Shown: piece after piece, positions 1 through 37,614 of the stretch
Numbering within the stretch: position 1 is the first letter of the stretch
Layout of the letters: each line of letters begins with the position of its first letter
Virus record (IMG/VR): IMGVR_UViG_3300045988_158900
From: a virus
Length of the DNA stretch: 37,614 bases
Direction: 5' to 3' (one strand)
Program-made: the position numbers and the translations under genes
The notes under the pieces: generated by a model
The model's input: only the letters and a program-made list of their open reading frames with translations
Database searches by the model: none
Told to the model about the DNA's origin: nothing

Positions 1-325
1 AAGCCAATTTTACAAATGCTTGCTATCCCGTTACTCCCGCATCTAATAAATTTTTAGATAATTTAGTTACATCTGTCTAAGCTCTATTTAAACTTGCATT
101 AAGTTTACTTAAATCATAATTGCCAGTAGCTGTATTATAAGCTTCATTTAAATGAAATGCTAACTATCTGGCCGCCTCAGAAGCTTTTTGCATCTATTCT
201 GGTTTAAGCCCTAAATCAGTACTATATGAAAGTTTAGTTAATAATTGTTGTAATTCTTGAATAGACTATTTTGCTTGAGTAGTATTTGCAGTAAAATCTA
301 ATGCAACATTTAATTGTTTTGCCAT
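1..325 (-). CDS. Structural protein, N-terminal portion only (gene runs off the window start). Possibly the tail tape-measure protein. TAG-recoded.
   Basis: ATG at 325-323 on the minus strand follows a GGAG RBS. The frame stays open to position 1 only if about 5 in-frame TAG codons are read as sense. The product is Q/A/L/N-rich and repetitive, and sits where a tape-measure gene is expected after the tail genes. Confidence 0.4.
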
Positions 326-354
326 AAACGGGACTCCTTTCTCTCATAATATAA

Positions 355-393
355 ACAAAAAAAATGGGTGTGAGAAATAATCTTCTCACACCC
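355..393 (-). terminator. Intrinsic terminator of the upstream minus-strand gene
   Basis: Hairpin GGGTGTGAGAA..TTCTCACACCC at 366-393, followed on the minus strand by a T-run (plus-strand A-run 355-364). Confidence 0.6.
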
Positions 394-440
394 ATACACT
401 TGATTATTCCTATTTAATTTTAAAAAATTAAATAGTTTAA

Positions 441-965
441 TTATCCCAACTTGGTCAAAACATCTTTTAGTAATCCTAATGTTTCAGGATTCTGAATATC
501 ATTAGTTAATTGTTCCATATCAAATGTTGTATCTTTATAATCGGTTGAAATAATATCTAAAATACCTGCTGCAGAATTTTTATACTCATAAATTGAATGA
601 ATAGTTTCTGCTACCCAACTTTTAATTTGAGCATATTCTCCTGGATTAATTTCTCCAAATACTTTAGCGGAAAAACCAGACCCTACTACCAAATCATATA
701 ATTTCTTTGGGTCTTCTTTTTGCTTGTCAGTAAAACTTACATTTGTATATGCCATAATCATTTTTAAAATCGTATGAAGATATACACGAGCAGGATTATA
801 ATAACCATTTTTATCAATAGAATCATTAATAATTTCTGAAATAAGATTTAACTTATCTCCAATAGGAAGATAATCCTTGACCTCAATAATCTAATCTTCC
901 CATTCAAAAGTTGATACTTCTGTATTTTTACTTAAATTTAACTTTGAAAATGCTACTTTTGCCAT
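441..965 (-). CDS. Hypothetical tail-region protein, 174 aa, with 1 in-frame TAG
   Basis: RBS AAGGAGGG lies 6 nt before ATG at 965. The track ORF 441..761 extends upstream in the same frame through a single TAG. Stop is TAA at 441. Confidence 0.55.
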
Positions 966-1008
966 TTCAAAACCCTCCTTTTACACTTATTTATATTATA
1001 CTAAAAAT

Positions 1009-2043
1009 TTAGTTTATTGTCAAGTTGCCTTTTGAATTATAATAAACCCCAACTGTTGATATTTTTGAAGAAATAGACTCATTTGAATTTTTCATCATAA
1101 CTTCAATAATTTTTTTCGTACTTCTAACAATTACTTTTTCTTTCTCTCTATTATTAATAATTAAAAATTTTGGAACTTCTGTCATGCCTACAATTCCGCT
1201 AGAATTAACTTGTAAATCACCTGCACCCACTAAAGCATTAATTTTTATCATATGCGTTAAATGAATTAAAAAAATATTTTCCTAATCTTTTTCTAAATAA
1301 TATTTATACATATGAATAATTCCTTTGGGAGTGTATCGTTTATCCCGATTAGTTAAATATTGCACCATACTAGCATAAGCCTATACTGGAATAACATTTC
1401 CTAAATGAACTGGGAATTTATAATAATTTTTCGCTGTAAATGAAGCAGATAATATTTTAACTATTTTACTATTTATTTCTCCTTCTAAATTTATAGACAT
1501 AGTTAAATTATTCCAATTAACATCCGTTTTTAACTACTTAGGTACTGTTGGTTTCATTGTATCCTCTACTGCTGATTTATATATTTTATTTTTAGAAAAA
1601 CGAATTTTTTTATCAGTATTTTTATAAAAATTTTTAACTAATTCATCAGGAAGAGCAACTATTCGCTAATCCTACCCTGTAATTGTTTGATTTTGAAATA
1701 ATGTTAAATCATTTATACTATTTGGGTCCACTATCATCTAACCTACAATATCTATCAAATTCTCTAATAATACTCCTGTTTCATTCTAATTTTTACCCGA
1801 TAAAGAAGATAAGTCTCCTAAAAAGGGAAAACGTTTCTATAACTAAGACTATAAAAATAATCTACTTTCTTCATTAAAAAATTCTAATAATACTTGTGTA
1901 AAAATATTATCAGTATTTATTTTTTCTTTTTTATCATAAATTAAATAATTAAATAAATCTTCTAACGCTTCAGCAATTTTTTCATCTTCTGTTGAATTTG
2001 AAAATTTATTTAAAATTGTATTATGCAATGTATTAATATCCAT
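1009..2043 (-). CDS. Hypothetical tail protein (assembly/chaperone region), about 344 aa, with about 12 in-frame TAG
   Basis: Track ORFs 1849..2043 and 1009..1251 are in the same frame (coordinate mod 3 = 1). Hand translation of 1252-1848 shows no TAA or TGA, only TAG. RBS AGGAGAAG precedes ATG at 2043. Stop is TAA at 1009. Confidence 0.5.
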
Positions 2044-2061
2044 TTAGAATTTCTTCTCCTA

Positions 2062-2100
2062 AAATAAAAAAAATGGGAAGAGGAATAAATCCTCTCCCCA
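2062..2100 (-). terminator. Intrinsic terminator after the major-tail-protein gene
   Basis: Minus-strand hairpin GGGGAGAGGATTTATTCCTCTTCCC followed by a T8 run. Confidence 0.6.
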
Positions 2101-2118
2101 TAAAAATTTTTAATTAAA

Positions 2119-3195
2119 TTACCAATTATAACTATCATGAGATTTCTGGTGAACTGTACTATGACGATGTAAATCCTCATTATCCAAATACTCAATTACT
2201 TGAATTGCAGCCAAAACTTTCTTACTATGATCGAAACGAGTATAATCAGGGAATGCATCTAAGGTGAAAGTAAATGTACTTGGGTCACCAGAAGAAGCCA
2301 TAGTAAAGGTGAAGTTGGACTGAATCTTGCAGTTAGGAATAATGAACTCAGCAGGCATGTCTACACCGTTAGTATCACGGAATAGAGTAGAAGCCTCAAG
2401 ATAATAATTACCACCAAACTTATCAGCAGTAATTTCCATTTGAGTAGCACCAGACTTGCGCTCAGTGTAGTAATCAACTAATACAGAATCGAACTTTAAG
2501 CGATCTGGTAGAGTAACTACATCATAAGCAGTATCGCCGCTTTCACTTTCATATTTATGTCCTTTATTCTGCTCATCCTCATAAGAAGCCAAACCAACAT
2601 ACATTTTATGATCCATAACAGCTACACGATAATAAGTCTTACCATCTACATCAATTACAGTTTCGGGCATAGCCTCACTATCAATAGCAGTATCATCACC
2701 CTCATGAACAGGAATGTAAGGTTCAGTAGTGATTTCGCCATTCTTCATAAACATTACATAAGCGAAGTTATCACCAGCATTAGCAGGTAGATAAGGCTTA
2801 TTTTCAGTATAAACAGCAAATTTAAATCCAGTAGCATCAAATCTGAAACGTAAAGAATCGCTTGCATCAACAGTTTCAGTTACATGTTGATAAATTGGCT
2901 TATCCTTATTAGCAGCAATTAAACCAGCGCCAGAAAGAATCATAAATCCTTCAGGAGAAATTAAAGCATCCTCCATAGTAAAGGTTAGAGTTCTTTCACC
3001 TTCCCATGCTACCAAACGAGAGTTACCACGACCACCTTGTGCATATACAGTGGTAGCAGCACCTTCTAAGCTAGAAGTTTTTAGGGTGTCAAAATAAATA
3101 ACAGGTTCACCAGCATAGAATACCTTATTACCGATTTTCTGGGCTGACTTAGCCTTTAGTACAACATCACAAATTTCGCGGACACCGAATTTCAT
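2119..3195 (-). CDS. Major tail (tube) protein candidate, 358 aa, with no internal TAG
   Basis: Complete ORF in the track. Strong RBS AAGGAGGAAATAACACT-ATG. It lies between the neck genes and the tail-assembly genes and is followed by a terminator, consistent with a highly expressed tail tube gene. Assignment is by position and size only. Confidence 0.4.
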   Translation of the reverse strand: MKFGVREICDVVLKAKSAQKIGNKVFYAGEPVIYFDTLKTSSLEGAATTVYAQGGRGNSRLVAWEGERTLTFTMEDALISPEGFMILSGAGLIAANKDKPIYQHVTETVDASDSLRFRFDATGFKFAVYTENKPYLPANAGDNFAYVMFMKNGEITTEPYIPVHEGDDTAIDSEAMPETVIDVDGKTYYRVAVMDHKMYVGLASYEDEQNKGHKYESESGDTAYDVVTLPDRLKFDSVLVDYYTERKSGATQMEITADKFGGNYYLEASTLFRDTNGVDMPAEFIIPNCKIQSNFTFTMASSGDPSTFTFTLDAFPDYTRFDHSKKVLAAIQVIEYLDNEDLHRHSTVHQKSHDSYNW

Positions 3196-3222
3196 AGTGT
3201 TATTTCCTCCTTGTATTTTTAA

Positions 3223-3951
3223 TTAATGAATGTTTTTCATCCAATTATCCGGGGTCCCTTCAGGTTTACCGCCAGCTAAACGCTAGCGCACATCCAGGTC
3301 CCAAGCAGTATATAGCGTATATCTCTCCATTAAATCATATAATTGGAACATTGTCAGATTTGTCAAATCCTATAATGACATTGAACCTAATCCAATAGTC
3401 AAGATTGACATATACTAACTAAAAACACTTACATTCGAATTACCGTTTTGAGCGGCAACTCGCTGTCTCCCTCGCATTAGCTTTTGAGCAATCTCACGAG
3501 CCTTATCGTTGGCAGGATTGAAAGCCTACTAATCCATCGGGCCATTATGCATACAAAAGATTAAACGCAACACTTCTTGTAATGCTTCAAAATTATTTCC
3601 ATCTACAATAATAGGAGGAACACCTTCCTTTATAAATAATAATGAGTTTGGTGTCACATTTATTTTATATAATGGAAATAATAAATTTAAAACATTTAAA
3701 ATGTTAGCTTTTTTATCCTTTGTTTCATCCTATAACATTATCGTCATAAATATCTAAAAATTATTGATACTGTCTAGAATAGTTTTGTCCTCTATAAACA
3801 TTGTTTTATGCAAACAGAGGGTCTATGCTCCAATAAAAAAATCAGATTCCCCAATAAATGAAATTTCTTTTATCCTTGGTTGATGAGCGACTAAATTACA
3901 TTCAGGAATCAACATATCAGTTCCGCAAATTAAATTTAAGCGGTAATCCAT
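3223..3951 (-). CDS. Head-tail joining/neck region protein, about 242 aa, with about 8 in-frame TAG (including a TAG-TAG pair)
   Basis: Hand translation from the ATG overlapping the upstream TAA (TAATGG at 3951) down to TAA at 3223 is protein-like only with TAG read as sense. Confidence 0.4.
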
Positions 3952-4553
3952 TATTTACTAATATAGTCCTTAAATTCTTTAATAAATTGTTCCTCTTTAA
4001 TTTTGCCGCTATTTTTATCAGGATAAGTTGGCATATATTTTTCATCTTCACCGCCATGAACAGTGCGATACATCAAACATAACCCAGCAAATTCATCGGT
4101 TAAAACAATCTAAGTAGCACCCATAAATTCCAAATAACCAATGCCAGTTAATTTTTTCAAATTAAACATTGAATCAATTTCTCCAGCAATTTTATATGGG
4201 CGTAATGCATAATCTCTTAAATTCCATTGGTCAAAATGACATACAATATGAAATTGAATAGTGTTATCTCTAAACTCTGGATTTTCACTGGGAGTAAAAT
4301 TATCAAAATTAATTAATATATAATTTAAAACAGAACCATCAACATATAATTTAGGCACTATTTTAATATTAGTTCCTAGTAAACTTAAAGACTAATCTTC
4401 AGTAAGATTAGGCTTTTCCATAGCATCACTAGTAGTATAATATAATAATTTTTTTAAACGATTATTTTTTAATATTTCATTAACAATAATCCCAGTATCT
4501 TTCTCCATAGATAGAAAACTTGATTTTGGAATATGATATCCATCTATTCTCAT
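3951..4553 (-). CDS. Hypothetical neck/tail-terminator region protein, 200 aa, with 2 in-frame TAG
   Basis: RBS AAAAGGAG precedes ATG at 4553. Track ORF 4110..4358 is an internal fragment in the same frame. Stop is TAA at 3951. Confidence 0.5.
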
Positions 4554-4575
4554 GTTTTCAATCTCCTTTTACTCA

Positions 4576-5730
4576 TTAGAACAATGATTCTACTACTATA
4601 GTTTTTCGGCTAGTCCCATATACTAAATCAAACTAACCACTATAAGTAGAGTCCCATTTAAGTTTAATTGTTGAAAATCCTTTATCATTAGTCCCTTCAC
4701 TAATAATTCGAACAGGGACATCATTGCCTTCAATTTTCCAAGTTCCTCGAACATTTTTAATATTTAAATTAAAATCATATTCTTTTTTAGGCTTAATAAA
4801 GGTTTCACCAACTATATTTAAAATTTTATTATTATCTTTGTTATTATCTATAATTTTACGTTTTAATATTGGATCTGGTATTTTAAATACATCAGCTAAT
4901 CCTGTATCTCGGTCATCTGTAAATTCATTAGCATAATATTCAACAGCGTTTACTTCAATAACGCCAGTCATACTAATATTATTTACAGCTTCAACTCTCC
5001 AACAGGTATCATAAACTGAACCATCTTCCGGCCAAATATAAAACTTCTAATAACGTTTAAAAAATTTCAAAGTTTTTTCATTTTTAGGAATTAATAAATT
5101 TAAAGAATAATTTGGATTATCTATACTAATAGTATGTTTTTGAATATAATCAATTTTAGTTTCTACTGGACCTCGGTTAGCCACATAAACTACATTTAAT
5201 TCATCATCCATCATAAATGGAATTTGATAAGTACATCTACGAACGTCTCCACGGAAATAAGCTAATTCATCTAAATCCTATAGATAAATTAACCAATAAG
5301 TTCCAGTATTACACCATTCAAATACATCTCCACAATTAAATTTATGTTCAAATCCAATTGAAATAACTTTATCATCATAATCCTATTTTAATTTATTAGG
5401 ATTCATTAATGCTCGAACAGGAGGTAAAATATTTTTTTCTTTTTTAGTTTCTACCTCTGTAGCCGCACATTTACGCACCCAAGCTGCCTAATAAGAATAT
5501 TTAGTAGCTTGGTCTAACGAATGTCGTTTATCTTTGATCATTCGCTACTGTTGGGCAAAACCACCCGCACTCATTAATCTTTTGGCCATATCTAAACTAC
5601 CATCAACTGAATCTGGCTAAGGAATTTTTATACTTGTATCACCTAAACGGGCCCCTACGAGATTTACACTTTTATTAGTATTTAAACCATAAGGCAATAA
5701 TTTTTCCATTTTTTCTGGACGCTTTGGCAT
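4576..5730 (-). CDS. Hypothetical structural protein, about 384 aa, with about 8 in-frame TAG
   Basis: ATG at 5730 overlaps the upstream TAA by 1 nt. Track ORF 4633..4971 is an internal fragment in the same frame. Stop is TAA at 4576. Confidence 0.5.
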
Positions 5731-5990
5731 TACTTTTTAATCTCCTATAATAAACTAATGCATTCGAATACAGTTTTTCTATAAATTGAAAACTCAATAT
5801 CATTTAAAACATTTAGTCCTTCTAATTTACTAAGCAACTATAAAAATCGCGGGTCCTAAATAAAAATTTCATTTAAGCCCGCAATTTCAATAATAACTGT
5901 ATTTAATTGTTTATCCCAATCTTCTTCATTTTCTCTCATAGGGATTAATTTCCACAGTTGATTAGTTAGTCTTACTATATTTTTCTCCAT
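5730..5990 (-). CDS. Small head-tail connector-like protein, 86 aa, with 3 in-frame TAG
   Basis: ATG at 5990. Continuous protein-like translation down to TAA at 5730 if TAG is read as sense. Confidence 0.4.
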
Positions 5991-6018
5991 GACTTCATCA
6001 GAAATATCTGTATGGTAT

Positions 6019-6606
6019 TTAGTTATCATAAGGATAATTCTTATAATGAAATACGCCCCAATTGGATTCGTATTTCCCTTCTACTAATTTACGACGTTTA
6101 TATAAACGTTGCATATGAAATGATTGTCTCTAACATTCACTTAATAAAGACATCAATTTTTGTAAATGATTAGCCTATGAAGTCATTTTAAAATCTGAAC
6201 CACTATATTTCATACGAGTGTGTTCAATAGAAGTGACTTGGCGTTGTACCCAATTCACCATCATCAATATAGCTAAAATATTAATTTCCTCCGGTGTTAA
6301 TTCAGCTCCAAAAGATGAATGTTCTACCATTACACGAGGAGGGCGGATTTCTGATTCTTCATCTTTTTCATCTTCCCACAAAAGACCAATTACAAAATCA
6401 TCTTCTAATATTTCATTTTCATATTTAATTTCCTAATCAATAGTATAGTCATAAATATCAAATCTAGGAAATTCAAATTCAGGTAAAATATTTAGAAGTA
6501 TTGCACGTAAATCTTTAATTGTATCTTCTGGAGTTAATTCAATATAAAGGTCATCAGTAATTTTCCCAAGGAAGCGATTATAAATATCAGTGAATTTAGT
6601 TCCCAT
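6019..6606 (-). CDS. Hypothetical acidic protein, 195 aa, with 4 in-frame TAG
   Basis: RBS GGAGG precedes ATG at 6606. Track ORF 6175..6381 is an internal fragment in the same frame. Stop is TAA at 6019. Confidence 0.5.
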
Positions 6607-6627
6607 GATACGCCTCCTATTTATTTA

Positions 6628-7215
6628 TTATTCAGCAGATTTAGTTTCAGTTTGCTTTACTACTTTGTAAGCATTTTCAGATGTACGACGTCCTGCGGGA
6701 GCAGATTCTGTAACACGTCTTTTAGCTGGTTTATCTGCGATAGTTTCCTTTTTATCATCTTCTTTACTAGCGCGGTCATTTTCAATAGCCTTATCTACGT
6801 CAAAACCAGTTTTAGCTTTTAGAGCTTCACGCTTAGCCATATCAGTAATGGGTAATTGAACAGACATAGTTTTAATCAAATCAATAACTCCAATAGGAGC
6901 AAAATCAAGAGCATCTAAAAATGCATCAATAGAACCACTAAGAATTAAATCACGCACTTGCTCTTCTGACATATTATATTCAGGCTCACGATGGACATTT
7001 AAATCATCAGTAACTTCATTTTCCATAATCTGTAAGAAATTAGCAATTAACTCACGACCGCCAGGTTGGTAAGTCAATTTTTCTAGCTCCCCAAATGGAA
7101 TGCGCTTCACCTCACCGGGCGCCCATTCGCGTCTCAAATTACTCTCAGGAATTCTATATACAACAACACTAGTACTTCTATTTTTTACATTAAACATATC
7201 TTCAGAACGAATCAT
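6628..7215 (-). CDS. Hypothetical head-associated protein, 195 aa
   Basis: Complete track ORF. RBS AAAGGAGATAATAA-ATG. It lies directly downstream of the capsid gene. Confidence 0.55.
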   Translation of the reverse strand: MIRSEDMFNVKNRSTSVVVYRIPESNLRREWAPGEVKRIPFGELEKLTYQPGGRELIANFLQIMENEVTDDLNVHREPEYNMSEEQVRDLILSGSIDAFLDALDFAPIGVIDLIKTMSVQLPITDMAKREALKAKTGFDVDKAIENDRASKEDDKKETIADKPAKRRVTESAPAGRRTSENAYKVVKQTETKSAE

Positions 7216-7236
7216 TTTATTATCTCCTTTTTCTCT

Positions 7237-7275
7237 AAAAAAAATAAGGGGAGAGGGAGTAAATCCCTTCTCCCC
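7237..7275 (-). terminator. Intrinsic terminator after the capsid gene
   Basis: Minus-strand hairpin GGGGAGAAGGGATTTACTCCCTCTCCCC followed by a T8 run. Confidence 0.6.
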
Positions 7276-7303
7276 TTAAATGAAATCTATATTAAGGTTT
7301 AAA

Positions 7304-8410
7304 TCAAATTTGTCCACTTAGACGTCCATCATAGGTAACAACCTTACCAGTTACACCATCATAGTTCCAAGTATACATCTGACCCATTAATGAAGTATCA
7401 ACATAAGAGCAAATGTTGTTAGCCAACATACAACCAACGCCGACCTTCTTATAAACCTGAATCTCACGAGAACGATCGTAATTGTTGAATTCATCAACAA
7501 TAGTTCCACCCTCGAAAGCAATCTTTACAGGCTTGCCATCAACACCAGTAGGAATAATCCAAGCGTAGCCAGGATCAATAACCTTACGAGTATTACTTTC
7601 ATCTTCGAAGCCCTGCTCTAAAATAACAACCTTGGTTCCCTTATAGGTAGCCAAACGGCCAGTATTCCACAACTCAGTCTTCATAGCTTCAGTATAACGC
7701 CAAGCTTCATTAGGAATCATACGAACAGCAAATTCATAAGTACAATAAATAGTAGGAGTACCATAAGCAGAAGCAATAGTAATCAAACGATCCATAGCAC
7801 CTTCATCAAAACCTGCTGCAGCAACACGGTTAGCAGGAGGTAGCTGATTGATAGAAGACTTCAAAGCCAAAGCAACTTCCTTGTAAATCAGTTCATCCAT
7901 ACCATCCATAATAATCTTGATAACTTCAGCAAAATCAACACGACCATCTAAGAACTCTTCGAAGCCGATTTGAGCAGCTCCACCGATAGCAGAGGTACGA
8001 ACCTCGAAGCTCTCGCTCTCAGCAGGTCCCAGCTTGAAGACTTCATAGATACCAGCCAGTCCAACACGAGTCACAAACTGCTTAGCACGTGCGCGTGTAT
8101 TCAGAGGACGACGGAAAATGGGCTTATCACCCTGAGCAAACTGCTTAACTTCAGCAAACTGCTCATAAGATTGAGAAACCTTCTTAGGAAGAACTTCATC
8201 CAAAGTCTCCTCAATCATTGAGAAAATTAAATTTTTATTTTCACGATATAGAGCATTAGTACCAGCTAGCTCATTCATCTCATTACGTAAAGTATCGTTC
8301 AAAGCCTCATAAGAAAGGTTCTGACCATTATAACTGTAAGCCACAGGAGAAGAAGGAACAGCCTTAGCAACAGTCTTCATTAAAGCAACTAAATTGTTTC
8401 TATCTAACAT
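7304..8410 (-). CDS. Major capsid protein candidate, 368 aa
   Basis: Complete track ORF with RBS GAAAGGAGAGAAGAATA-ATG. Size, position after the scaffold/decoration genes and the following strong terminator fit a major capsid protein. No motif-level proof. Confidence 0.45.
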   Translation of the reverse strand: MLDRNNLVALMKTVAKAVPSSPVAYSYNGQNLSYEALNDTLRNEMNELAGTNALYRENKNLIFSMIEETLDEVLPKKVSQSYEQFAEVKQFAQGDKPIFRRPLNTRARAKQFVTRVGLAGIYEVFKLGPAESESFEVRTSAIGGAAQIGFEEFLDGRVDFAEVIKIIMDGMDELIYKEVALALKSSINQLPPANRVAAAGFDEGAMDRLITIASAYGTPTIYCTYEFAVRMIPNEAWRYTEAMKTELWNTGRLATYKGTKVVILEQGFEDESNTRKVIDPGYAWIIPTGVDGKPVKIAFEGGTIVDEFNNYDRSREIQVYKKVGVGCMLANNICSYVDTSLMGQMYTWNYDGVTGKVVTYDGRLSGQI

Positions 8411-8427
8411 TATTCTTCTCTCCTTTC

Positions 8428-9363
8428 TTACGCAATACGTAGAATCTTAGCGCCACGTTGTCCATCAGGCATAGTATATACCTTAACAACCTGCCACTTC
8501 ATATCCTGACTCTCATCTTTTACAAGAATTCCGTCAGCAGCTGCTGGAGCTAAAATATCACCAACAGAAACACTATCTTCATTAATCATATTAGTAGTAT
8601 AATGATCACCAACATTAGTCTTGAAGACACGAGGAACCATTGCAGTACCTGGAGTCATGCGCTTCTCATGATAAACACCAAGCTTCTTATATGGATCATT
8701 AGTCCAAGTCAGCTCTTCGTAAATGTCAGCAACATCAGTTAGAACTTTATCATAAGCATACTTTACAGGCACAGGAGTCTTAGTCTGATTGGTCTTAGGA
8801 TCAATCTCATACTCTACACCATTATAAGTAAACTTATTGTCCTTAACATCATAAACTTCGCCAGCGATGGTAACAGTCTTTAGACCCTGGTCTAAGGCAA
8901 CAGTGTGCTCAAGCACCTTGTGATCAGCACCAGTTTCATCAACACCATTCCAGAAACGTCCACCATATTCAACCTCAGTATGCTCCCAATCATATGGAGA
9001 ATAAATACGAGCCTGATAGTCGTCCTTTAGCATAGCAAATTCGCAATCCCACTGCTTAGTTCCATCAGGATGATCACGATATAACTTAATCTCATTATAA
9101 ACTAGCATCCACTCACCCTTGCCAGTAAAATTCACTTCACCAATACCATTGGCATTAGCAGCATAATCATACTTGACAAACTGGCCGTTTTCAAGAATAT
9201 TAATATCCTTGTTAGCAGGCAACTGAGCATAAATTTGAGCGGTTCTTTGTGCAGACAGGTGATTTGGCTCAACCTGACCATAACCAAACTCAACATACTT
9301 AGCCTGTGACTTAGGTGGATTTTTACCAACGCCTAAATGAGAATTTAAAAAATCCTTAAACAT
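8428..9363 (-). CDS. Capsid-associated structural protein (decoration protein or alternative capsid candidate), 311 aa
   Basis: Complete track ORF with RBS AAGGAGGACATACTTAA-ATG, immediately downstream of the scaffold-like gene. Confidence 0.35.
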   Translation of the reverse strand: MFKDFLNSHLGVGKNPPKSQAKYVEFGYGQVEPNHLSAQRTAQIYAQLPANKDINILENGQFVKYDYAANANGIGEVNFTGKGEWMLVYNEIKLYRDHPDGTKQWDCEFAMLKDDYQARIYSPYDWEHTEVEYGGRFWNGVDETGADHKVLEHTVALDQGLKTVTIAGEVYDVKDNKFTYNGVEYEIDPKTNQTKTPVPVKYAYDKVLTDVADIYEELTWTNDPYKKLGVYHEKRMTPGTAMVPRVFKTNVGDHYTTNMINEDSVSVGDILAPAAADGILVKDESQDMKWQVVKVYTMPDGQRGAKILRIA

Positions 9364-9381
9364 TTAAGTATGTCCTCCTTA

Positions 9382-10971
9382 TTAGTTTTTATTGGCTGAT
9401 TCTAGAACAGCCTTGACCCAAGCTGGCATCCCAGCATCTCTGTCATCATCTAAATTGCTTAAATTATAGGTAGTTGGGCCTTTATCATTATTATCATCAT
9501 CAAGGTTAAAATTAACCTTGTTGCGAACACAAATAACAGAAAGCTTTGCTTCAATATCATCAACAGAATACTTATCAATGTTATCAATAACATCTTTCTT
9601 ATCATCATCAGACAGCATATAGAATGATTGAATCATAGCTTCTTTATCCTTACGTTCAATACTATTTTTAAACTCAGTTAAAGAAGTATTAGTTTCACTT
9701 AGAGTCTTATTTTCCGCCTCTAGCAAACTAAATTTATTCTGCAACTCTTCATACTCTGCCTTTAAGCTAACATATTCTTCAATTTCATCCAAGGAATACT
9801 TTTTCTTTTTCTTTTCATCCTTATCATCTTTTGAAGGATCGTCATCTTCATTTTCTGACTTTTGACCATTATTTTTAGAAGAACCATCATCTTTTTTGTT
9901 CTCAGGGTCGCCAAAATTATCGCCCTTATCATCGTTTGACTTTTTATTTTCTTCTTCTTCTTGCTTTTTCTTAAATTTGGTTTCATATGCTTCAACCGCA
10001 TCTAAAGCAAACTGAGGCTCTGCTGCTGGAGTATAAGATTTAGTCACTTCAATTAAACCTTCACCAGGAACAAGACCATCAGAATCACTCAAAGAGAAGT
10101 TTAAACGATAATATTTCATATCTCCGCGGTCTTGAAGAATAGCAAATTTTTGACTATTATCTTCAAAAACACCATCAATACGATATTTAGAGCAATAATT
10201 GTTAGAGCCATCAGGGAAAGCTTTATTTACATATTCCCATAAAGCACTCCATAGAGAATCTCCGATTTCTACGGCATATCTATTAAACACTTTTGCTCCT
10301 CCTTCTTTTAATAATTCTTTTAGTTCATTCATCATTGAGTATAGTTCATTTTTAAAACTATCATCAAATGAAAGAGAAAACTTTGTAATAGAGGAGCCTT
10401 CGAAGCAAGGTTCACACTCTTCTCCTAAAATACAAAGTTTAGAAATAATTGCTTCATTAATAATGAAAAACTACGGCTTTCCATTATTATCTTTCGTCCA
10501 AGTTCCATCTAAAGTGCCTTCATCGAGCTCCATAGAATGATTATTGCCTTGCTCAATGATGCGCTTACATTCTGGATATTGGCCGGTCCATAAATATCCT
10601 TCAGTCATAAGATATTCATGTTCATTAACGCCATCATCTAAAAATTTCTAAAACCAAACCTTGGCACCTAAATCTACAAAACCGTAAGGTTTAGTAGTGT
10701 CTTTCATTTCAAACTTTCCGTTTGAAATATCAATAATTCTATTGTGTTCCTCAAAATCTCCATTAGATTCATTGTAAAAACCAACAATAGGACTGCCAGG
10801 GAGACTATTAGCCATCTCCCTTGCAGTTTCTTTAGAAATAATGCTTCGATTGCGATTTGGTTCATCCCCAACGTAGCAAACTTTAATTTGGCATTTAGAA
10901 ATCAAAGGATTAATAGGAGTTACATTAATAAATTCACAAGGCGTTTCAAGTTTAATACTTTGATGCTTCAT
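9382..10971 (-). CDS. Prohead protease/scaffold-like fusion protein, about 529 aa, with 2 in-frame TAG
   Basis: Track ORFs 10648..10971 and 9382..10335 share a frame. Hand translation of 10336-10647 shows only TAG codons (at 10648 and 10471) and no TAA or TGA. The C-terminal 200 aa is a K/E/D-rich coiled-coil typical of scaffold proteins. The N-terminal domain is possibly a protease; this is a weak call. Confidence 0.45.
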
Positions 10972-11093
10972 GATTTACCTCCTTAATTCATTGACTCTTT
11001 ATTTTTTATGGTTTTTTCACTTTTCTAATCATCAGCCTTTTCAGGTCGCCCAGACTATTTTGTTTCAGTAGTCTGTTTTGTAGTAGTCTATTG

Positions 11094-12644
11094 ATTACTA
11101 CTTCCTGAATTATTTTGTGTTTTATTCTAATTGTTTGAACCTTTATTACCCAAAACATCTTGACTACTCATAGTAGAAGACATTAATGGTGGGATCATAA
11201 TTTCAGTTAATTTCAACACATCATTTTCAAATACCGCAGTATTTAAAATAAAACTCTAAGAGTGACCAAGAGCAATTTGAGGTAGCATCTTAGAATAACC
11301 AAGTTGCGTCTGTTCTTTATATAATTTTGACATTTCTTTATAATTATATTGTGTAGTTTCAAGCATATAAAATTTAAAACTATATTTCTTATTGTTCGCA
11401 ACTTTCATCTTTACTATTCTATCAAAAAAAATGTTAAATTGCAACAACAAGTTTCTAACAGTTGATTCATCATTAAGAATAGACTTCTCTAATGATAAAT
11501 TACCATCAGTATTAAATAGATTTTGAGAAATGCCTAAATTATTATAAACAGTACGTTCAACTTTTGCTAAATCATCTGTAGTAGTTGTAGTATTTTTATC
11601 TGATAAATCAATAGATTGAACATCAGTAAATGTTGTTAAAACATCAACACCAATAGCTCTTGATAACATAGCAACAGCATTATTATGTATGTCACGAGAT
11701 TCATCAATATCAAATATTAAATCGCCATTTTTATCCATCGGAAGTTTTTGAACAATAATTTTTAACAACTTCTACATTTGTTTTCTGCGGTCTAAATCTT
11801 GAGCAGCATCTAAATCCATAAGAGCAGGGATAGAATTAATAAATGGTGGGGCATCACTACCATTAAAATTAAATTTCACACTTAATTCTGGAGATAGTAA
11901 ATACCAACTTCCACTATAATCTCCCTTAATATCAGGAAGTAATTTTCCTTTCTTATATAAAATATATCCGCGCTAAAATTCTTCGGGGAATAATTTTAAT
12001 ACGCGCATACGATAATTAGGATCTGGAAACTAATCAAAAAACCGCATATCAAACTCAATTGCTGGCATACCAGCCACAAAGTATCTAGAACGGCAATAAC
12101 TAGCAGGTAATTCTTGTAACATTAAGCTATTTGCAGATTGTACTATATATCCATAATAACAACCATTTTTCATAATACTTTGAGCAATATCACCGCAGAT
12201 TTTTTTAATATAAGTATTATCTAAATAATTTAATAATTTTGAAAAATCTTTTAAAACTTTTTCATCTTTTACTGTATCGTCTAAAATCTCTGGAGCAACA
12301 TACCAATCATATCTATACAAATAAGCAAAATAATTACATACTCGCTCATAAATACCGCTAATATCATAAAATAAATTAGAAATTCTACGCATTTCAACAA
12401 TATCACGATTTATCATAGCTCGTAATACATCATTTTTAGTGACCATGCGACATGGTCCACGACGATTAGGATATAGCCGAGCAAATGACCCTAAATCTAA
12501 TACAGCATCATCTAATGTTTGAACCCCAACTTTTATTTTACGATATTCTGTTGGATCAGCAGTTCGATAATCACTTGTTCCATTGCTGATATTAAATCCT
12601 TTGGAGTGGATGATTTCCTAACGTGATAATTCTTTAGTATCCAA
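11094..12644 (-). CDS. Portal protein candidate, about 516 aa, with at least 3 in-frame TAG and a TTG start
   Basis: RBS AAGGAGGTGGAATT-TTG at 12644. Track ORFs 12030..12446 and 11256..11768 are in-frame fragments. The frame continues through TAG codons to TAA at 11094. Position between terminase and scaffold. Confidence 0.45.
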
Positions 12645-12656
12645 AATTCCACCTCC

Positions 12657-13013
12657 TTAATATCCAGCTAATTGCATTATATAATCATATGTAATAAGAT
12701 TTTCATCTGTATAAGGAATCTCTATTAATTTAAAATCGTGTAAAGCACAAAAACGTCGTTTTTGATTATCATTATATTGTTGTTGATATAAACCTTTTTT
12801 ACCACCAAATTTCGCGCTAGGCTCATAGTGCTATTTACCCTAATATTCAATAATAAAATCAATTCTACCATCATCATCAAAAACGACAAAATCGAAACGT
12901 AAGGGTCTGCCACTTGGTGCCTTCAAATCTGGGAAAATATACTCCATCTTAAACGGTAATTCAGCTTGTCGCAAAATCTCTTCAATTTTAATTTCGCCTC
13001 TAGACGCTCTCAT
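12657..13013 (-). CDS. Small PD-(D/E)xK endonuclease (DUF559/Vsr-like), 118 aa, with 2 in-frame TAG
   Basis: Translation MRASRGEIKIEEILRQAELPFKMEYIFPDLKAPSGRPLRFDFVVFDDDGRIDFIIEYQGKQHY... carries the RFDF..(8-10)..IEYxGxQHY signature of DUF559/Vsr-type endonucleases. It is inserted between terminase and portal like a free-standing homing-type nuclease. Confidence 0.5.
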
Positions 13014-13023
13014 AATTACCTCC

Positions 13024-14757
13024 TCAATTCAAGAAACACCAATCTTTAGCATTAAACTTTTTACGTTTCTTCTTTTTATCTTCTTCTAATTTTAAATAAT
13101 ATAGTCCATATTCAAAAGCAGAAAATTTATCTTTTCGGATACTTTTATTTGCTTGCTTCAGGATAATATTTACTCCTTCAGTTTCTTCACGCAAATTCAT
13201 CATTTCTTCTTTTAATATGGAAGTTAATGTAAATGGTTTTAATTCTTCTGCCCTCTATTCTGGAGTCATAGTTTGACCTTTCTTTTTAGCAAGAAGTTTA
13301 TTTTTTGCTACGCGTTCATCAATTAAAAATTTTACTTTTCCAGAAGCAAGTTGTGATTTAGCAATCGCATGGGCCTCTGTATTAAGCGGCGCATTAGCTT
13401 TTATAATATACATAGCATCTAATACTGTATTAGATGTTTTATATTTTTTATAAAATAAATCATCATCATTAACAACACCAAAATCAGGGAAAATTTCATT
13501 AGTTTCAGGATCAATCTATGTCTTAACCATATAATCAATTAAACCAATTCCCAAACCATTACCATCAATTACAATTCTATCAGCGTTATATTTATAATAT
13601 AATTTTTTTAATTTAATAGTTTGGTCTTCAAAGTGTTCATCAGATAATGTATATATATTCACTAGACTTTTAATCGAGCCACCTTGTGATTGTGGAGTTA
13701 CTTTAAATATACAAATAACTGAATCGCATCCTTTACGACCAACGTCGACAGCAAGTACATAAGATGCTAATTTTGAATTACGCCCAGACGCTTCATATTC
13801 AGGCTAATTTAATATTCTATTTCTGTCAAATATTTCAGCATTAAAAAATGCATCTTCTACAGTGCCAGACCATTTACTTTCATACTCTCGGTCAAATGAA
13901 CTTTCATTGAACGTTCCATCCATTTTTAAGTCTTTAATAAAATTCGCATCTAATAATTTCATTAAAACAGGAATACGATAAGTACCACCCATAATAATAG
14001 ATTGCTAAGGTTTAACAATCTCCCAAACTAATAATTGGATTAATTTATCATAGGGGAAAGTATTTTTATATCCAGCAGTAGTAATATAAATTTGAGATTT
14101 ATTAAGAGTTTCATCAGGTTGAGTAGTACCATCCATACACATACGAGAAATATTCATTGTAGGAATAATAACTTGTGATAAAATATCACCATCAACACCA
14201 ACGCACTCTTCAATTAAACCACCATGGCGACGTTTACCACGAGAAGACTCTCTTGCGGCAATATTATCAAAATATGAACCATTTTTAAATACATATTTAA
14301 CATAATCTTTGCCTTCAAGTGTCTAACCACGGTGCCAATCTATTTCTTTCTAAAATGCAGGAATAAGAGTACAAATTTCTTGAACTTTTTCTTTTACAAT
14401 TCCAGCCGCTTGCTCTTTACCACCAGAAGTAATAAATAATTTACATCTAGGATATAGAATCGCACGACACATTAAGACCATTATTGATAAAAAAGATTTT
14501 GAATAAGCACGAGGGAATACAGCATAAATATATTTATGACGCATCGCAGCGCGCAAAAAAATTCTCTAATAAAAATAGAGTTTAAAATGTTGAGGGCCAC
14601 CATCAGGTCCTGCCATAAAGTCGATAAACATATCTGGATATTCTCTCCAAAAGGCTATGTACTATCTTGCTTCTGGTATAATCGCACGAAGACGGTCCTC
14701 TGAAATTCCAATCTTTTTACGCTTCTAAGATAAATCAAGTAAATCCTATAAAGCCAT
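13024..14757 (-). CDS. terL: Terminase large subunit, about 577 aa, with about 10 in-frame TAG
   Basis: ATG at 14757 follows the upstream stop. Track fragments 14350..14556 and 13804..13992 are in the same frame. Hand translation shows a P-loop-like segment (YAVFPRAYSKSF) and RNaseH-like nuclease acidic segments (VLAVDVGRKGCD, IVIDGNGLGIG). The 3-prime end (TGA near 13024) is uncertain by a few nt. Confidence 0.75.
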
Positions 14758-14758
14758 A

Positions 14759-15955
14759 TTATCCTTCTAAATTCCTTAAAGTCTGAGCATCTATTTCAGA
14801 CTCTTCCTCAAGGAAATCATTATATTCAATTAAATCTTCATCTTTAAGATGATCGATTTCTTCCATCGTTAAATCTTCTTCAATATCTTGGTCTTCTTCT
14901 TTATTTTCTTCTTCTTGCATTTTCTTAATAGCCCCTTCAATGAGATTACCTAGATTCATCTCTTCGGTGACTAATGTATGTGTATAGTTCTTTAAATCTT
15001 GTAGAGTTTCGTCAACTTTATCTTTTGGACCTTCTGTATAATACCGAGGAATAAATCCTTCAGTCTCACACATGGCCACTAATTCTCCAATAGAATCAAA
15101 TGCTTCTCCTGTATCTGCTTTATTTTGAGCGGCGGTGAAATTACCTGATTTCATTAGACTATCATAAACCTTGCTCATCTTTTGGAAACCTTCGATATCA
15201 CCAATATCGATCAACTAGTTTGCTTTTAAGGATGTCTTACAAATTAATTTTAATGTATCAATATGACCAGCGCCGCGGATATCATAAGAACTCATCATTT
15301 CTTCATAGAGTTGCTCTAGTTTAACCCATTCTTCGGGTTTATATGCTTTACCCCACTTCATACGAAGATATAAAATATCTTCTTCTGTTAAATCGAGGCC
15401 ATCTGCTGGGTCATGCTCAATACCATTCTATTGATCAAAATAATCATCACCATCTCTAAAACGTTCAGGCAATTCAGGAGTATAAGGTTTTAATTCTTCT
15501 TCTGGAATAGCGACAGTAGATTTAGCAATAGCTGTTGCTATTTGCTAAGCATCATATCCTTGACGTTTCATAGTTTGCTCTAATTTATTATTAGCCACTT
15601 CCTATAAAAACTCAGAATCTTTCCATCGATAATCTTTATATTGTTTAAGTTTCATTTTGGACAAATATCTACCTAAAATACTCATACCAGTTAATTTAGA
15701 TTTATCTTGTCCATATTTTACCATTAATTTACTCCACTCATCTGGAACATAAGGTACATCAATTTCTTGTAGAATCCACATATAAGTTTCTGGATTCCAG
15801 TTATCTACAAGCATTGTAATACATTTTTTACATTGAGGGAGTTTTCCATCATTTGGATATTTTTCTAAGTTATTAGATGTATAAAACTGGTCAGCGCCCA
15901 TAGTTCTATTACATCGTTCACAATAATATACTTTTTTATCATTATCTACAGTCAT
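14759..15955 (-). CDS. Zinc-ribbon plus acidic C-terminal protein, 398 aa, with 4 in-frame TAG (terminase small subunit or DNA-packaging accessory candidate)
   Basis: Track ORFs 15602..15955 (CxxC...CxxC) and 14759..15214 (acidic) share a frame and are joined by a TAG-only stretch. RBS AGGAGGAAAATT-ATG. It lies immediately upstream of terL. Confidence 0.45.
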
Positions 15956-15997
15956 AATTTTCCTCCTTATATCTATCCAATAACAGGCATCTCAAAA

Positions 15998-17062
15998 TTA
16001 TAACTGTTTGCCCTTGTTTTTGGCATTGCGGCATTTTTTACAAATACTGTAATAACCATCTTTGCTGGTTTTATTTTTGCTAAAATATTTATTATGTGCT
16101 AATTTAATTTGCCCACAACGGCTACATTTTTTATATTTACCTTTTGCTTTATGTAAATAATAATCATATAGGTATTGGTCTTCAGCCGCAGAGGCGATTA
16201 GTTTTGGAATTTTATTACGCCATAAACTAGAAATATATTCTAAACTATGAGTAATATTAAATTCCTTTTGAATTTTCTTTTGAATGTCTATATTCTATAA
16301 TCCATCAATTTTATATTCAACTATTCTATCATATAAGGGATAATCTTTAAGAGCAATGGTACATAAATTATCGAAATCTTCCATAATATACCATAAATCT
16401 CTTTCAAAATCTCCCCAACTATCTTGCTTTAAACGAGAATAATTACATAAAATTGCAGAACATACTCTAGGGTCTAATAGTGAAACGCCATCCGGGATTG
16501 GATAACCATCATCATCAAAAATGCAAGTCGTGTCCTCTAATGGAATAAAATTTCTTGAACGAGTAATTTTAGTCATAACAATTGGACGACGAACTGCATT
16601 TTTAATAACATACTAATCTTTACGCATTTCAATAATAGCACGTTTAATTATAAATGCCTCGCGTCCTTCGCTAACTCGTAATTTGGCTTCCCAAGTAGTA
16701 ATGGCGTCTCTTAACTATTTTAAATGAGGTATTTCTTCTATATCTTTTTTAGTAATTGTAATTTTAGGCTAAAATATTGTATTTTTATTTTCAGTAATTA
16801 AATTATAAATTCCATCTTCGCCATTCTCAAATTGGGAAACAAGACCTTCAAAAGATGTTTCACGTTTATTAACTGTTGCCATACGATTATCAGTTAATAA
16901 TTTACGCTCCTTTTTCTCTTGTTTCTCCATACAAAGAATGATATAGTCCCCTAATATTTCTAAATATCGAGGAGAGGGGTCTGGGGTTTCCTCTAATATT
17001 TTCTTGACTAATTCATTTCTTTCTTCTGGAGTTTGTAAGGAATAGTCTAATTTTATCATCAT
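15998..17062 (-). CDS. First gene of the late operon, 354 aa with a C-terminal CxxC..CxxC zinc ribbon, about 4 in-frame TAG
   Basis: Track ORFs 16769..17062 and 16295..16576 share a frame. The TAG-only linker was translated by hand. Stop is TAA at 15998. Function unknown (regulator or packaging candidate). Confidence 0.45.
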
Positions 17063-17087
17063 TACCTCCAGATTTTTTTACGTCTTC

Positions 17088-17116
17088 ATTATACAAAAAA
17101 TTTTTCCAGGTGTCAA
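17088..17116 (-). promoter_or_regulatory. Late-operon promoter (sigma-70/sigma-A consensus with extended -10)
   Basis: Minus strand TTGACA(17111-17116)-N17-TGTATAAT(17088-17095), upstream of the first late gene. Confidence 0.55.
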
Positions 17117-17171
17117 ATTTTAATAAATGCATTTAAAAAATTTTTAGACAATACTATTAATTGGGAAAAAT

Positions 17172-17200
17172 TTGACAATAAAAAAAATTTTTTGTATTAT
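17172..17200 (+). promoter_or_regulatory. Divergent promoter for the plus-strand small-gene block
   Basis: TTGACA at 17172, an AT-rich 17-nt spacer, then TATTAT/TATAAT-like -10, followed by AAAAGGAG RBS and ATG at 17231. Confidence 0.45.
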
Positions 17201-17230
17201 TATTATAATAAAAAATAAAAGGAGAAGTTT

Positions 17231-17629
17231 ATGGTAATTGCTATTATTATATTAAGTATATTATTAATATTATCTATTATATATAATATATTATTTACAA
17301 AAGGAGTCGCTAAACTTCTTGATCCTGAAAACATTGAACAAAAATATAATTTAATAGCAGATTATTATGGAGATGCAAATAACATTGAAGAAAGTTTTCC
17401 TTGTTGTTTACTATTACATCTCCAATTTAATGCGAAGGAATCCACAAAAATCACAGACTTCTCTAATTATGAAAATTCTAATATAATCGCTTATTCAGTT
17501 TTGTCCAAGGGCCCACCACCACCTGGATACGCCAATCAATTAGAAGAAGACGGCTCTATAAGAATATTAGTCCGCAATGTTCGAGTAAATAAATATAAGG
17601 ATGGTGAATATTTTTGGGAGCCTATGTAA
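17231..17629 (+). CDS. Membrane-anchored protein, 132 aa (N-terminal TM helix)
   Basis: Complete track ORF with RBS AAAAGGAG and a hydrophobic N-terminus MVIAIIILSILLILSIIYNILF. Confidence 0.6.
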   Translation: MVIAIIILSILLILSIIYNILFTKGVAKLLDPENIEQKYNLIADYYGDANNIEESFPCCLLLHLQFNAKESTKITDFSNYENSNIIAYSVLSKGPPPPGYANQLEEDGSIRILVRNVRVNKYKDGEYFWEPM

Positions 17630-17820
17630 TTGTTATCTTTTGGATAATCATTTCAGCATTAGTAATGTTTGAATATATTGATGCAATTCAAAGCGCCGGT
17701 GAAAATAAATTAATTGTTTGTTTAATATTTTTTATTGGTGGCCCAATATTCGCTGCGAGTGATTTATTACAAAGAATTTTAGATATATTTTTACCAGAAG
17801 GGTGGAATGGTGATGACTGA
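17614..17820 (+). CDS. Small two-TM membrane protein, 68 aa (holin-like topology, TTG start)
   Basis: Track ORF with two hydrophobic segments and a charged C-terminus. Overlaps the upstream gene end. The function call rests on topology only. Confidence 0.4.
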   Translation: MGAYVIVIFWIIISALVMFEYIDAIQSAGENKLIVCLIFFIGGPIFAASDLLQRILDIFLPEGWNGDD

Positions 17821-17839
17821 AAAATAGATTAAATATATT

Positions 17840-18139
17840 TTGAAAAATTTTAAACGAGGCACTACTATTCTATTTATGGGTGTATCATTTAATCAATATA
17901 TTAATCTTGAACAATTAACTGAAGCAGGATATACTTGTATCCTATTAGGTGAAGGCCAAGATTATTGGCCATATATTCAAGATAATATGATTATTTATGT
18001 GGATAATATTGATATTAAAATTATGCGATTAAATTGTTATCCATTACATTGTCCAATTTTTGTATATGATAAAAATCGAGTAATGAATGCAGAAAATAGA
18101 GACGTGCGCGTTTGGGCAGAAGTGTTAAAAGAGGAGTAA
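17840..18139 (+). CDS. Hypothetical protein, 99 aa
   Basis: Complete track ORF in the standard code, with RBS AAACGAGG. Confidence 0.5.
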   Translation: MKNFKRGTTILFMGVSFNQYINLEQLTEAGYTCILLGEGQDYWPYIQDNMIIYVDNIDIKIMRLNCYPLHCPIFVYDKNRVMNAENRDVRVWAEVLKEE

Positions 18140-18140
18140 T

Positions 18141-18434
18141 ATGAAAATTTATAAATATTTAATTGAAACTCCAGGGTCAACTCATATTATGGACCATTTG
18201 ACTGATATTGTATCTACTGGATTAGACGTAAATAATAATCCATGTGTATGGGCAGTTTATGATGAAAAAGCACCCAAAAAATATTTTCAAATTAATGCTG
18301 TTGGTACAGGTTGGGAATTGGATAAATATGTAAATAATAATGACAAGTATTTAGGAGTTATTAATGATGGTGAGTATATTTGGCATATCATTAAATCCTC
18401 TGGAGAAAAATGTCATATAATGGAGGAGAAGTGA
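18141..18434 (+). CDS. Hypothetical protein, 97 aa
   Basis: Complete track ORF with RBS AAAGAGGAG and ATG overlapping the upstream TAA. Confidence 0.5.
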   Translation: MKIYKYLIETPGSTHIMDHLTDIVSTGLDVNNNPCVWAVYDEKAPKKYFQINAVGTGWELDKYVNNNDKYLGVINDGEYIWHIIKSSGEKCHIMEEK

Positions 18435-18438
18435 TTTT

Positions 18439-18756
18439 ATGGAAGATGGAAAAAATTATTTTGATATTGTAATGCGAGAAGGCCAAGCGATAGTTCATAA
18501 TGAGGGTTCTATTCATTAGGTTGATAGTTTAGGCCGCCTTGTTTTTCCTAAAAATTTAAGACAAAAATATGGTATTGCTCCTGGTGACCGCATGGAATTT
18601 TATACTATTGAATATAATGATGAAGTTTATGTTGGAGTGCGAGTGAGTAAACGATATGGTAGTAGAATAGAGTATTTACGCGCTAAAGAGGTATTAGATG
18701 ATTTAGGAATCGAAATTCCTCAAAAACTAACTGATGCTATTAATGGAGTAATGTAA
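18439..18756 (+). CDS. AbrB/MazE/SpoVT-family (swapped-hairpin) transcriptional regulator, 105 aa, with one in-frame TAG at 18517-18519
   Basis: After the TAG the frame reads VDSLGRLVFPKNLRQKYGIAPGDRMEFYTIEYNDE, which matches the AbrB N-domain core (VDELGRVVIPIELRRTLGI..D.LEIY). The TAG lies inside the domain N-terminus, 26 codons after the ATG. No alternative in-frame start exists downstream of it. Confidence 0.6.
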
Positions 18757-18757
18757 T

Positions 18758-18901
18758 ATGCCTAAGTATAAAAGTTTTGGAAATGCCCTCGCTGCTAAAA
18801 TGCAGAAAAAGGCTAATTATTATGCTACTAAAGCAGTTCATCAAATTGTATGGGGTGAAAACCCTAAACGTGGTCGCCCTAAAAAGGAGGATAAAAAATG
18901 A
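18758..18901 (+). CDS. Small basic protein, 47 aa
   Basis: ATG at 18758, 2 nt after the AbrB-like stop. K/R-rich C-terminus. Stop TGA overlaps the next ATG (ATGA). Confidence 0.4.
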   Translation: MPKYKSFGNALAAKMQKKANYYATKAVHQIVWGENPKRGRPKKEDKK

Positions 18902-18981
18902 TTCTTGAAGCATTAGCATTAATAGGATTAATTTTATTTTTTCCTATCTGGTTTTTTAGTAGAAATAAAATTAAAAAGTAA
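18898..18981 (+). CDS. 27-aa hydrophobic peptide
   Basis: RBS AAGGAGGATAAAAA-ATG. Sequence MILEALALIGLILFFPIWFFSRNKIKK. Confidence 0.35.
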   Translation: MILEALALIGLILFFPIWFFSRNKIKK

Positions 18982-18985
18982 TTCT

Positions 18986-19034
18986 TACCATTATCTGAAT
19001 TGAAAAATATTCTACCGTTATCTGAATTAAAAAA
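18986..19034. repeat. Two 22-bp direct repeats (TACCATTATCTGAATTGAAAAA / TACCGTTATCTGAATTAAAAAA) at the left edge of the GC-rich island
   Basis: Visible direct repeat spaced 27 bp apart. Confidence 0.6.
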
Positions 19035-19355
19035 AGTTTTGGTGAGAGTTTGTACCAGCCAAACAAAAAAATAAAAATCAAAAAAAATTTTTTCCCGAAA
19101 CCCACCCCCCCCGGTCGGTTTTTATCTGAGAAAAAATCTGAACACTATCGAGGCCTTCTTGGGCTTGGCGCACGCGGAAAGGCTAGACCATCCCCAATAC
19201 AGCCCCTCAACTCACAGGACCGCGAATGGCTGTCGCGGTCCTCATTCGCAATAAATACAAACTCCACAAAAAATCTCTCGCAAATTTGTGTATTCTACCA
19301 ATAGACACGCATCCTGAAACGTGGTATAATAGCATTATCAAAGGAGGAATAGTCT

Positions 19356-19451
19356 ATGTCTATCATCTACAAAATCGTGCGCTTCATCGTTGCGGTCGCC
19401 GCTGTCGCGGGCATTGGCATCTTGATGTGCCTCATCTGCCTCCCTCACTGA
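19356..19451 (+). CDS. 31-aa hydrophobic peptide (MSIIYKIVRFIVAVAAVAGIGILMCLICLPH)
   Basis: Promoter ATAGACA-N17-TGGTATAAT and RBS AAAGGAGGAAT lie upstream. Terminator follows immediately downstream. Confidence 0.5.
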   Translation: MSIIYKIVRFIVAVAAVAGIGILMCLICLPH

Positions 19452-19463
19452 GGGAGGTTTTTT
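19438..19463 (+). terminator. Intrinsic terminator
   Basis: Hairpin CCTCCCTCACTGAGGGAGG followed by TTTTTT. Confidence 0.7.
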
Positions 19464-19474
19464 GTTGCCCTAAG

Positions 19475-20266
19475 ATTGTTAAAAATTTAACGATGTAGCA
19501 AGATTGTTAAAAGATTAACAATGTAGCGAGATTGTTAAATTTTTAACAATCACTCAACCAAGAGAGGACAAGGACACACACGGCATAGTGGACAAGGAGA
19601 GCGAGCCAATGAGCGAGCGACCAACAGACAAAGAGAACAACACACAACACAACACAATGATAGATACATTGTTAATGTATTAACAATGTAGTATAGTAGT
19701 ATGGTATGGTAGTAGATGGGGCAGGGGTGGGCTATGGGTAGTGGGTAGGGAGAGAGAGTAGACCGACAATAAGAGATGCGGACGCGCTTCCCACCGGTCG
19801 GCTCACCGGGAACCGCGCACCACAAATCTAATGTAGGTATTCTATTTCTCTTTTGAGTTCATCATCGTTAACGGCCCTAATCGCCCAAGAATAAGCCCTC
19901 GCACAATTGCCAAACAATACAGCGGCGCAGGCGCTGAACAGCGCGCATCCCGCAACACACAGTCCTCACAGAGGGGCGAGCAAGATTGTTAAAAATTTAA
20001 CAATGTGAGAGCCAAGAGCAAGAGAGTAAGGAGTGCGCTTGCACAGGTAGCAAGGAGGACACGCACGGCACTGTTGATACATTCGCTGACCGAGCAAGAT
20101 TGTTAAAAAATTCACAATGTGTGGATGTAGTGAATGTGCTGTTTAATTGTTAAAAATTTCACATTCGCTGTTGGATGCCGAACACGGTCGCCGCGCTCCT
20201 AACTTCACCACGTTAAAGTGATAAAGAAAAAAAATCGCAAATCCGATTGTTAAAATAATCACAATC
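19475..20266. promoter_or_regulatory. Array of 8 palindromic operator-like sites, consensus ATTGTTAAA-N2-TTTAACAAT, with a ninth copy at 21108-21126
   Basis: Sites at 19475-19494, 19503-19522, 19530-19551 (perfect 10-bp arms), 19666-19689 (ACATTGTTAAT-GT-ATTAACAATGT), 19985-20004, 20099-20118, 20145-20165 and 20246-20266. Several are preceded by GAGCAAG. The whole 19453-20290 region is non-coding. Confidence 0.7.
19718..19750 (+). other. G-quadruplex-forming motif within a C-depleted G/T/A tract
   Basis: Six runs of G3-4 within 33 nt (ATGGGGCAGGGGTGGGCTATGGGTAGTGGGTAGGG). The flanking 19685-19761 stretch has only 2 C. The preceding 19555-19657 stretch has only about 4 T. Confidence 0.5.
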
Positions 20267-20306
20267 TCTGTCCCGAAAATAAATAGGTTATTTTTGAAAA
20301 AACCTC

Positions 20307-20335
20307 TTGACAAATTGCCCTATGTGTGCTACAAT
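20307..20335 (+). promoter_or_regulatory. Consensus promoter (TTGACA-N17-TGcTACAAT)
   Basis: Exact TTGACA at 20307, 17-nt spacer, extended -10. Confidence 0.6.
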
Positions 20336-20365
20336 GATTACAGTAAAACAAAGGAGGACGATACA

Positions 20366-20602
20366 ATGTCTAACATCTATGGAGTCTGCTACACCACGAA
20401 AGAGCCTGTTGTCTACAACAGAGGGACACAGTGGGAGAAAACCTGTTCCGACTTCCTGTTCGTTCAGGCAAACAAGGACAATGGCACAAAGCTGGTGGAT
20501 AAACTGAACGCTATGCTTGCCGAGGGTGTGGAAAAGTACGAACTGCTGGACATGACAAAGATTGACCATTTCTATCTTGACAAGTCCGAGGAAATGTATT
20601 AA
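20366..20602 (+). CDS. Hypothetical small protein, 78 aa
   Basis: RBS AAAGGAGG lies 7 nt before ATG at 20366. The track frame carries a 5-prime extension that lacks an RBS. Confidence 0.6.
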   Translation: MSNIYGVCYTTKEPVVYNRGTQWEKTCSDFLFVQANKDNGTKLVDKLNAMLAEGVEKYELLDMTKIDHFYLDKSEEMY

Positions 20603-20615
20603 GGAGGAAATGACT

Positions 20616-20804
20616 ATGACACGCACTATCGCTAATACCTACATCTGTATCAACGCCGAGGGGCAGACGCTCTCCATCATCGCCCGCACGGGCAACGAAG
20701 CCCACAACATCGCAATAGGGTTTTTGCGGAAAGCCAACATCGTGAGCGTTCGCCGTGTATTCAAGTCCGGCAAGCTGGGCAAGGAAATTCTGAAAATTAA
20801 ATAA
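20616..20804 (+). CDS. Hypothetical small protein, 62 aa
   Basis: RBS AAGGAGG lies 8 nt before ATG at 20616. Terminator follows. Confidence 0.55.
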   Translation: MTRTIANTYICINAEGQTLSIIARTGNEAHNIAIGFLRKANIVSVRRVFKSGKLGKEILKIK

Positions 20805-20808
20805 CATA

Positions 20809-20834
20809 AACAGGGCGCAAGCCCTGTTTATTTT
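20809..20834 (+). terminator. Intrinsic terminator
   Basis: Hairpin AACAGGGCGCAAGCCCTGTT followed by TTATTTT. Confidence 0.7.
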
Positions 20835-20843
20835 GAAAAAACT

Positions 20844-20872
20844 ATTGACAAACACAAATAAGCGTGTTATAA
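20844..20872 (+). promoter_or_regulatory. Consensus promoter (TTGACA-N17-TGtTATAAT)
   Basis: Exact -35 and -10 hexamers with extended -10. Confidence 0.6.
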
Positions 20873-20905
20873 TAAATACAGAAATTAAGAAATGAGGTAC
20901 GCAAA

Positions 20906-21094
20906 ATGAAGAACATCTATGAAATCGAGAACATCATCGACGAAATCCCCGCTGATGACTGGGCTGGCATTTGTAATCTGATGGACTACTACTATCAGTC
21001 GAATTTCTCCGCTGACGCTGAACAGAGACTGGCAAGGGCAATTGCTCCTTACGGCTTGACCGCAGAGGAAATCCTGGCCTGGGACGCTGAGTAA
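20906..21094 (+). CDS. Hypothetical small acidic protein, 62 aa
   Basis: Track ORF with RBS AAATGAGG upstream. Confidence 0.55.
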   Translation: MKNIYEIENIIDEIPADDWAGICNLMDYYYQSNFSADAEQRLARAIAPYGLTAEEILAWDAE

Positions 21095-21138
21095 GCGTCC
21101 TATTTTTTTGCGGTTGGATTGTTAAAACTTTAACGAGC

Positions 21139-21203
21139 ATCGTCGCGCTCATCAGGCACGTGGCGCCCCGAAATATTATACCACAACAGCCCACCAGTTG
21201 TCA
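21139..21203. repeat. Half copy (right arm plus hairpin) of the palindromic promoter element, carrying a leftward consensus promoter
   Basis: Minus strand reads CTTGACA-ACTGGTGGGCTGTTGTGG-TATAAT, facing a GC hairpin. Confidence 0.5.
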
Positions 21204-21324
21204 AGAGAAAAATGCGAAAATTTTGCACAAAATTTGCTATCCCGATTTGTGTAGTTTGCCAATAGACAAAATGAAATAAGCGTGTTATAATGAATACAAC
21301 AAAAACAACAAAGGAGATACACAC

Positions 21325-21633
21325 ATGATTAACATTCGTTCTATCCGCAAGCTGGGCAATAATGACGGGCTGACCCTCAAAATGGGCAAAAAGGTAAACT
21401 ATAAATCCGGCTGGCAGGTTGCCACAGAGGGCATCGAGTGTAAGACCGCACAAGAAGCCATTGACGCGGTGAGAGACTACGGCGGCAATTGTGGCGTGTG
21501 GTTCAGCGAGGGCATTTATTACATCGACAAAAGCAAGCGCGTGGCGACAAAGCGCGAGGCTATGGAAATCGGCAAAGCGTGCAATCAAATTTCCGTGCTG
21601 AAATGGGCGACTATGACGCTTGCCTACTGTTAA
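21325..21633 (+). CDS. Hypothetical protein, 102 aa
   Basis: Track ORF. Promoter ATAGACA-N17-TGTTATAAT and RBS AAAGGAGA upstream. Terminator follows at 21638-21670. Confidence 0.6.
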   Translation: MINIRSIRKLGNNDGLTLKMGKKVNYKSGWQVATEGIECKTAQEAIDAVRDYGGNCGVWFSEGIYYIDKSKRVATKREAMEIGKACNQISVLKWATMTLAYC

Positions 21634-21637
21634 AATA

Positions 21638-21670
21638 ATAGGGCGAAAGCCCTATTTTTTTTTTATTTTT
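21638..21670 (+). terminator. Intrinsic terminator
   Basis: Hairpin ATAGGGCGAAAGCCCTAT followed by a T-run. Confidence 0.7.
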
Positions 21671-21742
21671 TTTGAAAAAACTATTGACAAATCGCGTTTA
21701 ACCTGCTATAATTAAACCATCAAAAGAGAGGAGCTAAACGCT

Positions 21743-21934
21743 ATGACAAACTTTGAACAGTATCTCGAAAACCTGATGGGCATGAAGAAAGCGGAAATCA
21801 TCAACGAGGGCATCACCTGGGGCATCTGGGCGAACACCGAGGGCAACAAAGCCGAGTTGATGAAATGGAAAAAAGTTCTGCTGGCGCGTTCCCTCGCCGA
21901 CCGGCTGGAAAGACTGGAAAAGCGGGGCTACTAA
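21743..21934 (+). CDS. Hypothetical small protein, 63 aa
   Basis: Track ORF. Promoter TTGACA-N17-TGCTATAAT at 21685 and RBS AGAGAGGAG. Terminator at 21936-21962 (ACAAGGGCGAAAGCCCTTGT followed by T8). Confidence 0.6.
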   Translation: MTNFEQYLENLMGMKKAEIINEGITWGIWANTEGNKAELMKWKKVLLARSLADRLERLEKRGY

Positions 21935-22008
21935 GACAAGGGCGAAAGCCCTTGTTTTTTTTATATGGCATTATGCCCATAATTCGGTTGGAAATTTTGG
22001 TGATTTTG

Positions 22009-22112
22009 CCTATTGACATCCTGCCCCATTTATGTTATACTCGGTCGCGCGCCCACGGCCCTGGCGCGCGAAATTTACCATTATACCATGTCCCAGCAAT
22101 TTTGTCAATAGG
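22009..22112. repeat. Palindromic promoter element copy 1 (PE1): face-to-face consensus promoters flanking a GC hairpin
   Basis: CCTATTGACA...TGTTATACT on plus, a GC hairpin (GTCGCGCGCC cacggccct GGCGCGCGA), and the reverse complement of TTGACA-N17-TGGTATAAT on minus, ending ..TTGTCAATAGG. Confidence 0.65.
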
Positions 22113-22140
22113 CAAATCAAACAAAAATCATACATTCTGA

Positions 22141-22164
22141 ATCCCGAAATTTGTGCATTTTGAC
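22141..22164 (+). promoter_or_regulatory. Conserved upstream box ATCCCGAAATTTGTGCATTTTGAC preceding a class-2 promoter. Example of about 9 copies.
   Basis: Variants of the same motif recur 20-40 bp after each palindromic element, at about 21247, 23192, 24978, 26877, 29294, 30933, 32235, 33892 and 34989. Confidence 0.5.
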
Positions 22165-22224
22165 TATTGACATTCACGCGCCCCTGTGCTATACTGTATA
22201 CATAAAACAGAGGAAGTCATGAGT

Positions 22225-22497
22225 ATGACGCGTGAGTACAAGGTTCGGTTCATCGACAGCGAAGCCCAGCATAGCGAGACTGCCACTATCCAGTGGGATG
22301 TTGATACCAGCATCTGCGACCTTATCGAGGAACAGCTCTATATCCTGTGGGAGTTGCGCCCTTTGGAGCGTGAGTGGCGGAGACAGTTCTGTACCAATGG
22401 TTGGACGCGGTTTATATATGGCCTATATGAGCAGTTTTCTGTGTCCTATCCCTGGGATAATTCCAATATCATCACCGTTGAAAAAATCCAGGCTTGA
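22225..22497 (+). CDS. Hypothetical protein, 90 aa
   Basis: Promoter TTGACA-N17-TGCTATACT and RBS GAGGAAG lie 8 nt before ATG at 22225. Terminator CCAGGCTTGACCTGG followed by a T-run overlaps the stop. Confidence 0.55.
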   Translation: MTREYKVRFIDSEAQHSETATIQWDVDTSICDLIEEQLYILWELRPLEREWRRQFCTNGWTRFIYGLYEQFSVSYPWDNSNIITVEKIQA

Positions 22498-22577
22498 CCT
22501 GGATTTTTTTATTTTATGCTTGACAACAACCAATAGGTGTGCTATAATTGTATTATCAAATGAGGGAGGTATTCAAG

Positions 22578-22799
22578 ATGGAATACAGTGTGGTAGTCAA
22601 TAATGTTGAGGTCGTGCGCGTGAGCGGTGATGAAGCCGCGTGGAACAAGTTTGAAATGGCGTGTGAGTTGGTGCGGCTGATGCTGGCTGATGGTGGCTTT
22701 GGTGAAGCGTGGGCTGAACTCCGCGAGATGAACAGCGAACCTATCGCCCGCTTTGATGAAAAGGGTATGAGCGAGTGCGGCGCAGTCCGCGGAATGTGA
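22578..22799 (+). CDS. Hypothetical protein, 73 aa
   Basis: Promoter CTTGACA-N17-TGCTATAAT and RBS GAGGGAGG before ATG at 22578. Confidence 0.55.
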   Translation: MEYSVVVNNVEVVRVSGDEAAWNKFEMACELVRLMLADGGFGEAWAELREMNSEPIARFDEKGMSECGAVRGM

Positions 22800-22809
22800 G
22801 GTGCGACAA

Positions 22810-23007
22810 ATGAACGCTAAGGGATACACATTTTGCGGCGGAGCTGATGAACGGGATGTTCTCCGCTATGGCGAGTACCTGACCGATGAACAGTATACCA
22901 CATGGGACAAGCACTATTACCGCCTGCGCGCTATCCGCTACAACGGTAAACTGTACTGGCACAAGATGGTGGACGGCGAACTGGTTGAATTTAAGGTTTT
23001 GATTTAA
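22810..23007 (+). CDS. Hypothetical protein, 65 aa
   Basis: RBS GAGGTG lies 7 nt before ATG at 22810. Terminator GAGCCAAAATTTGGCTC followed by T7. Confidence 0.5.
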   Translation: MNAKGYTFCGGADERDVLRYGEYLTDEQYTTWDKHYYRLRAIRYNGKLYWHKMVDGELVEFKVLI

Positions 23008-23050
23008 TAATAAATGAGCCAAAATTTGGCTCATTTTTTTGTGCATTTTG

Positions 23051-23153
23051 CCTATTGACAAAATAGCATTTTTATGGTATAATTTTGGCCGCGCGTCTAC
23101 GACCCTGACGCGCGGAAATTCCATTATACCACAGCCCAGCCAATTTGTCAAGC
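23051..23153. repeat. Palindromic promoter element copy 2 (PE2)
   Basis: Same architecture: CCTATTGACA-N17-TGGTATAAT, hairpin GGCCGCGCG tctacgaccctga CGCGCGG, then reversed TATAAT/TTGACA. Confidence 0.65.
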
Positions 23154-23269
23154 ATTTTGTGTTCGGTATTTTCAACAATTTTTTATCCCGAAATTTGTGC
23201 AATTTGACGGTTGACAATGCTCAGTAGGTATGCTATACTTATACCATCAATTAAAGGAGGTCATTCACA

Positions 23270-23446
23270 ATGGCTACTATCGCAATCCTCGCAATCCTCG
23301 CCCTCGCTGGCTTTGCTGGCGTTCAGTGTGTCGGCGGGTATATGGTCTATCGTCAGACGCACGACTGGCACTTCCTCATTGGCTCTATCCTATATGGCGT
23401 TGCCTGTATCGGTCTGGTGCGCTTCGTGTTCAATATGGGGTGGTAA
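23270..23446 (+). CDS. 58-aa small membrane protein (MATIAILAILALAGFAGV...)
   Basis: Promoter GTTGACA-N17-TGCTATACT and RBS AAAGGAGG lie 8 nt before ATG. Two hydrophobic segments. Below the track length cutoff. Confidence 0.55.
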   Translation: MATIAILAILALAGFAGVQCVGGYMVYRQTHDWHFLIGSILYGVACIGLVRFVFNMGW

Positions 23447-23447
23447 T

Positions 23448-23771
23448 ATGGAAAACTACACTATGTCGAACCATCTGACAGAGGAGCGGGCTAACCGACT
23501 CGCCCTCTTACAGGAATACCTCGGATATTCCGACCGCGTGATGATTGAGGTCATTGACCAACGCCAAACCGCCCGTCTGCGTTTGCTCTCGACTGGCATC
23601 ATCTTGGTGCTGGACTTATATGAGAATTTCATCATCACCGCATACCCCGCAACTTTTGAACGGGCTGTCGCTATATACAAGAGTGCGGGCAAAAACCGTC
23701 TGCCCCAGCAGTTGGTCAAACGCATTCGCAAGAATGAGGAACGCCACCCTGAATTTTATGTGGTGAAGTAG
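23448..23771 (+). CDS. Hypothetical protein, 107 aa. The only island gene ending in TAG.
   Basis: ATG lies 1 nt after the upstream TAA. The 5-prime part of track ORF 23211..23771 overlaps the membrane peptide and lacks an RBS, so the start was moved to 23448. Confidence 0.5.
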   Translation: MENYTMSNHLTEERANRLALLQEYLGYSDRVMIEVIDQRQTARLRLLSTGIILVLDLYENFIITAYPATFERAVAIYKSAGKNRLPQQLVKRIRKNEERHPEFYVVK

Positions 23772-23842
23772 AAAATTGGGGCTTGACAAACAAGCCCCTA
23801 TCTGCTATAATAAATAATACCAAGAGAAAGGAGAATACCAAA

Positions 23843-24073
23843 ATGGAATTTATTGAACCCCCTATCTATGTCAAGTTGAGCGATGAAGAGCGCAATTCAC
23901 TCCATGAAGCCTATGTTATTCTAAATGACCTCGCGACTGCCGCCGAAGAAGATGACAGCGAATACATTGGCAACCCGCTAACTGGTGATGGCTATGGGCG
24001 GTTTGATGTGAGCCAAGCCGCTGAAATCTGCCGAGTGTTCGCGCCTGCTGAAAAACTGGAAATTAGTAATTGA
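23843..24073 (+). CDS. Small acidic protein family, copy 1 of 3 tandem paralogs (76 aa)
   Basis: RBS GAAAGGAGAAT. The segment EPPIYVKLSDEERNSLHEAYVILNDL aligns with copies 2 and 3. Confidence 0.6.
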   Translation: MEFIEPPIYVKLSDEERNSLHEAYVILNDLATAAEEDDSEYIGNPLTGDGYGRFDVSQAAEICRVFAPAEKLEISN

Positions 24074-24087
24074 GGGAGGAAAACAAA

Positions 24088-24315
24088 ATGGAAGTTATTA
24101 AACCCCCCATCTATGTCAAAATGACAGAGAAGGAGCGGAAAACCCTGCGCGATGCCTATGATATTCTGAATGAACTGTATGACGTCATCGCCGATAATGA
24201 CTGCGAGTATGTGAGCGATACTTGCGGGAATAACTATGACAGAGTGGACGTTGCGCTTACGGCTAATGTGCTTCAAATGCTTGCCCCCACTGAAAAAGTG
24301 GAAATCGGCAAATAA
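24088..24315 (+). CDS. Small acidic protein family, copy 2 of 3 (75 aa)
   Basis: RBS GAGGGAGG. The segment KPPIYVKMTEKERKTLRDAYDILNEL aligns with copy 1. Confidence 0.6.
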   Translation: MEVIKPPIYVKMTEKERKTLRDAYDILNELYDVIADNDCEYVSDTCGNNYDRVDVALTANVLQMLAPTEKVEIGK

Positions 24316-24330
24316 AAGGAGGTAAAACAA

Positions 24331-24561
24331 ATGAACATCATTACCTCAAACGTTCAGGTTCAACTCACCCAAGAGGAGAAGGACAAACTCCAAGACGCCC
24401 GCGAGGTTATTTCTCACCTGTTTGATTTGATGTATGACTACGAACAAGAATACGCTATTTCCAACATTGGCGAAAAGTATTCTATGGGCCAAGTCCGTGA
24501 TACCTCAAACCTGCTGGCCGCGCTTATCGGGTCTGATAAAATGCGGTTAGAAAATAAATAA
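24331..24561 (+). CDS. Small acidic protein family, copy 3 of 3 (76 aa)
   Basis: RBS AAAGGAGG. Same length and conserved ..LT.EE...L.DA..V...L..... pattern. Terminator at 24567-24591 is directly followed by the next -35 hexamer. Confidence 0.5.
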   Translation: MNIITSNVQVQLTQEEKDKLQDAREVISHLFDLMYDYEQEYAISNIGEKYSMGQVRDTSNLLAALIGSDKMRLENK

Positions 24562-24649
24562 AAAAAATGTGGGAGAAATCCCACATTTTTTATTGACAAC
24601 ACAACCAGTAGGTGTAGTATAATGTAGACAATGAAACAAGGAGGTAACA

Positions 24650-24856
24650 ATGACCACATTTCAAATTCGAGAGGAACTGGCGAACCGCTACAATTTAGAA
24701 ATCCGCAATGTCTGCTGTTATCACTGTGAATACTGGGGCTACAACCGCGGCAAGGTGCTGAATAGCGTGGGCGAGAGTAAATGTATGAAGCGCAAGAACG
24801 AGCGCACTTGGTGTCGTCAATTCTGCCGGGGTTTCGTTCCGAAATCAGGAAAATAA
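24650..24856 (+). CDS. Cys-rich zinc-binding small protein, 68 aa
   Basis: Track ORF with RBS AAGGAGG. Cysteine pattern CC-H-C ... C..C...C. Sequence MTTFQIREELANRYNLEIRNVCCYHCEYW... Confidence 0.55.
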   Translation: MTTFQIREELANRYNLEIRNVCCYHCEYWGYNRGKVLNSVGESKCMKRKNERTWCRQFCRGFVPKSGK

Positions 24857-24907
24857 ATCATTTGGGCTGGATAAACAAAAATCCAGCCCAATTTTTGTAT
24901 AATTTTC

Positions 24908-24966
24908 CACTTGACATTTTCGGCCGCGCGCTCACGAATGTGGCGCCCGGCATTTTTGTCAATAGG
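24908..24966. repeat. Palindromic promoter element copy 3 (truncated: arms plus hairpin, without -10 boxes)
   Basis: CCACTTGACA, hairpin, then ATTTTTGTCAATAGG. On plus the hairpin is followed by T5, so it is terminator-like. Confidence 0.5.
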
Positions 24967-25068
24967 TATACTTCACAAATTTTTCACCGCAATTTTGTGC
25001 ATTTTGACGATTGACTTCTATCCCGTAATACGGTATAATGGCTATACTGAAACAAGGAGGTAAGAACA

Positions 25069-25287
25069 ATGGAGTTGAAGAAAGCGTATCAGATGGTTTT
25101 CAGCGACCTGCATAATTGTCCTATGTTCCAAGGGCGGTATGACGCCATCAATGGCAATCCCTACTTTATGTTCGGCATTGAGACGGTTATGGAGGTAATC
25201 GCCAATCGCGCCTATGATGATGATTTTACCGAGAATTTCTCCAATGAATTTACTGACAATATGTTAAGGAGTAGAGAAAGTGTTTAA
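25069..25287 (+). CDS. Hypothetical protein, 72 aa
   Basis: Box plus promoter GATTGACT-N17-CGGTATAAT and RBS AAGGAGG. Track ORF. Confidence 0.55.
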   Translation: MELKKAYQMVFSDLHNCPMFQGRYDAINGNPYFMFGIETVMEVIANRAYDDDFTENFSNEFTDNMLRSRESV

Positions 25288-25465
25288 TATTGTATTGGCA
25301 CTAATCGTCGTAGGCGGGTGCGCGTGGGCGATTATCCACTTTATCCTCTGGCGAGACGAGAAATACTTATCCACCGAGGAGCAAATCCGCGAAATGATGG
25401 ACGAAACGTCCATTCCCACTGACACGCTGTGGAGTATGTATAACAAACTGACAGAGGGGCGTTAA
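25280..25465 (+). CDS. Small membrane protein, 61 aa (GTG start)
   Basis: RBS AGGAGTAGAGAAA-GTG. N-terminal TM helix MFNIVLALIVVGGCAWAIIHFILW. Confidence 0.45.
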   Translation: MFNIVLALIVVGGCAWAIIHFILWRDEKYLSTEEQIREMMDETSIPTDTLWSMYNKLTEGR

Positions 25466-25601
25466 TGCCCCTCTTGTTGGGTTTAGTCCTGGCTAACTAC
25501 ACGGAACAAAAAACTAATCCTGTGAGAATATAACTACAACAAAAATTTTTCTTGACATTTTCAAATAAATGTGGTAATATTATTATACTGAAAAAGGAGT
25601 G

Positions 25602-26078
25602 ATGACTGTGAACGCAATTATTCTATTCATTGTCTGTACCGCTATCAATGTGGTGCTGTCCACCATTAAGTCTATTTTGACTGTCAAAGGCAATAAGTGG
25701 ATTGCCGCCAGTATCAATGCGCTGACTTATGGCTTCTATTCCTATGTCATTATCCTGACCAACATTGACGGCGTTTCTACGTTGGCAAAAATGGGCATCA
25801 CCGCCGCCTGTAATTTCGTTGGTGTGCTGGCGGTCAAGTGGGTCGAGGAGCTGGCGCGCAAAGAAAAGTTGTGGAAAATCGAAATGACTGTTCCTACTAA
25901 GTATCGAGCCGCTGTGGATTTTGACCTGCGAGACATTCCCCACTCATACATTGAGATTAGCAACAAACATACACTATTCAATTTCTATTGTGCCACGCAA
26001 GCCGAGAGCAAAAAGGTCAAGGACATTGTAGCACAGTATGGCGCAAAATATTTCGTAGCAGAAAGCAAAAATTTGTAA
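25602..26078 (+). CDS. Membrane protein with three TM helices and a C-terminal soluble domain, about 158 aa. The start may instead be GTG at 25608.
   Basis: Promoter CTTGACA-N17-TGGTAATAT and RBS AAAAAGGAG. Hydrophobic N-terminal half. Function unknown (superinfection-exclusion-like topology). Confidence 0.5.
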   Translation: MTVNAIILFIVCTAINVVLSTIKSILTVKGNKWIAASINALTYGFYSYVIILTNIDGVSTLAKMGITAACNFVGVLAVKWVEELARKEKLWKIEMTVPTKYRAAVDFDLRDIPHSYIEISNKHTLFNFYCATQAESKKVKDIVAQYGAKYFVAESKNL

Positions 26079-26144
26079 AATAGGGGTTGACAAATCAGCC
26101 CCTATGTGTTAGAATGGTATCATCAAATAAGGGAGGATAACAAA

Positions 26145-26294
26145 ATGGAAATGATTAAAGTTTTCAATGACCACACTGGCGAAATCCTTGAAAAGACGTT
26201 CGTAGACCCCGCGGACGCGGACGACTTCGAGTTCATTCTCGACTTCCTTGAAACGAGATACGAACGCTACCACAACGGCGAACAAATCTACTAA
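26145..26294 (+). CDS. Small acidic protein, 49 aa
   Basis: Hairpin-embedded promoter ATAGGGGTTGACAAATCAGCCCCTAT..TGTTAGAAT and RBS AAGGGAGG before ATG at 26145. Confidence 0.5.
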   Translation: MEMIKVFNDHTGEILEKTFVDPADADDFEFILDFLETRYERYHNGEQIY

Positions 26295-26307
26295 GGAGGG
26301 CGCGACA

Positions 26308-26505
26308 ATGGAAATCAAAGATGTGTACTACAACGTTGAGTGGTGGGGCATAACCACTTGGGGCGAACGCTTCACTAATAGCGAATGGTTCAAGGATGAA
26401 AATGAAACTCTGTCGTTCATCGCGAATGACCTGGCGAATGACCCGCTTGTTCGCGGAGCGACCTTCACCACACACAAAACCATCGTATTTAAGAGAGGAG
26501 AATAA
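26308..26505 (+). CDS. Hypothetical Trp-rich protein, 65 aa
   Basis: RBS TAAGGAGGG before ATG at 26308. Sequence MEIKDVYYNVEWWGITTWGERF... Confidence 0.5.
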   Translation: MEIKDVYYNVEWWGITTWGERFTNSEWFKDENETLSFIANDLANDPLVRGATFTTHKTIVFKRGE

Positions 26506-26507
26506 AA

Positions 26508-26705
26508 ATGTTTACTGCTCTGTTTTTGGTACTGGTATGCCTTGGCATCGACTTCCTGTTCTCTGCTGGCTTCTCCCCGCCATTGGCATCGTGTCCATCG
26601 GCTCTTTCGTTATCGCGTTCTCGTGGAAACTGGTGCTGGTGTTTTGGCTCATTGTCGCAATCCTGCGTTCCATCTTCCGCGTCACTGTCAAGAGTTAATA
26701 AATGA
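26508..26705 (+). CDS. Small membrane protein with ambiguous frame. The ATG/RBS frame (26508..26705) and a -1 frame (26540..26698) both look coding.
   Basis: RBS AGAGAGGAG before ATG at 26508 gives a TM start MFTALFLVLVCLGIDFLF followed by a low-complexity tail. The -1 frame gives two clean TM helices (MPWHRLPVLCWLLPAIGIVSIGSFVIAFSWKLVLVFWLIVAIL). Possible frameshift or indel. Confidence 0.35.
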   Translation: MFTALFLVLVCLGIDFLFSAGFSPPLASCPSALSLSRSRGNWCWCFGSLSQSCVPSSASLSRVNK

Positions 26706-26745
26706 AAAATCTCCCAAATTTGGGAGATTTTTTTTGTTTATTTTG

Positions 26746-26848
26746 CCTATTGACAAAAACCCCTATTTGTGGTATACTCGGCCGAGCGCCCACGGCCCTG
26801 GCGCTCGAAATTTCCATTATACACCCTGCCAGCAATTTTGTCAATAGG
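26746..26848. repeat. Palindromic promoter element copy 4 (PE4)
   Basis: CCTATTGACA-N17-TGGTATACT, hairpin CGAGCGCC cacggccct GGCGCTCG, then reversed TATAAT..TTGTCAATAGG. Confidence 0.65.
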
Positions 26849-26985
26849 TAAATTGAACAAATTTACCCAAGCGCGCATCCCGAAAGTTTGTGCGAAATGA
26901 CCAAGAGCAGAATTGAAAAAAACTGTTGACAAATCGCGTTTTATCCTGTATAATAGCATTACAATCAAGAAAGGAAGTTGATACT

Positions 26986-27432
26986 ATGACTATCTATCTG
27001 GACATGGACGGGACTATCGCCGACCTGTATGGCGACCCTAACTGGCTGGCAAAGCTGGAAGCCGCGGACACGAGCGTATATGCGGACGCCCGCCCGCTTG
27101 TCCACTTCTCCACCCTCGCCCGCTATCTGAACCGCTTACAGGCGCGGGGCTACAATATCGGCATCATCAGCTGGCTGTCCAAGAGCGGAACGGATAAGTT
27201 CAATGCCGAAGTTGCCGAAGTCAAGCGCGACTGGCTGGCAAAGCATCTCCCCAGCGTGGAATGGGATGAAATTCATATTATCCCCTATGGCGTTCCTAAG
27301 TCCAACTGTGCGACCTGCCCCAACGCGATTTTGTTCGATGATGAACAGCGCAACCTCAACGAGTGGACGGCAAACACCCACAATATGGCATACAACGCCG
27401 ACCTTCTAATGGAAATTCTGCGCAACCTGTAA
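26986..27432 (+). CDS. 5-prime(3-prime)-deoxyribonucleotidase, HAD superfamily (NT5C-like), 148 aa
   Basis: N-terminal HAD motif I IYLDMDGTIADLYG and later ILFDDE. Box plus promoter TGTTGACA-N17-TGTATAAT. RBS GAAAGGAAGTTGATACT-ATG is shared with the two cassette A genes. Confidence 0.65.
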   Translation: MTIYLDMDGTIADLYGDPNWLAKLEAADTSVYADARPLVHFSTLARYLNRLQARGYNIGIISWLSKSGTDKFNAEVAEVKRDWLAKHLPSVEWDEIHIIPYGVPKSNCATCPNAILFDDEQRNLNEWTANTHNMAYNADLLMEILRNL

Positions 27433-27544
27433 AAAAAATAGCAAATAGGGGTTGACAATCTCACTCCTATTTGCTATAATATGTAATGTAATTAAGGTAT
27501 GGGACACGATGGTAAGCCCAACCAAGAGAAAAGGAGAATGAACA

Positions 27545-28201
27545 ATGAAAAATATCTACTGCACGCTGGATACTGAAACGGTAGGCGGCGCGGCTCGCCC
27601 CACGGGAATGTATAATGTGGGCGCGATTATCCACGACCGCAAGGGCGAAATTCTCGCCACCACTTCCCTGCTGGTGATGGAGCATTATGACGAAATCGCC
27701 CTTGATGGCTACGCCAAGAAGAATTTTCCGGTGTATGCCGAACGGCTCAAAACTGGCGAAATCTCCGCTATCGCCACGGAGCGCGAAGCCTATGAGGTAG
27801 TCAAAAACCTGTGCGACCATTACGGCGTTCGCTATGTGATGGCATACAATTCCGGTTTTGACTTCTGCAAGACCTGTTTCCGCGACCTGCTGGATAATTT
27901 CGAGTTCATCGACTTGTATCTTATGGCACTGGAAACTATCACCCACAAAAAGTCCTATGCGGAATATTGTCGAGAACACGGCAAGCGTTCCAAGAATGGC
28001 AAGACCTGTGCAACCTCTGTCGAAGCGGTGTATGGTTATCTCCACGATAATCCTGACTTTTCCGAAGAACACACCGCCCTGTCTGACGCTATGCAGGAAA
28101 TGGAAATTTTCCTCGCCTGTCAGAAGATGCACAAGCGATACACCAAGAACGTCCACGCATGGGACGCACCTTTTGAGGTAAAATGTTTTCCCAAGTTTTG
28201 A
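27545..28201 (+). CDS. DEDDh-family 3-prime-5-prime exonuclease (DnaQ/RNase T-like), 218 aa
   Basis: Exo I CTLDTETVG, Exo II YVMAYNSGFDFCK, Exo III HTALSDAMQEMEI (H-x4-D). Preceded by a 10-codon uORF MVSPTKRKGE (27508-27540) inside a conserved leader. Confidence 0.7.
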   Translation: MKNIYCTLDTETVGGAARPTGMYNVGAIIHDRKGEILATTSLLVMEHYDEIALDGYAKKNFPVYAERLKTGEISAIATEREAYEVVKNLCDHYGVRYVMAYNSGFDFCKTCFRDLLDNFEFIDLYLMALETITHKKSYAEYCREHGKRSKNGKTCATSVEAVYGYLHDNPDFSEEHTALSDAMQEMEIFLACQKMHKRYTKNVHAWDAPFEVKCFPKF

Positions 28202-28268
28202 GATTGGGGCTTGACAGCCCCTTTCTCATGTGGTATAATGACTATACTAAGACAAGGAGGTAAGCGAA

Positions 28269-28484
28269 ATGCCTATTAAGCAAGTGCTTTTTAAGGGCGA
28301 CCATTCTGATGGTGTTCAGGCTGGCATTCAGCTTGAAAATGGTTTCGTAATCTGTGCCTGTTGCGGCGGAGTATTTGAGCCTGATGAAATCGAAATTCTC
28401 CACGTGTTCGATTATTGGGTTGACTTCTCCGAATGGATTGGCGACCCTGACCTGACTGAATACCGTAAGCACGACACCCCGTAA
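28269..28484 (+). CDS. Hypothetical small protein, 71 aa (4 Cys)
   Basis: Hairpin-embedded promoter GGGGCTTGACAGCCCC..TGGTATAAT and RBS CAAGGAGG. Track ORF. Confidence 0.55.
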   Translation: MPIKQVLFKGDHSDGVQAGIQLENGFVICACCGGVFEPDEIEILHVFDYWVDFSEWIGDPDLTEYRKHDTP

Positions 28485-28558
28485 AAAAAGTTTGGAATGG
28501 GGGTTGACAACGCCCCCATTCCATGCTATAATAACATTACAAATTCAAGGTAGGGGAA

Positions 28559-29089
28559 ATGATGGTAAGCCCCACCAACAGAAAAGGAGAAAAAACTATA
28601 AAAGCTCGCTATGCTAACCTGACTAACTTCAATCGCGTGGTCAATACCTACAAATGGATGGTTTCCAAGTTCGGAAGTAAGGAGTTCTCCTCTGAGGACT
28701 TTAAACAGGCAAAGCGCAAGTATCGGCGATACACCTACAATTCCCTTGCGTTTCTGCGGGACGAGGGTATCATCAAGGTAGTCCGCACCGAACAGACCAC
28801 CAAGGAAATTAACCTGTCTCCGTGGGAAGCGGACATTTGGATGATTGACAAGGATGGCAGCGCCCTGATGACCGAGTATGACTGGGTACGTTTGCCGGAC
28901 GTGGCGCAGAACGCTCTGCGTGCTCTGAATGGACAGAATTTCCGCACGGAGCGCAAGGACACCAAGACTGTGGAAGTGGAAAAGTCCATTTACACGGTCA
29001 ATCCTGATGGTATGCTGGCATGCGCAAGAGGTATGGGCGTCTGTTGGCTGAAAGGGCTGACGCGCTGGCGGGCGAAATCGCAAACCTGA
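28559..29089 (+). CDS. Hypothetical protein, 176 aa. Its N-terminus MMVSPTNRKGE is homologous to the uORF of the exonuclease leader.
   Basis: Promoter GGAATGGGGGTTGACAACGCCCCCATTCC..TGCTATAAT. The leader is about 85% identical to the 27480-27545 leader, but here it is fused in-frame to the ORF. Confidence 0.5.
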   Translation: MMVSPTNRKGEKTIKARYANLTNFNRVVNTYKWMVSKFGSKEFSSEDFKQAKRKYRRYTYNSLAFLRDEGIIKVVRTEQTTKEINLSPWEADIWMIDKDGSALMTEYDWVRLPDVAQNALRALNGQNFRTERKDTKTVEVEKSIYTVNPDGMLACARGMGVCWLKGLTRWRAKSQT

Positions 29090-29172
29090 ACGAAAAGCGG
29101 GACGCATTTCTCGCTTGTCAGTTCTAACAAAAATGAGGGGAGTTTTCCCCTCATTTTTTTTGTATAATTTTC

Positions 29173-29274
29173 CCTATTGACAAATGCGCCTGGACATGGT
29201 ATAATGGCCGGCCGATTTCGCGCGTCTCGGCCGGAATTCACCATTATACACCCCGCCAGCAATTTTGTCAATAG
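29173..29274. repeat. Palindromic promoter element copy 5 (PE5)
   Basis: CCTATTGACA-N17-TGGTATAAT, hairpin CCGGCCGA tttcgcgcgtc TCGGCCGG, reversed promoter ending TTGTCAATAG. Confidence 0.65.
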
Positions 29275-29365
29275 TTTTTTTACACAAATTTTTTTATTTA
29301 TTTTTCCCAAAACTTGTATAGTTTGCCTGTTGTAATCCATGCCCACCTGTGCTATACTACATAAT

Positions 29366-29925
29366 GTCAAGAGGGAGTGAGACCCCGTGGGCTGGGCTAA
29401 TGGTATGTAATGTCCCAAGTGTAAGTGAGAGCGCGCCGTACTGAAAAAAAAGACCAAAATTCCCTCTTGACAAACTCCATCAAAGGTGCTATAATGGGTA
29501 GTGTCAAGAGGGGAACGGCACGGCAGATGCGTCTAATGTGTCGCCTGTGTAGACAGGTTTCAGAAATTTGGAAAAATTTCAAAAAACCTCTTGACAAACC
29601 CCAACACCTGTGTTATAATTGATAATGTCAAGAGGGGAACAGCCCCACCCAAGAAATCCGCGGGTCGCGAACCGTGAGAGAGTAAAGGAAGTAAGCCCTA
29701 TACCAGCGCAGTAATCCCAAACGATGAACGAAAAGTGAGTGGATTGGTCAGTTCGTCCATGCGCATGGAAACGTTGAACCAACAAGCAACACCTTATTCG
29801 TCAGGCGAGGTTGTAAGTCGTTGTGAATACTTGTGGGACGTTCCCCTGTTGGCACTATTAAAAAAAATCAAGAATTTTGAAAAAAAGTCTTGACAATCCC
29901 AGCGTAAGCTGTTATAATAGATAAT
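29366..29925 (+). ncRNA. Tandem array of three promoter-driven small structured RNAs (about 105, 85 and 265 nt) with a conserved 5-prime AAUGUCAAGAGGG(G)AAC leader
   Basis: Promoters at 29318-29359, 29467-29495 and 29591-29619, each TTGACA-N17-TATAAT. Each transcript 5-prime GUCAAGAGGG can pair with the CCCUCUUGAC that forms the next -35 region. No ORF longer than 10 codons. Tiny GTG-started ORF (M)GWANGM at 29387-29410. Confidence 0.5.
29890..29918 (+). promoter_or_regulatory. Consensus promoter of cassette 1 (TTGACA-N17-TATAAT)
   Basis: Exact hexamers. The transcript begins AAUGUCAGGAGGGCAAAGCCCUC (5-prime hairpin) before the RBS. Confidence 0.6.
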
Positions 29926-29974
29926 GTCAGGAGGGCAAAGCCCTCAAAACCAAATGGAGAAAGGAATTGATACT

Positions 29975-30355
29975 ATGGCTAACACTAACACCACCACCCG
30001 CAAGCCCACCAAACGCGACAATTTCACCGCCCTGCTCAAGCTGTCCGAGGTCAAGGCTGACCCCAAGCTGGTGGAGTTCATCACCCACGAAATCGACCTG
30101 CTCGACCGCAAGAACACCGTGGACAAGAAGCCCACCAAGACCCAGCAGGAGAATGAGGCCATCAAGACCACTGTCCTGTCCGCTATGGAGAGCAACCGGC
30201 TGTATTCCATCAGCGAGATGCTCAAAGAGTTCCCCGTCTGCAAGGACATGAGCAATCAGAAGCTGTCCTCTCTGGTGCGGCAGATGGTGCTGGATAAGCA
30301 GGTGGAGCGCGTGGAGGACAAGCGCAAGGCGTTCTTCCGCAAGGTGAGCGCGTAA
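29975..30355 (+). CDS. Cassette protein A1, 126 aa (paralog of A2)
   Basis: RBS GAAAGGAATTGATACT-ATG. Conserved with A2: TKRD.FTALLK, ELLDRKNTVDKKPT.TQ, SNQK.SSLVRQMVLD.Q..R.EDKRKA.F. Confidence 0.6.
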   Translation: MANTNTTTRKPTKRDNFTALLKLSEVKADPKLVEFITHEIDLLDRKNTVDKKPTKTQQENEAIKTTVLSAMESNRLYSISEMLKEFPVCKDMSNQKLSSLVRQMVLDKQVERVEDKRKAFFRKVSA

Positions 30356-30406
30356 ACCTCAAAGGGTGGGGAGCAATCCCCACCCTAACCCTGAAAGGAG
30401 TACCGC

Positions 30407-30763
30407 ATGACTGACCGAGTTGCCGACCTCATGCGAAAGCTGGATTGTACCGAAGCCGAAGCCAAGGACATTATTGTTCAAGATGCTATCATCGACAAGG
30501 GCGGCAATCCATTTCCGCTGACCGAGGAACAGGAAAAGGCAAGCAAGAAAGCGCGGGGAGTAGGACGCCAGCCGACCGCATACAAGTTCGCGCCAAAAGA
30601 AAGAAAGGCTAATCTCACAAAGCAGGGCATTATCACCCTACTGACCGAGACACTGACCACATACGGCGCGACTGACCTGAACGTGAGCAACGTGGAGCGC
30701 GAATTTTTATTCACGCTTGATGGAACAAAATACAAGGTTGTGCTGTCGTGTCCGCGCAAGTGA
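30407..30763 (+). CDS. Cassette protein B1, 118 aa (paralog of B2)
   Basis: RBS GAAAGGAG. Conserved with B2: PTAYKF..(K/R)ERKAN.TK..II..L. Terminators flank the gene. Confidence 0.6.
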   Translation: MTDRVADLMRKLDCTEAEAKDIIVQDAIIDKGGNPFPLTEEQEKASKKARGVGRQPTAYKFAPKERKANLTKQGIITLLTETLTTYGATDLNVSNVEREFLFTLDGTKYKVVLSCPRK

Positions 30764-30801
30764 GGGAGAGAAATTCTCCCTCATTTTTTTTGTGTATTTT
30801 G

Positions 30802-30903
30802 ACTATTGACAAATTTGGGCGCGTGTGGTATAATTCGGTCGCGCGTCCACGTATGTGGCGCTCGAAATTTCTATTATACACCCCATTGGCAATTTTGTCA
30901 AGC
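30802..30903. repeat. Palindromic promoter element copy 6 (PE6)
   Basis: GACTATTGACA-N17-TGGTATAAT, GC hairpin with loop CCACGTATGTG, reversed promoter ending TTGTCAAGCG. Confidence 0.6.
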
Positions 30904-31013
30904 GTTTTTTTACACAAATTTCAAAGATTGAAAATCCCGTTTTTTGTAGGTATTGCCTATTGTAATTCTCCTGTAATGTGCTATAATGATGATACTGAAA
31001 GGAGCGATGAACG

Positions 31014-31697
31014 ATGGAGTTTCCGAGAGTTCAGGATTTTATCCTGACCATTCAGCAGGCGGTGTCTAAAAAACCGCGTTTGGTCAACCGCGCTGATGAC
31101 CTGTGCCGAGTTATCCACAACACATACCCTGATGTCAAGATAATCACCAGCAACGGCGCAAGCAAGGAATGTCTGGTGTTCCCTGAGTTGGGCTATGTCC
31201 TCAAATGGTCTATGGAGACGCGGGACGCAGAGCGCGAAGTGGCTGTGTATCAGAAAGCCGTAGACGCAAACCTCGCTGATTTTTTCCCCGCCACTATGCT
31301 GGCTGGCTACATTGTTCCCCCGCGCAAGTGTGATAATCCTGTTGCATTTACCGCACAACAGATTATTAACACCAGTGCCCATAAAATCCATTGGAGTAAG
31401 GGCGGGTTGAAAACTCGTCTTTCGCGTATCGCACAGACTGTCCCCGATTGTCGTATTTCTCAGATTGAACGGCAGTTCCGCAAAGCTGATGTTAATGGCT
31501 ATGGGCGCGACCTCGATGGGCTATGGGCGAAAGTTGCCGTTTCTATCTACGGTAAGCGCAAGGTTATCGCCCTCTGTGAGTTCGTTAAAAAGTATCACAT
31601 CAATGACCTCCACGGCTCAAATATCGGCTACATTGGCATCTTTCCTGTTATCCTCGATTTCTCCGGCTATGGCGTCTGTGATGGTTTAGAGTTTTGA
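31014..31697 (+). CDS. Hypothetical protein, 227 aa
   Basis: Box plus promoter TATTGTAA-N17-TGCTATAAT and RBS GAAAGGAG. Track ORF. ATG at 31005 in another frame gives only 20 aa. Confidence 0.55.
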   Translation: MEFPRVQDFILTIQQAVSKKPRLVNRADDLCRVIHNTYPDVKIITSNGASKECLVFPELGYVLKWSMETRDAEREVAVYQKAVDANLADFFPATMLAGYIVPPRKCDNPVAFTAQQIINTSAHKIHWSKGGLKTRLSRIAQTVPDCRISQIERQFRKADVNGYGRDLDGLWAKVAVSIYGKRKVIALCEFVKKYHINDLHGSNIGYIGIFPVILDFSGYGVCDGLEF

Positions 31698-31741
31698 AAA
31701 AAACTCTTGACAAACAGCCCCGCCTGTGCTATACTAACATC

Positions 31742-32095
31742 GTGAGGTGAGAAAAATGAAATGGCGATTGTATCGTCCCCCTTAGTAATCAATCTATGAT
31801 TATTGATTAGATATATTTATAGATTGATTAAGACCCCAGCCAAGATGGAGTTTAATAGAGTGTTTGTCCCACTCAATAATTTCTTCTCAACCGCCATCTT
31901 GAACCCCTCGTTAGAAATTGGGACTGGGTACGAAGTTCTAACCACATTCACCGTGTGCCGAGAAAGACCCTCCATAGTGGGCTTTGCGCCCCGGTTTTGG
32001 GTCTACTGTGTAGAAGTGGGCTGGCTGTCCGGACGGCTGGCGAACATCAACAGGGGAACCAGCGTAGTAGCCAACTACGCTGGTTTATTTTTGTT
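31742..32095 (+). ncRNA. About 350-nt promoter-to-terminator non-coding transcript with a 9-codon leader ORF MKWRLYRPP (31756-31785, TAG stop)
   Basis: Promoter TTGACA(31707)-N17-TGCTATACT(31730). Terminator CAGCGTAGTAGCCAACTACGCTGG followed by a T-run at 32060-32100. Only a 9-codon ORF has an RBS (GAGGTGAGAAAA-ATG). The track ORF 31803..32132 lacks an RBS and reads through the terminator. Confidence 0.45.
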
Positions 32096-32102
32096 TATTT
32101 TG

Positions 32103-32203
32103 CCTATTGACAAATGCGCTCGAATGTGTTAAAATGGGTCGGGCGCTCACGGCTGTGGCGCCCGAAATTTCCATTATACCACGTGGCACAAATTTTGTCA
32201 AGT
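32103..32203. repeat. Palindromic promoter element copy 7 (PE7)
   Basis: CCTATTGACA-N17-TGTTAAAAT, hairpin TCGGGCGC tcacggctgtg GCGCCCGA, reversed TATAAT..TTGTCAAGTG. Confidence 0.65.
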
Positions 32204-32294
32204 GTTTTTTTGCACAAATTTTGAATGTTGAAAATCCCATTTTTTGTGAGTATTGACTATTGTAATTTGCCCAAGGGTGTGGTAATATATAATT

Positions 32295-32440
32295 GTTCCA
32301 AGGGAGAGGGTAAGACCTCCGGCGGGGCGTGTACCTTAAAAAAAAATTCCACAAATCCGAAAAAAAGTCTTGACAAGGCTTCGGATATGTGTTAGAATAT
32401 AGATGTTCCAAGAGGGAAACAACAATATGGTGGGCGACAC
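32295..32440 (+). ncRNA. Two tandem small RNAs with an UUGUUCCAAG(G)GAG leader variant and a 5-codon uORF MVGDT preceding cassette 2
   Basis: Promoters at about 32253-32289 and 32370-32398 (TTGACA-N17-TAGAAT). Same organisation as 29366-29925. Confidence 0.4.
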
Positions 32441-32466
32441 CTAAAAACGCAGAAAGGGTTGATACT

Positions 32467-32919
32467 ATGACTGCTATCACTTCCACCGCTAACCGCCGTA
32501 TGACCAAGCGGGACTACTTCACCGCCCTCAAAACCTTTGCCGAGGTGGGCGAGTTCAAGTTCCCCATTTCCCAGCGTATCGGCACTTCCGAGGACTTCGA
32601 GACTGTCTATGTGGACATTTCTCCCGCAGAGATAGCGGAGTTCGCCAAGCATGAGCTGGAACTGCTCGACCGCAAGAACACCGTGGACAAGAAGCCGACC
32701 GCCACGCAGGTGGCAAACGAGGGTATCAAGGCTGACATCAAAGCGTTTCTGGACGCCCACAAGGGCGAGAAGTACACCGTGTCTGCTCTGATGAAGTCTG
32801 TTCCCACTATCGCCGATGCGTCCAATCAGAAGGTTTCTTCTCTGGTGCGTCAGATGGTGCTGGACGGTCAGGCAGACCGTATCGAGGATAAGCGCAAGGC
32901 GTATTTCACCGCCAAGTAA
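32467..32919 (+). CDS. Cassette protein A2, 150 aa (paralog of A1)
   Basis: RBS AAAGGGTTGATACT-ATG, identical spacing to A1 and the NT5C gene. Terminator GGGGGGGAGATATTCTCCCCCC follows. Confidence 0.6.
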   Translation: MTAITSTANRRMTKRDYFTALKTFAEVGEFKFPISQRIGTSEDFETVYVDISPAEIAEFAKHELELLDRKNTVDKKPTATQVANEGIKADIKAFLDAHKGEKYTVSALMKSVPTIADASNQKVSSLVRQMVLDGQADRIEDKRKAYFTAK

Positions 32920-32977
32920 GGTATGGGGGGGAGATATTCTCCCCCCTATCCCCTAAAATCTGAAAAGGCGGTGTTTT

Positions 32978-33376
32978 ATGGCTGAAATCTCCAAAACCGA
33001 ATGGCTGAAAAACGCTATGGCGAAAATGGGCTGGACTGCCGATGAAGCGGAAGCCGTGTGGAACTCTGACCGAGAAATCGACAAGGGCAAGGCACAGGAT
33101 TTTGACCTGTCGAAAGAACAGCTCAAAATTGCCCAAAAATTCGCCAAGACTGGCACTCGCAAGACCCCCACCGCATACAAATTCACTACGAGGGAACGCA
33201 AGGCAAATCCCACGAAAGCGTCCATTATCGCTGAACTCGCAACATTTTTGACCGAAAACAGCGAAAATGCCTGCGAAAATGTGGAAATTACCAACAAAGA
33301 GCGTCAAATTGCGTTCAAAATCGGTGAAAATTCCTATGAACTGACTCTTGTGCAGAAGCGCAAGCCGAAAAGTTGA
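32978..33376 (+). CDS. Cassette protein B2, 132 aa (paralog of B1)
   Basis: Track ORF. Conserved PTAYKFTTRERKANPTKASIIAEL with B1. Confidence 0.55.
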   Translation: MAEISKTEWLKNAMAKMGWTADEAEAVWNSDREIDKGKAQDFDLSKEQLKIAQKFAKTGTRKTPTAYKFTTRERKANPTKASIIAELATFLTENSENACENVEITNKERQIAFKIGENSYELTLVQKRKPKS

Positions 33377-33426
33377 GAAAATGGGGGAGAAATCCCCCAT
33401 TTTCCCCAGAAAACGAGGAAAAAAGT

Positions 33427-33771
33427 GTGAAAAACAAGGAATTTTTGTATGTAGGGCACTATTATGATGAAAATGGCGTATACATTCTGAAAATAGGCAC
33501 TACTAATGACTTAAAGCGCAGACAGCAGGAACACACGAGAAACTACCGCAAGACCGCCGTTCACCGTTTACCGCACAATTCTGAATTTATTTACGATTTT
33601 TCGCTACCGCTTTCCAAGTATAATACTTTGCGATACGAGGACAAAAACCGTGAGAAATGGCAGAAAATGGGATACGGTGTGTTTGTGAGAAATGACAGAT
33701 TTGCATGTCCTGTGAAGCCAAAATCTGTTGAAATTACCATTCGTCGAACTTACCAAATCGCTCTCGATTGA
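33427..33771 (+). CDS. GIY-YIG domain protein (T5orf172-like), 114 aa, GTG start
   Basis: RBS GAGGAA 6 nt before GTG. Motif LYVGHYYDENGVYILKIGTTNDLKRRQQEH matches GIY..(10)..YIG.T.NL.RR..EH. Confidence 0.55.
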   Translation: MKNKEFLYVGHYYDENGVYILKIGTTNDLKRRQQEHTRNYRKTAVHRLPHNSEFIYDFSLPLSKYNTLRYEDKNREKWQKMGYGVFVRNDRFACPVKPKSVEITIRRTYQIALD

Positions 33772-33794
33772 GGGCGATTTTTTTATTCAATTTG

Positions 33795-33870
33795 ACTATT
33801 GACAACGCCCTCTGACTGTGGTATAATGGGTCGGGCGCTCACGGATGTGGCGCCCGGCATTTTTGTCAAG
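33795..33870. repeat. Palindromic promoter element copy 8 (right arm truncated)
   Basis: GACTATTGACA-N17-TGGTATAAT, hairpin CGGGCGC tcacggatgtg GCGCCCG, then CATTTTTGTCAAG. Confidence 0.55.
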
Positions 33871-33994
33871 ATACATTTTCAACAATTTTTCCGGCGAAAA
33901 TTTGTATAAATTGACTATTGCATTTTGTCCCGAAATGCGCTATACTATAAACAATCTGAGGGAGCTGGAACCCACCAACAGCACGGAGGCATTT

Positions 33995-34606
33995 ATGAAT
34001 AAGAGCCAGTTTTTTGACCACGAAATCGAGTTCATTCAGTCCGAGGATTTGCGCTCATTCGTGCGCTACTACTTCGACTGTATCGTTCCCGACTATTTCT
34101 GGACTATCGGCGCAAGTTCTTCCGGCAAGTTCCATCCGGCTATGAGCCAAGGCGAGGGCGGTTTGGTGCGCCACACTAAGGCGGTCGCGTGGTTTTGCGA
34201 GGAATTGCTCCGCATGAGCCAGTGGGCGTATCTCACTGACGAGCGCAAGGACTACGCAAGAGTTGCCTGTCTGCTCCACGATACCGCCAAGTATGGCTTA
34301 CACGAGTTCGACAAGGAGTTGTACCCCAAGCACGGGGCTATGGCGGCTGACCAAGTTCGCCGTTCGTGGCTGGTATTTTTCGAGAATGACTGCCCCTATG
34401 AGTTGACGCAAGCCATCAAGTCCCACATGGGTCAGTGGACTACCGACAAGGCGGACAGACCTTTCACTCCTATCGACAGACTGGTACACATGGCTGACTA
34501 TGTGGCAAGCCGTTCGTTCATCGACATTCCGGCAATTAACGCTGACTATAACGACAAGGCGGAACTGGACGAAATTTCGCCTGAACTGCCGTGGGAGGAG
34601 GAATAA
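33995..34606 (+). CDS. HD-domain metal-dependent phosphohydrolase, 203 aa
   Basis: H..(about 35)..HD motif (FHPAMSQGEGGLVRHTKAV ... CLLHDTAKY). Box plus promoter ATTGCAT-N17-CGCTATACT. The leader contains CCCACCAACAGCACGGAGG, related to the exonuclease leader. Confidence 0.65.
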   Translation: MNKSQFFDHEIEFIQSEDLRSFVRYYFDCIVPDYFWTIGASSSGKFHPAMSQGEGGLVRHTKAVAWFCEELLRMSQWAYLTDERKDYARVACLLHDTAKYGLHEFDKELYPKHGAMAADQVRRSWLVFFENDCPYELTQAIKSHMGQWTTDKADRPFTPIDRLVHMADYVASRSFIDIPAINADYNDKAELDEISPELPWEEE

Positions 34607-34608
34607 TC

Positions 34609-34743
34609 GTGACCCCTAAATTTTACTTCAACGCTGACGAGAATGTATGCGCGAGTGAGCACTGGGTCATCCAGTATCTCCACATACAAAATCCCGACAT
34701 AGACGAGGATGAAATCGAGGGCGAACTCCACTCCCGCCGGTAA
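34609..34743 (+). CDS. Small acidic protein, 44 aa, GTG start overlapping the HD gene stop
   Basis: RBS GGGAGGAGGAATAATC-GTG. Sequence MTPKFYFNADENVCASEHWVIQYLHIQNPDIDEDEIEGELHSRR. Below the track cutoff. Confidence 0.4.
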   Translation: MTPKFYFNADENVCASEHWVIQYLHIQNPDIDEDEIEGELHSRR

Positions 34744-34837
34744 TATTTCGGTTGGTATGAGTGTCAAATGTCCGATGACATTTTCAACAACTTTTGTTAA
34801 AGGTGGAGAAATCCACCTTTAATTTTTGTTCATTTTG

Positions 34838-34950
34838 CCTATTGACAACGCGAGCCCAGTGTGGTATAATAAAAGGGGAGGTGCAACGGGCCGAGCGCGG
34901 GCGCTGCGGTCCGAATTTCCATTCTCCCACCCCATATGGAAAATTTTCCG
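34838..34950. repeat. Palindromic promoter element copy 9 (degenerate right arm). Followed by three CATATG-containing palindromes at 34933-35010.
   Basis: CCTATTGACA-N17-TGGTATAAT, GC hairpin GGCCGAGCGCGGGCGCTGCGGTCC, then GAATTTCCATTCTCCCACC. Confidence 0.45.
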
Positions 34951-35144
34951 TGATTCTAGCGGCCTTCATATGCGCCCATATTTTCCCGAAAATCCGAGCC
35001 CCGCTCGGTACTCATATGCCGCCCGGTTTGACATAAAAAAAAATTTATGTTATAATGATAAAAAAAACCATTTTTTTTCTCACTTGACTTTTAAAAAAAT
35101 TTTTTGTATAATATATGTATACAAAATGAAAAGAGGTTATTTAT

Positions 35145-35519
35145 ATGAATAAGAACGATATTCTGACGCGCTTAATGAATGGCGAGAGCGCTGAGGATAT
35201 TGCTAAGGAAATGACTGCGATGCTGAATGACGCCACTAAGGCATATGCTGACCAGAAGAAGGACAAGGAAAAGATGGCCCGAGCGGAAGCGGTTGCCGAT
35301 ACTATCAACGACTATGCGGCCTACGTCGGCTATAAGGGCGCAGAGTTGAAGGGTGAGGACGTCATTAAGGTTATGGACAGTTTCCTTAAATTCTACAAGG
35401 ACCCAGGTAATTTCAAAATTGAACTCCCCGGTTTCCGTTTTGAAACAAACTCTAAGGGTGCGATTAAGAAGGGCAAAACCGTTGATGAAATCATCAACGA
35501 CTGGATTTCTCGCATTTAA
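35145..35519 (+). CDS. Hypothetical protein, 124 aa (last island gene, with an AT-rich promoter)
   Basis: Track ORF. Promoter CTTGACT-N17-TGTATAAT and RBS AAAGAGG. Strong terminator at 35533-35595. Confidence 0.55.
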   Translation: MNKNDILTRLMNGESAEDIAKEMTAMLNDATKAYADQKKDKEKMARAEAVADTINDYAAYVGYKGAELKGEDVIKVMDSFLKFYKDPGNFKIELPGFRFETNSKGAIKKGKTVDEIINDWISRI

Positions 35520-35532
35520 TTTCGAATAACGT

Positions 35533-35595
35533 GTCGGCCCAGGTATTTTTCATTTGGGAAATTGGCAATTAGAATACCTGGGCTCGACGTTTTTT
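35533..35595 (+). terminator. Strong intrinsic terminator
   Basis: Long hairpin GTCGGCCCAGGTAT...ATACCTGGGCTCGAC followed by TTTTTT. Confidence 0.7.
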
Positions 35596-35677
35596 GGAAA
35601 GGGTGTCTCGAAAAATTCAGAAGATGACGATAACGATAAAATTGAGTGATAAATTGATACCGAGCGGGGGGCACCAA

Positions 35678-35791
35678 ACTCCCATCATTTTCTTTCACTC
35701 CCATCATTTTCTTTCACTCCCATCATTTTCTTTCACTCCCATCATTTTCTTTCACTCCCATCATTTTCTTTCACTCCCATCATTTTCTTTC
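35678..35791. repeat. Perfect tandem repeat, 19 bp x 6 (ACTCCCATCATTTTCTTTC), at the island right boundary
   Basis: Six identical head-to-tail units with no spacers. Confidence 0.85.
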
Positions 35792-36019
35792 AAAGTTATT
35801 ATCATTATCAATTTCTAACATTTTGTTATTAAGAGGAAACATTATAAGGTTCCATTATTCGTTGTTTACAATTATATTCATCAAACCCCGCTAATAGGTT
35901 TATTTAATTATGATTTAGTTTTTGTAAAGGTAAAACAATAATCAAACCTCAGATTCAAAAAAACGTTATAAGTCAAAATGCATTAAAAAAATGGAGTGGT
36001 TTATCGCCACTCCATTTTT

Positions 36020-36385
36020 TTATTCCTTATACATTAAATCACTTAAAATATCATTATACGCTGATTCCAGGAGAGAATCAACCAGAGTTGAATCAACCTT
36101 CACTTCACTCTCCACTTTCACTCCAACAGGCGGAGCATAATACTCCTCATCACGAGTAAGTTTAACCCAAGGCGTTGCCTTTCTATGACTCAGACTACCA
36201 TCTTCATAAATAGTCGCAATCCAATAGCCATCAACAATAAGGGCGTTGTTATAATCATATAGAATATATACATTATCACCCAGGTCATCATACTTAGAGC
36301 GCACAATCACATCTCTACCTTTATAATTTCCAACTCTTTTACTATATTTATTTTTCAGTTCATCATAAGTAAATTCATTTTTCAT
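36020..36385 (-). CDS. Hypothetical protein, 121 aa
   Basis: Track ORF with TAA stop. A bidirectional terminator GGAGTGGTTTATCGCCACTCC flanked by A- and T-runs lies at 35985-36025. Confidence 0.5.
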   Translation of the reverse strand: MKNEFTYDELKNKYSKRVGNYKGRDVIVRSKYDDLGDNVYILYDYNNALIVDGYWIATIYEDGSLSHRKATPWVKLTRDEEYYAPPVGVKVESEVKVDSTLVDSLLESAYNDILSDLMYKE

Positions 36386-36448
36386 TTTTTCATTTCACTT
36401 TCTAAAACGTTCCTTAATGTTTTGAGATAGTGCCCCAATTTTTAGATG

Positions 36449-36630
36449 AATATCCGGTCTCAAGCGCCGACGGGCTTAGGGAGGTTTTTGTGGCATAATT
36501 AATAGAATTACTAATATTTACACTATTATCATTCTAATAATATCCGGTCTCAAGCGCCGACGGGCTTAGGGAGGTTTTTGTGGCATAATTAATAGAATTA
36601 CTAATATTTACATAATTATCATTCTAATAA
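36449..36630. repeat. Tandem duplication, about 90 bp x 2 (2 mismatches), covering the 3-prime end of the adjacent gene
   Basis: TATCCGGTCTCAAGCGCCGACGGGCTTAGGGAGGTTTTTGTGGCATAATTAATAGAATTACTAATATTTACA(C/T)(T/A)ATTATCATTCTAATAA occurs twice head-to-tail. Confidence 0.8.
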
Positions 36631-36932
36631 TACCCAGAAGAATAAGGGTCTAATGAACGAAAATTTACATTTAACTTTTGATTGTCCTTTCCGCCATAAA
36701 TAACACCCTCGGGAGGTGCAGAGGGGCGGAGCTCCTCTGCGAAACAAATCTTTACAGGCTTATAGTTGCTAGGTAATACAAAATAGATTGTATCATCTTT
36801 TAAATATGTTTCTACTTTAATTGCCTTTTCAGGCACTTCTTCTTTACAGCATCTTTTAAAATGCGCTACATTCTTATTATTTACTTCCACAGGAATATTA
36901 TATTCCCCATTTAATCCACTATGATAACCCAT
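36567..36932 (-). CDS. Hypothetical protein, 121 aa, with 1 in-frame TAG (at 36624)
   Basis: Track ORF 36624..36932 continues 19 codons through a TAG to TAA at 36567. The extension lies inside the tandem duplication. Confidence 0.4.
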
Positions 36933-37289
36933 TTTTTATTTCTCCTTTTACCTATTTATAATTTTTCTAATTAAATTCAAATAAAAAGTAAGTATGCGCT
37001 TATTTCTTATTTTTATATATTAAACCCATATATTTCATTTATATTATCATTTAAAAATGGATTCTCTACGTCCTTATTTACCCTTCCTGCTTCCTCAATA
37101 CAAAAATATAAATCATTATTATTAGTTAAATATATATTATCTATTTTCTAAAAATTTAATGCTTTACTTACTAAATTCTCATAAGAACCTTTATAAAATT
37201 TTATCATACCCATATACATCCTTTTTATATATTATATTTATACATTAATAGGAACTTTTTATTCCAAATTTTCCATTACTGCCACTTTT

Positions 37290-37614
37290 CAAGTGCCACA
37301 ACGTGCGGTTGTATTTATACAACCACACCATTATTTATATTTATATTTATATTTATATTTATATTGCGGTTGTAATGGTTGTAATGGTTGTATTTAAATG
37401 TTTTTGGTTGTAAATTTTAATTCAAAATGGTTGTAATGGTTGTATTTGGATAAAAATGGTTGTTAAGTTGGTTGTAAAAATCATAGATTTTTATTTAGTT
37501 TTAACAACCATTTTACAACCATTTTACAACCATTTTACAACCAAATTGTGTGAAACAACCATTTTTGGTTGTAAAACAACCATTTTAGTTGTATTTATAT
37601 AATTTTGGTTGTAT
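37290..37614. repeat. Iteron field: at least 12 direct and 7 inverted copies of heptamer GGTTGTA (TACAACC), with a palindrome GGTTGTATTTATACAACC and (ATTTAT)x5 at 37332-37365. Extends to the window end.
   Basis: Visible repeats GGTTGTAATGGTTGTAATGGTTGTATT..., then TTACAACCATTTTACAACCATTTTACAACCATTTTACAACC (11-bp unit x4) and AACAACCATTTTTGGTTGTAAAACAACCATTTTAGTTGTA. Confidence 0.75.

Follow-up and report, generated by a model that had tools for sequence, protein, structure and literature searches.

In the window (the whole stretch of DNA analysed, 37,614 nucleotides), the minus strand from 1 to 17077 tiled almost without gaps into 18 genes when TAA and TGA were treated as the only stops. Treating either TGA or TAA as a sense codon was also tried, and neither gave such a tiling. 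These genes and the other features of the window were as follows.

2..325, minus strand: g01, 5' part of the tape-measure gene, running off the window start; five in-frame TAG
441..965, minus strand: g02, 174 aa; one TAG, ends in TAA; phrog_30570
1023-995: perfect consensus promoter near g02
1009..2043, minus strand: g03, 344 aa; ten TAG, ends in TAA
2101-2073: strong intrinsic terminator after g04
2119..3195, minus strand: g04, tail tube (YomU-like), 358 aa; no TAG; PF27173 YomU_Tube (precomputed), phrog_2729
3223..3951, minus strand: g05, YomV-like, 242 aa; eight TAG
3951..4553, minus strand: g06, YomW-like virion protein, 200 aa; two TAG
4576..5730, minus strand: g07, 384 aa; seven TAG
5730..6029, minus strand: g08, 99 aa; three TAG
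6019..6606, minus strand: g09, 195 aa; three TAG
6628..7215, minus strand: g10, 195 aa; no TAG, GC 0.37
7304..8410, minus strand: g11, candidate major capsid protein (YonB family), 368 aa; no TAG, GC 0.41; PF27364 YonB (precomputed), phrog_4088, weak HK97-fold match (E = 0.004)
8428..9363, minus strand: g12, 311 aa; no TAG, GC 0.40
9382..10971, minus strand: g13, YonD-like, 529 aa; two TAG
10983..12644, minus strand: g14, portal; nine TAG; phrog_2739 (2e-81, residues 74-551), tblastn matches to phage portals
12657..13013, minus strand: g15, HNH/homing-endonuclease-like, 118 aa, between portal and terminase; two TAG; phrog_9084, phrog_559
13024..14757, minus strand: g16, terminase large subunit (TerL), 577 aa; ten TAG, ends in TGA
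14759..15955, minus strand: g17, YonG-like, 398 aa; four TAG
15998..17062, minus strand: g18, first gene of the operon, 354 aa; four TAG; phrog_5767 (2e-53)
17088..17116, minus strand: perfect TTGACA-17-TATAAT promoter heading the recoded operon
17807..18756, plus strand: low-GC genes adjoining the operon; one TAG each in 17807-18139 and the AbrB/MazE-like 18439-18756
20287..35123, plus strand: standard-code early block of about 30 small genes led by Shine-Dalgarno (SD) sites; GC 42-54%, GC3 0.62
36414..37213, minus strand: low-GC right-end genes with in-frame TAG (two in 36414-36932, one in 37013-37213)

The virion module was related to those of SPbeta, Enterococcus phage EF1 and phAss-1. TerL had terminase PHROG matches and 1,625 homologs, Yon/Yom Pfam families were assigned to identical products in public contigs, and the PHROG matches of ORFs translated with code 15 (portal, terminase, virion) ran across the TAG positions. 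The complete tape-measure product, found on a 157-kb contig, is at least 2,784 aa long (PF10145, PhageMin_Tail). The PHROG matched by g18 is annotated 'sigma factor', and the protein has a C-terminal zinc ribbon; no family match was found for g03. The portal gene starts either at TTG 12644, giving 553 aa, or at ATG 12446, giving 487 aa with eight TAG codons.

Read in frame, the 5,507 codons of the 18 genes included 70 TAG and neither TAA nor TGA, against 563 TAA, 497 TGA and 216 TAG in the other two frames; the in-frame TAG pattern of the minus strand at 1-17062 is far beyond chance. Each of the 17 complete genes is closed by TAA (n = 15) or TGA (n = 2), and strong, AGGAGG-like SD sites occurred at all operon genes, which agrees with the original prediction of a late operon readable only with TAG as a sense codon, with TAA or TGA as true ends and strong SD sites at gene starts. 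Its claim of at least 15 consecutive TAG-containing genes stood as to recoding and failed as to the run, since TAG occurred in 14 of 18 genes and the series was interrupted by g04, g10, g11 and g12, which read normally in the standard code. The expected count of about ten was exact for the terminase (residues 4, 11, 32, 64, 136, 145, 251, 318, 414 and 501), and the 'at least three' of the portal was exceeded; about 12 for the 344-aa gene and about eight for the 384-aa protein were overestimates, the counts being ten and seven. Likewise, a density of 2-3.5% of codons was too high: TAG made up 1.27% of codons overall and 1.6% in TAG-containing genes, ranging from 0.4 to 3.3% among complete genes. 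TAG is indeed scarce as a terminator elsewhere in the window, although the count was no convincing case in about 37 genes rather than one in about 34. As for the profile matches anticipated for code-15 ORFs, portal and terminase PHROGs were recovered, while no HK97 capsid HMM matched at curated thresholds, the only such match being a weak one from NCBIfam (E = 0.004).

Although the standard code fragments these genes, there is next to no chance that they are pseudogenes decaying within a defective element or that sequencing or assembly errors produced the TAGs. The gene frames lacked TAA and TGA, of which the two remaining frames together held 1,060. pN/pS was ~0.06 at a synonymous divergence between strains of ~0.18, a level of purifying selection that excludes pseudogenes, the decay named at the outset as evidence against recoding. 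Of the 54 TAGs of the window that lie in shared genes, 51-52 were kept in independent assemblies of both human and pig samples, and hundreds of contigs carried near-identical TerL sequences (705 in the case of P0049; 854 contig-index blocks list it).

The early block at 20287-35123 was free of TAG both within genes and as a terminator; its GC-rich genes would therefore be read correctly by an unmodified host. Perfect sigma-70 promoters numbered 25 within 17-36 kb, and the late operon showed no enrichment. The virion genes are thus recoded and the promoter-dense early block is in standard code, as predicted for a code-15-like phage with recoded late genes. G-C content jumped from 30% to 46% at ~19 kb and dropped back at ~35 kb, and no phage record was matched by the block in megablast searches. 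Both observations might suggest a chimeric window, with a foreign GC-rich segment at 19-35 kb and an artefactual contrast between early and late codes. This is most improbable, however, because the same junctions appeared on contigs obtained independently from different samples (L002, L006-L012), both sides of them were spanned by IMG/VR genomes 197.6-197.7 kb long, SD sites and promoter style were uniform throughout, and other GC-rich standard-code blocks alternated with AT-rich recoded blocks in the same genome. Another 66 kb of the genome held 32 genes with GC of 0.40 or more, none of which contained TAG, and 21 with GC under 0.35, of which 16 did; in one 66-kb stretch, 18 of 68 genes were recoded, about a quarter to a third.

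Comparison of the TAG positions with homologs, as had been proposed, supported Gln as the residue, since Gln explained the aligned residues best. The maximum-likelihood assignment from these alignments was Gln, corresponding to translation table 15, by 21 log units when the comparison was limited to two cultured phages with the standard code, EF1 and Sundance, and by 88 when all were pooled. Residue 64 of TerL, encoded by TAG in the window, was Gln in 49 of 50 full-length homologs, its codon by genome being TAG (n = 5), CAA (n = 8) or CAG (n = 1). The fraction of Q in TerL alignments was 0.18 at TAG columns and 0.25 at CAA/CAG columns, against 0.027 elsewhere. In a relative with 66% identical TerL, window TAGs lay opposite TAG (15) and CAA (12), and its own TAGs lay opposite CAA in the window (15); the alignment profile of TAG in this comparison was that of CAA. 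TAG was also polymorphic with CAG and CAA between strains. Gln codons in TAG-containing genes comprised 94 CAA, 65 TAG and 10 CAG, and Gln reached 3.8-4.1% of codons only once TAG was added to CAA and CAG.

No tRNA was found by scanning the window itself. A tRNA with the CUA anticodon, which the original prediction had proposed to look for elsewhere in the genome, was present ~47 kb past the right end of the window in five assemblies of this phage, with late proteins ~95-99% identical to those of the window. Its sequence was essentially identical across the five; it scored 55 bits on the Rfam tRNA model, with an ordinary cloverleaf, and was preceded 84 nt upstream by a perfect consensus promoter of host type. 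The gene lies in an array of 28 tRNAs covering 19 amino acids, in which Gln alone had no ordinary tRNA, and tRNA(CUA) would fill that place; it was the one suppressor tRNA in ~66 kb scanned around the array. Plain identity to other tRNAs gave no sign of its amino acid; the D-arm and G73, however, resembled those of tRNA-Gln genes of related phages, and there was a U1-U72 mismatch where U1-A72 is usual. Neither a release factor gene nor an aminoacyl-tRNA synthetase gene was seen in ~110 kb examined. Charging with Gln would fall to a host enzyme, and the charged tRNA would outcompete host RF1.

Decoding as another amino acid, such as Lys, Glu or pyrrolysine, was considered because Lys scored slightly above Gln against Sundance alone (low-identity, noisy alignments), because several variable TAG columns of TerL had Lys as their most frequent residue, and because the default ARAGORN label for a CUA anticodon is Pyl. 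Such decoding is very unlikely given the pooled and standard-code likelihoods, the interchange of TAG, CAA and CAG both at an invariant Gln and between strains, and an array that omits Gln alone. As regards pyrrolysine, the phage tRNA lacks the architecture typical of pylT, having an anticodon stem of 5 bp and two bases between acceptor and D stems.

The window forms one end of a tailed phage of ~197 kb from the mammalian gut, and the host probably belongs to the Clostridia/Bacillota; relatives of the phage were binned with Bacillota MAGs. Its closest described relative is phAss-1, filed by NCBI under 'Caudoviricetes code 15 clade' and belonging to a monophyletic group of gut phages with both recoded and non-recoded members (Babkin et al. 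2023, PMC10607447). The two share homologous, syntenic packaging and head genes (portal 40%, TerL ~45% identical). In phAss-1, TAG encodes Gln in virion genes, among them those for the terminase, portal and tape measure, a tRNA-Sup(CUA) lies within a large tRNA set, no dedicated synthetase was found, and the suspected host belongs to the Eubacteriales/Clostridia (PMC10607447), all as here. The phages differ in genome size (136 kb against ~197 kb), in suppressor tRNA number (three against one in ~66 kb scanned here), in the ordinary tRNA-Gln genes that phAss-1 possesses and the present array lacks, and in TAG positions, which are almost entirely distinct. Megablast of 19 kb against phAss-1 gave no nucleotide-level match; with a portal identity of 40%, the phage can thus be placed no closer than in the wider monophyletic group, outside the genus of phAss-1. 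Membership of the proposed genus Phassvirus (phAss-1, BK046881, BK025033), defined by genome nucleotide identity of about 80% or more plus synteny, was accordingly rejected. Terminase, portal and capsid homologs in conserved order place the phage in a wider phAss-1/EF1/SPbeta-like group.

The corresponding module of EF1, Sundance and SPbeta has the same order (YonG-like, YonF terminase, portal, YonD-like, YonB capsid, YomW, YomV, YomU tube, tape measure) at 25-50% protein identity, but is written in the standard code, with no in-frame TAG in any homolog; standard-code relatives also occurred within the same clade as the window phage. Recoded gut phage clades described by Borges et al. (crAss-like, Lak, Jade, Sapphire, Agate, Garnet, Amethyst and Topaz; 10.1101/2021.08.26.457843) similarly combine standard-code early genes with recoded structural modules scattered over a large genome, low GC, depletion of TAG as a stop, a phage suppressor tRNA, and close standard-code relatives indicative of a fast-changing code. 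The large Firmicutes-associated clades among them resemble the window phage in size and partial recoding; as a difference from those clades, no release factor gene was found in the ~110 kb examined here. A lysis-gene bias in recoding was also reported there (10.1101/2021.08.26.457843). Block-wise use of two codes per genome is likewise described for the dual-code genomes of Mgcod (10.1101/2022.06.29.495998). Peters et al. 2022 (PMC9523058) describe proteomic proof of code 15, with TAG reassigned to Gln as here, in crAss-like phages. These belong to an unrelated lineage, the Crassvirales, whose hosts are Bacteroidota and whose SD usage is weak; the window phage, by contrast, combines strong SD sites with promoters in the Bacillota style.

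The division into standard-code and recoded blocks suggests a timer, as judged from promoter and codon patterns. GC-rich early genes would be driven by the many consensus sigma-70 promoters, and TAG-containing genes would give no full-length protein until the suppressor tRNA had accumulated. Alternatively, translation of TAG as Gln through the phage tRNA may be real and have no regulatory role, with AT-biased drift from CAG to TAG in weakly constrained, AT-rich genes leaving the early/late pattern as a mere by-product of G-C content. TAG use followed gene GC almost perfectly, CAG was nearly missing exactly where TAG was common, and low GC has been proposed as a precursor of recoding by Borges et al. 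(10.1101/2021.08.26.457843). TAG positions fell mostly in variable, surface-type columns and were at most weakly biased towards the 5' ends of genes (KS p = 0.048 against CAA/CAG; no difference from uniform), while TerL TAG counts from 0 to 16 among close relatives suggest easy gain and loss. Nevertheless, TAG and CAG together formed 44% of Gln codons, whereas G-ending codons formed ~18-19% of those for Lys and Glu, and TAG use is therefore above the level predicted by composition. Moreover, the invariant Gln64 in the catalytic region of TerL was TAG in five lineages. In each of three diverged lineages with recoding, the most abundant virion proteins avoided TAG, indicating that its use is under selection; the g11 capsid candidate was TAG-free in L005 and phAss-1 too, as was the counterpart of g10 in the recoded relative L005. 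Finally, the first gene of the operon, g18, joins a host-type promoter with four TAGs. Drift without a regulatory role is thus the less likely account, with perhaps a minority chance of being correct.

Recoding of TAG to Gln is real and clean in this phage, and the phenomenon is already well described in gut phages. It is highly probable that the window represents one end of a ~197-kb gut phage in which AT-rich genes, the entire operon for packaging, head and tail among them, use TAG as Gln through the phage's own tRNA(CUA) and GC-rich early genes are free of TAG. Under the proposed timer, the sigma-like g18, having both a host-type promoter and TAG codons, would itself come under the control of the suppressor tRNA.

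GC content divided the window into three parts, being approximately 30% between 1 and 19 kb, approximately 46% between 19 and 35 kb, and low again up to the end. Read with the standard code, 1–17 kb of the minus strand was a scatter of short ORFs, as the original prediction had described when it said that a standard-code track splits the late genes. Once only TAA and TGA were treated as stops, 18 contiguous genes emerged here (g01–g18, the late operon), each preceded by an AGGAGG-like SD site; admitting TGA or TAA as sense left the ORFs unrepaired. The 5,507 codons of these genes included 70 in-frame TAG and neither a TAA nor a TGA, against 563 TAA and 497 TGA in the remaining two frames of the same DNA, an asymmetry that neither chance nor decay can produce. 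Among the 17 complete genes, 15 ended in TAA and two in TGA. Hence, the claims that the operon is readable only with TAG as sense, and that the true ends are TAA or TGA and the starts have strong SD sites, were upheld. Some details required correction. Rather than at least 15 consecutive genes, 14 of 18 contained TAG, which was missing from the tail tube (g04), the capsid candidate (g11), g10 and g12; its density was 1.3% of codons overall, not 2–3.5%. The predicted counts stood for the terminase (about 10; observed 10) and the portal (at least 3; observed 9), and were too high for the 344-aa gene (about 12; observed 10) and the 384-aa gene (about 8; observed 7). TAG had been called almost absent as a terminator; the one case counted among about 34 island genes fell away too, there being no credible TAG-ending gene window-wide. 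These points apart, both the observation and its interpretation were correct.

The late genes were shown to be real. Products translated with table 15 matched phage families in PHROG straight through the TAG positions, including the portal (phrog_2739, 2e-81) and terminase, virion-protein and homing-endonuclease families, which confirmed the structural homology that had been expected of the reconstructed ORFs. Identical products in public contigs carried the SPbeta-type families YonG_N, YonD_N, YonB, YomW, YomV, YomU_Tube and PhageMin_Tail, and 1,625 homologs of the large terminase (TerL) were found among cluster representatives. Comparing the window with strains of other samples gave a pN/pS of 0.06 at a synonymous divergence of approximately 0.18 with all TAG-containing genes included, and 51–52 of 54 TAG codons in shared genes were conserved. 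Homology, constraint and TAG conservation together exclude pseudogenes and sequencing error. Pfam-A, in a copy without the newer Yon/Yom families, returned no match for any late protein, and NCBIfam gave only matches below threshold. PDB sequence searches with the capsid, terminase and tube proteins found no match, such that the HK97 fold of the capsid candidate was unconfirmed; of the three profile matches anticipated originally, portal and terminase were obtained and the capsid was not obtained above threshold.

Two further observations concern the terminase and its neighbours. TerL (13024–14757, minus strand) matched two PHROGs of 'unknown function', phrog_15503 over residues 10–216 and phrog_24618 over residues 351–577, and many of the 50%-identity TerL cluster representatives were fragments with recurring internal start positions; the reference families matching TerL look as if they were assembled from standard-code fragments of recoded terminases. 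Between portal and terminase lay an HNH/homing-endonuclease-like gene (g15, 12657–13013) with two in-frame TAG. Outside the window, a low-GC gene of 309 aa with six TAG (contig locus L018, 6975–7904) was situated inside an otherwise standard-code, GC-richer block. Both are selfish-looking, putative endonucleases that carry in-frame TAG, and they recall the recoded intron endonuclease of Borges et al. (10.1101/2021.08.26.457843).

A public protein (P0001) was the exact table-15 translation of TerL; since this reflects only the code assumed by the pipeline, the assignment of TAG to Gln was tested independently. When 50 full-length TerL representatives were aligned, TAG64 was opposite Gln in 49 of them, and Gln frequency was 0.18 in TAG columns, 0.25 in columns of true CAA/CAG and 0.027 in all others. 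Codon-level alignment with a relative having 66%-identical TerL placed TAG of the window opposite TAG (15) and CAA (12), and TAG of the relative opposite CAA (15) and TAG (15) of the window; the substitution profile of TAG matched that of CAA. Between strains, TAG changed to CAG or CAA. In a Codetta-style likelihood over 15–17 late genes, Gln ranked highest: its lead was 21 log units when the references were restricted to EF1 and Sundance, both cultured phages with the standard code, and 88 log units with five references pooled. At the invariant Gln64, 17 relatives used TAG in five cases (including the strain group of the window), and CAA in eight (EF1 and Sundance among them); phage phAss-1 used CAG. 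The Gln-like identity that had been proposed from TAG density was thus corroborated by alignment, likelihood and codon exchange. Gln codons in TAG-containing genes comprised 94 CAA, 65 TAG and 10 CAG, and CAG was the main Gln codon in TAG-free late genes and early genes; in TAG-containing genes, CAG has effectively been replaced by TAG.

Searches of the window with ARAGORN and Rfam yielded no tRNA and no RNA of any other known kind. A stepwise walk rightwards along one of the IMG/VR genomes of the same phage (197.6–197.7 kb) passed first through a block in the standard code (GC approximately 40%), then through a recoded one very rich in AT, and reached an array of 28 tRNAs, located as follows:

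IMGVR_UViG_3300045988_140174, approximately 106.5–126.3 kb (contig loci L032 5520–19097 and L053 10745–12152): 28-tRNA array

The array included a tRNA with anticodon CUA, approximately 47 kb past the right end of the window, so that the CUA tRNA foreseen elsewhere in the genome was found. It was present in five of five assemblies of the phage examined, with essentially identical sequences, scored 55 bits on the Rfam tRNA model and had an encoded CCA end in most copies. A perfect TTGACA-17-TATAAT promoter was placed 84 nt 5' of it (L032, 17518–17546), and that 16-kb stretch had just one other perfect site. The array serves 19 amino acids, and only Gln is without an ordinary tRNA; the CUA tRNA stands in for it. 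Its D-arm and G73 discriminator resembled tRNA-Gln genes of related phages, and its isotype was not assignable by sequence identity to other tRNAs. The 'Pyl' label was rejected as the ARAGORN default for CUA, the cloverleaf being ordinary. By precedent, the tRNA would be charged with Gln and act in competition with host RF1. A release factor 2 gene, also sought on the original prediction, did not appear, no class-I release factor (GGQ motif) being found in approximately 110 kb; nor was an HDV-like (theta) ribozyme found near the suppressor. Other peculiarities were a U1-U72 mismatch in the CUA tRNA and, within the array, tRNA-Ile(UAU) and tRNA-Phe(AAA). The relative with 66%-identical TerL had a tRNA-Cys in the early block beside its late operon (L003/L004, 5041–5114), which shows that tRNA placement varies between close lineages.

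Codon usage within this one genome was split in two, 19000–35100 differing from 1–19000 and 35100–37614. The early block (19–35 kb) contained approximately 30 small plus-strand genes, where TAG was absent both in frame and as a stop; GC3 was 0.62 for early genes, 0.20 for TAG-containing late genes and 0.28 for TAG-free late genes. This agreed with the claim that the late genes are recoded as in code-15 phages. Perfect consensus promoters numbered 25 in a scan of 17–36 kb, and promoter-like sites 95 (38 ± 6 in shuffles); the region looks like an early region read by host RNA polymerase. The late operon was not enriched (87 vs 89 ± 10); its only perfect promoters were at its head, upstream of g18, the first gene (17116–17088), and at 1023–995, and strong terminators followed the tube gene and g02. 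The pattern fits the published model (Borges et al., 10.1101/2021.08.26.457843), under which early genes would be read in the host code and recoded genes would await the suppressor. The phage U34 tRNAs, tRNA-Arg(ACG) and the CUA suppressor read late-preferred codons in 14 of 14 informative cases, the only exceptions being the C34 tRNAs Leu-CAA and Glu-CTC. Over another 66 kb of this genome, the use of TAG almost perfectly followed gene GC, with TAG in 0 of 32 genes of GC ≥0.40 and 16 of 21 genes of GC <0.35. Neutral AT-drift is a serious alternative as the origin of the early/late pattern. Positional bias of TAG towards the 5' end was borderline (p = 0.048 against CAA/CAG; not significant against uniform).

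TAG was missing from the genes of the tail tube and capsid candidate and from two neighbours (2119–3195 and 6628–9363), which had a higher GC (0.37–0.41) and used CAG. The same tube and capsid-region genes were TAG-free in a diverged recoded relative (L005), as were the capsid-region genes of phAss-1. This suggests that the most highly expressed virion proteins are under selection against TAG, and such avoidance by the most abundant virion proteins of three recoded phages suggests that suppression carries a cost.

Beyond the published model, it is conceivable, if rather doubtful, that the phage runs two complete translation regimes with suppressor supply as the master timer. Early genes, being GC3-rich, TAG-free and served by consensus host promoters, would be adapted to the tRNAs of the host, and late genes to the 28 phage tRNAs, of which the amber suppressor would be the only Gln-type member. 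Gene g18, which belongs to a PHROG annotated as sigma factor, had a host-type promoter and four TAG; therefore suppressor supply would time both the transcription and the translation of late genes.

The early block also contained a composite repeat, in the following copies:

21964–22174: composite repeat
23006–23213: composite repeat
26701–26864: composite repeat
29155–29337: composite repeat
30785–30967: composite repeat
32085–32267: composite repeat
33777–33920: partial copy

Each unit consisted, in order, of an intrinsic terminator, a plus-strand consensus promoter, a GC-rich 9-bp hairpin, a back-facing minus-strand consensus promoter and a second plus-strand promoter. The hairpin showed compensatory changes at four pairs among seven copies. 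The -10 boxes of the face-to-face promoters were 38–40 nt apart in six of six pairs, so that polymerase footprints must overlap; the unit might act as a switch through promoter interference, or it might generate short antisense RNAs. These six pairs with their conserved hairpin, the split codon usage and the suppressor in place of tRNA-Gln were the three most unusual features. Three consecutive paralogs of approximately 76 aa (MEFIEPPIYVK..., MEVIKPPIYVK... and MNIITSNVQVQ...) occupied 23843–24561, and a two-gene cassette was duplicated (29924–30355 with 30407–30763, and 32389–32919 with 32978–33376). Gene content of the block varied between strains (L006–L009). At its border with low-GC divergent genes, an operator-like palindrome (AGCAAGATTGTTAAAA..TTTAACAAT) occurred five times (19497–20279), and one of the bordering low-GC genes, AbrB/MazE-like (18439–18756), had an in-frame TAG. 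A 19-bp tandem repeat (ACTCCCATCATTTTCTTTC) in approximately seven copies (35659–35810) was considered non-coding because its period is not divisible by three; an independent 35-kb contig (L011) terminated within it, and the repeat resembles iterons or, at the least, marks a point where assemblies break. A 90-bp tandem duplication (36449–36628, 98% identical) overlapped the 3' part of a TAG-containing gene (36414–36932). The right end of the window (37614) was exactly the point at which a public contig of 194,444 bp begins (XIEH16-1_SAMEA3449300_METAG-scaffold_63; L010); other assemblies ran through this point, so it marks where an assembly stops, which need not be where the genome does.

The nearest described phage was phAss-1, whose portal was 40% identical to that of the window; in phAss-1, TAG encodes Gln, there are three tRNA-Sup(CUA) genes, and its monophyletic group also holds the standard-code Enterococcus phage EF1 (PMC10607447). 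The window was not a Phassvirus, since a megablast of 19 kb gave no nucleotide-level match to phAss-1. A 'Caudoviricetes code 15 clade' exists at NCBI already, and proteomic proof of code 15 is described for crAss-like phages (PMC9523058). Among the phages of Firmicutes, Borges et al. (10.1101/2021.08.26.457843) reported several large clades in which TAG or TGA is recoded. Their recoded structural modules are scattered over the genome, their GC is low, they have suppressor tRNAs, and phages very close to them use the standard code. The same plasticity was evident here: TerL relatives of 66–88% identity had from 0 to 16 TAG, and MT836163 (approximately 57% identity) had none in 13 homologous genes. 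Relatives were binned with MAGs of Eubacteriales, Lachnospiraceae, Clostridium, Acutalibacteraceae and Erysipelotrichaceae, which is weak host evidence but consistent with the strong SD sites and extended -10 promoters. Hundreds of public contigs of human and pig gut origin carried near-identical TerL. The phage is new and abundant, of an already known type, and its mechanism is not new.

As another independent and well-resolved case, it leaves the current picture of phage recoding unchanged. In practice, standard-code pipelines break up the genes for terminase, portal, tail and tape measure in a phage abundant in human and pig gut, and some reference families seem already to derive from such pieces, with one PHROG on the N-terminal third of TerL and another on the C-terminal 40%. 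Standard-code and heavily recoded relatives are only 12–35% apart in TerL sequence, and the lineage could thus be a model for the gain and loss of codon reassignment.

Follow-up and report, generated by a model that had tools for sequence, protein, structure and literature searches.

AbrB, Abh and SpoVT are transition-state and sporulation regulators of Bacillus whose N-terminal domain is marked by the swapped-hairpin signature xRKxDxLGRxxIPKxxR. The antitoxins MazE, PemI, VapB and PrlF belong to the same superfamily (PF04014) and are of similar size. In transcription programmes of the SPO1 type, a host-takeover module has early promoters for the sigma-A of the host, and the later gene classes use phage sigma factors; an AbrB-type partner is not known to belong to this scheme.

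AbrB and SpoVT homologs have been reported as prevalent in human-gut phages, with a proposed role in sporulation hijack (10.1101/2021.07.15.452460; PMC10294663). The homologs of gut and Bacillus phages in the reports of Bernard et al. (2021) and Schwartz et al. (2023) belong to temperate phages or are quorum-sensing-linked abrB genes. For gut phages using genetic code 15 (Borges et al. model; Phass-1 group, 'Caudoviricetes code 15 clade'), stop-codon recoding has been proposed as a post-transcriptional timer (10.1101/2021.08.26.457843; PMC10607447), with published emphasis on lysis, structural and integrase genes.

Here we describe an AbrB-like gene with an in-frame TAG codon, encoded on a viral window of 37,614 nucleotides (the whole stretch of DNA that was analysed). 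The predicted protein shares with AbrB, Abh and SpoVT the signature of the N-terminal domain, and with AbrB the small size (about 86-105 aa) and a short C-terminal module. It differs from them in a C-terminal half without detectable similarity to solved structures, in a 17-residue N-terminal extension, in a His-Gln pair (Gln encoded as TAG) where AbrB has the Arg-Lys dyad R8-K9, and in being encoded by a virulent-looking phage instead of a bacterium. It resembles the homologs of Bernard et al. and Schwartz et al. as an AbrB-family gene of human-gut Bacillota phages; unlike these, it stands at a fixed position beside a sigma-like gene and lacks a quorum-sensing pair. The likeness to code 15 gut phages extends to TAG as glutamine, low GC and a standard-code early block next to a TAG-rich late block, whereas here the early block is set off by a 16-point GC jump and two putative transcription regulators carry TAG. 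The resemblance to SPO1 lies in a dense array, here of more than 20 near-consensus sigma-A promoters, before small ORFan genes and in a sigma-like gene heading the late genes; the sigma-like annotation is putative, and homology to SPO1 gp28, gp33 or gp34 is not part of this likeness.

Genomic context of the AbrB-like gene

The locus comprised the following features, with the evidence for each in brackets:

15998-17062, minus strand: gene resembling sigma factors, at the head of the late operon and with TAG as a sense codon at 4 positions (phrog_5767, E=2e-53)
17088-17116, minus strand: predicted divergent sigma-A-type promoter before the sigma-like gene, TTGACA-17-TATAAT, 12/12 (consensus)
17172-17200, plus strand: predicted sigma-A/sigma-70-type promoter of the AbrB operon, TTGACA-17-TATTAT, 11/12 (consensus; conserved in L009, L032 and L035)
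17231-18981, plus strand: seven-gene operon holding the AbrB-like gene, with gaps or overlaps of at most 16 nt (frames, stops)
17825-17827, plus strand: the operon's other TAG read as sense, at codon 7 of gene 17807-18139 (ortholog comparison)
18422-18428, plus strand: Shine-Dalgarno sequence GGAGGAG, 10 nt 5' of the ATG (read from the sequence)
18439-18756, plus strand: AbrB/SpoVT-fold regulator gene with codon 27 = TAG, read as Gln (sequence, PF04014, phrog_4681, family profile, 32 orthologous sequences)

The genes of the operon lay at 17231-17629, 17614-17820, 17807-18139, 18141-18434 (DUF7352, E=3e-10), 18439-18756, 18758-18901 and 18898-18981. Their GC content of 0.28-0.37 resembled that of the recoded compartment. 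The placement given in the preliminary description was correct: on one side was the minus-strand head/packaging (late) operon at 1-17062 with terminase, portal and structural proteins, and on the other a 16-kb block (19.3-35.5 kb) of small genes in the standard code. The AbrB-like gene had also been taken for the only TAG-bearing gene outside the late operon and the right flank. This did not hold: a sense TAG also forms codon 7 of gene 17807-18139, which precedes the AbrB-like gene by two places in the operon. The residues MTEK before this codon were conserved in 29 relatives, and at codon 7 itself L031 has Gln (CAA/CAG), whereas Pro stands there in L007 and L028.

The sigma-like gene showed 40% identity to genes annotated as sigma factors in Enterococcus phages. 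It formed a divergent pair with the AbrB operon in all related phages, and the divergent host-type promoters between them were conserved in four lineages.

Assignment to the AbrB/SpoVT family

The open reading frame started with ATG at 18439, ended with TAA at 18754-18756 and comprised 105 codons plus stop. Codon 27 is its sole in-frame TAG. With this codon read as Gln the product has 105 aa, with the predicted read-through peptide ...EGSIHQVDSLGR..., while translation halting there yields a peptide of 26 aa. Within the gene we distinguished three features:

18490-18648, plus strand: swapped-hairpin (looped-hinge-helix) DNA-binding domain, residues 18-70 (alignments, AF2 secondary structure)
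18517-18519, plus strand: codon 27 (the in-frame TAG), where strand beta-1 ends, equivalent to AbrB K9 and SpoVT R9 (sequence, alignments, AF2 strand 18-27)
18655-18741, plus strand: C-terminal two-helix region, residues 73-101, with the conserved pattern Y..A..VL.ELG.E.P..L (36-member alignment, AF2)

Family membership was supported by several profile searches. Translated with Gln at codon 27, the protein matched PF04014 (MazE/SpoVT_AbrB) over residues 26-58 with E=1e-5 and 25.8 bits, above the gathering score of 24.7, and matched phrog_4681 over residues 21-59 with E=3.7e-10; precomputed PF04014 matches were also recorded for the homologs P0001 and P0002. A profile built from 36 homologs and compared with PDB chains found SpoVT (2w1t/2ro5, E ~4e-11), AbrB (1yfb/1z0r/2k1n, E ~7e-10) and Abh (2fy9, E 1.6e-8). 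TIGR01439 matched 35 of the 36 family members at E <=0.01 (best E 2.6e-12); the closest relative P0001, which is 96% identical to the window protein and stood in for it in the cut-off comparison, scored 25.9 and thus under the curated cut-off of 28.3. The assignment to the AbrB fold made in the preliminary description is therefore well supported, and similarity to the AbrB family is strong.

At the residue level the protein carried the DNA-binding loop signature D-x-x-G-R-[IV]-x-[IV]-P-K-x-x-R and could be aligned residue by residue to SpoVT 1-42. Positions D29, G32, R33, P37, K38 and R41 of the DNA-binding domain were invariant or nearly so in the 36 homologs. The TAG codon lies within the N-terminal strand of this domain, as had been proposed, and its counterpart in the family motif 'RK[ILV]DxxGR' is the K/R. 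The clade carries H-Q where the R-K dyad (AbrB R8-K9) is near-universal, and the mode of DNA binding may therefore differ from that of AbrB. Residues 1-17 form a short clade-specific N-terminal extension. The two-helix module at residues 73-101 is family-specific and conserved across the 36-member alignment, and the family-profile search gave no match of this region to solved structures; it is probably an oligomerisation module.

The AF2 monomer model (pLDDT 80.8) placed a strand at residues 18-27, followed by a loop, a helix at 38-44 and strands at 51-59 and 62-70, which is the order of elements expected for the swapped-hairpin domain. The C-terminal helices (73-89 and 95-101) were modelled with pLDDT of 95-97. 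An earlier model from a 4-sequence alignment reached a pLDDT of 50.8, which made a fold search on it meaningless. A Foldseek search with the better model against the PDB gave nothing significant (no E below 0.25), the best relevant match being AbrB-like C68 (3o27) with a probability of 0.84; the argument for a swapped-hairpin beta-barrel, which in this superfamily is built by an interdigitated homodimer, therefore comes from the sequence profiles. Taken on this basis, the gene is predicted to encode a real DNA-binding regulator of the AbrB/SpoVT type.

Several observations indicated that the segment before the TAG belongs to the protein. In homologs of 86-87 aa, 8-10 residues precede the K/R equivalent to the TAG, so the protein cannot start after this codon; moreover, there is no in-frame ATG, GTG or TTG downstream of it before Met52, and a start 3' of TAG27 was ruled out. 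Residues 5-9, 11-12, 14, 21-23 and 25-26 were unchanged across alleles that are 57-96% identical. Codons 1-26 were under in-frame purifying selection (pN/pS 0.23-0.42 at pS ~0.55-0.6), and such selection was present on both sides of the TAG.

Glutamine as the meaning of TAG

When TAG was taken as a sense codon, stop-to-stop open reading frame coverage of positions 1-17000 rose from 53% to 98%, and the terminase, portal and structural proteins restored in this way matched PHROGs. TAG exchanged with CAA/CAG in orthologs 95-99% identical. At TAG sites of the window, relatives had CAG six times, CAA twice and TAT once, and at CAA sites of the window they had TAG 32 times. The 61 inferred genes ended in TAA (43) or TGA (18) and never in TAG, while the standard-code relative L035 used TAG as stop in 3 of 12 genes. 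The share of TAG among Gln codons was 32% in the late operon (67/209), 2/17 in the AbrB operon and 0/95 in the early island, where TAG was also absent from the 37 stops. Lysine, the family consensus at the codon 27 site, was considered as an alternative meaning and rejected, because orthologs exchanged TAG with CAA/CAG and never with AAA/AAG. Judged from these comparisons, TAG stands for glutamine in this phage (genetic code 15), and the alignment of the AbrB-like gene represents a clean internal proof of this.

No suppressor tRNA was found by ARAGORN in the window, in ~10 kb past its right end or in 11 related loci, nor did Rfam give any match on the window. The terminase was 44% identical to that of Phass-1, which carries three tRNA-Sup-CTA genes of Gln identity (PMC10607447); for the initial 50 kb of Phass-1, the annotation table has no tRNA features. 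The suppressor tRNA may be encoded elsewhere in the ~200-kb genome.

Codon 27 in homologs and alleles

All 32 orthologous sequences, representing 20 alleles, kept TAG at codon 27, and the codon was unchanged across three deep allele lineages at pS ~0.6. Retention was 31/31, compared with 332/341 (97%) over all TAG sites of the window in relatives. Weak selection for TAG as such would be compatible with this invariance, the sample being small. At codon 42, which is CAA in the window, L009-type alleles have a second TAG that was gained by one subclade.

The preliminary description had asked whether non-recoded homologs have Gln at the equivalent position. Most did not: among 176 homologs we found Lys in 91, Arg in 33 and Gln in 24, so that 124 had one of the two basic residues, and about five of the homologs with Gln lie outside the clade. 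In the three distant homologs that were checked (P0080, P0088 and P0142) Gln was encoded by CAA/CAG; these use the standard code, and TAA terminates the short ones. Two syntenic orthologs had Lys at this site and no TAG in the gene, one from the standard-code relative L035 and the other (P0012) from L032, which is itself a TAG-recoded phage. On the alignments, codon 27 corresponds to AbrB K9, and its change from Lys to Gln is specific to the clade.

Ordinary codon or regulatory checkpoint

We consider it most probable, at roughly 70%, that the gene encodes a phage AbrB/SpoVT regulator in which TAG27 is the usual spelling of Gln in the low-GC compartment. TAG is one of its four Gln codons, and at a usage of 32% a TAG would occur at least once with a probability of 0.79. 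The gene would be transcribed from the consensus host-sigma-A-type promoter, divergently from the sigma-like gene. Host RF1 would stop at codon 27, so that the full-length protein would be made only once amber suppression is active. The starts of the homologs and the purifying selection on codons 1-26 bear out the earlier statement that the full-length regulator needs the TAG to be decoded, the 26-aa peptide being the result otherwise. An equal dependence on suppression would apply to the 13 of 17 late-operon genes that carry TAG and to gene 17807-18139. As it is common to other genes of the compartment, any delay would be a by-product of the recoded compartment and not a dedicated gate. The dependence on suppression is real but generic to TAG-bearing genes, and suppression-dependent timing is already a published model for recoded phages (bioRxiv 10.1101/2021.08.26.457843). 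Moreover, the suppressor tRNA itself must be expressed early, and the delay may therefore be short. We infer the timing of expression of the AbrB-like protein as well as its DNA targets, which may be divergent or early promoters of the phage itself or the AbrB/SpoVT regulon of the host.

The preliminary description had gone further and proposed a recoding-gated switch. Such a dedicated gate, in which selected TAGs in the AbrB-like gene (one) and the sigma-like gene (four) time the early-to-late switch, appears unlikely to us. In this scheme host RNA polymerase would produce the two mRNAs straight away, and the proteins would follow only after suppressor tRNA had accumulated, a sequence of events we regard as doubtful. 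Both genes carry TAG and stand behind consensus host-type promoters conserved in four lineages, every one of the 20 alleles has TAG27, even in lineages at pS ~0.6, one subclade has even gained a second TAG at codon 42, the early island is free of TAG (none among 95 Gln codons and 37 stops), and the general model is in print (10.1101/2021.08.26.457843). Against this, the recoded L032 lacks TAG in its AbrB-like ortholog and has a single one in its sigma-like gene. The TAG density (1/4 in the gene, 2/17 in the operon) is not above the compartment mean of 32%, TAG27 is retained no better than other TAG codons, and the TAG of gene 17807-18139 is freely swapped for Gln or Pro in relatives. With TAG being a regular Gln codon locally, a further one in a neighbouring gene and Lys in the L035 ortholog, we found nothing that would set TAG27 apart as a distinctive selected gate. 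We would therefore attach little probability to a translational checkpoint composed of the sigma-like gene (4 TAGs) and the AbrB-like gene (1-2 TAGs), by which the code change licenses the early-to-late transcription switch. It is equally improbable that the GC-rich, TAG-free early island represents the part of the genome readable before that switch. If the gate were true, the code change would act on regulators of the temporal programme and not only on lysis and structural genes, and the 'recoding as a timer' model would be testable by one codon swap.

Alternative functions

A host-directed role might also be imagined, in which the protein imitates AbrB/SpoVT and reprogrammes the transition-state or sporulation regulon of Bacillota instead of acting on phage promoters. 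The N-terminal domain is nearest to SpoVT, AbrB and Abh, relatives of the phage infect Bacillota with Phass-1 predicted in Clostridia (PMC10607447), and AbrB/SpoVT homologs are reported as prevalent in human-gut phages, as cited above. We nevertheless hold such mimicry to be improbable, given that similarity to SpoVT or AbrB could not be detected in the C-terminal half, that the R-K dyad is replaced by H-Q, and that a search of 185,579 reference bacterial and archaeal genomes gave no close homolog of the protein. The strictly kept position at the divergent regulatory region of the phage rather suggests a phage-internal role.

It is very unlikely that the protein is a type II antitoxin whose toxin could be, for instance, the product of the neighbouring DUF7352 gene. 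The names of the matching families point in this direction, since PF04014 bears the name MazE_antitoxin and phrog_4681 has an antitoxin annotation, and a DUF7352 gene adjoins the AbrB-like gene upstream in the window and, overlapping by 4 nt, downstream in L032. However, the best profile matches were transition-state regulators and not MazE, PemI or VapB. No toxin partner was recognisable: the neighbours matched no Pfam toxin family, and a PADLOC scan of the proteins of the AbrB operon gave no matches. Nor was a partner gene kept across orthologous loci, as the L035 ortholog stands alone and L009-type loci have no DUF7352 call beside theirs.

That TAG27 is a nonsense mutation in a decaying gene or a sequencing error, as the interruption of the reading frame under the standard code might suggest, was rejected with near certainty, because 32 independent sequences, drawn from many samples, share this TAG, the codons before and after it are under purifying selection, and TAG is a sense codon genome-wide.

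Distribution and candidate operators

The AbrB-like gene is a conserved, syntenic component of large (~200 kb) siphophages of Bacillota type from the human gut, and the 90%-identity cluster of the protein comprised hundreds of contigs. A tblastn search with the protein against 50,697 phage records gave no match, and megablast of the region 12000-19500 found only ~70%-identical terminase fragments of Enterococcus phages. Standard-code gene callers split or lose this regulator of a widespread human-gut phage.

Downstream of the operon we further noted a group of palindromes:

19475-21137, no strand assigned: nine 20-bp palindromes of the form ATTGTTAAA-NN-TTTAACAAT, in the gap 3' of the operon, which is mostly non-coding (pattern count)

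The pattern had 10 matches compared with 0.17 expected. Included in these is a copy with 3 mismatches at 17160-17179, which lies over the -35 element of the AbrB operon promoter. The palindromes might represent a candidate operator array, and a link to the AbrB-like protein is speculative. Exact copies were present in 28 related loci, and L032 carried a different palindrome.

Decoding of TAG as glutamine

Under the standard code, stop-to-stop open reading frames of at least 100 codons covered 53% of positions 1-17062, and coverage of this region rose to 98% with TAG as a sense codon; recoding of TGA brought no gain. TAG did not serve as terminator in any of the 61 genes inferred in the window, while in a standard-code relative (L035) it was the stop of 3 of 12 genes. 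Late proteins of the window and of a close relative (L009) were 95-99% identical, with TAG and CAA/CAG swapped at several sites. At the TAG sites of the window, 31 related loci showed TAG 332 times, CAG 6 times, CAA twice and TAT once, and at its CAA sites TAG was found 32 times. Codon 42 of the AbrB-like gene described below is CAA in the window versus TAG in the L009-type allele. The window terminase showed 44% identity to that of Phass-1, a published code-15 phage of the gut whose three tRNA-Sup-CTA genes have Gln identity (PMC10607447), which supports the reading of TAG as Gln also here. tRNA and Rfam searches of the window found none. By terminase, the distant kin are Phass-1, Enterococcus phages H1 and VRE9, and Geobacillus virus E3, and the window genome belongs to the code-15 phages.

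Searches of the isolate-phage collection and of reference bacterial genomes gave no close relatives of the phage or of its AbrB-like protein. The close AbrB-like protein cluster was seen on metagenomic contigs numbering in the hundreds, with lengths up to ~200 kb and in some cases a human-gut label. Both protein and genome fall within known classes.

An AbrB-like protein that depends on TAG decoding

Features of the AbrB-like gene and its operon:
17231-18981, plus strand: tight seven-gene operon, low in GC like the recoded compartment
17807-18139, plus strand: small gene with a sense TAG at codon 7 (17825-17827)
18141-18434, plus strand: DUF7352 gene (E=3e-10), adjoining the AbrB-like gene
18439-18756, plus strand: AbrB-like ORF, ATG start, TAA stop; Shine-Dalgarno GGAGGAG 10 nt upstream of the ATG
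18517-18519, plus strand: in-frame TAG at codon 27 (TAG27), the only one in this ORF

The coordinates and TAG position in the preliminary description were exact on sequence check, and gene map and codon usage confirmed that the gene lies between the late operon and the standard-code early island. On the opposite strand the frame was closed. The product with Gln27 has 105 aa and scored 25.8 bits against PF04014 (MazE/SpoVT_AbrB; gathering score 24.7, E=1e-5, residues 26-58); it also matched phrog_4681 (E=3.7e-10, residues 21-59). An exhaustive profile search recovered 255 relatives at E 0.001 or better, most of them 80-90 aa long and aligned from residue 18-20 to about residue 101. Across an alignment of 36 relatives D29, G32, R33, R41 and P94 were invariant, and P37, K38, L86 and L97 nearly so. 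The 36-member profile matched structures of SpoVT (2w1t, 2ro5; E ~4e-11), AbrB (1yfb, 1z0r, 2k1n; E ~7e-10) and Abh (2fy9; E 1.6e-8), in each case confined to the N-terminal DNA-binding domain. The AbrB-family domain TIGR01439 was matched by 35 of the 36 family members, and the score of P0001, the closest relative scanned (96% identity), fell slightly below the cut-off (25.9 against 28.3).

An AlphaFold2 model from the 36-sequence alignment (pLDDT 80.8) contained a strand (18-27), a loop, a helix (38-44), two strands (51-59, 62-70) and two helices (73-89, 95-101). Foldseek with this monomer gave no significant match, the best relevant one being the AbrB-like C68 protein (3o27), which is unsurprising because the fold exists only as an interdigitated dimer. 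The proposed AbrB fold is therefore supported by sequence, through the PF04014 score and the matches to SpoVT, AbrB and Abh, and not by structure comparison. Its score above the Pfam threshold and its signature residues assign the protein to the SpoVT_AbrB/MazE superfamily, and its mode of action might be like that of AbrB-type transition-state regulators.

In alignments codon 27 is the second residue of the family motif R-K-[ILV]-D-x-x-G-R, equivalent to K9 of AbrB and R9 of SpoVT. This alignment and the modelled strand 18-27 place TAG27 inside the N-terminal part of the DNA-binding domain, as had been suggested. Typical homologs are 86-87 aa long and start 8-10 residues upstream of the site, so that the functional protein cannot begin after TAG27; a downstream start was thus ruled out, and the next in-frame start codon, Met52, lies within the domain. 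Codons 1-26 were conserved among alleles as low as 57% identity (pN/pS 0.23-0.42, with pS nearly saturated at 0.55-0.59). The upstream reach of the homologs and this conservation bear out the claim that TAG decoding is required for a functional protein. Homolog alignments and profiles speak against both a downstream start and a lack of AbrB similarity, the two outcomes that the preliminary description had named as contradicting it.

TAG27 in comparison with other TAG codons

The AbrB-like gene had been presented as the only one outside the late operon and right flank with an in-frame TAG, which proved incorrect, as gene 17807-18139 of the same operon has one at codon 7. The MTEK upstream of that TAG was kept in 29 relatives. 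Codon 7 itself was polymorphic among strains, with Gln (CAA/CAG) in L031 and Pro (CCN) in L007 and L028, and L009-type alleles had a second TAG. Within the late operon 67 of 209 Gln codons (32%) were TAG, and at this local usage one TAG among the four Gln codons of the AbrB-like gene is expected (probability of at least one, 0.79). TAG27 was kept in 32/32 orthologous sequences from IMG/VR, ENA and Logan assemblies (20 distinct DNA alleles, only three deep allele lineages), found with two search patterns of which one demanded CAA/CAG at codon 27; background retention for all TAG codons of the same loci was 97%.

The question raised earlier, whether homologs in non-recoded phages have Gln at this site, was answered largely in the negative: 176 motif-bearing sequences had K in 91, R in 33 and Q in 24 cases, with 19 of the 24 Gln belonging to this phage clade. 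Three of the five cases outside the clade were checked and were standard CAA/CAG within standard-coded genes. The preceding residue is Arg in 126/176 sequences and His in this phage clade.

Two distant orthologs, P0011 and P0012, were 32-35% identical to the AbrB-like protein and encoded in the same genomic place. Their genes are divergent from a sigma-like gene (346-351 aa) that precedes a YonG_N-domain gene in the late operon, and are followed by a ~1.3 kb non-coding gap and a row of small genes on the plus strand. The ortholog in the TAG-recoded L032 (P0012) has no TAG and carries Lys at the codon-27 site, as does that of the standard-code L035. Because of these Lys residues TAG27 is, on the aligned sequences, best described as a clade-specific Lys-to-Gln change in amber spelling and not as a design element kept throughout the family. 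Retention, codon usage and the L032 and L035 orthologs give no support to the proposal of a dedicated recoding-gated switch. The putative gate, an unlikely but possible reading, would be a special case of a published hypothesis.

Possible regulatory roles

Features of the divergent control region:
15998-17062, minus strand: sigma-factor-like gene at the head of the late operon (phrog_5767, E=2e-53)
17063-17230: intergenic region with two divergent putative host-type promoters
17088-17116, minus strand: promoter TTGACA-17-TATAAT (12/12) toward the sigma-like gene

The AbrB operon has the second promoter (TTGACA-17-TATTAT, 11/12), and the standard-code lineage was among the four in which both were conserved. 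The sigma-like gene showed 40% identity to genes of Enterococcus phages VRE9 that bear the annotation 'sigma factor'. Its four sense TAGs lie behind the perfect promoter, conserved in four lineages.

Host RNA polymerase would transcribe the sigma-like unit and the AbrB operon early. For as long as amber suppression is lacking, host RF1 would terminate at TAG27 and free a 26-aa peptide; the full-length dimeric regulator would be made only later. TAG dependence is common to the sigma-like gene, the neighbouring gene 17807-18139 and 13 of 17 late genes, and suppression-dependent expression is a general model for recoded phages (10.1101/2021.08.26.457843). For code-dependent control the sigma-like gene is a stronger candidate than the AbrB-like gene; that both regulators together form a code-change checkpoint seems unlikely to us, at roughly one chance in five.

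Since the AbrB-like gene keeps a fixed position beside the divergent promoters, its product more likely regulates the programme of the phage itself. It could instead mimic AbrB/SpoVT of the host, a less likely role here, but one that has been proposed for abrB/spoVT homologs of gut phages (10.1101/2021.07.15.452460; PMC10294663). An antitoxin role is unlikely, since no toxin partner was conserved at AbrB-like loci.

DUF7352 was found beside the AbrB-like gene in two distant lineages in reversed order; in L032 its gene (8261-8521) contains one TAG and overlaps the AbrB-like ortholog by 4 nt. DUF7352 may be a functional partner of the AbrB-like protein.

Between strains the plus-strand operon was 58-80% identical, versus the much higher values of the late genes. 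Many independent metagenome contigs (L019-L023, L027, L030, L031 and L020) ended either ~1.15 kb upstream of the AbrB gene (window ~17290) or ~290 nt downstream of it, at the GC junction (~19040); these ends may mark a hotspot of recombination or variability, or a physical end of the genome.

Late operon and early island

Main compartments:
1-17062, minus strand: head/packaging operon, GC ~30%
10983-12644, minus strand: portal
13024-14757, minus strand: large terminase
19.3-35.5 kb, plus strand: early island, ~46% GC, ~37 small genes
2119-3195, 6628-7215, 7304-8410 and 8428-9363, minus strand: late genes without TAG, GC 0.37-0.41, Gln mostly CAG

The late operon also holds structural proteins, and the tape-measure start lies at the left edge of the window. 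Genes next to the four TAG-free late genes contain as many as 10 TAGs. The four include a virion structural protein (phrog_2729) and, probably, the major capsid protein, which points to avoidance of amber codons in the late genes with the highest expression.

In the early island none of 95 Gln codons was TAG and the stops were 24 TAA and 13 TGA; the few annotatable products were an HD-domain protein and a 5'-nucleotidase. The GC split coincides with the TAG split (1-19000, ~30% GC with TAG as 32% of Gln, versus 19300-35500, ~46% GC with TAG neither sense nor stop). This GC jump was kept in close relatives (L002-L010), weak in L032 and absent in L035. Upstream of small ORFan genes at 20289-34873 stand over 20 extended -10 promoters close to consensus (TTGACA-N17-TGnTATAAT), many of them preceded by an A-tract. 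In this the island is similar to the host-takeover module that SPO1-type phages express early, and it has the look of an early block read by host RNA polymerase or of a host-takeover block; its genes may be tuned to the host translation apparatus.

Repeats and small elements

Repeats and small elements of the window:
19475-21137: nine copies of a 20-bp palindrome, ATTGTTAAA-NN-TTTAACAAT, in a largely non-coding stretch
21991-33913: six copies of a ~137-nt element (e.g. 26728-26864)
35678-35792, 36449-36632 and 37332-37593: right-flank repeats
19302-19458, plus strand: self-contained mini-unit at the GC junction with a promoter (TAGACA-17-TATAAT with TG) and a Shine-Dalgarno
19356-19451, plus strand: 31-codon hydrophobic ORF of the mini-unit
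19438-19458, plus strand: its strong intrinsic terminator

The nine palindromes compare with 0.17 expected, and a copy with 3 mismatches (17160-17179) overlaps the AbrB-operon promoter at its -35. Exact copies were found at the corresponding position of 28 related loci, among them the L009 type, whose AbrB allele has nearly the same DNA-binding loop as the window. At this location L032 has a different palindrome, AGAACAtttGTTCT, and L035 direct repeats. The array might act as a set of operators, as an origin or in partition.

The ~137-nt element joins a consensus promoter to a GC-rich hairpin, and a long flanking inverted repeat takes in the -35 box. The element folded at -37.6 kcal/mol (z = -4.95), had no match in Rfam and may represent a family of small structured transcripts or attenuators. 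Of the right-flank repeats, one is a perfect tandem array of a 19-bp unit (ACTCCCATCATTTTCTTTC, 6.1 copies) where the GC-rich island ends on the right; another is a 90-bp duplication within a TAG-bearing gene, and short tandem repeats occur across the non-coding right end of the window.

What the first reader, a model, noticed from the sequence alone, without database searches (positions are those of the whole stretch)
19050..35800. Compositional and coding dichotomy: a 16.7-kb ~50% GC standard-code island inside a ~30% GC TAG-recoded phage
GC content jumps from about 30% to about 50% at 19.05 kb and back at 35.8 kb. Inside, every gene is small (44-227 aa), on the plus strand, in the standard code, and individually framed by a near-perfect TTGACA-N17-TATAAT promoter (often with TGn extended -10), an AAGGAGG SD and a hairpin plus T-run terminator. 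This is unlike the polycistronic AT-rich late operon. No integrase, transposase or matching att repeats mark it as a conventional mobile element. Boundaries carry a 22-bp direct repeat pair (18986-19034) and a 19-bp x6 tandem repeat (35678-35791).
Basis: seen in the sequence. Interest (0 to 1): 0.7.

Follow-up and report, generated by a model that had tools for sequence, protein, structure and literature searches.

The report
GC-rich standard-code early-gene array in recoded phage
The GC-rich "island" is real but is not foreign DNA: it is the conserved block of about 34 small early (host-takeover-type) genes of a ~197-kb human-gut Bacillota phage, built to be read by the uninfected host's transcription and translation machinery, while the AT-rich remainder of the genome uses TAG as a glutamine codon.

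Summary
Window 19.1-35.7 kb is 46% GC (GC3 0.62), against 29-32% in the flanks (late-gene GC3 0.21). The island has 0 in-frame TAG in 3407 codons. The late genes have 60 in 5183.

The island carries 24 perfect and 13 near-perfect TTGACA-N17-TATAAT promoters. About 17 hairpin terminators separate about 34 plus-strand small ORFs, which are under purifying selection.

It is neither a chimera nor a mobile element. Both junctions recur in at least 8 independent assemblies. A survey of 297 relatives shows the same promoter array next to the same sigma-like/terminase module in every lineage examined.

I read it as the host-RNA-polymerase-dependent early, host-takeover-type module. [quoted passage not shown] Repeated promoter/stem-loop cassettes mediate gene-cassette gain and loss, as T4 PeSLs do.

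Identified enzymes are an NT5C deoxyribonucleotidase, a DEDD exonuclease, an HD hydrolase and a possible kinase-like protein. The other ORFs are orphans.

Less expected features:
- The size of the GC split, which also affects non-coding DNA. It is 5-12 points in TAG-recoded lineages and about 0-3 in four of five standard-code lineages.
- A conserved face-to-face promoter pair around a covarying GC hairpin.

The cause of the GC split is inferred, not shown.

The parts
19100..35680 (+). GC-rich (46%) standard-code early-gene array: about 34 ORFs in about 24 transcription units, 62% coding
19302..19458 (+). TU1: promoter 19302-19330, g1 (31-aa hydrophobic peptide, 19356-19451), terminator 19438-19458
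19475..20265 (.). ORF-less and promoter-less stretch with 8 copies of the 20-bp palindrome ATTGTTAA-N4-TTAACAAT; a 9th copy lies at 21118. Operator-like sites
   Evidence: 18 strand-matches against 0.05 expected; relatives
20307..20831 (+). TU2: promoter 20307, g2 (20366-20602), g3 (20616-20804), terminator 20806-20831
20845..21102 (+). TU3: perfect promoter 20845, g4 (20906-21094), terminator 21080-21102
21175..21204 (-). Lone reverse perfect promoter facing a GC hairpin
21263..21958 (+). TU4 and TU5: promoters 21263 and 21684; g5 (21325-21633, conserved in distant relatives) and g6 (21743-21934); terminators 21637-21656 and 21933-21958
22013..22108 (.). Face-to-face promoter pair around a GC hairpin (copy 1)
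22167..23036 (+). TU6 and TU7: promoters 22167 and 22520; g7 (22219-22497), g8 (22578-22799), g9 (22810-23007). This cassette is absent from relatives L002, L003 and L005
23055..23151 (.). Face-to-face promoter pair around a GC hairpin (copy 2)
23211..23798 (+). TU8: promoter 23211, g10 (23270-23446), g11 (23448-23771). g11 is the only TAG-terminated island ORF and has a back-up TGA 5 codons on. A hairpin at 23778-23798 encloses the next -35 hexamer
23783..24591 (+). TU9: perfect promoter 23783, paralogues g12, g13 and g14 (23843-24561), bidirectional terminator 24562-24591
24593..25474 (+). TU10 and TU11: g15 (24650-24856), degenerate hairpin element 24911-24965, promoter 25011, g16 and g17 (25069-25465)
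25552..26733 (+). TU12 and TU13: g18 (membrane protein, 25608-26078); promoter 26087; g19, g20 and g21 (26145-26705); bidirectional terminator 26704-26733
26750..26844 (.). Face-to-face promoter pair around a GC hairpin (copy 3)
26926..27432 (+). TU14: perfect promoter and g22 (26986-27432), an NT5C-type 5'(3')-deoxyribonucleotidase
   Evidence: PF06941 at 4e-6; phrog_2643 at 9e-12
27452..28201 (+). TU15: perfect promoter, 65-nt leader with a 10-codon uORF (27509-27541), and g23 (27545-28201), a DEDD(h) 3'-5' exonuclease
28211..29158 (+). TU16 and TU17: perfect promoters 28211 and 28504 with their -35 hexamers inside GC hairpin loops; g24 (28269-28484), g25 (28559-29089), terminator 29129-29158
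29177..29271 (.). Face-to-face promoter pair around a GC hairpin (copy 4)
29330..30786 (+). Four tandem promoters (29330 weak; 29467, 29591 and 29890 perfect) feed a structured 0.6-kb leader that shares the 5' motif AATGTCAAGAGGGGAAC. Then g26 (29975-30355), g27 (30407-30763) and terminator 30758-30786
30806..30901 (.). Face-to-face promoter pair around a GC hairpin (copy 5)
30960..31697 (+). Promoter 30960 and g28 (31014-31697), a clade-restricted protein with a weak, low-confidence kinase-like (APH/protein-kinase) fold signal
31707..32092 (+). Promoter 31707, a roughly 350-nt non-coding transcript and a strong terminator at 32056-32086
   Evidence: z = -3.95; no Rfam family
32107..32201 (.). 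Face-to-face promoter pair around a GC hairpin (copy 6)
32370..33780 (+). Promoter 32370; g29 (32467-32919, paralogue of g26); g30 (32978-33376, paralogue of g27); g31 (33427-33771, T5orf172 domain); terminator 33755-33780
33799..34823 (+). Perfect promoter 33799 with a hairpin (truncated element); g32 (33995-34606, HD phosphohydrolase); g33 (34609-34743); terminator 34796-34823
   Evidence: PF01966 at 6e-10; phrog_5889 at 2e-43
34842..35597 (+). Promoters 34842, 35028 and 35084; a GC-rich non-coding stretch 34871-35027; g34 (35145-35519); terminal hairpin with T-run
35678..35791 (.). 19-bp x6 tandem repeat at the right GC boundary. Copy number varies between relatives, and assemblies break here
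15998..17116 (-). Flanking context: a protein of the PHROG family annotated 'sigma factor' (4 in-frame TAG), driven by a perfect sigma-70-type promoter at 17116-17088. It heads the TAG-recoded terminase/structural operon
   Evidence: Pfam finds no sigma domain
17172..18982 (+). Flanking context: AT-rich plus-strand small genes between the late operon and the island, including an AbrB/MazE-fold protein (18439-18756) with one in-frame TAG

Best explanation
The 16.6-kb GC-rich block is the early, host-takeover-type gene module of a roughly 197-kb TAG-to-Gln recoded phage of gut Bacillota (probably Clostridia).

Proposed mechanism:
1. On entry, host sigma-A RNA polymerase is captured by about 35 forward consensus promoters with extended -10 elements (inferred from sequence).
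2. Each promoter drives a micro-operon of 1-3 small ORFs with strong Shine-Dalgarno sites, insulated by hairpin terminators (shown in the sequence).
3. The module has no TAG sense codons, so an unmodified host can translate it (TAG absence shown; the consequence follows from the Borges et al. model of recoded phages).
4. Its products include a dNMP nucleotidase, a DEDD exonuclease, an HD hydrolase, a possible kinase-like protein and about 28 orphan proteins. These would act on host nucleic acid and nucleotide pools and on unknown host targets (enzyme folds shown; roles inferred).
5. The adjacent AT-rich operons are also headed by sigma-A-type promoters but carry in-frame TAG, including a sigma-like regulator. 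Full-length products would therefore appear only once TAG suppression is established (inferred).
6. The repeated promoter/stem-loop units double as homologous recombination sites through which gene cassettes are gained and lost (shown by comparison with relatives).

The high GC is a long-standing regional property of this module. It affects codons and non-coding DNA alike, and it evolves independently of the rest of the genome. My preferred reading is that the part of the genome that depends on the naive host stays at a host-like composition and codon usage. The recoded part, served by phage-controlled translation, is free to drift AT-rich. This last step is inference.
For: Code and composition split. 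TAG=Gln: three of four TAG positions in the sigma-like protein align with Gln in the non-recoded relative L010.

Promoter and terminator enrichment and orientation.

Real genes: substitutions against relatives by codon position are 1126, 741 and 3172, with 1698 synonymous against 698 non-synonymous codon changes. Independent gene callers find the same ORFs.

Conserved module: seven IMG/VR contigs at about 90% identity share both junctions, as do ENA and Logan contigs from human gut. Every lineage examined among 297 relatives has 7-22 co-oriented consensus promoters upstream of the same sigma-like/terminase genes.

GC evolves in place: GC3 of the exonuclease orthologue is 0.22, 0.43, 0.45, 0.57, 0.62 and 0.67 in different lineages, while late genes stay at 0.17-0.38.

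Cassette shuffling at repeats: L002, L003 and L005 lack g7-g9, and L002 lacks g28 plus the ncRNA. The alignments overlap exactly in the repeated elements.

Enzymes.

Bacillota host: terminase relatives are all Bacillota phages, and the MAG hits are in Clostridia, Eubacteriales and Lachnospiraceae.

Precedents: SPO1 host-takeover module (PMC6873191); T4 PeSLs (PMC2839356, PMC4122927); standard-code early and recoded late genes (10.1101/2021.08.26.457843).
Against: - There are no expression data, so 'early' rests on promoter type alone. Perfect sigma-70-type promoters also head TAG-containing operons.
- No suppressor tRNA lies in the window or in the 16 neighbouring loci scanned.
- The host and its GC content are unknown, so 'host-like composition' is untested.
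- Island codon usage (NNC, CTG, GGC, CGC) differs from that of the most highly expressed, TAG-free capsid-region genes (NNT, CGT, GCT). If both were tuned to the same host tRNA pool they should agree.
- Promoter spacers and other non-coding DNA are GC-shifted too (46.6% against 20%). Codon selection alone therefore cannot explain the shift.
- 20 of the 20 small ORFs tested have no PHROG family, so no takeover function is demonstrated.
Confidence: 0.7

Rival explanations
1. The island is horizontally acquired foreign DNA, from a GC-richer phage or from the host, or is a mobile or integrative element sitting in the phage.
For: Both coding and non-coding DNA look like an equilibrated genome of about 50% GC (GC3 0.62, intergenic 0.41-0.50). 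The GC boundaries are sharp. Gene content is mosaic. Individual cassettes may well circulate between phages.
Against: No integrase, transposase or recombinase was found. The boundary repeats are unrelated to each other and not conserved. The array sits at the same position in every lineage examined of a 297-member family, including AT-rich arrays. Orthologues span GC3 0.22-0.67. No copy occurs outside this phage context in the phage, plasmid, viral-contig or genome collections.
Confidence: 0.07
2. The island is a collapsed long terminal repeat or first-entering end of the genome, like the T5 first-step-transfer region or the SPO1 terminal redundancy. Frequent recombination there (GC-biased gene conversion) raises its GC. 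This is compatible with the early-gene reading, but it assigns a different cause to the GC split and a physical meaning to the boundaries.
For: The block is 8.5% of a roughly 197-kb genome, against 7.9% for the T5 first-step-transfer region. It encodes a deoxyribonucleotidase, as T5 dmp does. One edge carries a 0.8-kb untranslated palindrome-rich stretch, reminiscent of the T5 iss region (10.1101/866236). The other edge has a variable tandem repeat where one contig ends and one scaffold has a gap. Non-coding GC is raised as well, which fits a mutational or conversion cause. The 197-kb contigs are permuted relative to one another, as expected for collapsed repeats or circular assemblies.
Against: Contig ends in the clade are scattered: window-equivalent positions of about 22.1, 35.8, 36.4, 37.7 and about 39.5-40 kb. 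No duplicated copy is seen in any contig. The terminase is related to the SPbeta, Geobacillus E3 and large Bacillus siphovirus types, not to T5 or SPO1. In some relatives the palindromes are spread through the array in operator-like pairs. No A1 or A2 homologues were found.
Confidence: 0.12
3. The junctions are an assembly chimera between an AT-rich phage and an unrelated GC-richer genome.
For: Only the sharp compositional boundaries point this way.
Against: The left junction is spanned by L002, L003, L005, L006 and L035-L041. The right junction is spanned by L001, L002, L005-L007, L032 and L033. These come from different assemblies and assemblers. Synteny is conserved in relatives down to 61-68% protein identity.
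Confidence: 0.01

Closest known systems
SPO1 host-takeover module (Bacillus phage SPO1, genes 37-60; PMC6873191, citing Stewart et al. 1998)
   Same: A cluster of 12-17 kb holding about 26-34 small genes in short operons. Unusually strong sigma-A promoters and ribosome-binding sites. Bacillota host. Products are mostly orphans.
   Different: No sequence homology was detected (no PHROG hits). The phage lineage differs. No evidence places the block in a terminal redundancy. Face-to-face promoter-hairpin units are present here. I am not aware of a GC or genetic-code contrast described for SPO1 (from memory, not checked here).
PeSL (promoter-early stem-loop) cassettes of T4-type hyperplastic regions (PMC2839356, PMC4122927)
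   Same: Repeated composite units of a strong sigma-70 promoter, an AT-rich upstream tract and a G/C stem-loop sit between orphan early genes. Indels between close relatives have their breakpoints inside the repeats.
   Different: The host is Gram-positive and the phage family is unrelated. Some units here are about 185-bp triple-promoter modules (forward, reverse, forward) with a covarying hairpin between face-to-face promoters. In other units the -35 hexamer lies in the hairpin loop. Mini-circles could not be tested.
Stop-codon-recoded gut phages with standard-code early genes (Borges et al., 10.1101/2021.08.26.457843)
   Same: TAG sense codons are concentrated in the structural and packaging genes. 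A standard-code compartment could be expressed before the code switch. The recoded part is low in GC.
   Different: A search of that paper's text for GC terms returned only whole-genome GC comparisons and GC skew, not a within-genome GC split of about 15 points (GC3 0.62 against 0.21). Here the standard-code part is a promoter-dense orphan-gene array rather than the replication module.
T5 pre-early / first-step-transfer region (10.1101/866236)
   Same: About 8% of the genome. Variable small ORFs together with a deoxyribonucleotidase. A large untranslated region rich in palindromes lies at one end.
   Different: Neither a terminal-repeat status nor two-step injection can be shown. No A1 or A2 homologues were found. 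The palindromes are not DnaA boxes.

Membership tests
Code-15 (TAG=Gln) recoded phage with a standard-code early compartment | In-frame TAG in structural and packaging genes that restores full-length conserved proteins | tested here: met
   15 tiled ORFs and 60 TAG codons. PHROG terminase, portal and virion-protein hits are obtained only with read-through.
Code-15 (TAG=Gln) recoded phage with a standard-code early compartment | TAG positions correspond to Gln in non-recoded homologues | tested here: met
   3 of 4 TAG sites in the sigma-like protein align with Gln in L010, which has no TAG. The sample is small.
Code-15 (TAG=Gln) recoded phage with a standard-code early compartment | A compartment free of TAG sense codons | tested here: met
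   0 in 3407 codons against 39 expected.
Code-15 (TAG=Gln) recoded phage with a standard-code early compartment | A phage-encoded suppressor tRNA(CUA) or release-factor manipulation | tested here: inconclusive
   No tRNA lies in the window or in 15 related 12-21-kb loci. The remaining roughly 160 kb of the genome was not available.
Host-takeover module (SPO1 type) | A dense cluster of small genes with strong host-type promoters and ribosome-binding sites | tested here: met
Host-takeover module (SPO1 type) | Early expression and inhibition of host processes by the products | not testable with these tools
   This needs RNA-seq or proteomic time courses and toxicity assays.
Host-takeover module (SPO1 type) | Homology to SPO1 gp37-gp60 | tested here: not met
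   20 small ORFs give no PHROG family. The larger ones hit unrelated families.
Host-takeover module (SPO1 type) | Location in the terminal redundancy | not testable with these tools
   No read-depth or terminus data are available. Contig ends are scattered.
PeSL-type mobile regulatory cassettes | Repeated composite of promoter, AT tract and stem-loop between orphan genes | tested here: met
   Repeat families D1-D14; promoter list; terminators.
PeSL-type mobile regulatory cassettes | Indels between close relatives with breakpoints inside the repeats | tested here: met
   Loss of g7-g9 and of g28 with 113-244-nt alignment overlaps in the elements.
PeSL-type mobile regulatory cassettes | Membership of the T4-like phages; excised mini-circles | tested here: not met
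   The terminase and portal belong to large Bacillota siphovirus or SPbeta-like lineages. Mini-circles are not testable. It therefore works like PeSLs but is not a member of that family.
Genomic island / integrative mobile element | An integrase, transposase or recombinase gene | tested here: not met
   Pfam and PHROG scans of the island ORFs find none. Only a T5orf172 domain is present.
Genomic island / integrative mobile element | Matching direct repeats at both ends, and presence/absence of the block among relatives | tested here: not met
   The end repeats are unrelated and variable. The array is present in all lineages examined.
T5-type first-step-transfer region | Long terminal repeat, injection-stop signal, A1 and A2 genes | tested here: inconclusive
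   An analogous nucleotidase and an untranslated palindrome cluster are present. No A1 or A2 was detected, and the termini are unknown.

The most novel reading that the evidence does not exclude
This phage family has split its genome into two compartments. One can be read by a naive host: standard code, host-like GC and codon usage, consensus sigma-A promoters. The other can be read only after takeover: TAG=Gln and AT-rich codons served by phage-controlled translation. On this reading the 15-point GC (40-point GC3) gap is an adaptive, genome-wide extension of stop-codon recoding as a temporal gate.

In addition, the conserved roughly 95-bp face-to-face promoter pair with its covarying GC hairpin, embedded in a forward-reverse-forward triple-promoter unit, would be an undescribed regulatory or insulator module. 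It would also serve as the recombination linker for shuffling early-gene cassettes.
Probability: 0.3. Interest if true: 0.75.

Novelty: new variant of a known kind. Interest (0 to 1): 0.55.

Why it matters
Recoded gut phages are thought to use the code change to time late-gene expression. This locus gives a clean, abundant, family-wide example: hundreds of assemblies and genomes of about 197 kb. The host-readable compartment is marked at once by code, by composition and by promoter type.

The size of the compositional gap varies between lineages. It is larger in the TAG-recoded ones. That makes the link between recoding, AT drift and dependence on the host translation apparatus testable by comparative genomics and by infection time courses.

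The array also holds about 28 orphan early proteins, which are candidate host-takeover or anti-defence factors for Clostridia. It is also a natural library of about 40 near-perfect Gram-positive promoter/terminator parts, including an unexplained face-to-face promoter-hairpin unit.

Tried and rejected
- Rfam at gathering and permissive thresholds found no credible RNA family in the island.
- Megablast of the island against the phage and plasmid collections found no match.
- PHROG scans of 20 small ORFs gave no hits. Pfam on further ORFs gave only sub-threshold noise.
- PDB sequence searches with g28 and with a g23 profile found nothing.
- The AlphaFold model of g28 is low-confidence (pLDDT 59). 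Its kinase-fold matches are weak, so I treat this only as a hint.
I repeated it with database homologues.
- tRNA scans of the window and of 16 related loci found no suppressor tRNA.
- Geobacillus virus E3, the closest cultured terminase relative, has no comparable array next to its terminase.
- The terminal-repeat/terminus idea: contig ends are not consistent, so I rejected it as the main explanation.
- The boundary repeats as att sites: rejected.
- Pure codon-usage selection as the sole cause of the GC shift: rejected, because promoter spacers and other non-coding DNA are shifted too.
- The association between recoding and the GC gap is weak (rho 0.43, p 0.04, n = 23 lineages, not corrected for phylogeny). 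It should not be over-read.

Full report
**Observation.** A sliding-window profile shows 43-51% GC from about 19.1 to 35.5 kb. The 19 kb to the left run at 25-41% and the 1.8 kb to the right at 27-35%. The means are 46.3%, 31.7% and 29.0%. The switch occurs within a few hundred bases at each edge.

Reading TAG as sense turns the fragmented minus strand 441-17077 into 15 abutting ORFs. Their translations hit PHROG terminase, portal and virion-protein families. They contain 60 in-frame TAG in 5183 codons and never use TAG as a stop.

Three of the four TAG positions in the sigma-like protein align with genuine Gln codons in a relative that has no TAG sense codons. The reassignment is therefore TAG=Gln.

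The 34 plus-strand ORFs I called in the island have no in-frame TAG in 3407 codons, where 39 would be expected at the late-gene rate (P about 7e-18). They stop with TAA (22), TGA (11) or TAG (1). The single TAG-terminated ORF has a TGA five codons downstream. GC3 is 0.62 in the island against 0.21 in the late genes, and four-fold sites are 0.66 against 0.16.

**Regulatory architecture.** The consensus scan finds 94 promoter-like sites against 39 +/- 7 in shuffles, and 44 terminator-like sites against 21 +/- 5. Of sites matching at least 11 of 12 positions, 37 are in the island and five in the other 20.8 kb. Twenty-four island sites are perfect TTGACA-N17-TATAAT, whereas chance would give about 0.006. 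Most have the TGn extension and an A/T-rich upstream tract.

The ORFs form about 24 units of one to three genes with AAGGAGG-type Shine-Dalgarno sites. 'Every gene individually framed' is therefore an overstatement. Only 62% of the island is coding.

Several promoters have their -35 hexamer in the loop of a GGGG/CCCC hairpin, which fuses the preceding stem-loop to the next promoter.

**The ORFs are real genes.** Against homologous copies in relatives, substitutions fall 1126, 741 and 3172 on codon positions 1, 2 and 3. There are 1698 synonymous against 698 non-synonymous codon changes. Public gene calls on independent contigs agree with mine.

**Not a chimera and not an insertion.**
- Seven IMG/VR contigs of 100-198 kb are about 90% identical to the window and span one or both junctions.
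- ENA and Logan contigs from human-gut samples also carry the region. One is a 194-kb scaffold from SAMEA3449300.
- More distant relatives, with 61-68% identity in the exonuclease, keep the order terminase, sigma-like gene, promoter array.
- A search with the sigma-like protein found 297 relatives. All 51 loci with full flanks (about 23 lineages) have 7-22 co-oriented near-consensus promoters upstream.
- No integrase, transposase or recombinase is present.
- The island has no match in the phage or plasmid collections.
- The only bacterial-genome hits are three MAG contigs, from Clostridia, Eubacteriales and Lachnospiraceae. The one large contig has the same phage-type promoter array.
- The boundary repeats exist, but they are unrelated to each other. 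The right one varies in copy number and even in unit, and the left one is a single copy in relatives.

**What the island encodes.**
- g22 is an NT5C-type 5'(3')-deoxyribonucleotidase (PF06941; phrog_2643, category host takeover).
- g32 is an HD phosphohydrolase.
- g31 has a T5orf172 domain.
- g23 is the best-conserved gene, with 596 homologue clusters, some labelled DNA polymerase III epsilon-like. Its model has pLDDT 89 and matches DEDD 3'-5' exonucleases (3'hExo/ERI, RNase T, oligoribonuclease, ExoI) at probability near 1 and TM 0.5-0.57. The acidic and His residues are invariant.
- g28 is restricted to this clade. Its low-confidence model matches only aminoglycoside and protein-kinase folds, and weakly.
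- Twenty further small ORFs have no PHROG family.
- The terminase groups with Geobacillus E3, large Bacillus siphoviruses, Lactococcus 949-like phages and SPbeta-like phages. Together with the promoter and Shine-Dalgarno style and the MAG hits, this points to a Bacillota (Clostridia) host.

**Cassette dynamics.** Among the relatives at about 90% identity, whole cassettes are present or absent. L002, L003 and L005 lack g7-g9 (22108-23036). L002 also lacks g28 plus the adjacent non-coding transcript (30966-32088). Other relatives lack g4, g12, g14, g17, g20, g31 or g33, or carry 0.2-1.2-kb insertions.

In the two large deletions the alignments overlap by 113-244 nt inside the repeated promoter elements. 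This is the signature of homologous recombination between the repeats. T4-type PeSLs behave the same way (PMC2839356, PMC4122927).

**Best explanation.** The block is the early, host-takeover-type module. The naive host can transcribe it (consensus sigma-A promoters) and translate it (no TAG sense codons, strong Shine-Dalgarno sites). It carries nucleic-acid and nucleotide-directed enzymes and many orphan proteins.

The closest functional analogues are:
- the SPO1 host-takeover module (26 small early genes in 12.4 kb with very strong promoters and RBSs; PMC6873191);
- the T5 pre-early region;
- the T4 hyperplastic regions.

The standard-code/recoded split matches the model of Borges et al. (10.1101/2021.08.26.457843).

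One refinement concerns the flanks. Perfect sigma-70-type promoters also head the AT-rich, TAG-containing operons. One is the gene for a protein of the PHROG family annotated 'sigma factor', which has four TAG codons. Pfam does not confirm a sigma domain in it. Timing of these operons may therefore be set at translation rather than at transcription. That is inference.

**The GC split.** It is not confined to codons. Promoter spacers are 46.6% GC inside the island against 20% outside, and other non-coding stretches are 44-57%.

It is also evolutionarily labile. GC3 of the exonuclease orthologue ranges from 0.22 to 0.67 between lineages, while the neighbouring late genes stay at 0.17-0.38.

Across 23 lineages the early-minus-late GC difference is:
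- +0.12 in the window's clade;
- +0.05 to +0.09 in the other strongly TAG-recoded lineages;
- 0 to +0.03 in four of the five lineages with essentially no TAG sense codons; the fifth (L063) shows +0.07.

The correlation is rho 0.43, p 0.04, uncorrected for phylogeny.

Three codon regimes coexist:
- island genes: NNC, CTG, GGC, CGC, AAG, CAG;
- TAG-containing late genes: uniformly A/T-ending;
- TAG-free, presumably most highly expressed virion genes at 2119-3195 and 6628-9363: strongly NNT plus AAG and CAG.

Because the island and the capsid-region genes do not share optimal codons, simple tuning to one host tRNA pool is not sufficient. I favour a host-like compositional regime for the host-dependent compartment and AT drift in the compartment served by phage-controlled translation. 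A regional mutational or gene-conversion cause remains open.

**Rivals.** A chimera is excluded. Wholesale horizontal acquisition or a mobile element is very unlikely, for the reasons given above.

A collapsed long terminal repeat or first-entering end, as in T5 or SPO1, would fit several features:
- the share of the genome, 8.5%;
- the nucleotidase;
- the untranslated palindrome cluster at one edge;
- the variable tandem repeat at the other edge.

However, contig ends are scattered, the terminase is of a different type, and I have no depth data (10.1101/866236).

**Additional anatomy not in the original finding.**

1. *Face-to-face promoters.* Six complete copies, plus variants, exist of a face-to-face pair of consensus promoters. 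Their -10 hexamers are 37-39 nt apart around an 8-9-bp GC hairpin. A second forward promoter follows about 154 nt after the first.
   - Across 16 distinct copies from the window and relatives, the hexamers are invariant while the stem covaries. 89.6% of cells are paired, against 28-42% when the partners are slid. Six of nine pairs show compensatory changes. The covariation score is 0.48 against 0.19 in shuffles.
   - The unit recurs in distant lineages, including an AT-rich one.
   - Its function is unknown. The reverse promoter could make an RNA of about 100 nt ending at the upstream bidirectional terminator, could insulate units by collision, or could boost the divergent downstream promoter.

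2. *Palindromes.* Nine copies of the palindrome ATTGTTAA-N4-TTAACAAT are present. Eight lie in an 0.8-kb stretch with no ORF or promoter at the left edge. The motif recurs in several lineages, sometimes in operator-like pairs.

3. *Non-coding transcripts.* One is a roughly 350-nt unit with its own promoter and terminator (z = -3.95). Another is a 0.6-kb leader fed by four tandem promoters, with a 5'/3' closing stem (z = -3.1). Neither matches Rfam.

**Verdict.** Its kind, a promoter-dense early or host-takeover array in standard code inside a recoded phage, is known in principle.

Less expected are three points: the size and lineage-dependence of the compositional split, its extension to non-coding DNA, and the conserved face-to-face promoter-hairpin module. 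I rate it as a new variant of a known kind, of moderate to good interest.

Noticed in passing
window 22013-22108, 23055-23151, 26750-26844, 29177-29271, 30806-30901, 32107-32201; variants at 21138-21204, 24911-24965 and 33799-33870; also L008, L009, L014, L050, L061, L096, L102, L112: Face-to-face pairs of consensus promoters lie 37-39 nt apart around a GC hairpin. The stem covaries (89.6% paired, 6 of 9 pairs compensatory). A second forward promoter follows about 154 nt after the first. The reverse promoters drive no ORF. Function is unknown.
   Followed up: yes
window 19475-20265 and 21118: Nine copies of the 20-bp palindrome ATTGTTAA-N4-TTAACAAT against 0.05 expected. Eight lie in an 0.8-kb stretch with no ORF or promoter at the island's left edge. 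The motif is present in some related lineages (in pairs in L065 and L069) and absent in others.
   Followed up: partly
window 2119-3195 and 6628-9363 (minus strand): Four virion and head-region genes contain no TAG, are GC-richer (37-41%) and have a third, strongly NNT/AAG/CAG-biased codon usage. This differs from both the island and the other late genes, as if the most highly expressed late genes avoid the recoded codon.
   Followed up: partly
window 15998-17116 (minus strand): A protein of the PHROG family annotated 'sigma factor' carries four in-frame TAG codons. It sits directly under a perfect TTGACA-N17-TATAAT promoter, divergent from the island. This suggests translational (code-dependent) gating of a late regulator. 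Pfam finds no sigma domain.
   Followed up: partly
window 31742-32092 and 29360-29960: A roughly 350-nt non-coding transcription unit has its own promoter and strong terminator (z = -3.95). A 0.6-kb leader is fed by four tandem promoters, and its RNAs begin with AATGTCAAGAGGGGAAC. The 250-nt version closes its 5' and 3' ends in a stem (z = -3.1). Neither matches an Rfam family.
   Followed up: partly
window 27509-27541 and 28559-28594: A conserved leader module, ATGGTAAGCCC(A/C)ACCAA(G/C)AGAAAAGGAGAA, forms a 10-codon uORF (MVSPTKRKGE) ahead of the exonuclease gene g23. In g25 the same sequence is fused in frame to the N-terminus. A related CCCACCAACAG motif precedes g32.
   Followed up: no
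window 23778-23811, 26080-26115, 27445-27480, 28206-28239, 28494-28532: Promoters whose -35 hexamer TTGACA sits in the loop of a GGGG...CCCC hairpin. These are compact stem-loop/promoter fusions between adjacent units.
   Followed up: no
window 37270-37614: A dense array of GGTTGTAA(T/A) iterons in both orientations, next to a (TATATT)n tract in AT-rich non-coding DNA. It is origin-like. The window ends here, and a 194-kb ENA scaffold ends at about the same position.
   Followed up: no
window 36414-36620 (minus strand): A 107-bp x2 direct repeat lies inside a TAG-containing ORF (36414-36935) and duplicates a peptide segment of about 35 aa.
   Followed up: no
window 31014-31697 (g28): The protein is found only at 73% identity or more, but in 143 clusters from many samples. 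The sequence contains an HINDLHGSNIGY...ILDFSG motif, and the weak fold matches are all to aminoglycoside and protein kinases. Many Logan contigs carrying it are about 2.5 kb long, presumably because they are broken at the flanking repeats.
   Followed up: partly
L090-L094 and L010 (IMGVR_UViG_3300024272_001728 and relatives): Close relatives of the family have no TAG sense codons in the terminase and sigma-like genes. The family therefore contains both standard-code and code-15 members and could be used to date the code change.
   Followed up: partly

Follow-up and report, generated by a model that had tools for sequence, protein, structure and literature searches.

What is the function of a stretch of phage DNA that has no conserved reading frame and carries eight closely similar palindromes at the edge of an island of early genes? 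The question is raised by the hub, a region of about 830 bp within a window of 37,614 nucleotides, which is the whole stretch of DNA analysed here (IMG/VR virus record IMGVR_UViG_3300045988_158900). A preliminary description of this DNA offered three readings for the hub: a replication origin, a centromere-like partition site, or the operator array of a master repressor. The operator array is favoured by the selective conservation of the palindromes, by their promoter-linked placement, and by a sequence that matches the operator of the redox-sensing repressor Rex; the origin and the partition site have little support. Judged from its sequence, the hub appears to be an array that serves transcription control or acts as a decoy, linked to the redox state of the host, rather than an origin or centromere.

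A non-coding hub of palindromes beside an early gene island

The source of the window is a large, TAG-recoded phage of the gut or rumen. Its late genes occupy positions 1-17077 on the minus strand and are readable only with TAG as a sense codon. The large terminase gene (13024-14757) contains 10 in-frame TAGs, and the terminase aligns over 93-95% of its length to those of Enterococcus and Geobacillus phages. An island of raised GC content (about 46%, compared with about 30%) extends over about 19.0-35.5 kb and has the hub as its left margin. It comprises about 40 consensus sigma-A promoters, strong ribosome-binding sites, terminators, and small ORFan genes. Island genes avoid TAG entirely, and the island looks like an early module for host takeover. 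Searches of about 30 island proteins against Pfam and PHROGs returned only a 5'-nucleotidase, an HD domain, a weak T5orf172 match, and DUF7352.

Close relatives of the window (92-96% nucleotide identity) are IMG/VR contigs of about 95-198 kb, and a search for similar DNA among cultured phages and plasmids found none. One more distant relative (L002/L018) is located in a contig of an isolate genome, that of Ruminococcus sp. YE282, and other distant relatives have links to Oscillospiraceae and other Clostridia. Other arrays are found in metagenome-assembled genome contigs of Acutalibacteraceae, Bacillota, and Clostridia, and in human-gut assemblies. Matches to YonD_N and YonG_N are recorded for relatives; a kinship of the late genes with phage SPbeta was considered and set aside, because the window's own late proteins have no Pfam match.

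The left border of the hub is the intrinsic terminator of an upstream small-peptide gene (19438-19467, plus strand), which consists of a 9-bp GC-rich stem followed by a T run. The right border is the first sigma-A-type promoter of the early island (20307-20335, plus strand; TTGACA-17-TACAAT with a TG). On the minus strand, three ORFs (19550-19825, 19966-20115, and 20143-20313) overlap the hub, and indels of 1, 2, and 8 nucleotides interrupt them in relatives that are 92-96% identical. A coding role of the hub was therefore rejected, and the earlier view that the region lacks credible ORFs is upheld. The hub had also been placed directly at the junction between the late operon and the early island; it is indeed at the edge of the early island, but the start of the late operon is about 2.4 kb away.

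Eight 20-bp palindromes of one family, here called boxes, are located within 19475-20265, and a ninth starts at 21118. The pattern ATTGTTAAANNTTTAACAAT, with up to three mismatches, matches at 19475, 19503, 19531, 19668, 19985, 20099, 20146, 20246, 21118, and 17160. These are 10 matches in the window versus 0.17 expected, and none of 100 shuffles had that many, which bears out the family of eight palindromes and a ninth that the preliminary description had recognized. The tenth match, at 17160, is weak, coincides in part with a -35 box, and probably does not belong to the box family. With the 18-bp core TTGTTAANNNNTTAACAA and at most one mismatch, seven matches are found (four perfect and three with one mismatch), versus 0.03 expected. 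This core is also that of the Rex operator, and the nine boxes comprise four that match it perfectly and five with one or two mismatches.

Boxes 1-3 are arranged in tandem with a period of 28 bp (2.8 copies, 86% matches). Box 1 (ATTGTTAAAAATTTAACGAT, 19475-19494) has one mismatch to the Rex core, whereas box 2 (ATTGTTAAAAGATTAACAAT, 19503-19522), box 3 (ATTGTTAAATTTTTAACAAT, 19531-19550), box 4 (ATTGTTAATGTATTAACAAT, 19668-19687), and box 5 (ATTGTTAAAAATTTAACAAT, 19985-20004) match it perfectly. One half-site of box 6 (ATTGTTAAAAAATTCACAAT, 20099-20118) is TTCACAA, and box 7 (ATTGTTAAAAATTTCACATT, 20146-20165) has two mismatches. Box 8 (ATTGTTAAAATAATCACAAT, 20246-20265) is centred about 87 bp upstream of the point where transcription from the first island promoter is estimated to start. 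Box 9 (ATTGTTAAAACTTTAACGAG, 21118-21137) lies outside the hub and follows the estimated start site of an antisense promoter by about 41 bp. No strand is assigned to any of the boxes.

This antisense promoter (21175-21204, minus strand) has 12 of 12 consensus matches and a TG, and it is directed leftward through box 9. The unit of antisense promoter and downstream box recurs in a distant relative, L014. Within the hub itself there is no strong promoter, and the seven boxes other than 4 and 9 are likewise without one. Box 4 is flanked by the hexamers of two weak, divergent promoter-like sites, at 19669-19697 on the plus strand and 19686-19657 on the minus strand, each with 9 of 12 matches. Every half-site is also a five-of-six match to the -35 hexamer TTGACA, and this resemblance could contribute to the conservation of the boxes.

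To the right of box 9 is a conserved early gene that encodes 102 amino acids (21325-21633, plus strand). Nineteen of the 21 loci that carry this gene have a box within about 0.3-1.5 kb of it. The gene usually adjoining boxes has a confident fold of a non-DNA-binding-like type and is missing from many box-bearing loci. The 102-amino-acid protein is more likely the product of a regulated target than the protein that binds the boxes.

Conservation and placement of the boxes in related phages

The boxes are under purifying selection. Among eight distinct close relatives, 12 of 160 alignment columns in boxes are variable, compared with 197 of 739 in spacers (Fisher p = 2.5e-8), so that boxes vary about 3.5 times less often than spacers. 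Half of the box changes (6 of 12) fall in the unspecified central N4.

The same boxes are found in dozens of related phage contigs of 90-200 kb that are linked to Clostridia. At least 34 further IMG/VR loci have three or more boxes, and 17 of the 20 box-richest loci tested have proteins in common with the window or its relatives. Such arrays characterize a large, deep clade. The box type is retained down to 35-60% protein identity, and in many distant relatives the late operon starts 0.4-4.6 kb from the hub. The number of boxes among relatives ranges from 2 to about 24, and L226 has a tandem array of about 24 units with a period of 28-29 bp. Box totals of 21 in L035, 32 in L049, and 18 in L014 are spread over many intergenic regions. 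The hub of L014 has 12 boxes and includes motif B, an oriented repeat also present in the window's hub, and just one detectable protein is held in common between L014 and the window. Because its array architecture is common to very distant relatives, the hub is old, and the recent tandem amplification that the preliminary description named as a ground for dismissing its proposal does not apply.

The placement of the boxes relative to promoters differs from lineage to lineage but is operator-like in every case. In L034 and L035 together, the centres of 17 boxes lie 64-65 bp upstream of the points where early promoters are estimated to initiate, and another 30 bp or so upstream there is often a second box. 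Box 9 of the window and boxes in L007, L014, and L017 are instead found 30-170 bp downstream of consensus promoters, and these promoters fire against or away from early genes. Because the boxes hold such fixed positions, either ahead of early promoters or shortly after antisense promoters, the sequence data identify them as predicted operators, that is, binding sites for a dimeric protein.

Not every relative carries these boxes. Five loci (L027, L029-L031, and L036) have the same gene order without them. A second palindrome, RCTTTA-N6-TAAAGY, occurs in equivalent intergenic positions, with 31 copies in L032, and L028 has both types.

Candidate binding proteins

Rex is an NADH/NAD+-sensing winged-helix repressor of clostridial bacteria. 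The core of the boxes, TTGTTAA-N4-TTAACAA, is the published consensus of Clostridiaceae Rex operators, as quoted from Ravcheev et al. 2012 (PMC5367854; PMC9600882). The DAP-seq motif of Rex_2471 from Acetivibrio thermocellus, which was validated by EMSA, agrees with this consensus (PMC8457756), and the flanking A and T of the boxes agree also with the Rex motif of Thermoanaerobacter (T. ethanolicus), ATTGTTANNNNNNTAACAAT (PMC5886521). Rex occupies DNA when NADH is low and is released when NADH rises (PMC8457756). A Rex regulon with this motif, comprising 27 sites, has been predicted in Caproicibacterium, a member of the Oscillospiraceae (PMC9600882), and 128 DAP-seq peaks were observed for A. 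thermocellus Rex (PMC8457756). It is unlikely that the boxes match the Rex consensus at all 14 specified positions and in spacing by chance.

The variation among boxes points in the same direction. In a set of 171 sites from the window and 10 loci, the commonest variant, and the second commonest half-site overall, is TTGTGAA (25 of 342 half-sites). This sequence, which occurs as TTCACAA in box 6, is presumably the general Rex half-site, that of most other bacteria. Among the seven specified positions of the half-site, position 5 is one of the more variable, one substitution among close relatives converts TTGTTAA to TTGTGAA, and the clade members L206 and L231 have boxes of the TTGTGAA type. 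Box variation follows the degeneracy of Rex operators. Rex operators of Clostridia and Thermoanaerobacterales share with the boxes the 18-bp inverted repeat, the flanking A/T, and the tolerated variant TTGTGAA/TTCACAA. The same extended sequence is found in bacterial chromosomes at a site 51 bp upstream of a short-chain dehydrogenase gene, and at another that adjoins a GAPDH gene. In contrast to chromosomal Rex sites, which overlie the promoters of redox genes one or two at a time, the present sites are phage-borne and number eight in 0.8 kb with no strong promoter.

The phage does not appear to supply its own Rex. A tblastn search with B. subtilis Rex, whose query sequence was checked against PDB entry 2VT2, found no homologue in the window or in loci L001-L019, and two pattern scans for conserved Rex peptides in 2.9 million IMG/VR contigs found no relatives; a phage-encoded Rex was therefore rejected. 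More generally, no HTH or other DNA-binding family was found among about 30 island proteins, and visual inspection of translated ORFs adjoining the arrays in 11 relatives turned up no obvious regulator. The cognate HTH or ParB-like protein envisaged in the preliminary description was likewise not found among about 30 proteins scanned from the 37.6-kb window. As no Rex gene is seen in the phage, the Rex of the host is the most likely binder, and these negative results together with the exact operator match make it the best single candidate. The links of the phages to Oscillospiraceae and other Clostridia fit this assignment. We propose tentatively, with somewhat less than even confidence, that host Rex binds the array and thereby gates early transcription or is itself soaked up.

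If so, both the binding and its consequences would take the following form. At a low NADH/NAD+ ratio in the host, Rex dimers would be bound to the array that heads the early, host-takeover island and to the lone box that follows the antisense promoter at 21204-21175, and a rise in NADH would cause Rex to leave. One consequence might be that the redox state of the host gates or insulates early and antisense transcription around the edge of the island. Another might be that, as phage genomes multiply, the consensus sites, of which there are at least nine per copy, soak up Rex, so that the host's NADH-recycling and fermentation regulon is de-repressed. During replication, at least nine strong sites per copy would compete with host sites numbering 27, as in Caproicibacterium, or 128, as in A. 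thermocellus. The two consequences are not exclusive. A dosage or titration effect fits better than promoter occlusion, because the hub is promoter-poor, its sites are near consensus, and the number of sites varies. The most extensive version of the proposal, in which the whole clade plugs in to the host's NADH/NAD+ sensor to obtain both redox-dependent early and antisense transcription and a DNA sponge for Rex, is more speculative, and we consider it somewhat unlikely in that complete form.

Several observations weigh against host Rex. Rex is normally a repressor that occludes promoters, so that sites centred at -64, or in a hub without promoters, would be an unusual geometry. Some relatives have no boxes and others use RCTTTA-N6-TAAAGY, and motif B and the skewed spacers are outside a Rex model. 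The boxes might alternatively be operators for a phage-encoded master, immunity, or early shut-off repressor whose specificity coincides with, or mimics, the Rex box. We consider such a repressor possible and almost as likely as host Rex. The hub would then be its main nucleation or auto-regulatory region at the early/late switch, and the distance of 0.4-4.6 kb between the hub and the late operon start in many distant relatives is where a switch region would be expected. Repetition of one operator across early intergenic regions is seen throughout the clade, as in the operator sets of phage master repressors, and SPbeta provides a precedent in which repeated early intergenic operators are bound by a phage master repressor (PMC10516654). 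The presence of different palindromes, or none, at equivalent positions in relatives resembles heteroimmune diversification, and an exchange of operator specificities among relatives is characteristic of immunity repressors encoded by phages. The relative within the genome of the Ruminococcus isolate suggests that the group may be temperate. The cognate regulator could be encoded elsewhere, since the window, at 37.6 kb, is part of a genome whose total length is probably about 100-200 kb. However, no HTH, ribbon-helix-helix, recombinase-like, or ParB-like protein was detected in the window or beside the arrays of 11 relatives, and a phage repressor would have to agree with the Rex consensus at 14 positions and in spacing, which is unlikely by chance. 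Retention of the box type at 35-60% protein identity is also unlike immunity specificities, which usually evolve fast, and nine boxes against about 40 promoters in the window are too few for global silencing.

Several known systems resemble the array in part, and under the phage-repressor reading it would operate in the manner of the SPBRE elements of SPbeta or the stoperators of mycobacteriophage L5. The SPBRE is a 15-bp motif in intergenic promoter regions of SPbeta that is bound by MrpR, a phage-encoded protein with a tyrosine-recombinase fold (PMC10516654). It resembles the boxes in being a short operator repeated in early intergenic promoter regions of a large Firmicutes phage; however, no MrpR-type gene is seen here, and the boxes are symmetric and match the site of a host regulator. 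The stoperators of mycobacteriophage L5 are asymmetric 13-mers that have one orientation relative to transcription and block elongation. Like the boxes, they are many copies of one operator located downstream of promoters and in intergenic gaps, whereas the boxes are palindromic and concentrated in one hub. The control regions of phages GIL01 and CTXphi contain operators of host LexA, and so offer a parallel to host Rex, in that the operators of a host global repressor let a phage read a physiological signal of its host. Here the signal would be NADH/NAD+ rather than DNA damage, and there are far more sites; a site number so far above that of LexA-type phages suggests titration as well as control. 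Finally, E. coli datA, sopC of the F plasmid, and the KorB operators of RK2 are clustered or dispersed palindromic sites whose number matters. The boxes are similarly clustered or dispersed, but the analysis turned up neither proteins nor sequences of the DnaA, ParB, or KorB type.

LexA, quorum signals, and peptides of the phage's own are known means by which phages read the state of their hosts. A full-text literature search found no relevant report of a phage that carries Rex operators, and as far as that search shows, the link between a phage array and the Rex operator is new. If host Rex binds the boxes, phages of strict anaerobes would have a cheap, gene-free means to sense or reset host fermentation, and if Rex is sequestered, metabolic takeover would be possible without any metabolic gene. 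If a phage repressor binds them instead, this clade of abundant, uncultured gut and rumen phages with recoded stop codons would present an extensive natural series of operator and repressor specificities, including one that coincides with that of a host global regulator.

Alternative roles of the hub and its spacers

If the hub were a replication origin, the palindromes and motif B would be initiator sites, and transcription from box 4 might prime replication through an R-loop or G-quadruplex in the G- and purine-rich flanks. Weak promoter-like hexamers do occur on both strands around box 4, the plus strand to its right is purine-rich with G clusters, and motif B, an oriented 22-bp repeat, is conserved in the distant relative L014, with five copies. 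The cumulative GC skew of the window has its minimum at about 16.5-17.5 kb, just 2-3 kb from the hub. However, in the skew check, which the preliminary description had put forward for the full genome and which here covered the window, the minimum is away from the hub, and the turning point coincides with the switch in gene orientation where transcription diverges. A separate AT-rich unwinding element is absent, as AT content per 40 bp peaks at 80% in the box triplet itself, and the flanking genes yielded no match to an initiator, helicase, or primase family. Some relatives at 92-96% identity have lost the G-quadruplex motif, and boxes in relatives are scattered over many promoters (21 in L035 and 32 in L049). 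An origin is therefore improbable. A centromere-like partition site of a phage-plasmid, bound by a protein of the ParB, KorB, or SopB type, would account for palindromes in tandem with a period of 28-29 bp, of which there are three copies here and about 24 in L226. We take these tandem arrays to resemble a sopC-type centromere, and the second palindrome of some relatives, RCTTTA-N6-TAAAGY, to resemble the KorB operator; in addition, one relative is a contig of an isolate genome. Nevertheless, there is no ParA/ParB-like family among the approximately 30 proteins scanned, the dispersal of boxes to many promoters in relatives is unlike a single centromere, and the box departs from known parS sites in both spacing and half-site. 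We consider this the least probable role of all.

A boundary element can also be imagined, in which a protein-bound array pauses genome injection or blocks read-through between early and late genes. Phage T5 has a repeat-rich region at which injection stops, and the hub is at the edge of an island that resembles a host-takeover region and has genes for a 5'-nucleotidase and a T5orf172-domain protein. Antisense promoters within the island are directed toward the late operon. The argument is purely one of analogy, however, and terminators already exist on both sides of the hub, so such a role seems very improbable, only marginally less so than a partition site.

RNA roles of the hub were also considered. 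It has no match to an Rfam family at the gathering score and otherwise matches only at chance level, and its folding energy is no better than that of shuffled sequences (z = -0.33 and -0.30 for the two strands); a structured RNA was therefore rejected. A role for the boxes as RNA hairpins is also unlikely, because many box copies have one half-site altered without a compensating change in the other. An RNA sponge of the CsrA type or with Shine-Dalgarno-like sites was rejected as well, since GGA is not enriched (12 versus 15 expected in the hub, and 11 versus 11 in the L014 leader).

The spacers between boxes are skewed in composition, largely as the preliminary description had stated. A T-poor tract of A, C, and G (19555-19657, plus strand) has 3 T in 103 nucleotides, where about 4 in about 105 had been reported; it is the most T-depleted stretch in the entire window, the runner-up having 7 T, and it includes the first copy of motif B (19570-19583). 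A C-poor tract of G, T, and A (19688-19764, plus strand) consists of degenerate (G)nTA repeats. It is depleted as described, but with 4 C in 77 nucleotides rather than 2, and this depletion is unusual only relative to the context of about 45% GC. The six runs of three or four G residues previously noted at 19718-19750, GGGGCAGGGGTGGGCTATGGGTAGTGGGTAGGG, are present there and form a canonical G-quadruplex motif. Among close relatives, no part of the hub is more prone to indels than the G-rich tract. Its G-quadruplex motif is kept in the window, L006/L024, L021, and L022, and is lost in L020, L023, L025, and L026, which are 92-96% identical, and a functional G-quadruplex was rejected on this basis.

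The plus strand is 64-66% purine across much of the hub, and the purine-rich tract reported after box 5 is found at 20005-20098. It contains the second copy of motif B, CAAGGAYACRCACGG-N5-GTTG (20055-20068, plus strand), so that this repeat has two copies in the hub of the window, compared with the five in L014. One-base-depleted spacers also occur in relatives, where the asymmetry is retained while the sequence, and even the identity of the depleted base, is not.

Codon usage and composition of the early island

The late genes on the minus strand (1-17077) require that TAG be read as a sense codon, as is evident from the 10 in-frame TAGs in the terminase gene and the 9 in a portal-like gene. 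Among the genes of the early island (19200-35500), the number of in-frame TAGs is zero, and TAG is nearly never used as a stop, as these genes end with TAA (25), TGA (11) or TAG (1). The window contains no suppressor tRNA.

The island is also distinct in composition, because its 16 kb (19000-35500) have a GC content of 43-51%, and that of the surrounding genome is 28-32%. It is crowded with roughly 40 consensus sigma-A promoters, many of which carry a TG extension, and these promoters are held in repeated cassettes that comprise direct-repeat families D1-D11. Some of the sigma-A promoters within the island are antisense (for example, 21204-21175 and 22108-22080). A two-gene cassette is present twice inside the island (29975-30763 and 32467-33376). 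By eye, the C-terminal segment of the first protein in each pair looks like a winged helix, a likeness without Pfam support. At and just past the right edge of the island are seven tandem copies of a 19-nucleotide unit (35659-35829) and two copies of a 90-nucleotide unit (36449-36628).

Proteins encoded near the hub

An ORF at 18758-18901, which is retained in close relatives, encodes a basic protein of 47 amino acids that ends with the AT-hook-like motif KRGRPKK. This motif could contact the A/T center of the Rex-type boxes. A Pfam scan gave zero matches for those of the window's own late proteins that were scanned. In relatives among ENA contigs from the human gut and elsewhere (L155-L158), late proteins near the hub have precomputed Pfam matches to the SPbeta families YonD_N and YonG_N.

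Palindromes in other contigs

Contig L226 (IMGVR_UViG_3300045988_163471) contains about 24 tandem units of 29 bp at 18-700, each bearing one box of the type TATGTGAA-N4-TTCACAA. This contig segment has a GC content of 26%, and at the protein level it shows no detectable resemblance to the window clade.

Rex-type boxes are absent from the relative L032 (IMGVR_UViG_3300045988_174784), which carries 31 copies of a second palindrome family, RCTTTA-N6-TAAAGY, at 120-10702, arranged as pairs or triplets in early intergenic regions. Copies such as CTTTAGCGCGCTAAAG are similar to the KorB operator plus one base, and the family is also found in contig L028. In contigs L034 and L035, most of the early-promoter cassettes have the palindrome GCCCGGGCG directly in front of the box (for example, L035 16480-16600).

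Follow-up and report, generated by a model that had tools for sequence, protein, structure and literature searches.

Face-to-face consensus promoters around a covarying GC hairpin recur at cassette boundaries in the early island of an uncultured gut phage

Composite terminator/promoter repeats mediate cassette shuffling in T4-like phages (PMC2839356, PMC4122927); at these repeats, termed PeSLs, cassettes are gained and lost. A second group of analogues is formed by Frpo/ssi of F and ColIb-P9, the M13 minus-strand origin and ssoA of rolling-circle plasmids. Of these, Frpo reportedly loses its activity on conversion to duplex DNA (PMC9849209). Here we describe a control module of ~230 bp that recurs as a family in an uncultured gut phage, within its early-gene island. 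As a proposed recombination joint, the module is reminiscent of the PeSLs; both of its duplex promoters are consensus. An earlier reading of this DNA from its letters, hereinafter the original prediction, contained neither the fold-back of one strand into a promoter nor cassette recombination joints.

The window is the whole analysed stretch of 37,614 nucleotides (IMG/VR record IMGVR_UViG_3300045988_158900). It comes from a tailed dsDNA phage that has portal and terminase genes, and its late genes are TAG-recoded and have ~30% GC. All copies of the element lie in a 16-kb island (19052-35050, + strand) with 45-51% GC and the standard code. The ~33 small genes of the island are all on the + strand, and each has its own consensus promoter, AAGGAGG ribosome-binding site and terminator; those recognisable encode an NT5C-like 5'-deoxyribonucleotidase, a DnaQ-like exonuclease, an HD hydrolase and a T5orf172 protein. 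We propose that the carrier is a TAG-recoded phage of ~195 kb with a Firmicutes host, and that the island is early, of the host-takeover type.

The module consists, in order, of a terminator, a rightward promoter (P1), a GC hairpin, a leftward promoter (PL), a ATCCCGAA box, a second rightward promoter (P2) and a gene. Its core is formed by two consensus host-type promoters placed face-to-face, with the co-varying GC hairpin between them. The sequence CCTATTGACA, with at most one mismatch, occurs 22 times in the window versus 2.5 expected, and the pattern TTGACA-N17-TAWAMT-N25-55-ATTATA-N17-TGTCAA gives nine strand-hits at six loci and none in 100 shuffles. With a covariance model, the six complete copies reach 87-101 bits on the + strand versus 34-45 on the - strand; the model finds no family member in the rest of the window, including its low-GC part. 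The copies are confined to cassette boundaries of the early island, and ~45 family copies all have the same orientation with respect to terminators and genes.

Six elements, all on the + strand, are complete. Element 1 (22005-22114; 90.5 bits, hairpin -13.2 kcal/mol) has the P1 -35 at 22013-22018 and -10 (TATACT) at 22036-22041, a GC stem-loop at ~22045-22071, and PL, on the - strand, with its -10 at 22080-22085 and -35 at 22103-22108. The same parts follow in element 2 (23047-23157; 98.9 bits), with P1 at 23055-23083 (TATAAT), the stem-loop at ~23089-23115, and PL -10 and -35 at 23123-23128 and 23146-23151, and in element 3 (26742-26850; 101.4 bits), with P1 at 26750-26778 (TATACT), the stem-loop at ~26783-26807, and PL at 26816-26821 and 26839-26844. 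Element 4 (29169-29277; 87.2 bits) has P1 at 29177-29205, a stem-loop (CCGGCCGA/TCGGCCGG) at ~29208-29234, and PL -10 and -35 at 29243-29248 and 29266-29271. For element 5 (30798-30907; 87.5 bits), the positions are 30806-30834, ~30839-30865, 30873-30878 and 30896-30901; for element 6 (32099-32207; 100.6 bits), they are 32107-32135 (TAAAAT), ~32139-32165, 32173-32178 and 32196-32201.

The repeat family of the original prediction is thus real, with its count, loop and geometry corrected: of the nine copies claimed, three are truncated, and a tenth locus at 21139 is, as stated, a half copy. The copy at 33791-33888 (+ strand, 43.5 bits) retains an intact P1 (33799-33827), an intact GC hairpin and the right -35 (33864-33869), while a deletion has removed the right -10 and spacer and brings GCATTTTTG, which is terminator-like, directly 3' of the hairpin; an identical junction is found in the relative L118. 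The remnant at 24903-24968 (+ strand, 17.6 bits) has lost both -10 boxes and keeps -35 boxes (24911-24916 and 24957-24962) around a mismatched GC hairpin. It is kept in the relative L099, and because its right half is that of the copy at 33795, it is a recombinant. The rightmost copy, at the island's edge (34838-34950, + strand; 19.3 bits for 34885-34923), has P1 at 34842-34870, a degenerate GC hairpin at ~34887-34913 and a decayed right arm. The half copy (21139-21210, - strand) contains the leftward promoter only, with the -35 at 21199-21204, an 18-nt spacer and the -10 ending at 21175; its hairpin is decayed and a ATTGTTAAAA..TTAAC palindrome stands in place of the left arm. A PL-only analogue is present at L014:207-313. 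The existence of PL-only and P1-only derivatives suggests that either promoter plus hairpin can persist alone.

As originally predicted, both arms are complete sigma-70/sigma-A-type promoters (TTGACA, 17 bp, TGnTATAAT), from which we infer convergent transcription. Pairing between the arms is limited to the -35 and -10 boxes and does not extend to the 17-nt spacers, which lack complementarity. PL departs from the perfect consensus only rarely, P1 frequently, and all perfect minus-strand promoters in the island (7/7) are PL arms. The region upstream of PL is conserved at fixed spacing (TTCGGGA, ~14 nt, AAATTTGTGCA, 7 nt, CTCTTGACA), in a layout that P1 and P2 share.

The conserved box and second promoter that had been noted downstream are both borne out. 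In 35/37 elements, 32-33 nt separate the leftward -35 from the ATCCCGAAATTTGTGCA box; the distance from this -35 to the P2 -35 is 58-59 nt in 20/28 family elements. Every window copy has a P2 downstream, which, with this spacing, suggests that P1 is not the working mRNA promoter. Specifically, element 1 is followed on the + strand by a box at 22141-22157 and a P2 with -35 at 22167-22172 and -10 at 22190-22195, element 2 by a box at 23185-23201 and P2 at 23211-23239, and element 3 by a box variant, ATCCCGAAAGTTTGTGCG, at 26877-26894 and P2 at 26926-26954. The P2 of element 4 (29330-29358; TTGTAA, 17 nt, TATACT with TG), after a gap of 58 nt, leads into a non-coding stretch; those of elements 5 and 6 are at 30960-30987 and 32260-32288 (TTGTAA, 17 nt, TAATAT). 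On the other side, elements lie directly 3' of a terminator T-run, in agreement with the predicted placement. In the terminator at 26704-26733, which scores on both strands and thus would stop PL transcripts, the T-run passes straight into the P1 upstream region. Equivalent terminators are at 21933-21958, 23012-23036, 24862-24891, 29129-29158, 30758-30786, 32056-32086, 33755-33780 and 34796-34823; of the terminators preceding the elements, only about half look bidirectional.

The hairpin is under selection for pairing. Stem sequence varies between copies with complementarity kept, and the covariation first seen in the window extends to 20 stem classes among 41 family members: 5/8 stem pairs are changed on both sides and 89% of cells are paired, with slid controls far lower. 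The predicted loops of 9-11 nt stand; stems range over 8-10 bp instead of a uniform 8 bp. The proposed loop motif, YCACG..GTG, is present in most window copies but absent at 29173, is not conserved across the family, and is partly an extension of the stem (CAC/GTG). The GC hairpin is found 3' of the 8 element P1 promoters only and of 0/22 other strong + strand promoters. Linkers are asymmetric, with 3-4 nt on the P1 side and 7-8 nt on the PL side; the predicted PL start is therefore at the hairpin base and the predicted P1 start 3-5 nt inside the stem. The original interpretation, which holds for the promoters, the hairpin selection and the placement, also made the hairpin the 5' end of both transcripts; this fits fully only for the antisense RNA.

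In a search of other genomes, at least 30 IMG/VR contigs, 60-200 kb in length, carried the polar module, as did GenBank phage phAss-1, whose elements have their own TACAAT -10 flavour. The module was not found in plasmids or in the cultured Enterococcus phage EF1. Among the matches listed, bacterial genome contigs gave only two stray family fragments, and Firmicutes mobile elements commonly carry face-to-face promoter pairs with this spacing. Relatives without a 3-gene cassette have a chimeric element at the junction. L066 and L099 are without window positions 22109-23035 and have instead a single chimeric element, with the left arm of element 1 and the right arm of element 2; the crossover points differ between the two.

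We favor, at a probability of roughly 0.45, the reading that the element forms the central part of a composite regulatory cassette specific to the lineage, in which convergent promoters acting on duplex DNA are combined with a PeSL-like recombination joint. Host sigma-A RNA polymerase would occupy P1 or PL, never both, as the -10 hexamers are only 37-38 bp apart, which places the predicted starts ~24 bp apart with overlapping footprints. PL, near-always perfect, would win and occlude P1, and its polymerase would collide with any polymerase reading through the upstream terminator. The PL RNA would begin exactly at the GC hairpin, giving it a 5' stem-loop, and would end within ~100 nt where the upstream terminator is bidirectional. 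The downstream gene would be expressed from P2, divergent from PL at a fixed distance. TTGACA, 17 bp and TATAAT are the optimum for duplex DNA; their occurrence in both arms, with exactly 17 bp, points to this reading, and the non-complementary spacers are the expectation for two independent duplex promoters. Also in its favor are the restriction of perfect minus-strand promoters to PL arms, the conserved upstream region of PL, the predicted PL start at the base of a co-varying hairpin, the absence of that hairpin behind other strong promoters, the P2 behind every window copy, the single-promoter derivatives, the chimeric elements of L066 and L099, the precedent in T4-like phages and the Firmicutes promoter pairs. 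Against it, PL has no gene, and some PL transcripts would enter the preceding gene antisense because only about half of the terminators look bidirectional. The hairpin cannot serve both RNAs equally if P1 starts inside the stem. The reading also gives no compelling reason for tying a hairpin to a convergent pair and leaves the retention of P1, with perfect -35 and 17-bp spacer, unexplained.

Both of the latter features would be explained at once by the main rival, a Frpo/sso-like promoter active on single-stranded (or cruciform) DNA, which we regard as doubtful. In the folded minus strand, the -35 and -10 boxes of the arms would pair as a pseudo-duplex promoter with the GC hairpin clamping the register; with the PL arm as non-template strand, host polymerase would read across the loop and on into the + sense gene that follows. 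Once the DNA is duplex, P1 and P2 would take over and PL would be an unavoidable by-product. Consistent with this, the folded minus strand has -35 and -10 stems of 8-17 and 6-11 bp on either side of a spacer bubble, followed by a 3x8 internal loop and a GC tip (Z-scores -2.8 to -6.8). Minus-strand folding is slightly favored over plus-strand folding (by 0.7 kcal/mol on average; 27 vs 16 elements), a difference that also counts against the duplex reading. Even though the retrieval criterion was strand-symmetric, the would-be non-template arm is perfect where P1 is not in 20 elements, with one genuine reverse case (L057:209). The unpaired 7-8 nt PL-arm linker has the length of discriminator plus start site in an open complex, the GC clamp is found only with the palindrome, and the one-strand layout of many small early genes resembles leading-region anti-defence islands with several Frpo-like promoters (PMC11541004, PMC9849209). 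However, a tailed dsDNA phage has no known stage with this region single-stranded, the window contains no relaxase or oriT and has no similarity to plasmids, and, in contrast to Frpo, the promoters are consensus as duplex. The duplex-optimal spacer is kept in both arms, spacers are never complementary, P1 -10 variants are uncompensated, the conserved PL upstream region is mostly unpaired with the P1 flank, and perfect hexamers are kept in PL-only half copies.

It is unlikely that PL exists to make an abundant short RNA of ~35-110 nt with a 5' GC hairpin, ending at the upstream bidirectional terminator or at collision and serving as decoy, antisense RNA, R-loop former or primer, with P1 merely helping to terminate or limit it. 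The predicted PL start exactly at a co-varying stem, PL and its upstream region as the most conserved part, the PL-only copies, and upstream terminators that score on the minus strand too (e.g. 26732-26705 and 24891-24862) are in line with such a product, but upstream terminators as a group are inconsistently bidirectional and truncated copies lacking PL are conserved in relatives. Moreover, hairpin sequence and loop both vary and thus give no sign of a shared target or protein site, the RNA body would be the mere complement of P1, and the element has no Rfam match.

Quite unlikely, too, is the absence of any direct regulatory role. On this view, inverted duplication or template switching of the island's basic terminator-promoter unit would have left the palindrome as a by-product, which recombination then spread and homogenised, so that it behaves like a PeSL-like 'mobile regulatory cassette'. 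The chimeric elements at cassette indel junctions and the recombinant remnants would fit, as would a box resembling half of the usual upstream terminator and the single upstream layout of P1, PL and P2, by which the module looks like a single unit copied in direct and inverted orientation; orthologous copies with entirely different stems (window 26746 vs L051:2190) suggest conversion between copies. Yet polarity, 3-4 vs 7-8 nt linkers, 37-38 bp hexamer spacing and the perfect hexamers of PL have all been maintained in lineages with GC backgrounds of 28-50%, phAss-1 with its TACAAT -10 included, and the compensatory stem changes indicate purifying selection on structure. The original alternative of a MITE/Correia-like transposable palindrome with terminal inverted repeats CCTATTGACAA, suggested by inverted-repeat ends, ~100 bp size and multiple copies, is very improbable and was rejected, as orientation is fixed in all of ~45 copies, which occupy one functional position only, at early-island cassette boundaries, no flanking target duplication was seen by eye at the window copies, the 'terminal repeats' are -35 boxes whose flanks recur in ~25 non-palindromic island promoters, and no family member was found in the low-GC part of the window or in plasmids, and only the two stray fragments among the genome-contig matches listed.

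In the favored reading of convergent duplex promoters, the net result would be that each gene cassette is insulated and polymerase is strongly recruited locally. The modules mark the points at which gene cassettes are swapped between related phages and, being repeated and conserved, would also act as homologous-recombination joints for cassette gain and loss.

The arrangement of face-to-face promoters around a GC hairpin is real, non-random, conserved and under structural selection, and most of its description in the original prediction is right. Each element, ~100 bp long, consists of a rightward promoter (P1, the left arm), the hairpin and a leftward promoter (PL, the right arm), and belongs to a module of ~230 bp that reads terminator, P1, hairpin, PL, box, second rightward promoter (P2) and gene. 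The sequence CCTATTGACA is found 22 times in the window, against 2.5 expected. Six loci account for nine strand-hits to the composite pattern TTGACA-N17-TAWAMT-N25-55-ATTATA-N17-TGTCAA, and shuffled sequences yield no hit. Instead of the nine copies counted originally, alignment A1 and the covariance model R1 give six complete copies, at 22005, 23047, 26742, 29169, 30798 and 32099. The other copies are incomplete: the right −10 is missing at 33791 and both −10 boxes at 24903, the copy at 34838 is degenerate, and only the right half is present at 21139.

The anatomy of the element was derived from 41 family members in 20 stem classes. The −10 hexamers of P1 and PL lie 37–38 bp apart and enclose a stem of 8–10 G-C pairs with a loop of 9–11 nt; the linker measures 3–4 nt on the left (P1) side and 7–8 nt on the right (PL) side. 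The loop motif that the original prediction took to be kept is not general. The −10 of PL is a perfect TATAAT in 37 elements (register shifts in three, TATACT in one), while that of P1 is TATAAT in 20, TAAAAT in 14 and TATACT in seven, and PL is thus the more perfect despite a retrieval criterion that is strand-symmetric. A terminator T-run always precedes the element, in the same orientation. Beyond the right −35, a WTCCCR box follows at 32–33 nt in 35 of 37 elements and the P2 −35 at 58–59 nt in 20 of 28. The upstream layout is common to P1, PL (read on the minus strand) and P2, namely TTTGTGCA, 5–7 nt and CYTNTTGACA. By our own observation, the box resembles the ascending half of the usual upstream terminator, so that the module can be read as a single terminator-promoter unit repeated in direct and inverted orientation. 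A Bacteroidetes-type promoter was considered as the identity of the box and dropped because the motif does not fit.

The stem carries the signature of selection on structure. Both-side changes occur in five of the eight core stem pairs of alignment A2, so the covariation noted originally from the window is borne out; CG to GC swaps are found in 11–13 of 30 sequences, and 89% of cells are paired. The covariation score is 0.178, compared with 0.02–0.07 when the partners are slid by 1–3 columns. Furthermore, a GC hairpin of −9 kcal/mol or stronger follows the eight element P1 promoters and none of the 22 other strong plus-strand promoters. Outside the hexamers, no informative arm-to-arm covariation was found, the −35 and −10 columns being invariant and the P1 −10 variants uncompensated, in a comparison in which the retrieval pattern itself had fixed part of the hexamer columns.

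Judging by its genes, which include those for portal, terminase and capsid, the window is a piece of a tailed phage genome. Positions 1–17000 have ~30% GC and minus-strand genes, and yield 14 open reading frames (ORFs) of at least 200 aa when TAG is read through, compared with five under the standard code. With TAG modelled as Gln, portal family phrog_2739 matches one ORF over its full length (residues 8–485 of 487), and a second read-through ORF matches terminase large-subunit families. The two contain nine and 11 in-frame TAG codons, respectively; the late and structural genes are TAG-recoded, and no suppressor tRNA is found in the window. One end of a 194,444-bp ENA contig is 99.97% identical to the window. 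Weak DNA similarity and protein matches link the window to the Enterococcus phages EF1/VRE9, to SPO1-like phages and to phAss-1, a gut phage published as TAG-recoded, for which a clostridial host is predicted (PMC10607447).

All elements of the window lie in an island (19052–35050) that has 45–51% GC, 15–20 points above the remainder of the genome, with all genes on the plus strand and in the standard code; TAG acts as a stop at 23769. Most of the ~33 small island genes are individually equipped with a consensus promoter, an AAGGAGG ribosome-binding site and a terminator. The products that can be recognised belong to the host-takeover or auxiliary class: an NT5C-like 5′-deoxyribonucleotidase, a DnaQ-like exonuclease, an HD hydrolase and a T5orf172 domain protein. 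A promoter scan gives 24 perfect 12-of-12 sigma-70 consensus promoters in the 16 kb, and every one of the seven on the minus strand is part of an element. We read the island as an early region, which fits the view that recoded phages retain the standard code in early genes (PMC10607447). Its left edge, 19052, is the exact start of one 17.6-kb contig, compatible with a strain-variation break, and the island coordinates in IMG/VR contigs, examined for a terminal position, are scattered. Low-GC relatives (L042, L044, L057, L061 and L082) bear the same modules in 28–32% GC DNA, indicating that the rise in GC is specific to one sublineage.

Other repeats and junctions occur in and beside the island. 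A 20-bp palindrome, ATTGTTAAAAATTTAACAAT, occurs at about nine sites (0.1 expected), in 19475–20165 and 21118–21137, within 1.2 kb of GC-rich, non-coding DNA at the left edge; at 21139, one copy stands where the half element would have its left arm, and the sites look like operators or iterons for a protein. Promoter-driven, terminator-ended stretches without ORFs (29340–29920, 31740–32090 and 32270–32460) are probably structured RNAs, and have no Rfam match. Their promoters have the −35 flank CCTCTTGACA, inverted as TGTCAAGAGG at about +8 to +17, and the RNA at 31740 is preceded by a nine-codon leader, MKWRLYRPP. At compact junctions (23778–23798, ~26085, ~27445, 28206–28221 and ~28497), the −35 of the following promoter is embedded in the loop or stem of the preceding gene's terminator hairpin (GGGGC TTGACA GCCCC). 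To the right of the island are a perfect tandem repeat at 35678–35792 (19 bp, 6.1 copies of ACTCCCATCATTTTCTTTC) and, further on, two copies of a 90-bp repeat at 36449–36632. Alignments with the near-identical contigs L121 and L122 break inside the 19-bp repeat (~100 bases against 38 in the window), and its copy number appears to differ between them and the window.

The search of other genomes proposed originally located the element beyond the window. The generic pattern returned more than 120 loci from IMG/VR, ~30 of which, in contigs of 60–200 kb, bear the same element; the remaining loci are unrelated face-to-face promoter pairs with operator-like repeats, and R1 adds further copies within the retrieved loci. 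R1 also locates copies in phAss-1 (locus L243, OQ749652) at 2961–3066, 5165–5269 and 6825–6930. The phAss-1 modules include the box and P2, with −10 boxes of TACAAT type, and the phAss-1 paper makes no mention of promoters or repeats (PMC10607447). In the cultured Enterococcus phage EF1, R1 gave no convincing copy within 40 kb around the syntenic region. Likewise, blastn with the element gave no match in 50,697 GenBank phage records or 72,556 plasmids, and Rfam gave none over the window at gathering thresholds; with E up to 1, the sole match in 29300–32480 is a chance-level thermometer hit. The generic pattern matched at least 120 loci in bacterial genome contigs, and almost all of those listed are unrelated switch-type pairs with operator repeats in Clostridia. 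Among the genome-contig matches listed, L126 and possibly L178, both stray fragments, belong to the family, and these matches give no sign of it in conjugative elements. We found no description of such phage elements in the literature.

The retrieved loci also contain a separate, widespread family of face-to-face consensus promoters, with TTACG..CGTAA operator-like repeats in the spacers (L002, L015, L022, L134, L140 and L159, among others, in IMG/VR and genome contigs). These pairs are common in genomes of Clostridia and their phages and probably mark genetic switch regions. At 6470–6750 of the low-GC relative L082, two modules stand back to back, with P2 of the first serving as P1 of the second; the intergenic DNA of L082 is full of TTGTGCA/TGCACAA motifs and leftward −35 remnants, a kind of promoter debris.

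P1 and PL may be real convergent promoters that act in duplex DNA, a reading to which we assign a probability of roughly 0.45. Both arms have exact 17-bp spacers. The copies had been described as palindromic; the arms pair at the promoter boxes only, and the spacers are not complementary, which favours action in the duplex, as does a conserved region upstream of PL that is mostly unable to pair with the P1 flank. The presence of P2 after every window copy and the existence of PL-only and P1-only derivatives point the same way. In such a device, the footprints of P1 and PL would overlap, so that no more than one would be occupied at any time. PL, with its perfect boxes, conserved upstream region and predicted start at the stem base, would occlude P1 and meet read-through polymerases head-on. 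Its RNA would carry a 5′ hairpin and end at the upstream terminator where this is bidirectional, and the downstream gene would be expressed from P2.

An alternative, which we consider unlikely, is that the folded minus strand forms a pseudo-duplex promoter driving plus-sense transcription, as in Frpo/ssi, the single-strand promoters of the F and ColIb-P9 leading regions; PL would be the non-template arm and the GC stem a clamp (PMC9849209, PMC11541004). Consistent with this, the minus strand folds with z-scores of −2.8 to −6.8 into a structure with paired −35 and −10 boxes, a spacer bubble and a GC tip, the hairpin is strictly coupled to the palindrome, PL exceeds P1 in perfection, an 8-nt unpaired linker lies on the non-template side, and the island genes are all on one strand. 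Fold stability leans slightly to the minus strand: the stems are almost all Watson-Crick with respect to G-T wobble, so that the tip folding energies are equal on both strands, and over the whole element the minus-strand fold is better by only 0.7 kcal/mol. Arguing against it are a dsDNA phage with no known single-stranded stage, spacers that are optimal for duplex DNA and the uncompensated −10 variants. It is doubtful that host-polymerase promoters working on single-stranded or fold-back DNA form an array in a tailed dsDNA phage. Such an array would be the phage equivalent of the leading-region islands that Frpo drives in conjugative plasmids, with the first-expressed, standard-code genes transcribed from a single-stranded or end-resected entering genome, one candidate form being a 3′ tail after AddAB/RecBCD-type resection, and with the GC hairpin as a folding clamp.

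The hairpin might instead matter in an RNA product of the element, which seems to us improbable. In truncated window copies and in the third phAss-1 copy, a T-run (GCATTTTTG or ATTTTCTTTTTG) comes after the hairpin, which would therefore act as a terminator immediately after P1; the phAss-1 copy consists of P1 and the GC hairpin, then ATTTTCTTTTTG, and is terminator-like. These variants show that the hairpin can take RNA-level roles, without settling whether the promoters work in duplex or single-stranded DNA. As an intrinsic terminator, the hairpin of complete copies was dropped, there being no U-tract after the stem. A sigma-dependent pause element (none present), a CRISPR-repeat mimic (stems vary between copies and loops are too long), and Chi sites or T5-type GCGC nick sites within the hairpin (not a family-wide feature) were dropped as well.

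The modules are also sites of exchange. Two related loci, L066 and L099, are without window 22109–23035, which holds three small genes, and have at the gap a single chimeric element, whose left arm comes from element 1 and whose right arm comes from element 2. The L066 crossover falls within the loop and breaks the stem, that of L099 within the right −10; a third locus, L027, retains both elements and the cassette. In addition, the remnant at 24903 has its right half in common with the 33795 copy. Chimeras and shared halves indicate that cassettes are gained and lost at the modules, in the manner described for promoter-early stem-loops (PeSLs) of T4-like phages (PMC2839356, PMC4122927). That the element, with a stem under selection, is itself a by-product of recombination is a reading to which we give poor odds. 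Two pairs of adjacent genes are paralogous (29975–30355 with 32467–32919, and 30407–30763 with 32978–33376), have no convincing Pfam or PHROG family, and appear to be a duplicated two-gene cassette, each after promoter-led non-coding RNAs and an element. The original alternative of a MITE, or Correia-like, origin is wrong in all probability, with polarity and position fixed in ~45 copies, none outside the island in the window, and no target-site duplication seen by eye around the window copies.

Among known systems, PeSLs are composite terminator/promoter repeats of T4-like phages (PMC2839356, PMC4122927). Like them, the modules are repeated between genes, combine a stem-loop terminator with a host-type early promoter, lie in a hyperplastic region whose small genes lack known homologues, and contain indel or replacement junctions between related genomes (L066 and L099). 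However, the phage lineage and host phylum differ and there is no sequence similarity; the nearest relatives of the window phage are phAss-1 and EF1-like phages, not T4-like myoviruses. The module further adds an inverted promoter, a co-varying GC hairpin with fixed polarity and, at a constant interval, a third promoter.

The M13 minus-strand origin and ssoA of rolling-circle plasmids are hairpins recognised by RNA polymerase and related to Frpo/ssi. The Frpo region extends over several hundred nucleotides, whereas the element is shorter, ~100 nt. As in Frpo/ssi, the hairpin stem of one strand rebuilds TTGACA and TATAAT with unpaired regions, the folded strand is, on a geometric argument, the template of the adjacent plus-strand genes, and several copies lie within an island of small co-oriented early genes. 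The setting, however, is a dsDNA tailed phage and not transferred single-stranded DNA; no conjugation or rolling-circle genes were recognised in the window, and no sequence homology to Frpo/ssi was found (no Rfam match; no blastn match in the 72,556 plasmids). Both arms are moreover perfect duplex promoters with 17-bp spacers, and the tip is a GC clamp. With consensus duplex promoters on both arms, activity is predicted in duplex DNA, unlike Frpo (PMC9849209).

The element also resembles face-to-face switches in having two converging sigma-70-type promoters with, by sequence, overlapping initial transcripts, and mutual occlusion and collision are expected for the P1/PL pair. In the known switches (coliphage 186 pR/pL, P2 Pe/Pc and Enterococcus pCF10 PQ/PX), there is a single pair per element, both promoters have genes to drive, and they are overlapped by repressor operators. 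By contrast, one island has 6–9 copies of the element and PL is without a gene: no ORF with a ribosome-binding site lies downstream of PL in the window, and the element spacers, unlike those of the TTACG..CGTAA pairs, contain no operator-like repeats, with a co-varying GC hairpin between the promoters instead.

The SPO1/SP82 host-takeover module and the T5 pre-early region are dense in strong sigma-A early promoters, ribosome-binding sites, terminators and small genes, a layout that the island shares. The island 5′-deoxyribonucleotidase has a counterpart in the T5 pre-early region, and the island HD hydrolase is homologous to SPO1 gp32.6; we know of no palindromic promoter pairs with a GC hairpin described in either system. 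Integron attC sites are likewise imperfect palindromes with conserved ends, a variable but structure-conserved centre and fixed polarity, at the boundaries of exchangeable gene cassettes. The element differs in that its ends are TTGACA/TGTCAA promoter boxes and the cassettes have their own promoters; the R″/L″-L′/R′ core sites (RYYYAAC / GTTRRRY) are absent from it, and no integrase was found among the island proteins scanned.

Taken together, the module fails defining features of PeSLs (phage lineage), Frpo (ssDNA context) and the switches (genes and operators). From its sequence, it would be best classed as an interference device like convergent promoters, with PeSL-like evolution and a Frpo-type look in one strand.

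The modules represent a strongly selected regulatory architecture, not found described before, that extends over a clade of gut phages with recoded stop codons, the published phAss-1 among them. If P1 and PL act in duplex DNA, the element would be a naturally occurring device for insulation or interference in transcription, reusable and built from promoter and hairpin parts only. If the promoter instead forms on single-stranded DNA, the Frpo principle would extend from conjugation to phage infection, and an unrecognised single-stranded stage would be implied. Under either reading, the modules account for the turnover of cassettes in the early island and give precise predictions of start sites and structure. 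They show how the standard-code early region is laid out, with each exchangeable cassette bounded by a polar promoter-hairpin-promoter unit.

Follow-up and report, generated by a model that had tools for sequence, protein, structure and literature searches.

In a large gut phage, certain early mRNAs carry a small structured RNA in their 5' leaders rather than a device built on an upstream open reading frame (uORF). This hairpin, which has no match in Rfam, is a conserved, previously uncatalogued RNA element and on balance probably acts as a post-transcriptional operator for a putative sequence-specific trans-acting factor.

The window analyzed here, a 37,614-nucleotide stretch of viral DNA (IMG/VR record IMGVR_UViG_3300045988_158900), derives from a phage of ~195 kb that probably infects Clostridia. 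The late region of this phage is low in GC and TAG-recoded, whereas the element and the enzyme genes discussed below sit in an early region of higher GC that uses the standard code and in which nearly every short gene possesses its own consensus sigma-70-type promoter. Many terminator-like hairpins and repeated regulatory cassettes are also present in this early-gene island. The original prediction had read four genes of this island as a nucleotide-targeting enzyme module with a shared, partly translated leader. Most of its sequence observations hold; of its interpretation, the common cis-element is retained, and the uORF mechanism and the four-gene module are not.

Two early leaders share a hairpin

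The leaders of the exonuclease gene and of a second gene, orf176, have in common a 30-nt core, GATGGTAAGCCC(A/C)ACCAA(G/C)AGAAAAGGAGA, at 27508-27537 and 28561-28590 (plus strand, as for all features given here); these are the only two copies in the window, where none is expected by chance. The wider match extends over 27495-27545 and 28548-28598, with ~84% identity over ~50 nt, in agreement with the ~85% predicted, and the two leader ranges originally assigned were ~8 nt out of register. The match stops short of the coding regions, which are unrelated.

In the folded RNA, a stem of 7-9 bp is separated by a purine-rich internal loop (AA / AAG) from two apical base pairs, which are capped by a GAUG (rarely GAAG) tetraloop; the sequence of the stem is free to vary, whereas the internal loop and tetraloop are near-invariant. 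Copy 1, in the exonuclease leader (27496-27523; model R1 match 27492-27528, 55.3 bits), has a lower stem GGU(A)UGGG / CCCAACC, an internal loop AC / AAG, and apical pairs A27506-U27513 and C27507-G27512 enclosing the tetraloop at 27508-27511. Copy 2, in the orf176 leader (28549-28576; model R1 match 28545-28581, 52.1 bits), has the stem GGU(A)GGGG / CCCCACC and its GAUG at 28561-28564; here a C to U change particular to this strain gives rise to a second AUG at 28559, where relatives read ACGAUGG. The hairpin is the minimum-free-energy structure of both copies, and both are thermodynamically unremarkable (z = -0.3 and -0.4).

Evidence for the structure comes from covariation. Nine hand-collected copies were 93.9% paired, with one pair occurring as GC, UA, CG and AU. 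The 21 distinct copies collected with the model were 93.2% paired, with two-sided changes in six of seven pairs and none of 500 shuffles performing as well, figures to be read knowing that model-fitted alignments are biased towards structure and that the sequences are phylogenetically related. Seven G-U pairs in this set are compatible with the sense strand only. A structure-blind alignment of 18 copies (MAFFT and RNAalifold) was 94.4% paired, with two-sided changes in five of six pairs, and its apical 2-bp helix was 100% paired as AU/CG, GC/CG or AU/UA.

The similarity of the two leaders extends upstream into their promoters. The exonuclease promoter (27441-27480), assigned by consensus, has TTGACA at 27452 and a TATAAT ending at 27480; its -35 hexamer lies, as read from the sequence, in the loop of a 9-bp hairpin, GCAAATAGG/CCTATTTGC, whose stem covaries in relatives (GCAGACAGGGG/CCCCTGTCTGC in L001). 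The consensus promoter of orf176 (28504-28532) likewise has its -35 hexamer in a hairpin loop (GGAATGGGGG/CCCCCATTCC). Promoter, -35-in-loop hairpin and leader are thus alike as one ~110-nt block before two unrelated genes, in an island where repeated regulatory cassettes abound, as might be left by the recent duplication or recombination of a promoter-leader cassette in which the hairpin has no function of its own. T4-type phages possess such mobile regulatory cassettes, termed PeSL (promoter-early stem-loop), which also place repeated promoter and stem-loop blocks in front of small early genes that are unrelated to one another, in a part of the genome that is plastic. The leader hairpin differs from these in lying downstream of the promoter, within the transcript, in its RNA-type covariation and G-U pairs, and in its confinement to particular gene families. 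Furthermore, compensatory changes preserve its pairing, and it recurs across phages whose exonucleases are only ~30% identical and whose flanking leaders are otherwise unalignable. The covariation largely refutes the cassette explanation, to which we give hardly any credence.

Distribution and position of the hairpin in related phages

Relatives were searched with a covariance model for copies outside the set from which the model was built. New copies, all on the sense (gene) strand, were found before exonuclease genes (L055, L050, L052, L053, L105, L093 and L094), orf176 genes (L051 and L066), HD genes (L072, L074, L056 and L052), where the hairpin is complete, and one unrelated 130-aa ORF. 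In the window, the HD leader bears what reads as a relic of the hairpin (GGG-AGCUGGAA-CCC followed by ACCAACAG, 33960-33981) that is degenerate, lacking the AUG and with the apical part deleted, and that matches neither model R1 nor R2. As predicted, this leader contains a related sequence: ACCCACCAACAG, at 33970-33981, differs by one mismatch from a shared 12-mer, and the window holds four such one-mismatch matches where 0.16 are expected. A common cis-element therefore links the exonuclease and orf176 leaders and, in degenerate form, the HD leader. Because the full element precedes HD genes in relatives, shared control of the exonuclease, orf176 and HD genes can reasonably be inferred. The hairpin is nevertheless dispensable, since many relatives have plain leaders before one or another of these genes and the HD copy in the window has decayed.

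The hairpin starts 4-13 nt past the -10 box (28 nt in one case), lies 14-21 nt 5' of the start codon and ends ~10 nt upstream of the Shine-Dalgarno (SD) sequence. Its start is thus within a few nucleotides of the predicted 5' end, transcription start sites being taken from promoter consensus only. This position, together with a stem whose sequence is free provided that pairing is kept, would suit a passive 5'-terminal stabilizer protecting the mRNA from RNase J or RNase Y decay in a Firmicute host without a specific factor. Stabilizing 5' stem-loops and SD-like sequences are established in Bacillus subtilis and in the early RNA of phage SP82; the SP82 polypurine stabilizer and the aprE and ermC leaders resemble the element in that a strongly promoted gene carries a structure, or a sequence like an SD, close to the 5' end of its leader. 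These need no conserved loop sequence, however, whereas the internal loop and tetraloop of the hairpin are nearly invariant even across the divergent phages described above. Nor would stabilization explain why the spacing to the start codon is fixed or why, of dozens of early genes, only three families carry the hairpin, and we regard it as unlikely.

The element lies close to the promoter in early transcripts, its apical loop is sequence-specific, and the island is dense in terminator-like hairpins, all of which also recalls the lambda-type nut/boxB sites, at which a bound factor would modify RNA polymerase to read through downstream hairpin terminators. The leader hairpin has no conserved boxA-like partner, and its distance is constant to the start codon, not to the promoter: in L051 it lies 28 nt after the -10 box and 17 nt from the start. 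An antitermination site is accordingly very improbable, and the constant spacing to the start codon rather than the promoter indicates the ribosome-binding site as the target.

The loop AUG does not define a conserved leader peptide

From the tetraloop AUG of copy 1 a ten-codon mini-ORF, MVSPTKRKGE*, can be read (27509-27541), and its TGA (27539-27541) is followed after 3 nt by the exonuclease ATG. The original prediction held that such a mini-ORF is translated, either with re-initiation at the adjacent main start or as a regulatory leader peptide. Consistent with this are the proximity of that stop, the overlap of the uORF stop with the main ATG as AUGA in the orf176 leaders of L043 and L044, and an SD-like AAGG or GGGA 5' of the loop AUG. 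Across the 25 instances compared, however, neither the peptide nor the coupling geometry is conserved. The frames range from 4 to 23 codons, their stops fall between 22 nt before and 35 nt after the main start, and each of the three possible registers relative to the main ORF occurs, in-frame fusions included; a poly-A length polymorphism (5-8 A) shifts the frame between near-identical phages; and in both copies from L052 the AUG is replaced by AAG. Conservation of the peptide is confined to stretches where the loop nucleotides are themselves conserved, and a covarying helix closes the tetraloop that contains the AUG. What is conserved is the RNA structure, and translational coupling through a mini-ORF appears decidedly improbable, though some of the loop conservation could stem from a good initiation context for a translated mini-ORF.

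In orf176, the conserved segment had been taken as the in-frame N-terminus of a 176-aa gene. Comparison with relatives identifies a disrupted member of the orf176 family (28598-29127), whose products comprise a winged-helix domain followed by a long C-terminal helix. The start codon, an ATG located 7-9 nt after the SD sequence in relatives, is ATA in the window (28598-28600), and one G has been deleted after 29022, so that the last ~40 codons are out of frame; the TAA at 29125-29127 is the ancestral stop. In the window orf176 is a pseudogene. The loss of its start codon and the frameshift are the reason that an ORF finder extends it to the loop AUG, so an in-frame N-terminus can be read off the sequence, yet it is no genuine coding feature but a by-product of the gene's disruption. 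That the loss of the ATG in this strain is accompanied by a second in-frame loop AUG can be counted in favor of a translated leader.

The enzyme genes are separate early genes

The nucleotidase gene (26986-27432) encodes a 148-aa NT5C-like HAD-superfamily 5'(3')-deoxyribonucleotidase, as predicted: it matches Pfam PF06941 (NT5C; 27.3 bits, cut-off 24.8) and PHROG 2643, "5'-3' deoxyribonucleotidase" (8.9e-12), and has the catalytic motifs DMDGT (motif I, residues 6-10) and FDDE (117-120). The 203-aa product of 33995-34606 is an HD-domain metal-dependent phosphohydrolase, again as proposed, by its matches to PF01966 (39.9 bits, cut-off 22) and PHROG 5889 (1.7e-43) and by its catalytic residues H60, H95-D96, H144 and D168, invariant in nine homologues. 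The fold, catalytic residues or both agree with known enzymes for these two proteins and for the exonuclease, yet the HD protein falls in an uncharacterized phage family, PHROG 5889.

The 218-aa DnaQ-like 3'-5' exonuclease (27545-28201) matches no Pfam family and is too divergent for PF00929 (RNase_T), through which its identification had been expected. It is assigned to the DEDDh class because D9, E11, D106, H176 and D181 are invariant in 26 homologues and because of its fold: the AlphaFold model (pLDDT 92) matches TREX1, ERI3 and the Pol-alpha exonuclease domain in Foldseek (E ~1e-5, TM ~0.55). It matches PHROG 20187 (1e-29) and, weakly, PHROG 192 (E = 0.0038), and some homologues carry the JGI name "DNA polymerase III epsilon subunit-like". 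Judged from its sequence, an epsilon-like exonuclease encoded on its own may just as well serve as a proofreading subunit.

The fourth gene, a small T5orf172-like ORF (33373-33771) whose probable start is the GTG at 33427, after GAGGA, can be placed in the GIY-YIG superfamily only marginally. It scores 21.5 bits against PF10544 (cut-off 20) over positions 2-34 of 101, about one third of the model, and 13.6 bits against PF01541 (GIY-YIG), under the cut-off of 22.6. Its presence varies among relatives; in L032, a close one, only the first 27 residues find a match.

These four genes do not form one module under common control, since the T5orf172-like gene has no hairpin leader and is largely absent from L032, and the nucleotidase gene, which has a perfect promoter (TTGACA-17-TATAAT, 26926-26954, 12/12 consensus matches), has a plain leader without a match to model R1 or R2. 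The nucleotidase, exonuclease and HD hydrolase are separate early genes, each with its own promoter, and not an operon; they are ordinary phage genes of nucleotide metabolism. Their sequences would also allow that they jointly degrade host DNA or dNMPs/dNTPs, or destroy cyclic-nucleotide immune signals as an anti-CBASS/Pycsar/Thoeris counter-defence. All three act on nucleotides or nucleic-acid ends and are syntenic in the early region throughout the phage family, the exonuclease and HD genes share the hairpin, in different relatives, and the pre-early 5'-deoxyribonucleotidase of T5 acts after host DNA breakdown. Such a joint function is possible but doubtful, given the separate promoters, the nucleotidase leader without a hairpin, the alternative role of the exonuclease, and the lack of any match of the four proteins beyond HAD/NT5C, DnaQ-like, HD and T5orf172. 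The characterized anti-signaling proteins known to us have other folds or act as sponges.

A candidate operator for a small early regulon

The closest parallels to the leader hairpin are phage translational operators, such as the operator hairpin of T4 gene 43 (DNA polymerase), the targets of RegA, and the coat-protein operator hairpins of MS2 and PP7. These too are short hairpins immediately upstream of the site where ribosomes bind the mRNA of a phage gene, with identity held in loop or bulge nucleotides and a free stem; the MS2 hairpin also includes an AUG, and the T4 operator likewise controls a DNA enzyme with 3'-5' exonuclease activity. The leader hairpin has no sequence relationship to them and has a different architecture (its stem is followed by a 2x3 internal loop of purines and by 2 bp that close the GAUG tetraloop) and a binder that is putative. 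In addition, its AUG is not the start codon of the regulated gene, and one element serves three unrelated gene families.

An operator is the most likely function of the hairpin because its stem is free, its apical part is conserved in sequence, and its spacing to the ribosome-binding site is fixed. A putative factor, of phage or host origin and either protein or RNA, would read the hairpin, and the tetraloop AUG would belong to the sequence recognized instead of opening a functional leader peptide. Binding of this factor may thereby co-ordinate the translation, the stability, or both, of a small regulon of early phage genes.

A covarying RNA hairpin is shared by two early leaders

The leaders of the DEDDh exonuclease gene (exo, 27545-28201) and of the adjacent gene orf176 (28598-29127) share a 30-nt core that occurs exactly twice in the window, with zero copies expected by chance. 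The alignable block opens with a terminator-like hairpin, takes in the promoter that follows and reaches as far as the start codon, and its last ~50 nt are ~84% identical, bearing out the original prediction of a common leader. The coding regions beyond the two leaders are unrelated, and a segmental duplication taking in coding sequence is therefore ruled out.

Each leader contains a small hairpin, located at 27496-27523 before exo and at 28549-28576 before orf176, and in both copies this fold is the minimum-free-energy structure, with an energy that is not unusual (z ~-0.3). Among close relatives, the base 5' of GGG and the base 3' of CCC change together, the resulting pair being U-A before exo, G-C before orf176 and C-G at L007, a locus from a related phage (as are the other loci designated L, except L018 and L019, which are of the strain itself). 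More distant phages possess an identical apical sequence atop wholly different stems: GGUUGAG/CUCAAUC in L008, UGGUUCAAG/CUUGAAUCA in L009 and AAGGG/CCCUU in L015. Across nine copies, 93.9% of cells are paired and one position displays four pair types. An alignment of 21 distinct hairpin sequences contains two-sided changes in six of the seven pairs and seven G-U pairs compatible only with sense-strand RNA, and none of 500 shuffles reached the observed covariation score. As this alignment had been fitted to a covariance model, covariation was retested on a structure-blind MAFFT alignment with RNAalifold, which recovered the upper stem with 94.4% of cells paired and two-sided changes in five of six pairs, slid controls scoring far lower; overall pairing stands at 93-94% across alignments. 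RNAalifold also placed a 2-bp helix within the apparent 13-nt loop, where A-U/C-G is replaced by G-C/C-G or A-U/U-A, closing a GAUG tetraloop.

No Rfam 15 model matched anywhere in the window at the gathering threshold, and at E <= 5 neither hairpin had a sense-strand match. One entry did overlap, a human lncRNA model on the minus strand (E = 2.8), and was taken as chance; these searches otherwise returned only terminator-like chance matches. Judged by its covariation and strand-specific G-U pairs, the shared leader is a genuine RNA motif that Rfam lacks and, we predict, a structured cis-regulatory element.

The loop AUG does not define a conserved upstream reading frame

Positions 2-4 of the tetraloop form an AUG, and the original prediction had read the leader as partly translated, with an upstream ORF coupled to the gene that follows. 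Over 25 instances, the frame opened by the loop AUG spans 4-23 codons, stands in all three frame relations to the main ORF, to which it is fused in-frame in some instances, and stops anywhere between 22 nt short of the main start and 35 nt past it; no conserved length, peptide or stop-to-start geometry was found among them. Even among near-identical phages, the A-run between the Shine-Dalgarno (SD) sequence and the orf176 start varies from 5 to 8 A, so that the frame relation of the loop AUG to orf176 differs. The AUG is missing altogether from L052, because both of its hairpins (9941-9977 in the exo leader and 14814-14850 in the HD-gene leader) have a GAAG tetraloop rather than GAUG. The upstream-ORF reading, and the translational coupling that went with it, are not supported.

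The apparent in-frame leader of orf176 has another source. Members of this family usually start with MKARYANL at an ATG 7-9 nt 3' of the SD sequence and terminate in AFLACQF. At 28598-29127 of the window, and in two independent ENA assemblies of the same strain (L018 and L019), this ATG is ATA and one G is deleted after 29022, shifting the last ~40 codons. From its sequence, orf176 of this strain is to be regarded as a pseudogene, and the 176-aa ORF originally described is a disrupted gene stretched by the ORF finder to the loop AUG. A C-to-U change in this strain creates a second in-frame AUG in the orf176 loop, and translation may be rescued from the leader; the frameshift argues for decay rather than rescue. 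Database entries of orf176 relatives (188-189 aa) that begin MVSPTNRKGEKTM are likewise over-extended to the loop AUG. The hairpin calls for caution in annotation: its AUG leads gene callers to append N-terminal extensions and also masks a pseudogene.

The hairpin precedes three or four gene families in related phages

An exact-loop scan of IMG/VR (ACACGATGGTAAG...AAGGAG) recovered nine stretches, of which three were family members and the others chance matches in coding sequence; protein-anchored loci and a covariance model were used instead. The model, constructed from nine copies, was run over 59 sources (1.16 Mb) and located copies absent from that seed. Every one of these lies on the gene strand, 14-21 nt 5' of a start codon and, with the exception of L051, directly 3' of a -10 box. 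The genes behind them are exonuclease genes, among them exo homologues that are only ~30% identical (L105, L093 and L094), orf176 homologues (L051 and L066), HD genes (L072, L074 and L056, with L052 added by a second model, R2) and one 130-aa ORF (L053). Weak R2 matches at ~11430 in L070-type loci, at 202-238 of L053 (minus strand) and at 13865 of L074 fall within coding sequence and lack the loop, and were discarded. An iterative HMM placed orf176 family members behind plain leaders in L086, L085 and L052; orf176 is thus not invariably accompanied by the hairpin, and the link between them is not strict.

A related element had also been noted before the HD gene (33995-34606). In the window this leader reads GGG-AGCUGGAA-CCC-ACCAACAG at 33960-33981, with the apical part deleted and the AUG absent; L009 contains an HD-leader element resembling this form. 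Neither the first covariance model, R1, nor R2 picks up the window element, which is recognisably the same hairpin in degenerate form. Because relatives have an intact hairpin before HD, the original observation is both correct and general.

Three of the enzymes are identified with differing margins

The 218-aa exo product belongs to a family of ~600 members. Residues D9 and E11 (Exo I), D106 (Exo II) and H176 and D181 (Exo III) are invariant in 26 of them, and a confident AlphaFold model (pLDDT 92) has TREX1, ERI3 and the Pol-alpha exonuclease domain as its top Foldseek matches (probability 1.00, TM ~0.55). On the strength of these residues and the predicted fold, we assign the protein as a DEDDh exonuclease with an RNase-H-like, DnaQ-type fold. 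The anticipated profile match did not materialize: no Pfam family, RNase_T (PF00929) included, was found at E <= 0.1, and PDB sequence searches, also with the family profile, returned no match. A second, divergent DEDDh exonuclease copy (23-29% identical) is present in the same early region of L010 (11605-12267), L013 (3204-3848) and L014 (9557-10174).

The 148-aa product of 26986-27432 is an NT5C-like deoxyribonucleotidase as predicted, exceeding the PF06941 cut-off by a narrow margin (27.3 versus 24.8 bits), matching PHROG 2643 (5'-3' deoxyribonucleotidase, 8.9e-12) and possessing HAD motif I (DMDGT, the DxDxT nucleophile, residues 6-10) and the acidic motif IV (FDDE, 117-120). The 203-aa HD phosphohydrolase is clear, scoring 39.9 bits with PF01966 (cut-off 22), and its metal ligands H60, H95-D96, H144 and D168 do not vary among nine homologues; it falls in PHROG 5889, an uncharacterised phage family. 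PDB sequence searches with the HD and NT5C proteins yielded nothing useful. The T5orf172 assignment of a fourth protein is marginal: PF10544 scores 21.5 bits (cut-off 20) but is matched only at positions 2-34 of its 101, a third of its length, GIY-YIG (PF01541) stays below its cut-off (13.6 versus 22.6 bits), PHROG and NCBIfam searches gave no match, and the gene is mostly absent from one close relative.

These are ordinary, routine phage nucleotide-metabolism genes. They may serve T5-like salvage of host DNA or dNMPs, nucleotide-pool editing or, as a subunit, proofreading. They may also act in counter-defence against CBASS, Pycsar or Thoeris, as had been proposed, a role for which the argument is only that the enzymes act on nucleotides. 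The anti-CBASS, anti-Pycsar and anti-Thoeris proteins Acb1, Apyc1, Tad1/Tad2 and Acb2 are 2H phosphoesterases, metallo-beta-lactamase-fold enzymes or sponges. By fold class, none of the four proteins belongs to these families; they match only HAD/NT5C, DnaQ-like, HD and T5orf172.

The enzymes and leaders lie in a standard-code early region

Exact and near-exact copies of exo reside on gut-metagenome contigs of 166-198 kb (IMG/VR and ENA). The GC content of the window is ~30% at 1-19000 and from ~35000 to 37614, and 43-51% at 19000-35000, with a sharp split. If TAG is taken as a sense codon, the stop-free coding length of the low-GC part rises more than twofold (2152 versus 5270 codons), with longest frames of 583, 557 and 530; the genes of the higher-GC island are intact under the standard code. 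This suggests a standard-code early region and a TAG-recoded late region. The only phage-database match of the window is phAss-1, a TAG-recoded gut phage whose predicted host is a member of the Clostridia (PMC10607447).

Within the island, where the enzymes and leaders lie, short plus-strand genes are each preceded by a near-perfect TTGACA-17-TATAAT promoter and by a strong SD sequence, an organisation typical of an early region. Throughout the phage family, early regions show synteny of NT5C, exo, HD and two paralogous pairs of small genes, each with a separate promoter. The tandem pairs (29975-30763, 126 and 118 aa; 32467-33376, 150 and 132 aa) occur in 1-3 copies in every related early region, and a domain search with them gave nothing above threshold. 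A ~25-nt palindrome, AAGATTGTTAAAAATTTAACAATGT, occurs six times along the left edge of the island (19468-20122), in an arrangement that resembles a series of operators for a DNA-binding dimer. Just past the right edge are ~7 copies of a 19-nt tandem repeat, ACTCCCATCATTTTCTTTC (35659-35829), and a 90-nt tandem duplication that is 98% identical (36449-36628).

The island contains further promoter and leader cassettes. An intergenic cassette of ~200 nt occurs eight times (~21975, 23010, 26700, 29125, 30760, 32060, 33760 and 34795) and comprises, in order, a terminator hairpin with a T-run, a plus-strand ATTTTGCCTATTGACA-17-TATAAT promoter, a GC-rich hairpin with compensatory changes, in most copies a reverse promoter (12/12 consensus matches at 26844-26816) and a third plus-strand promoter. 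Two of these promoters, ~65 bp apart, face one another across the hairpin. At 27441-27474, 28494-28522, 28206-28221, 26078-26105 and 23775-23800, the -35 TTGACA occupies the loop of a GC-rich hairpin of 6-11 bp. An A-run lies 5' of these hairpins, so that each reads as a minus-strand terminator, and relatives carry covarying versions of the stems, such as GCAAATAGGGG/CCCCTATTTGC versus GCAGACAGGGG/CCCCTGTCTGC. A second shared leader type, AAUGUCAAGAGGGGAAC, an inverted repeat of CCTCTTGACA around the -35, follows four to six consensus promoters at 29330-29930 and 32290-32420. These stretches comprise ~500 nt with no convincing ORF and are candidates for small RNAs or a further leader class.

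Discussion

The leader hairpin covaries on the sense strand, has a conserved apical part, is held at a constant distance from the ribosome-binding site and is confined to a small set of gene families, three or four in number. Rival accounts would make it a translated mini-cistron, a nut-like site, a passive stabiliser of the 5' end or a recombination cassette with no function. We consider these features best explained by a trans-acting factor that would read the internal loop and tetraloop and set the translation or stability of the hairpin-bearing mRNAs, an explanation with about an even chance of being right. The GAAG tetraloop common to both L052 hairpins, a single case, is what one would expect from a trans-acting factor of changed specificity. 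As for a base-pairing partner, the window contains 14 antisense matches to the loop (CTTACCATCGT, <= 2 mismatches) where 8 are expected, two of them being the hairpins themselves; we find no evidence of an sRNA partner above chance.

A bolder and distinctly more doubtful proposal is that the hairpin is the putative operator of a novel sequence-specific RNA-binding regulator, governing a post-transcriptional regulon of nucleases and phosphohydrolases across a clade of large, TAG-recoded gut phages. The winged-helix protein encoded by orf176, whose own mRNA often bears the hairpin and whose gene adjoins exo, is a candidate for this regulator. Winged-helix domains that read RNA hairpins are found in SelB and Roquin. 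If the operator reading is true, the loss of orf176 here would represent a natural regulator knock-out. A yet bolder but less probable variant would make the element a miniature RNA sensor of a ligand, linked to nucleotide metabolism.

To our knowledge, almost nothing has been established about regulation in uncultured gut phages with recoded stop codons. The interest of the shared-leader motif is modest yet genuine: a compact, covarying RNA element marks a subset of early genes encoding a DEDDh exonuclease, an HD hydrolase and a winged-helix protein, which hints that the genes sharing it act together, and the hairpin offers a concrete entry point, one that can be cloned, for studying how these phages regulate genes post-transcriptionally.
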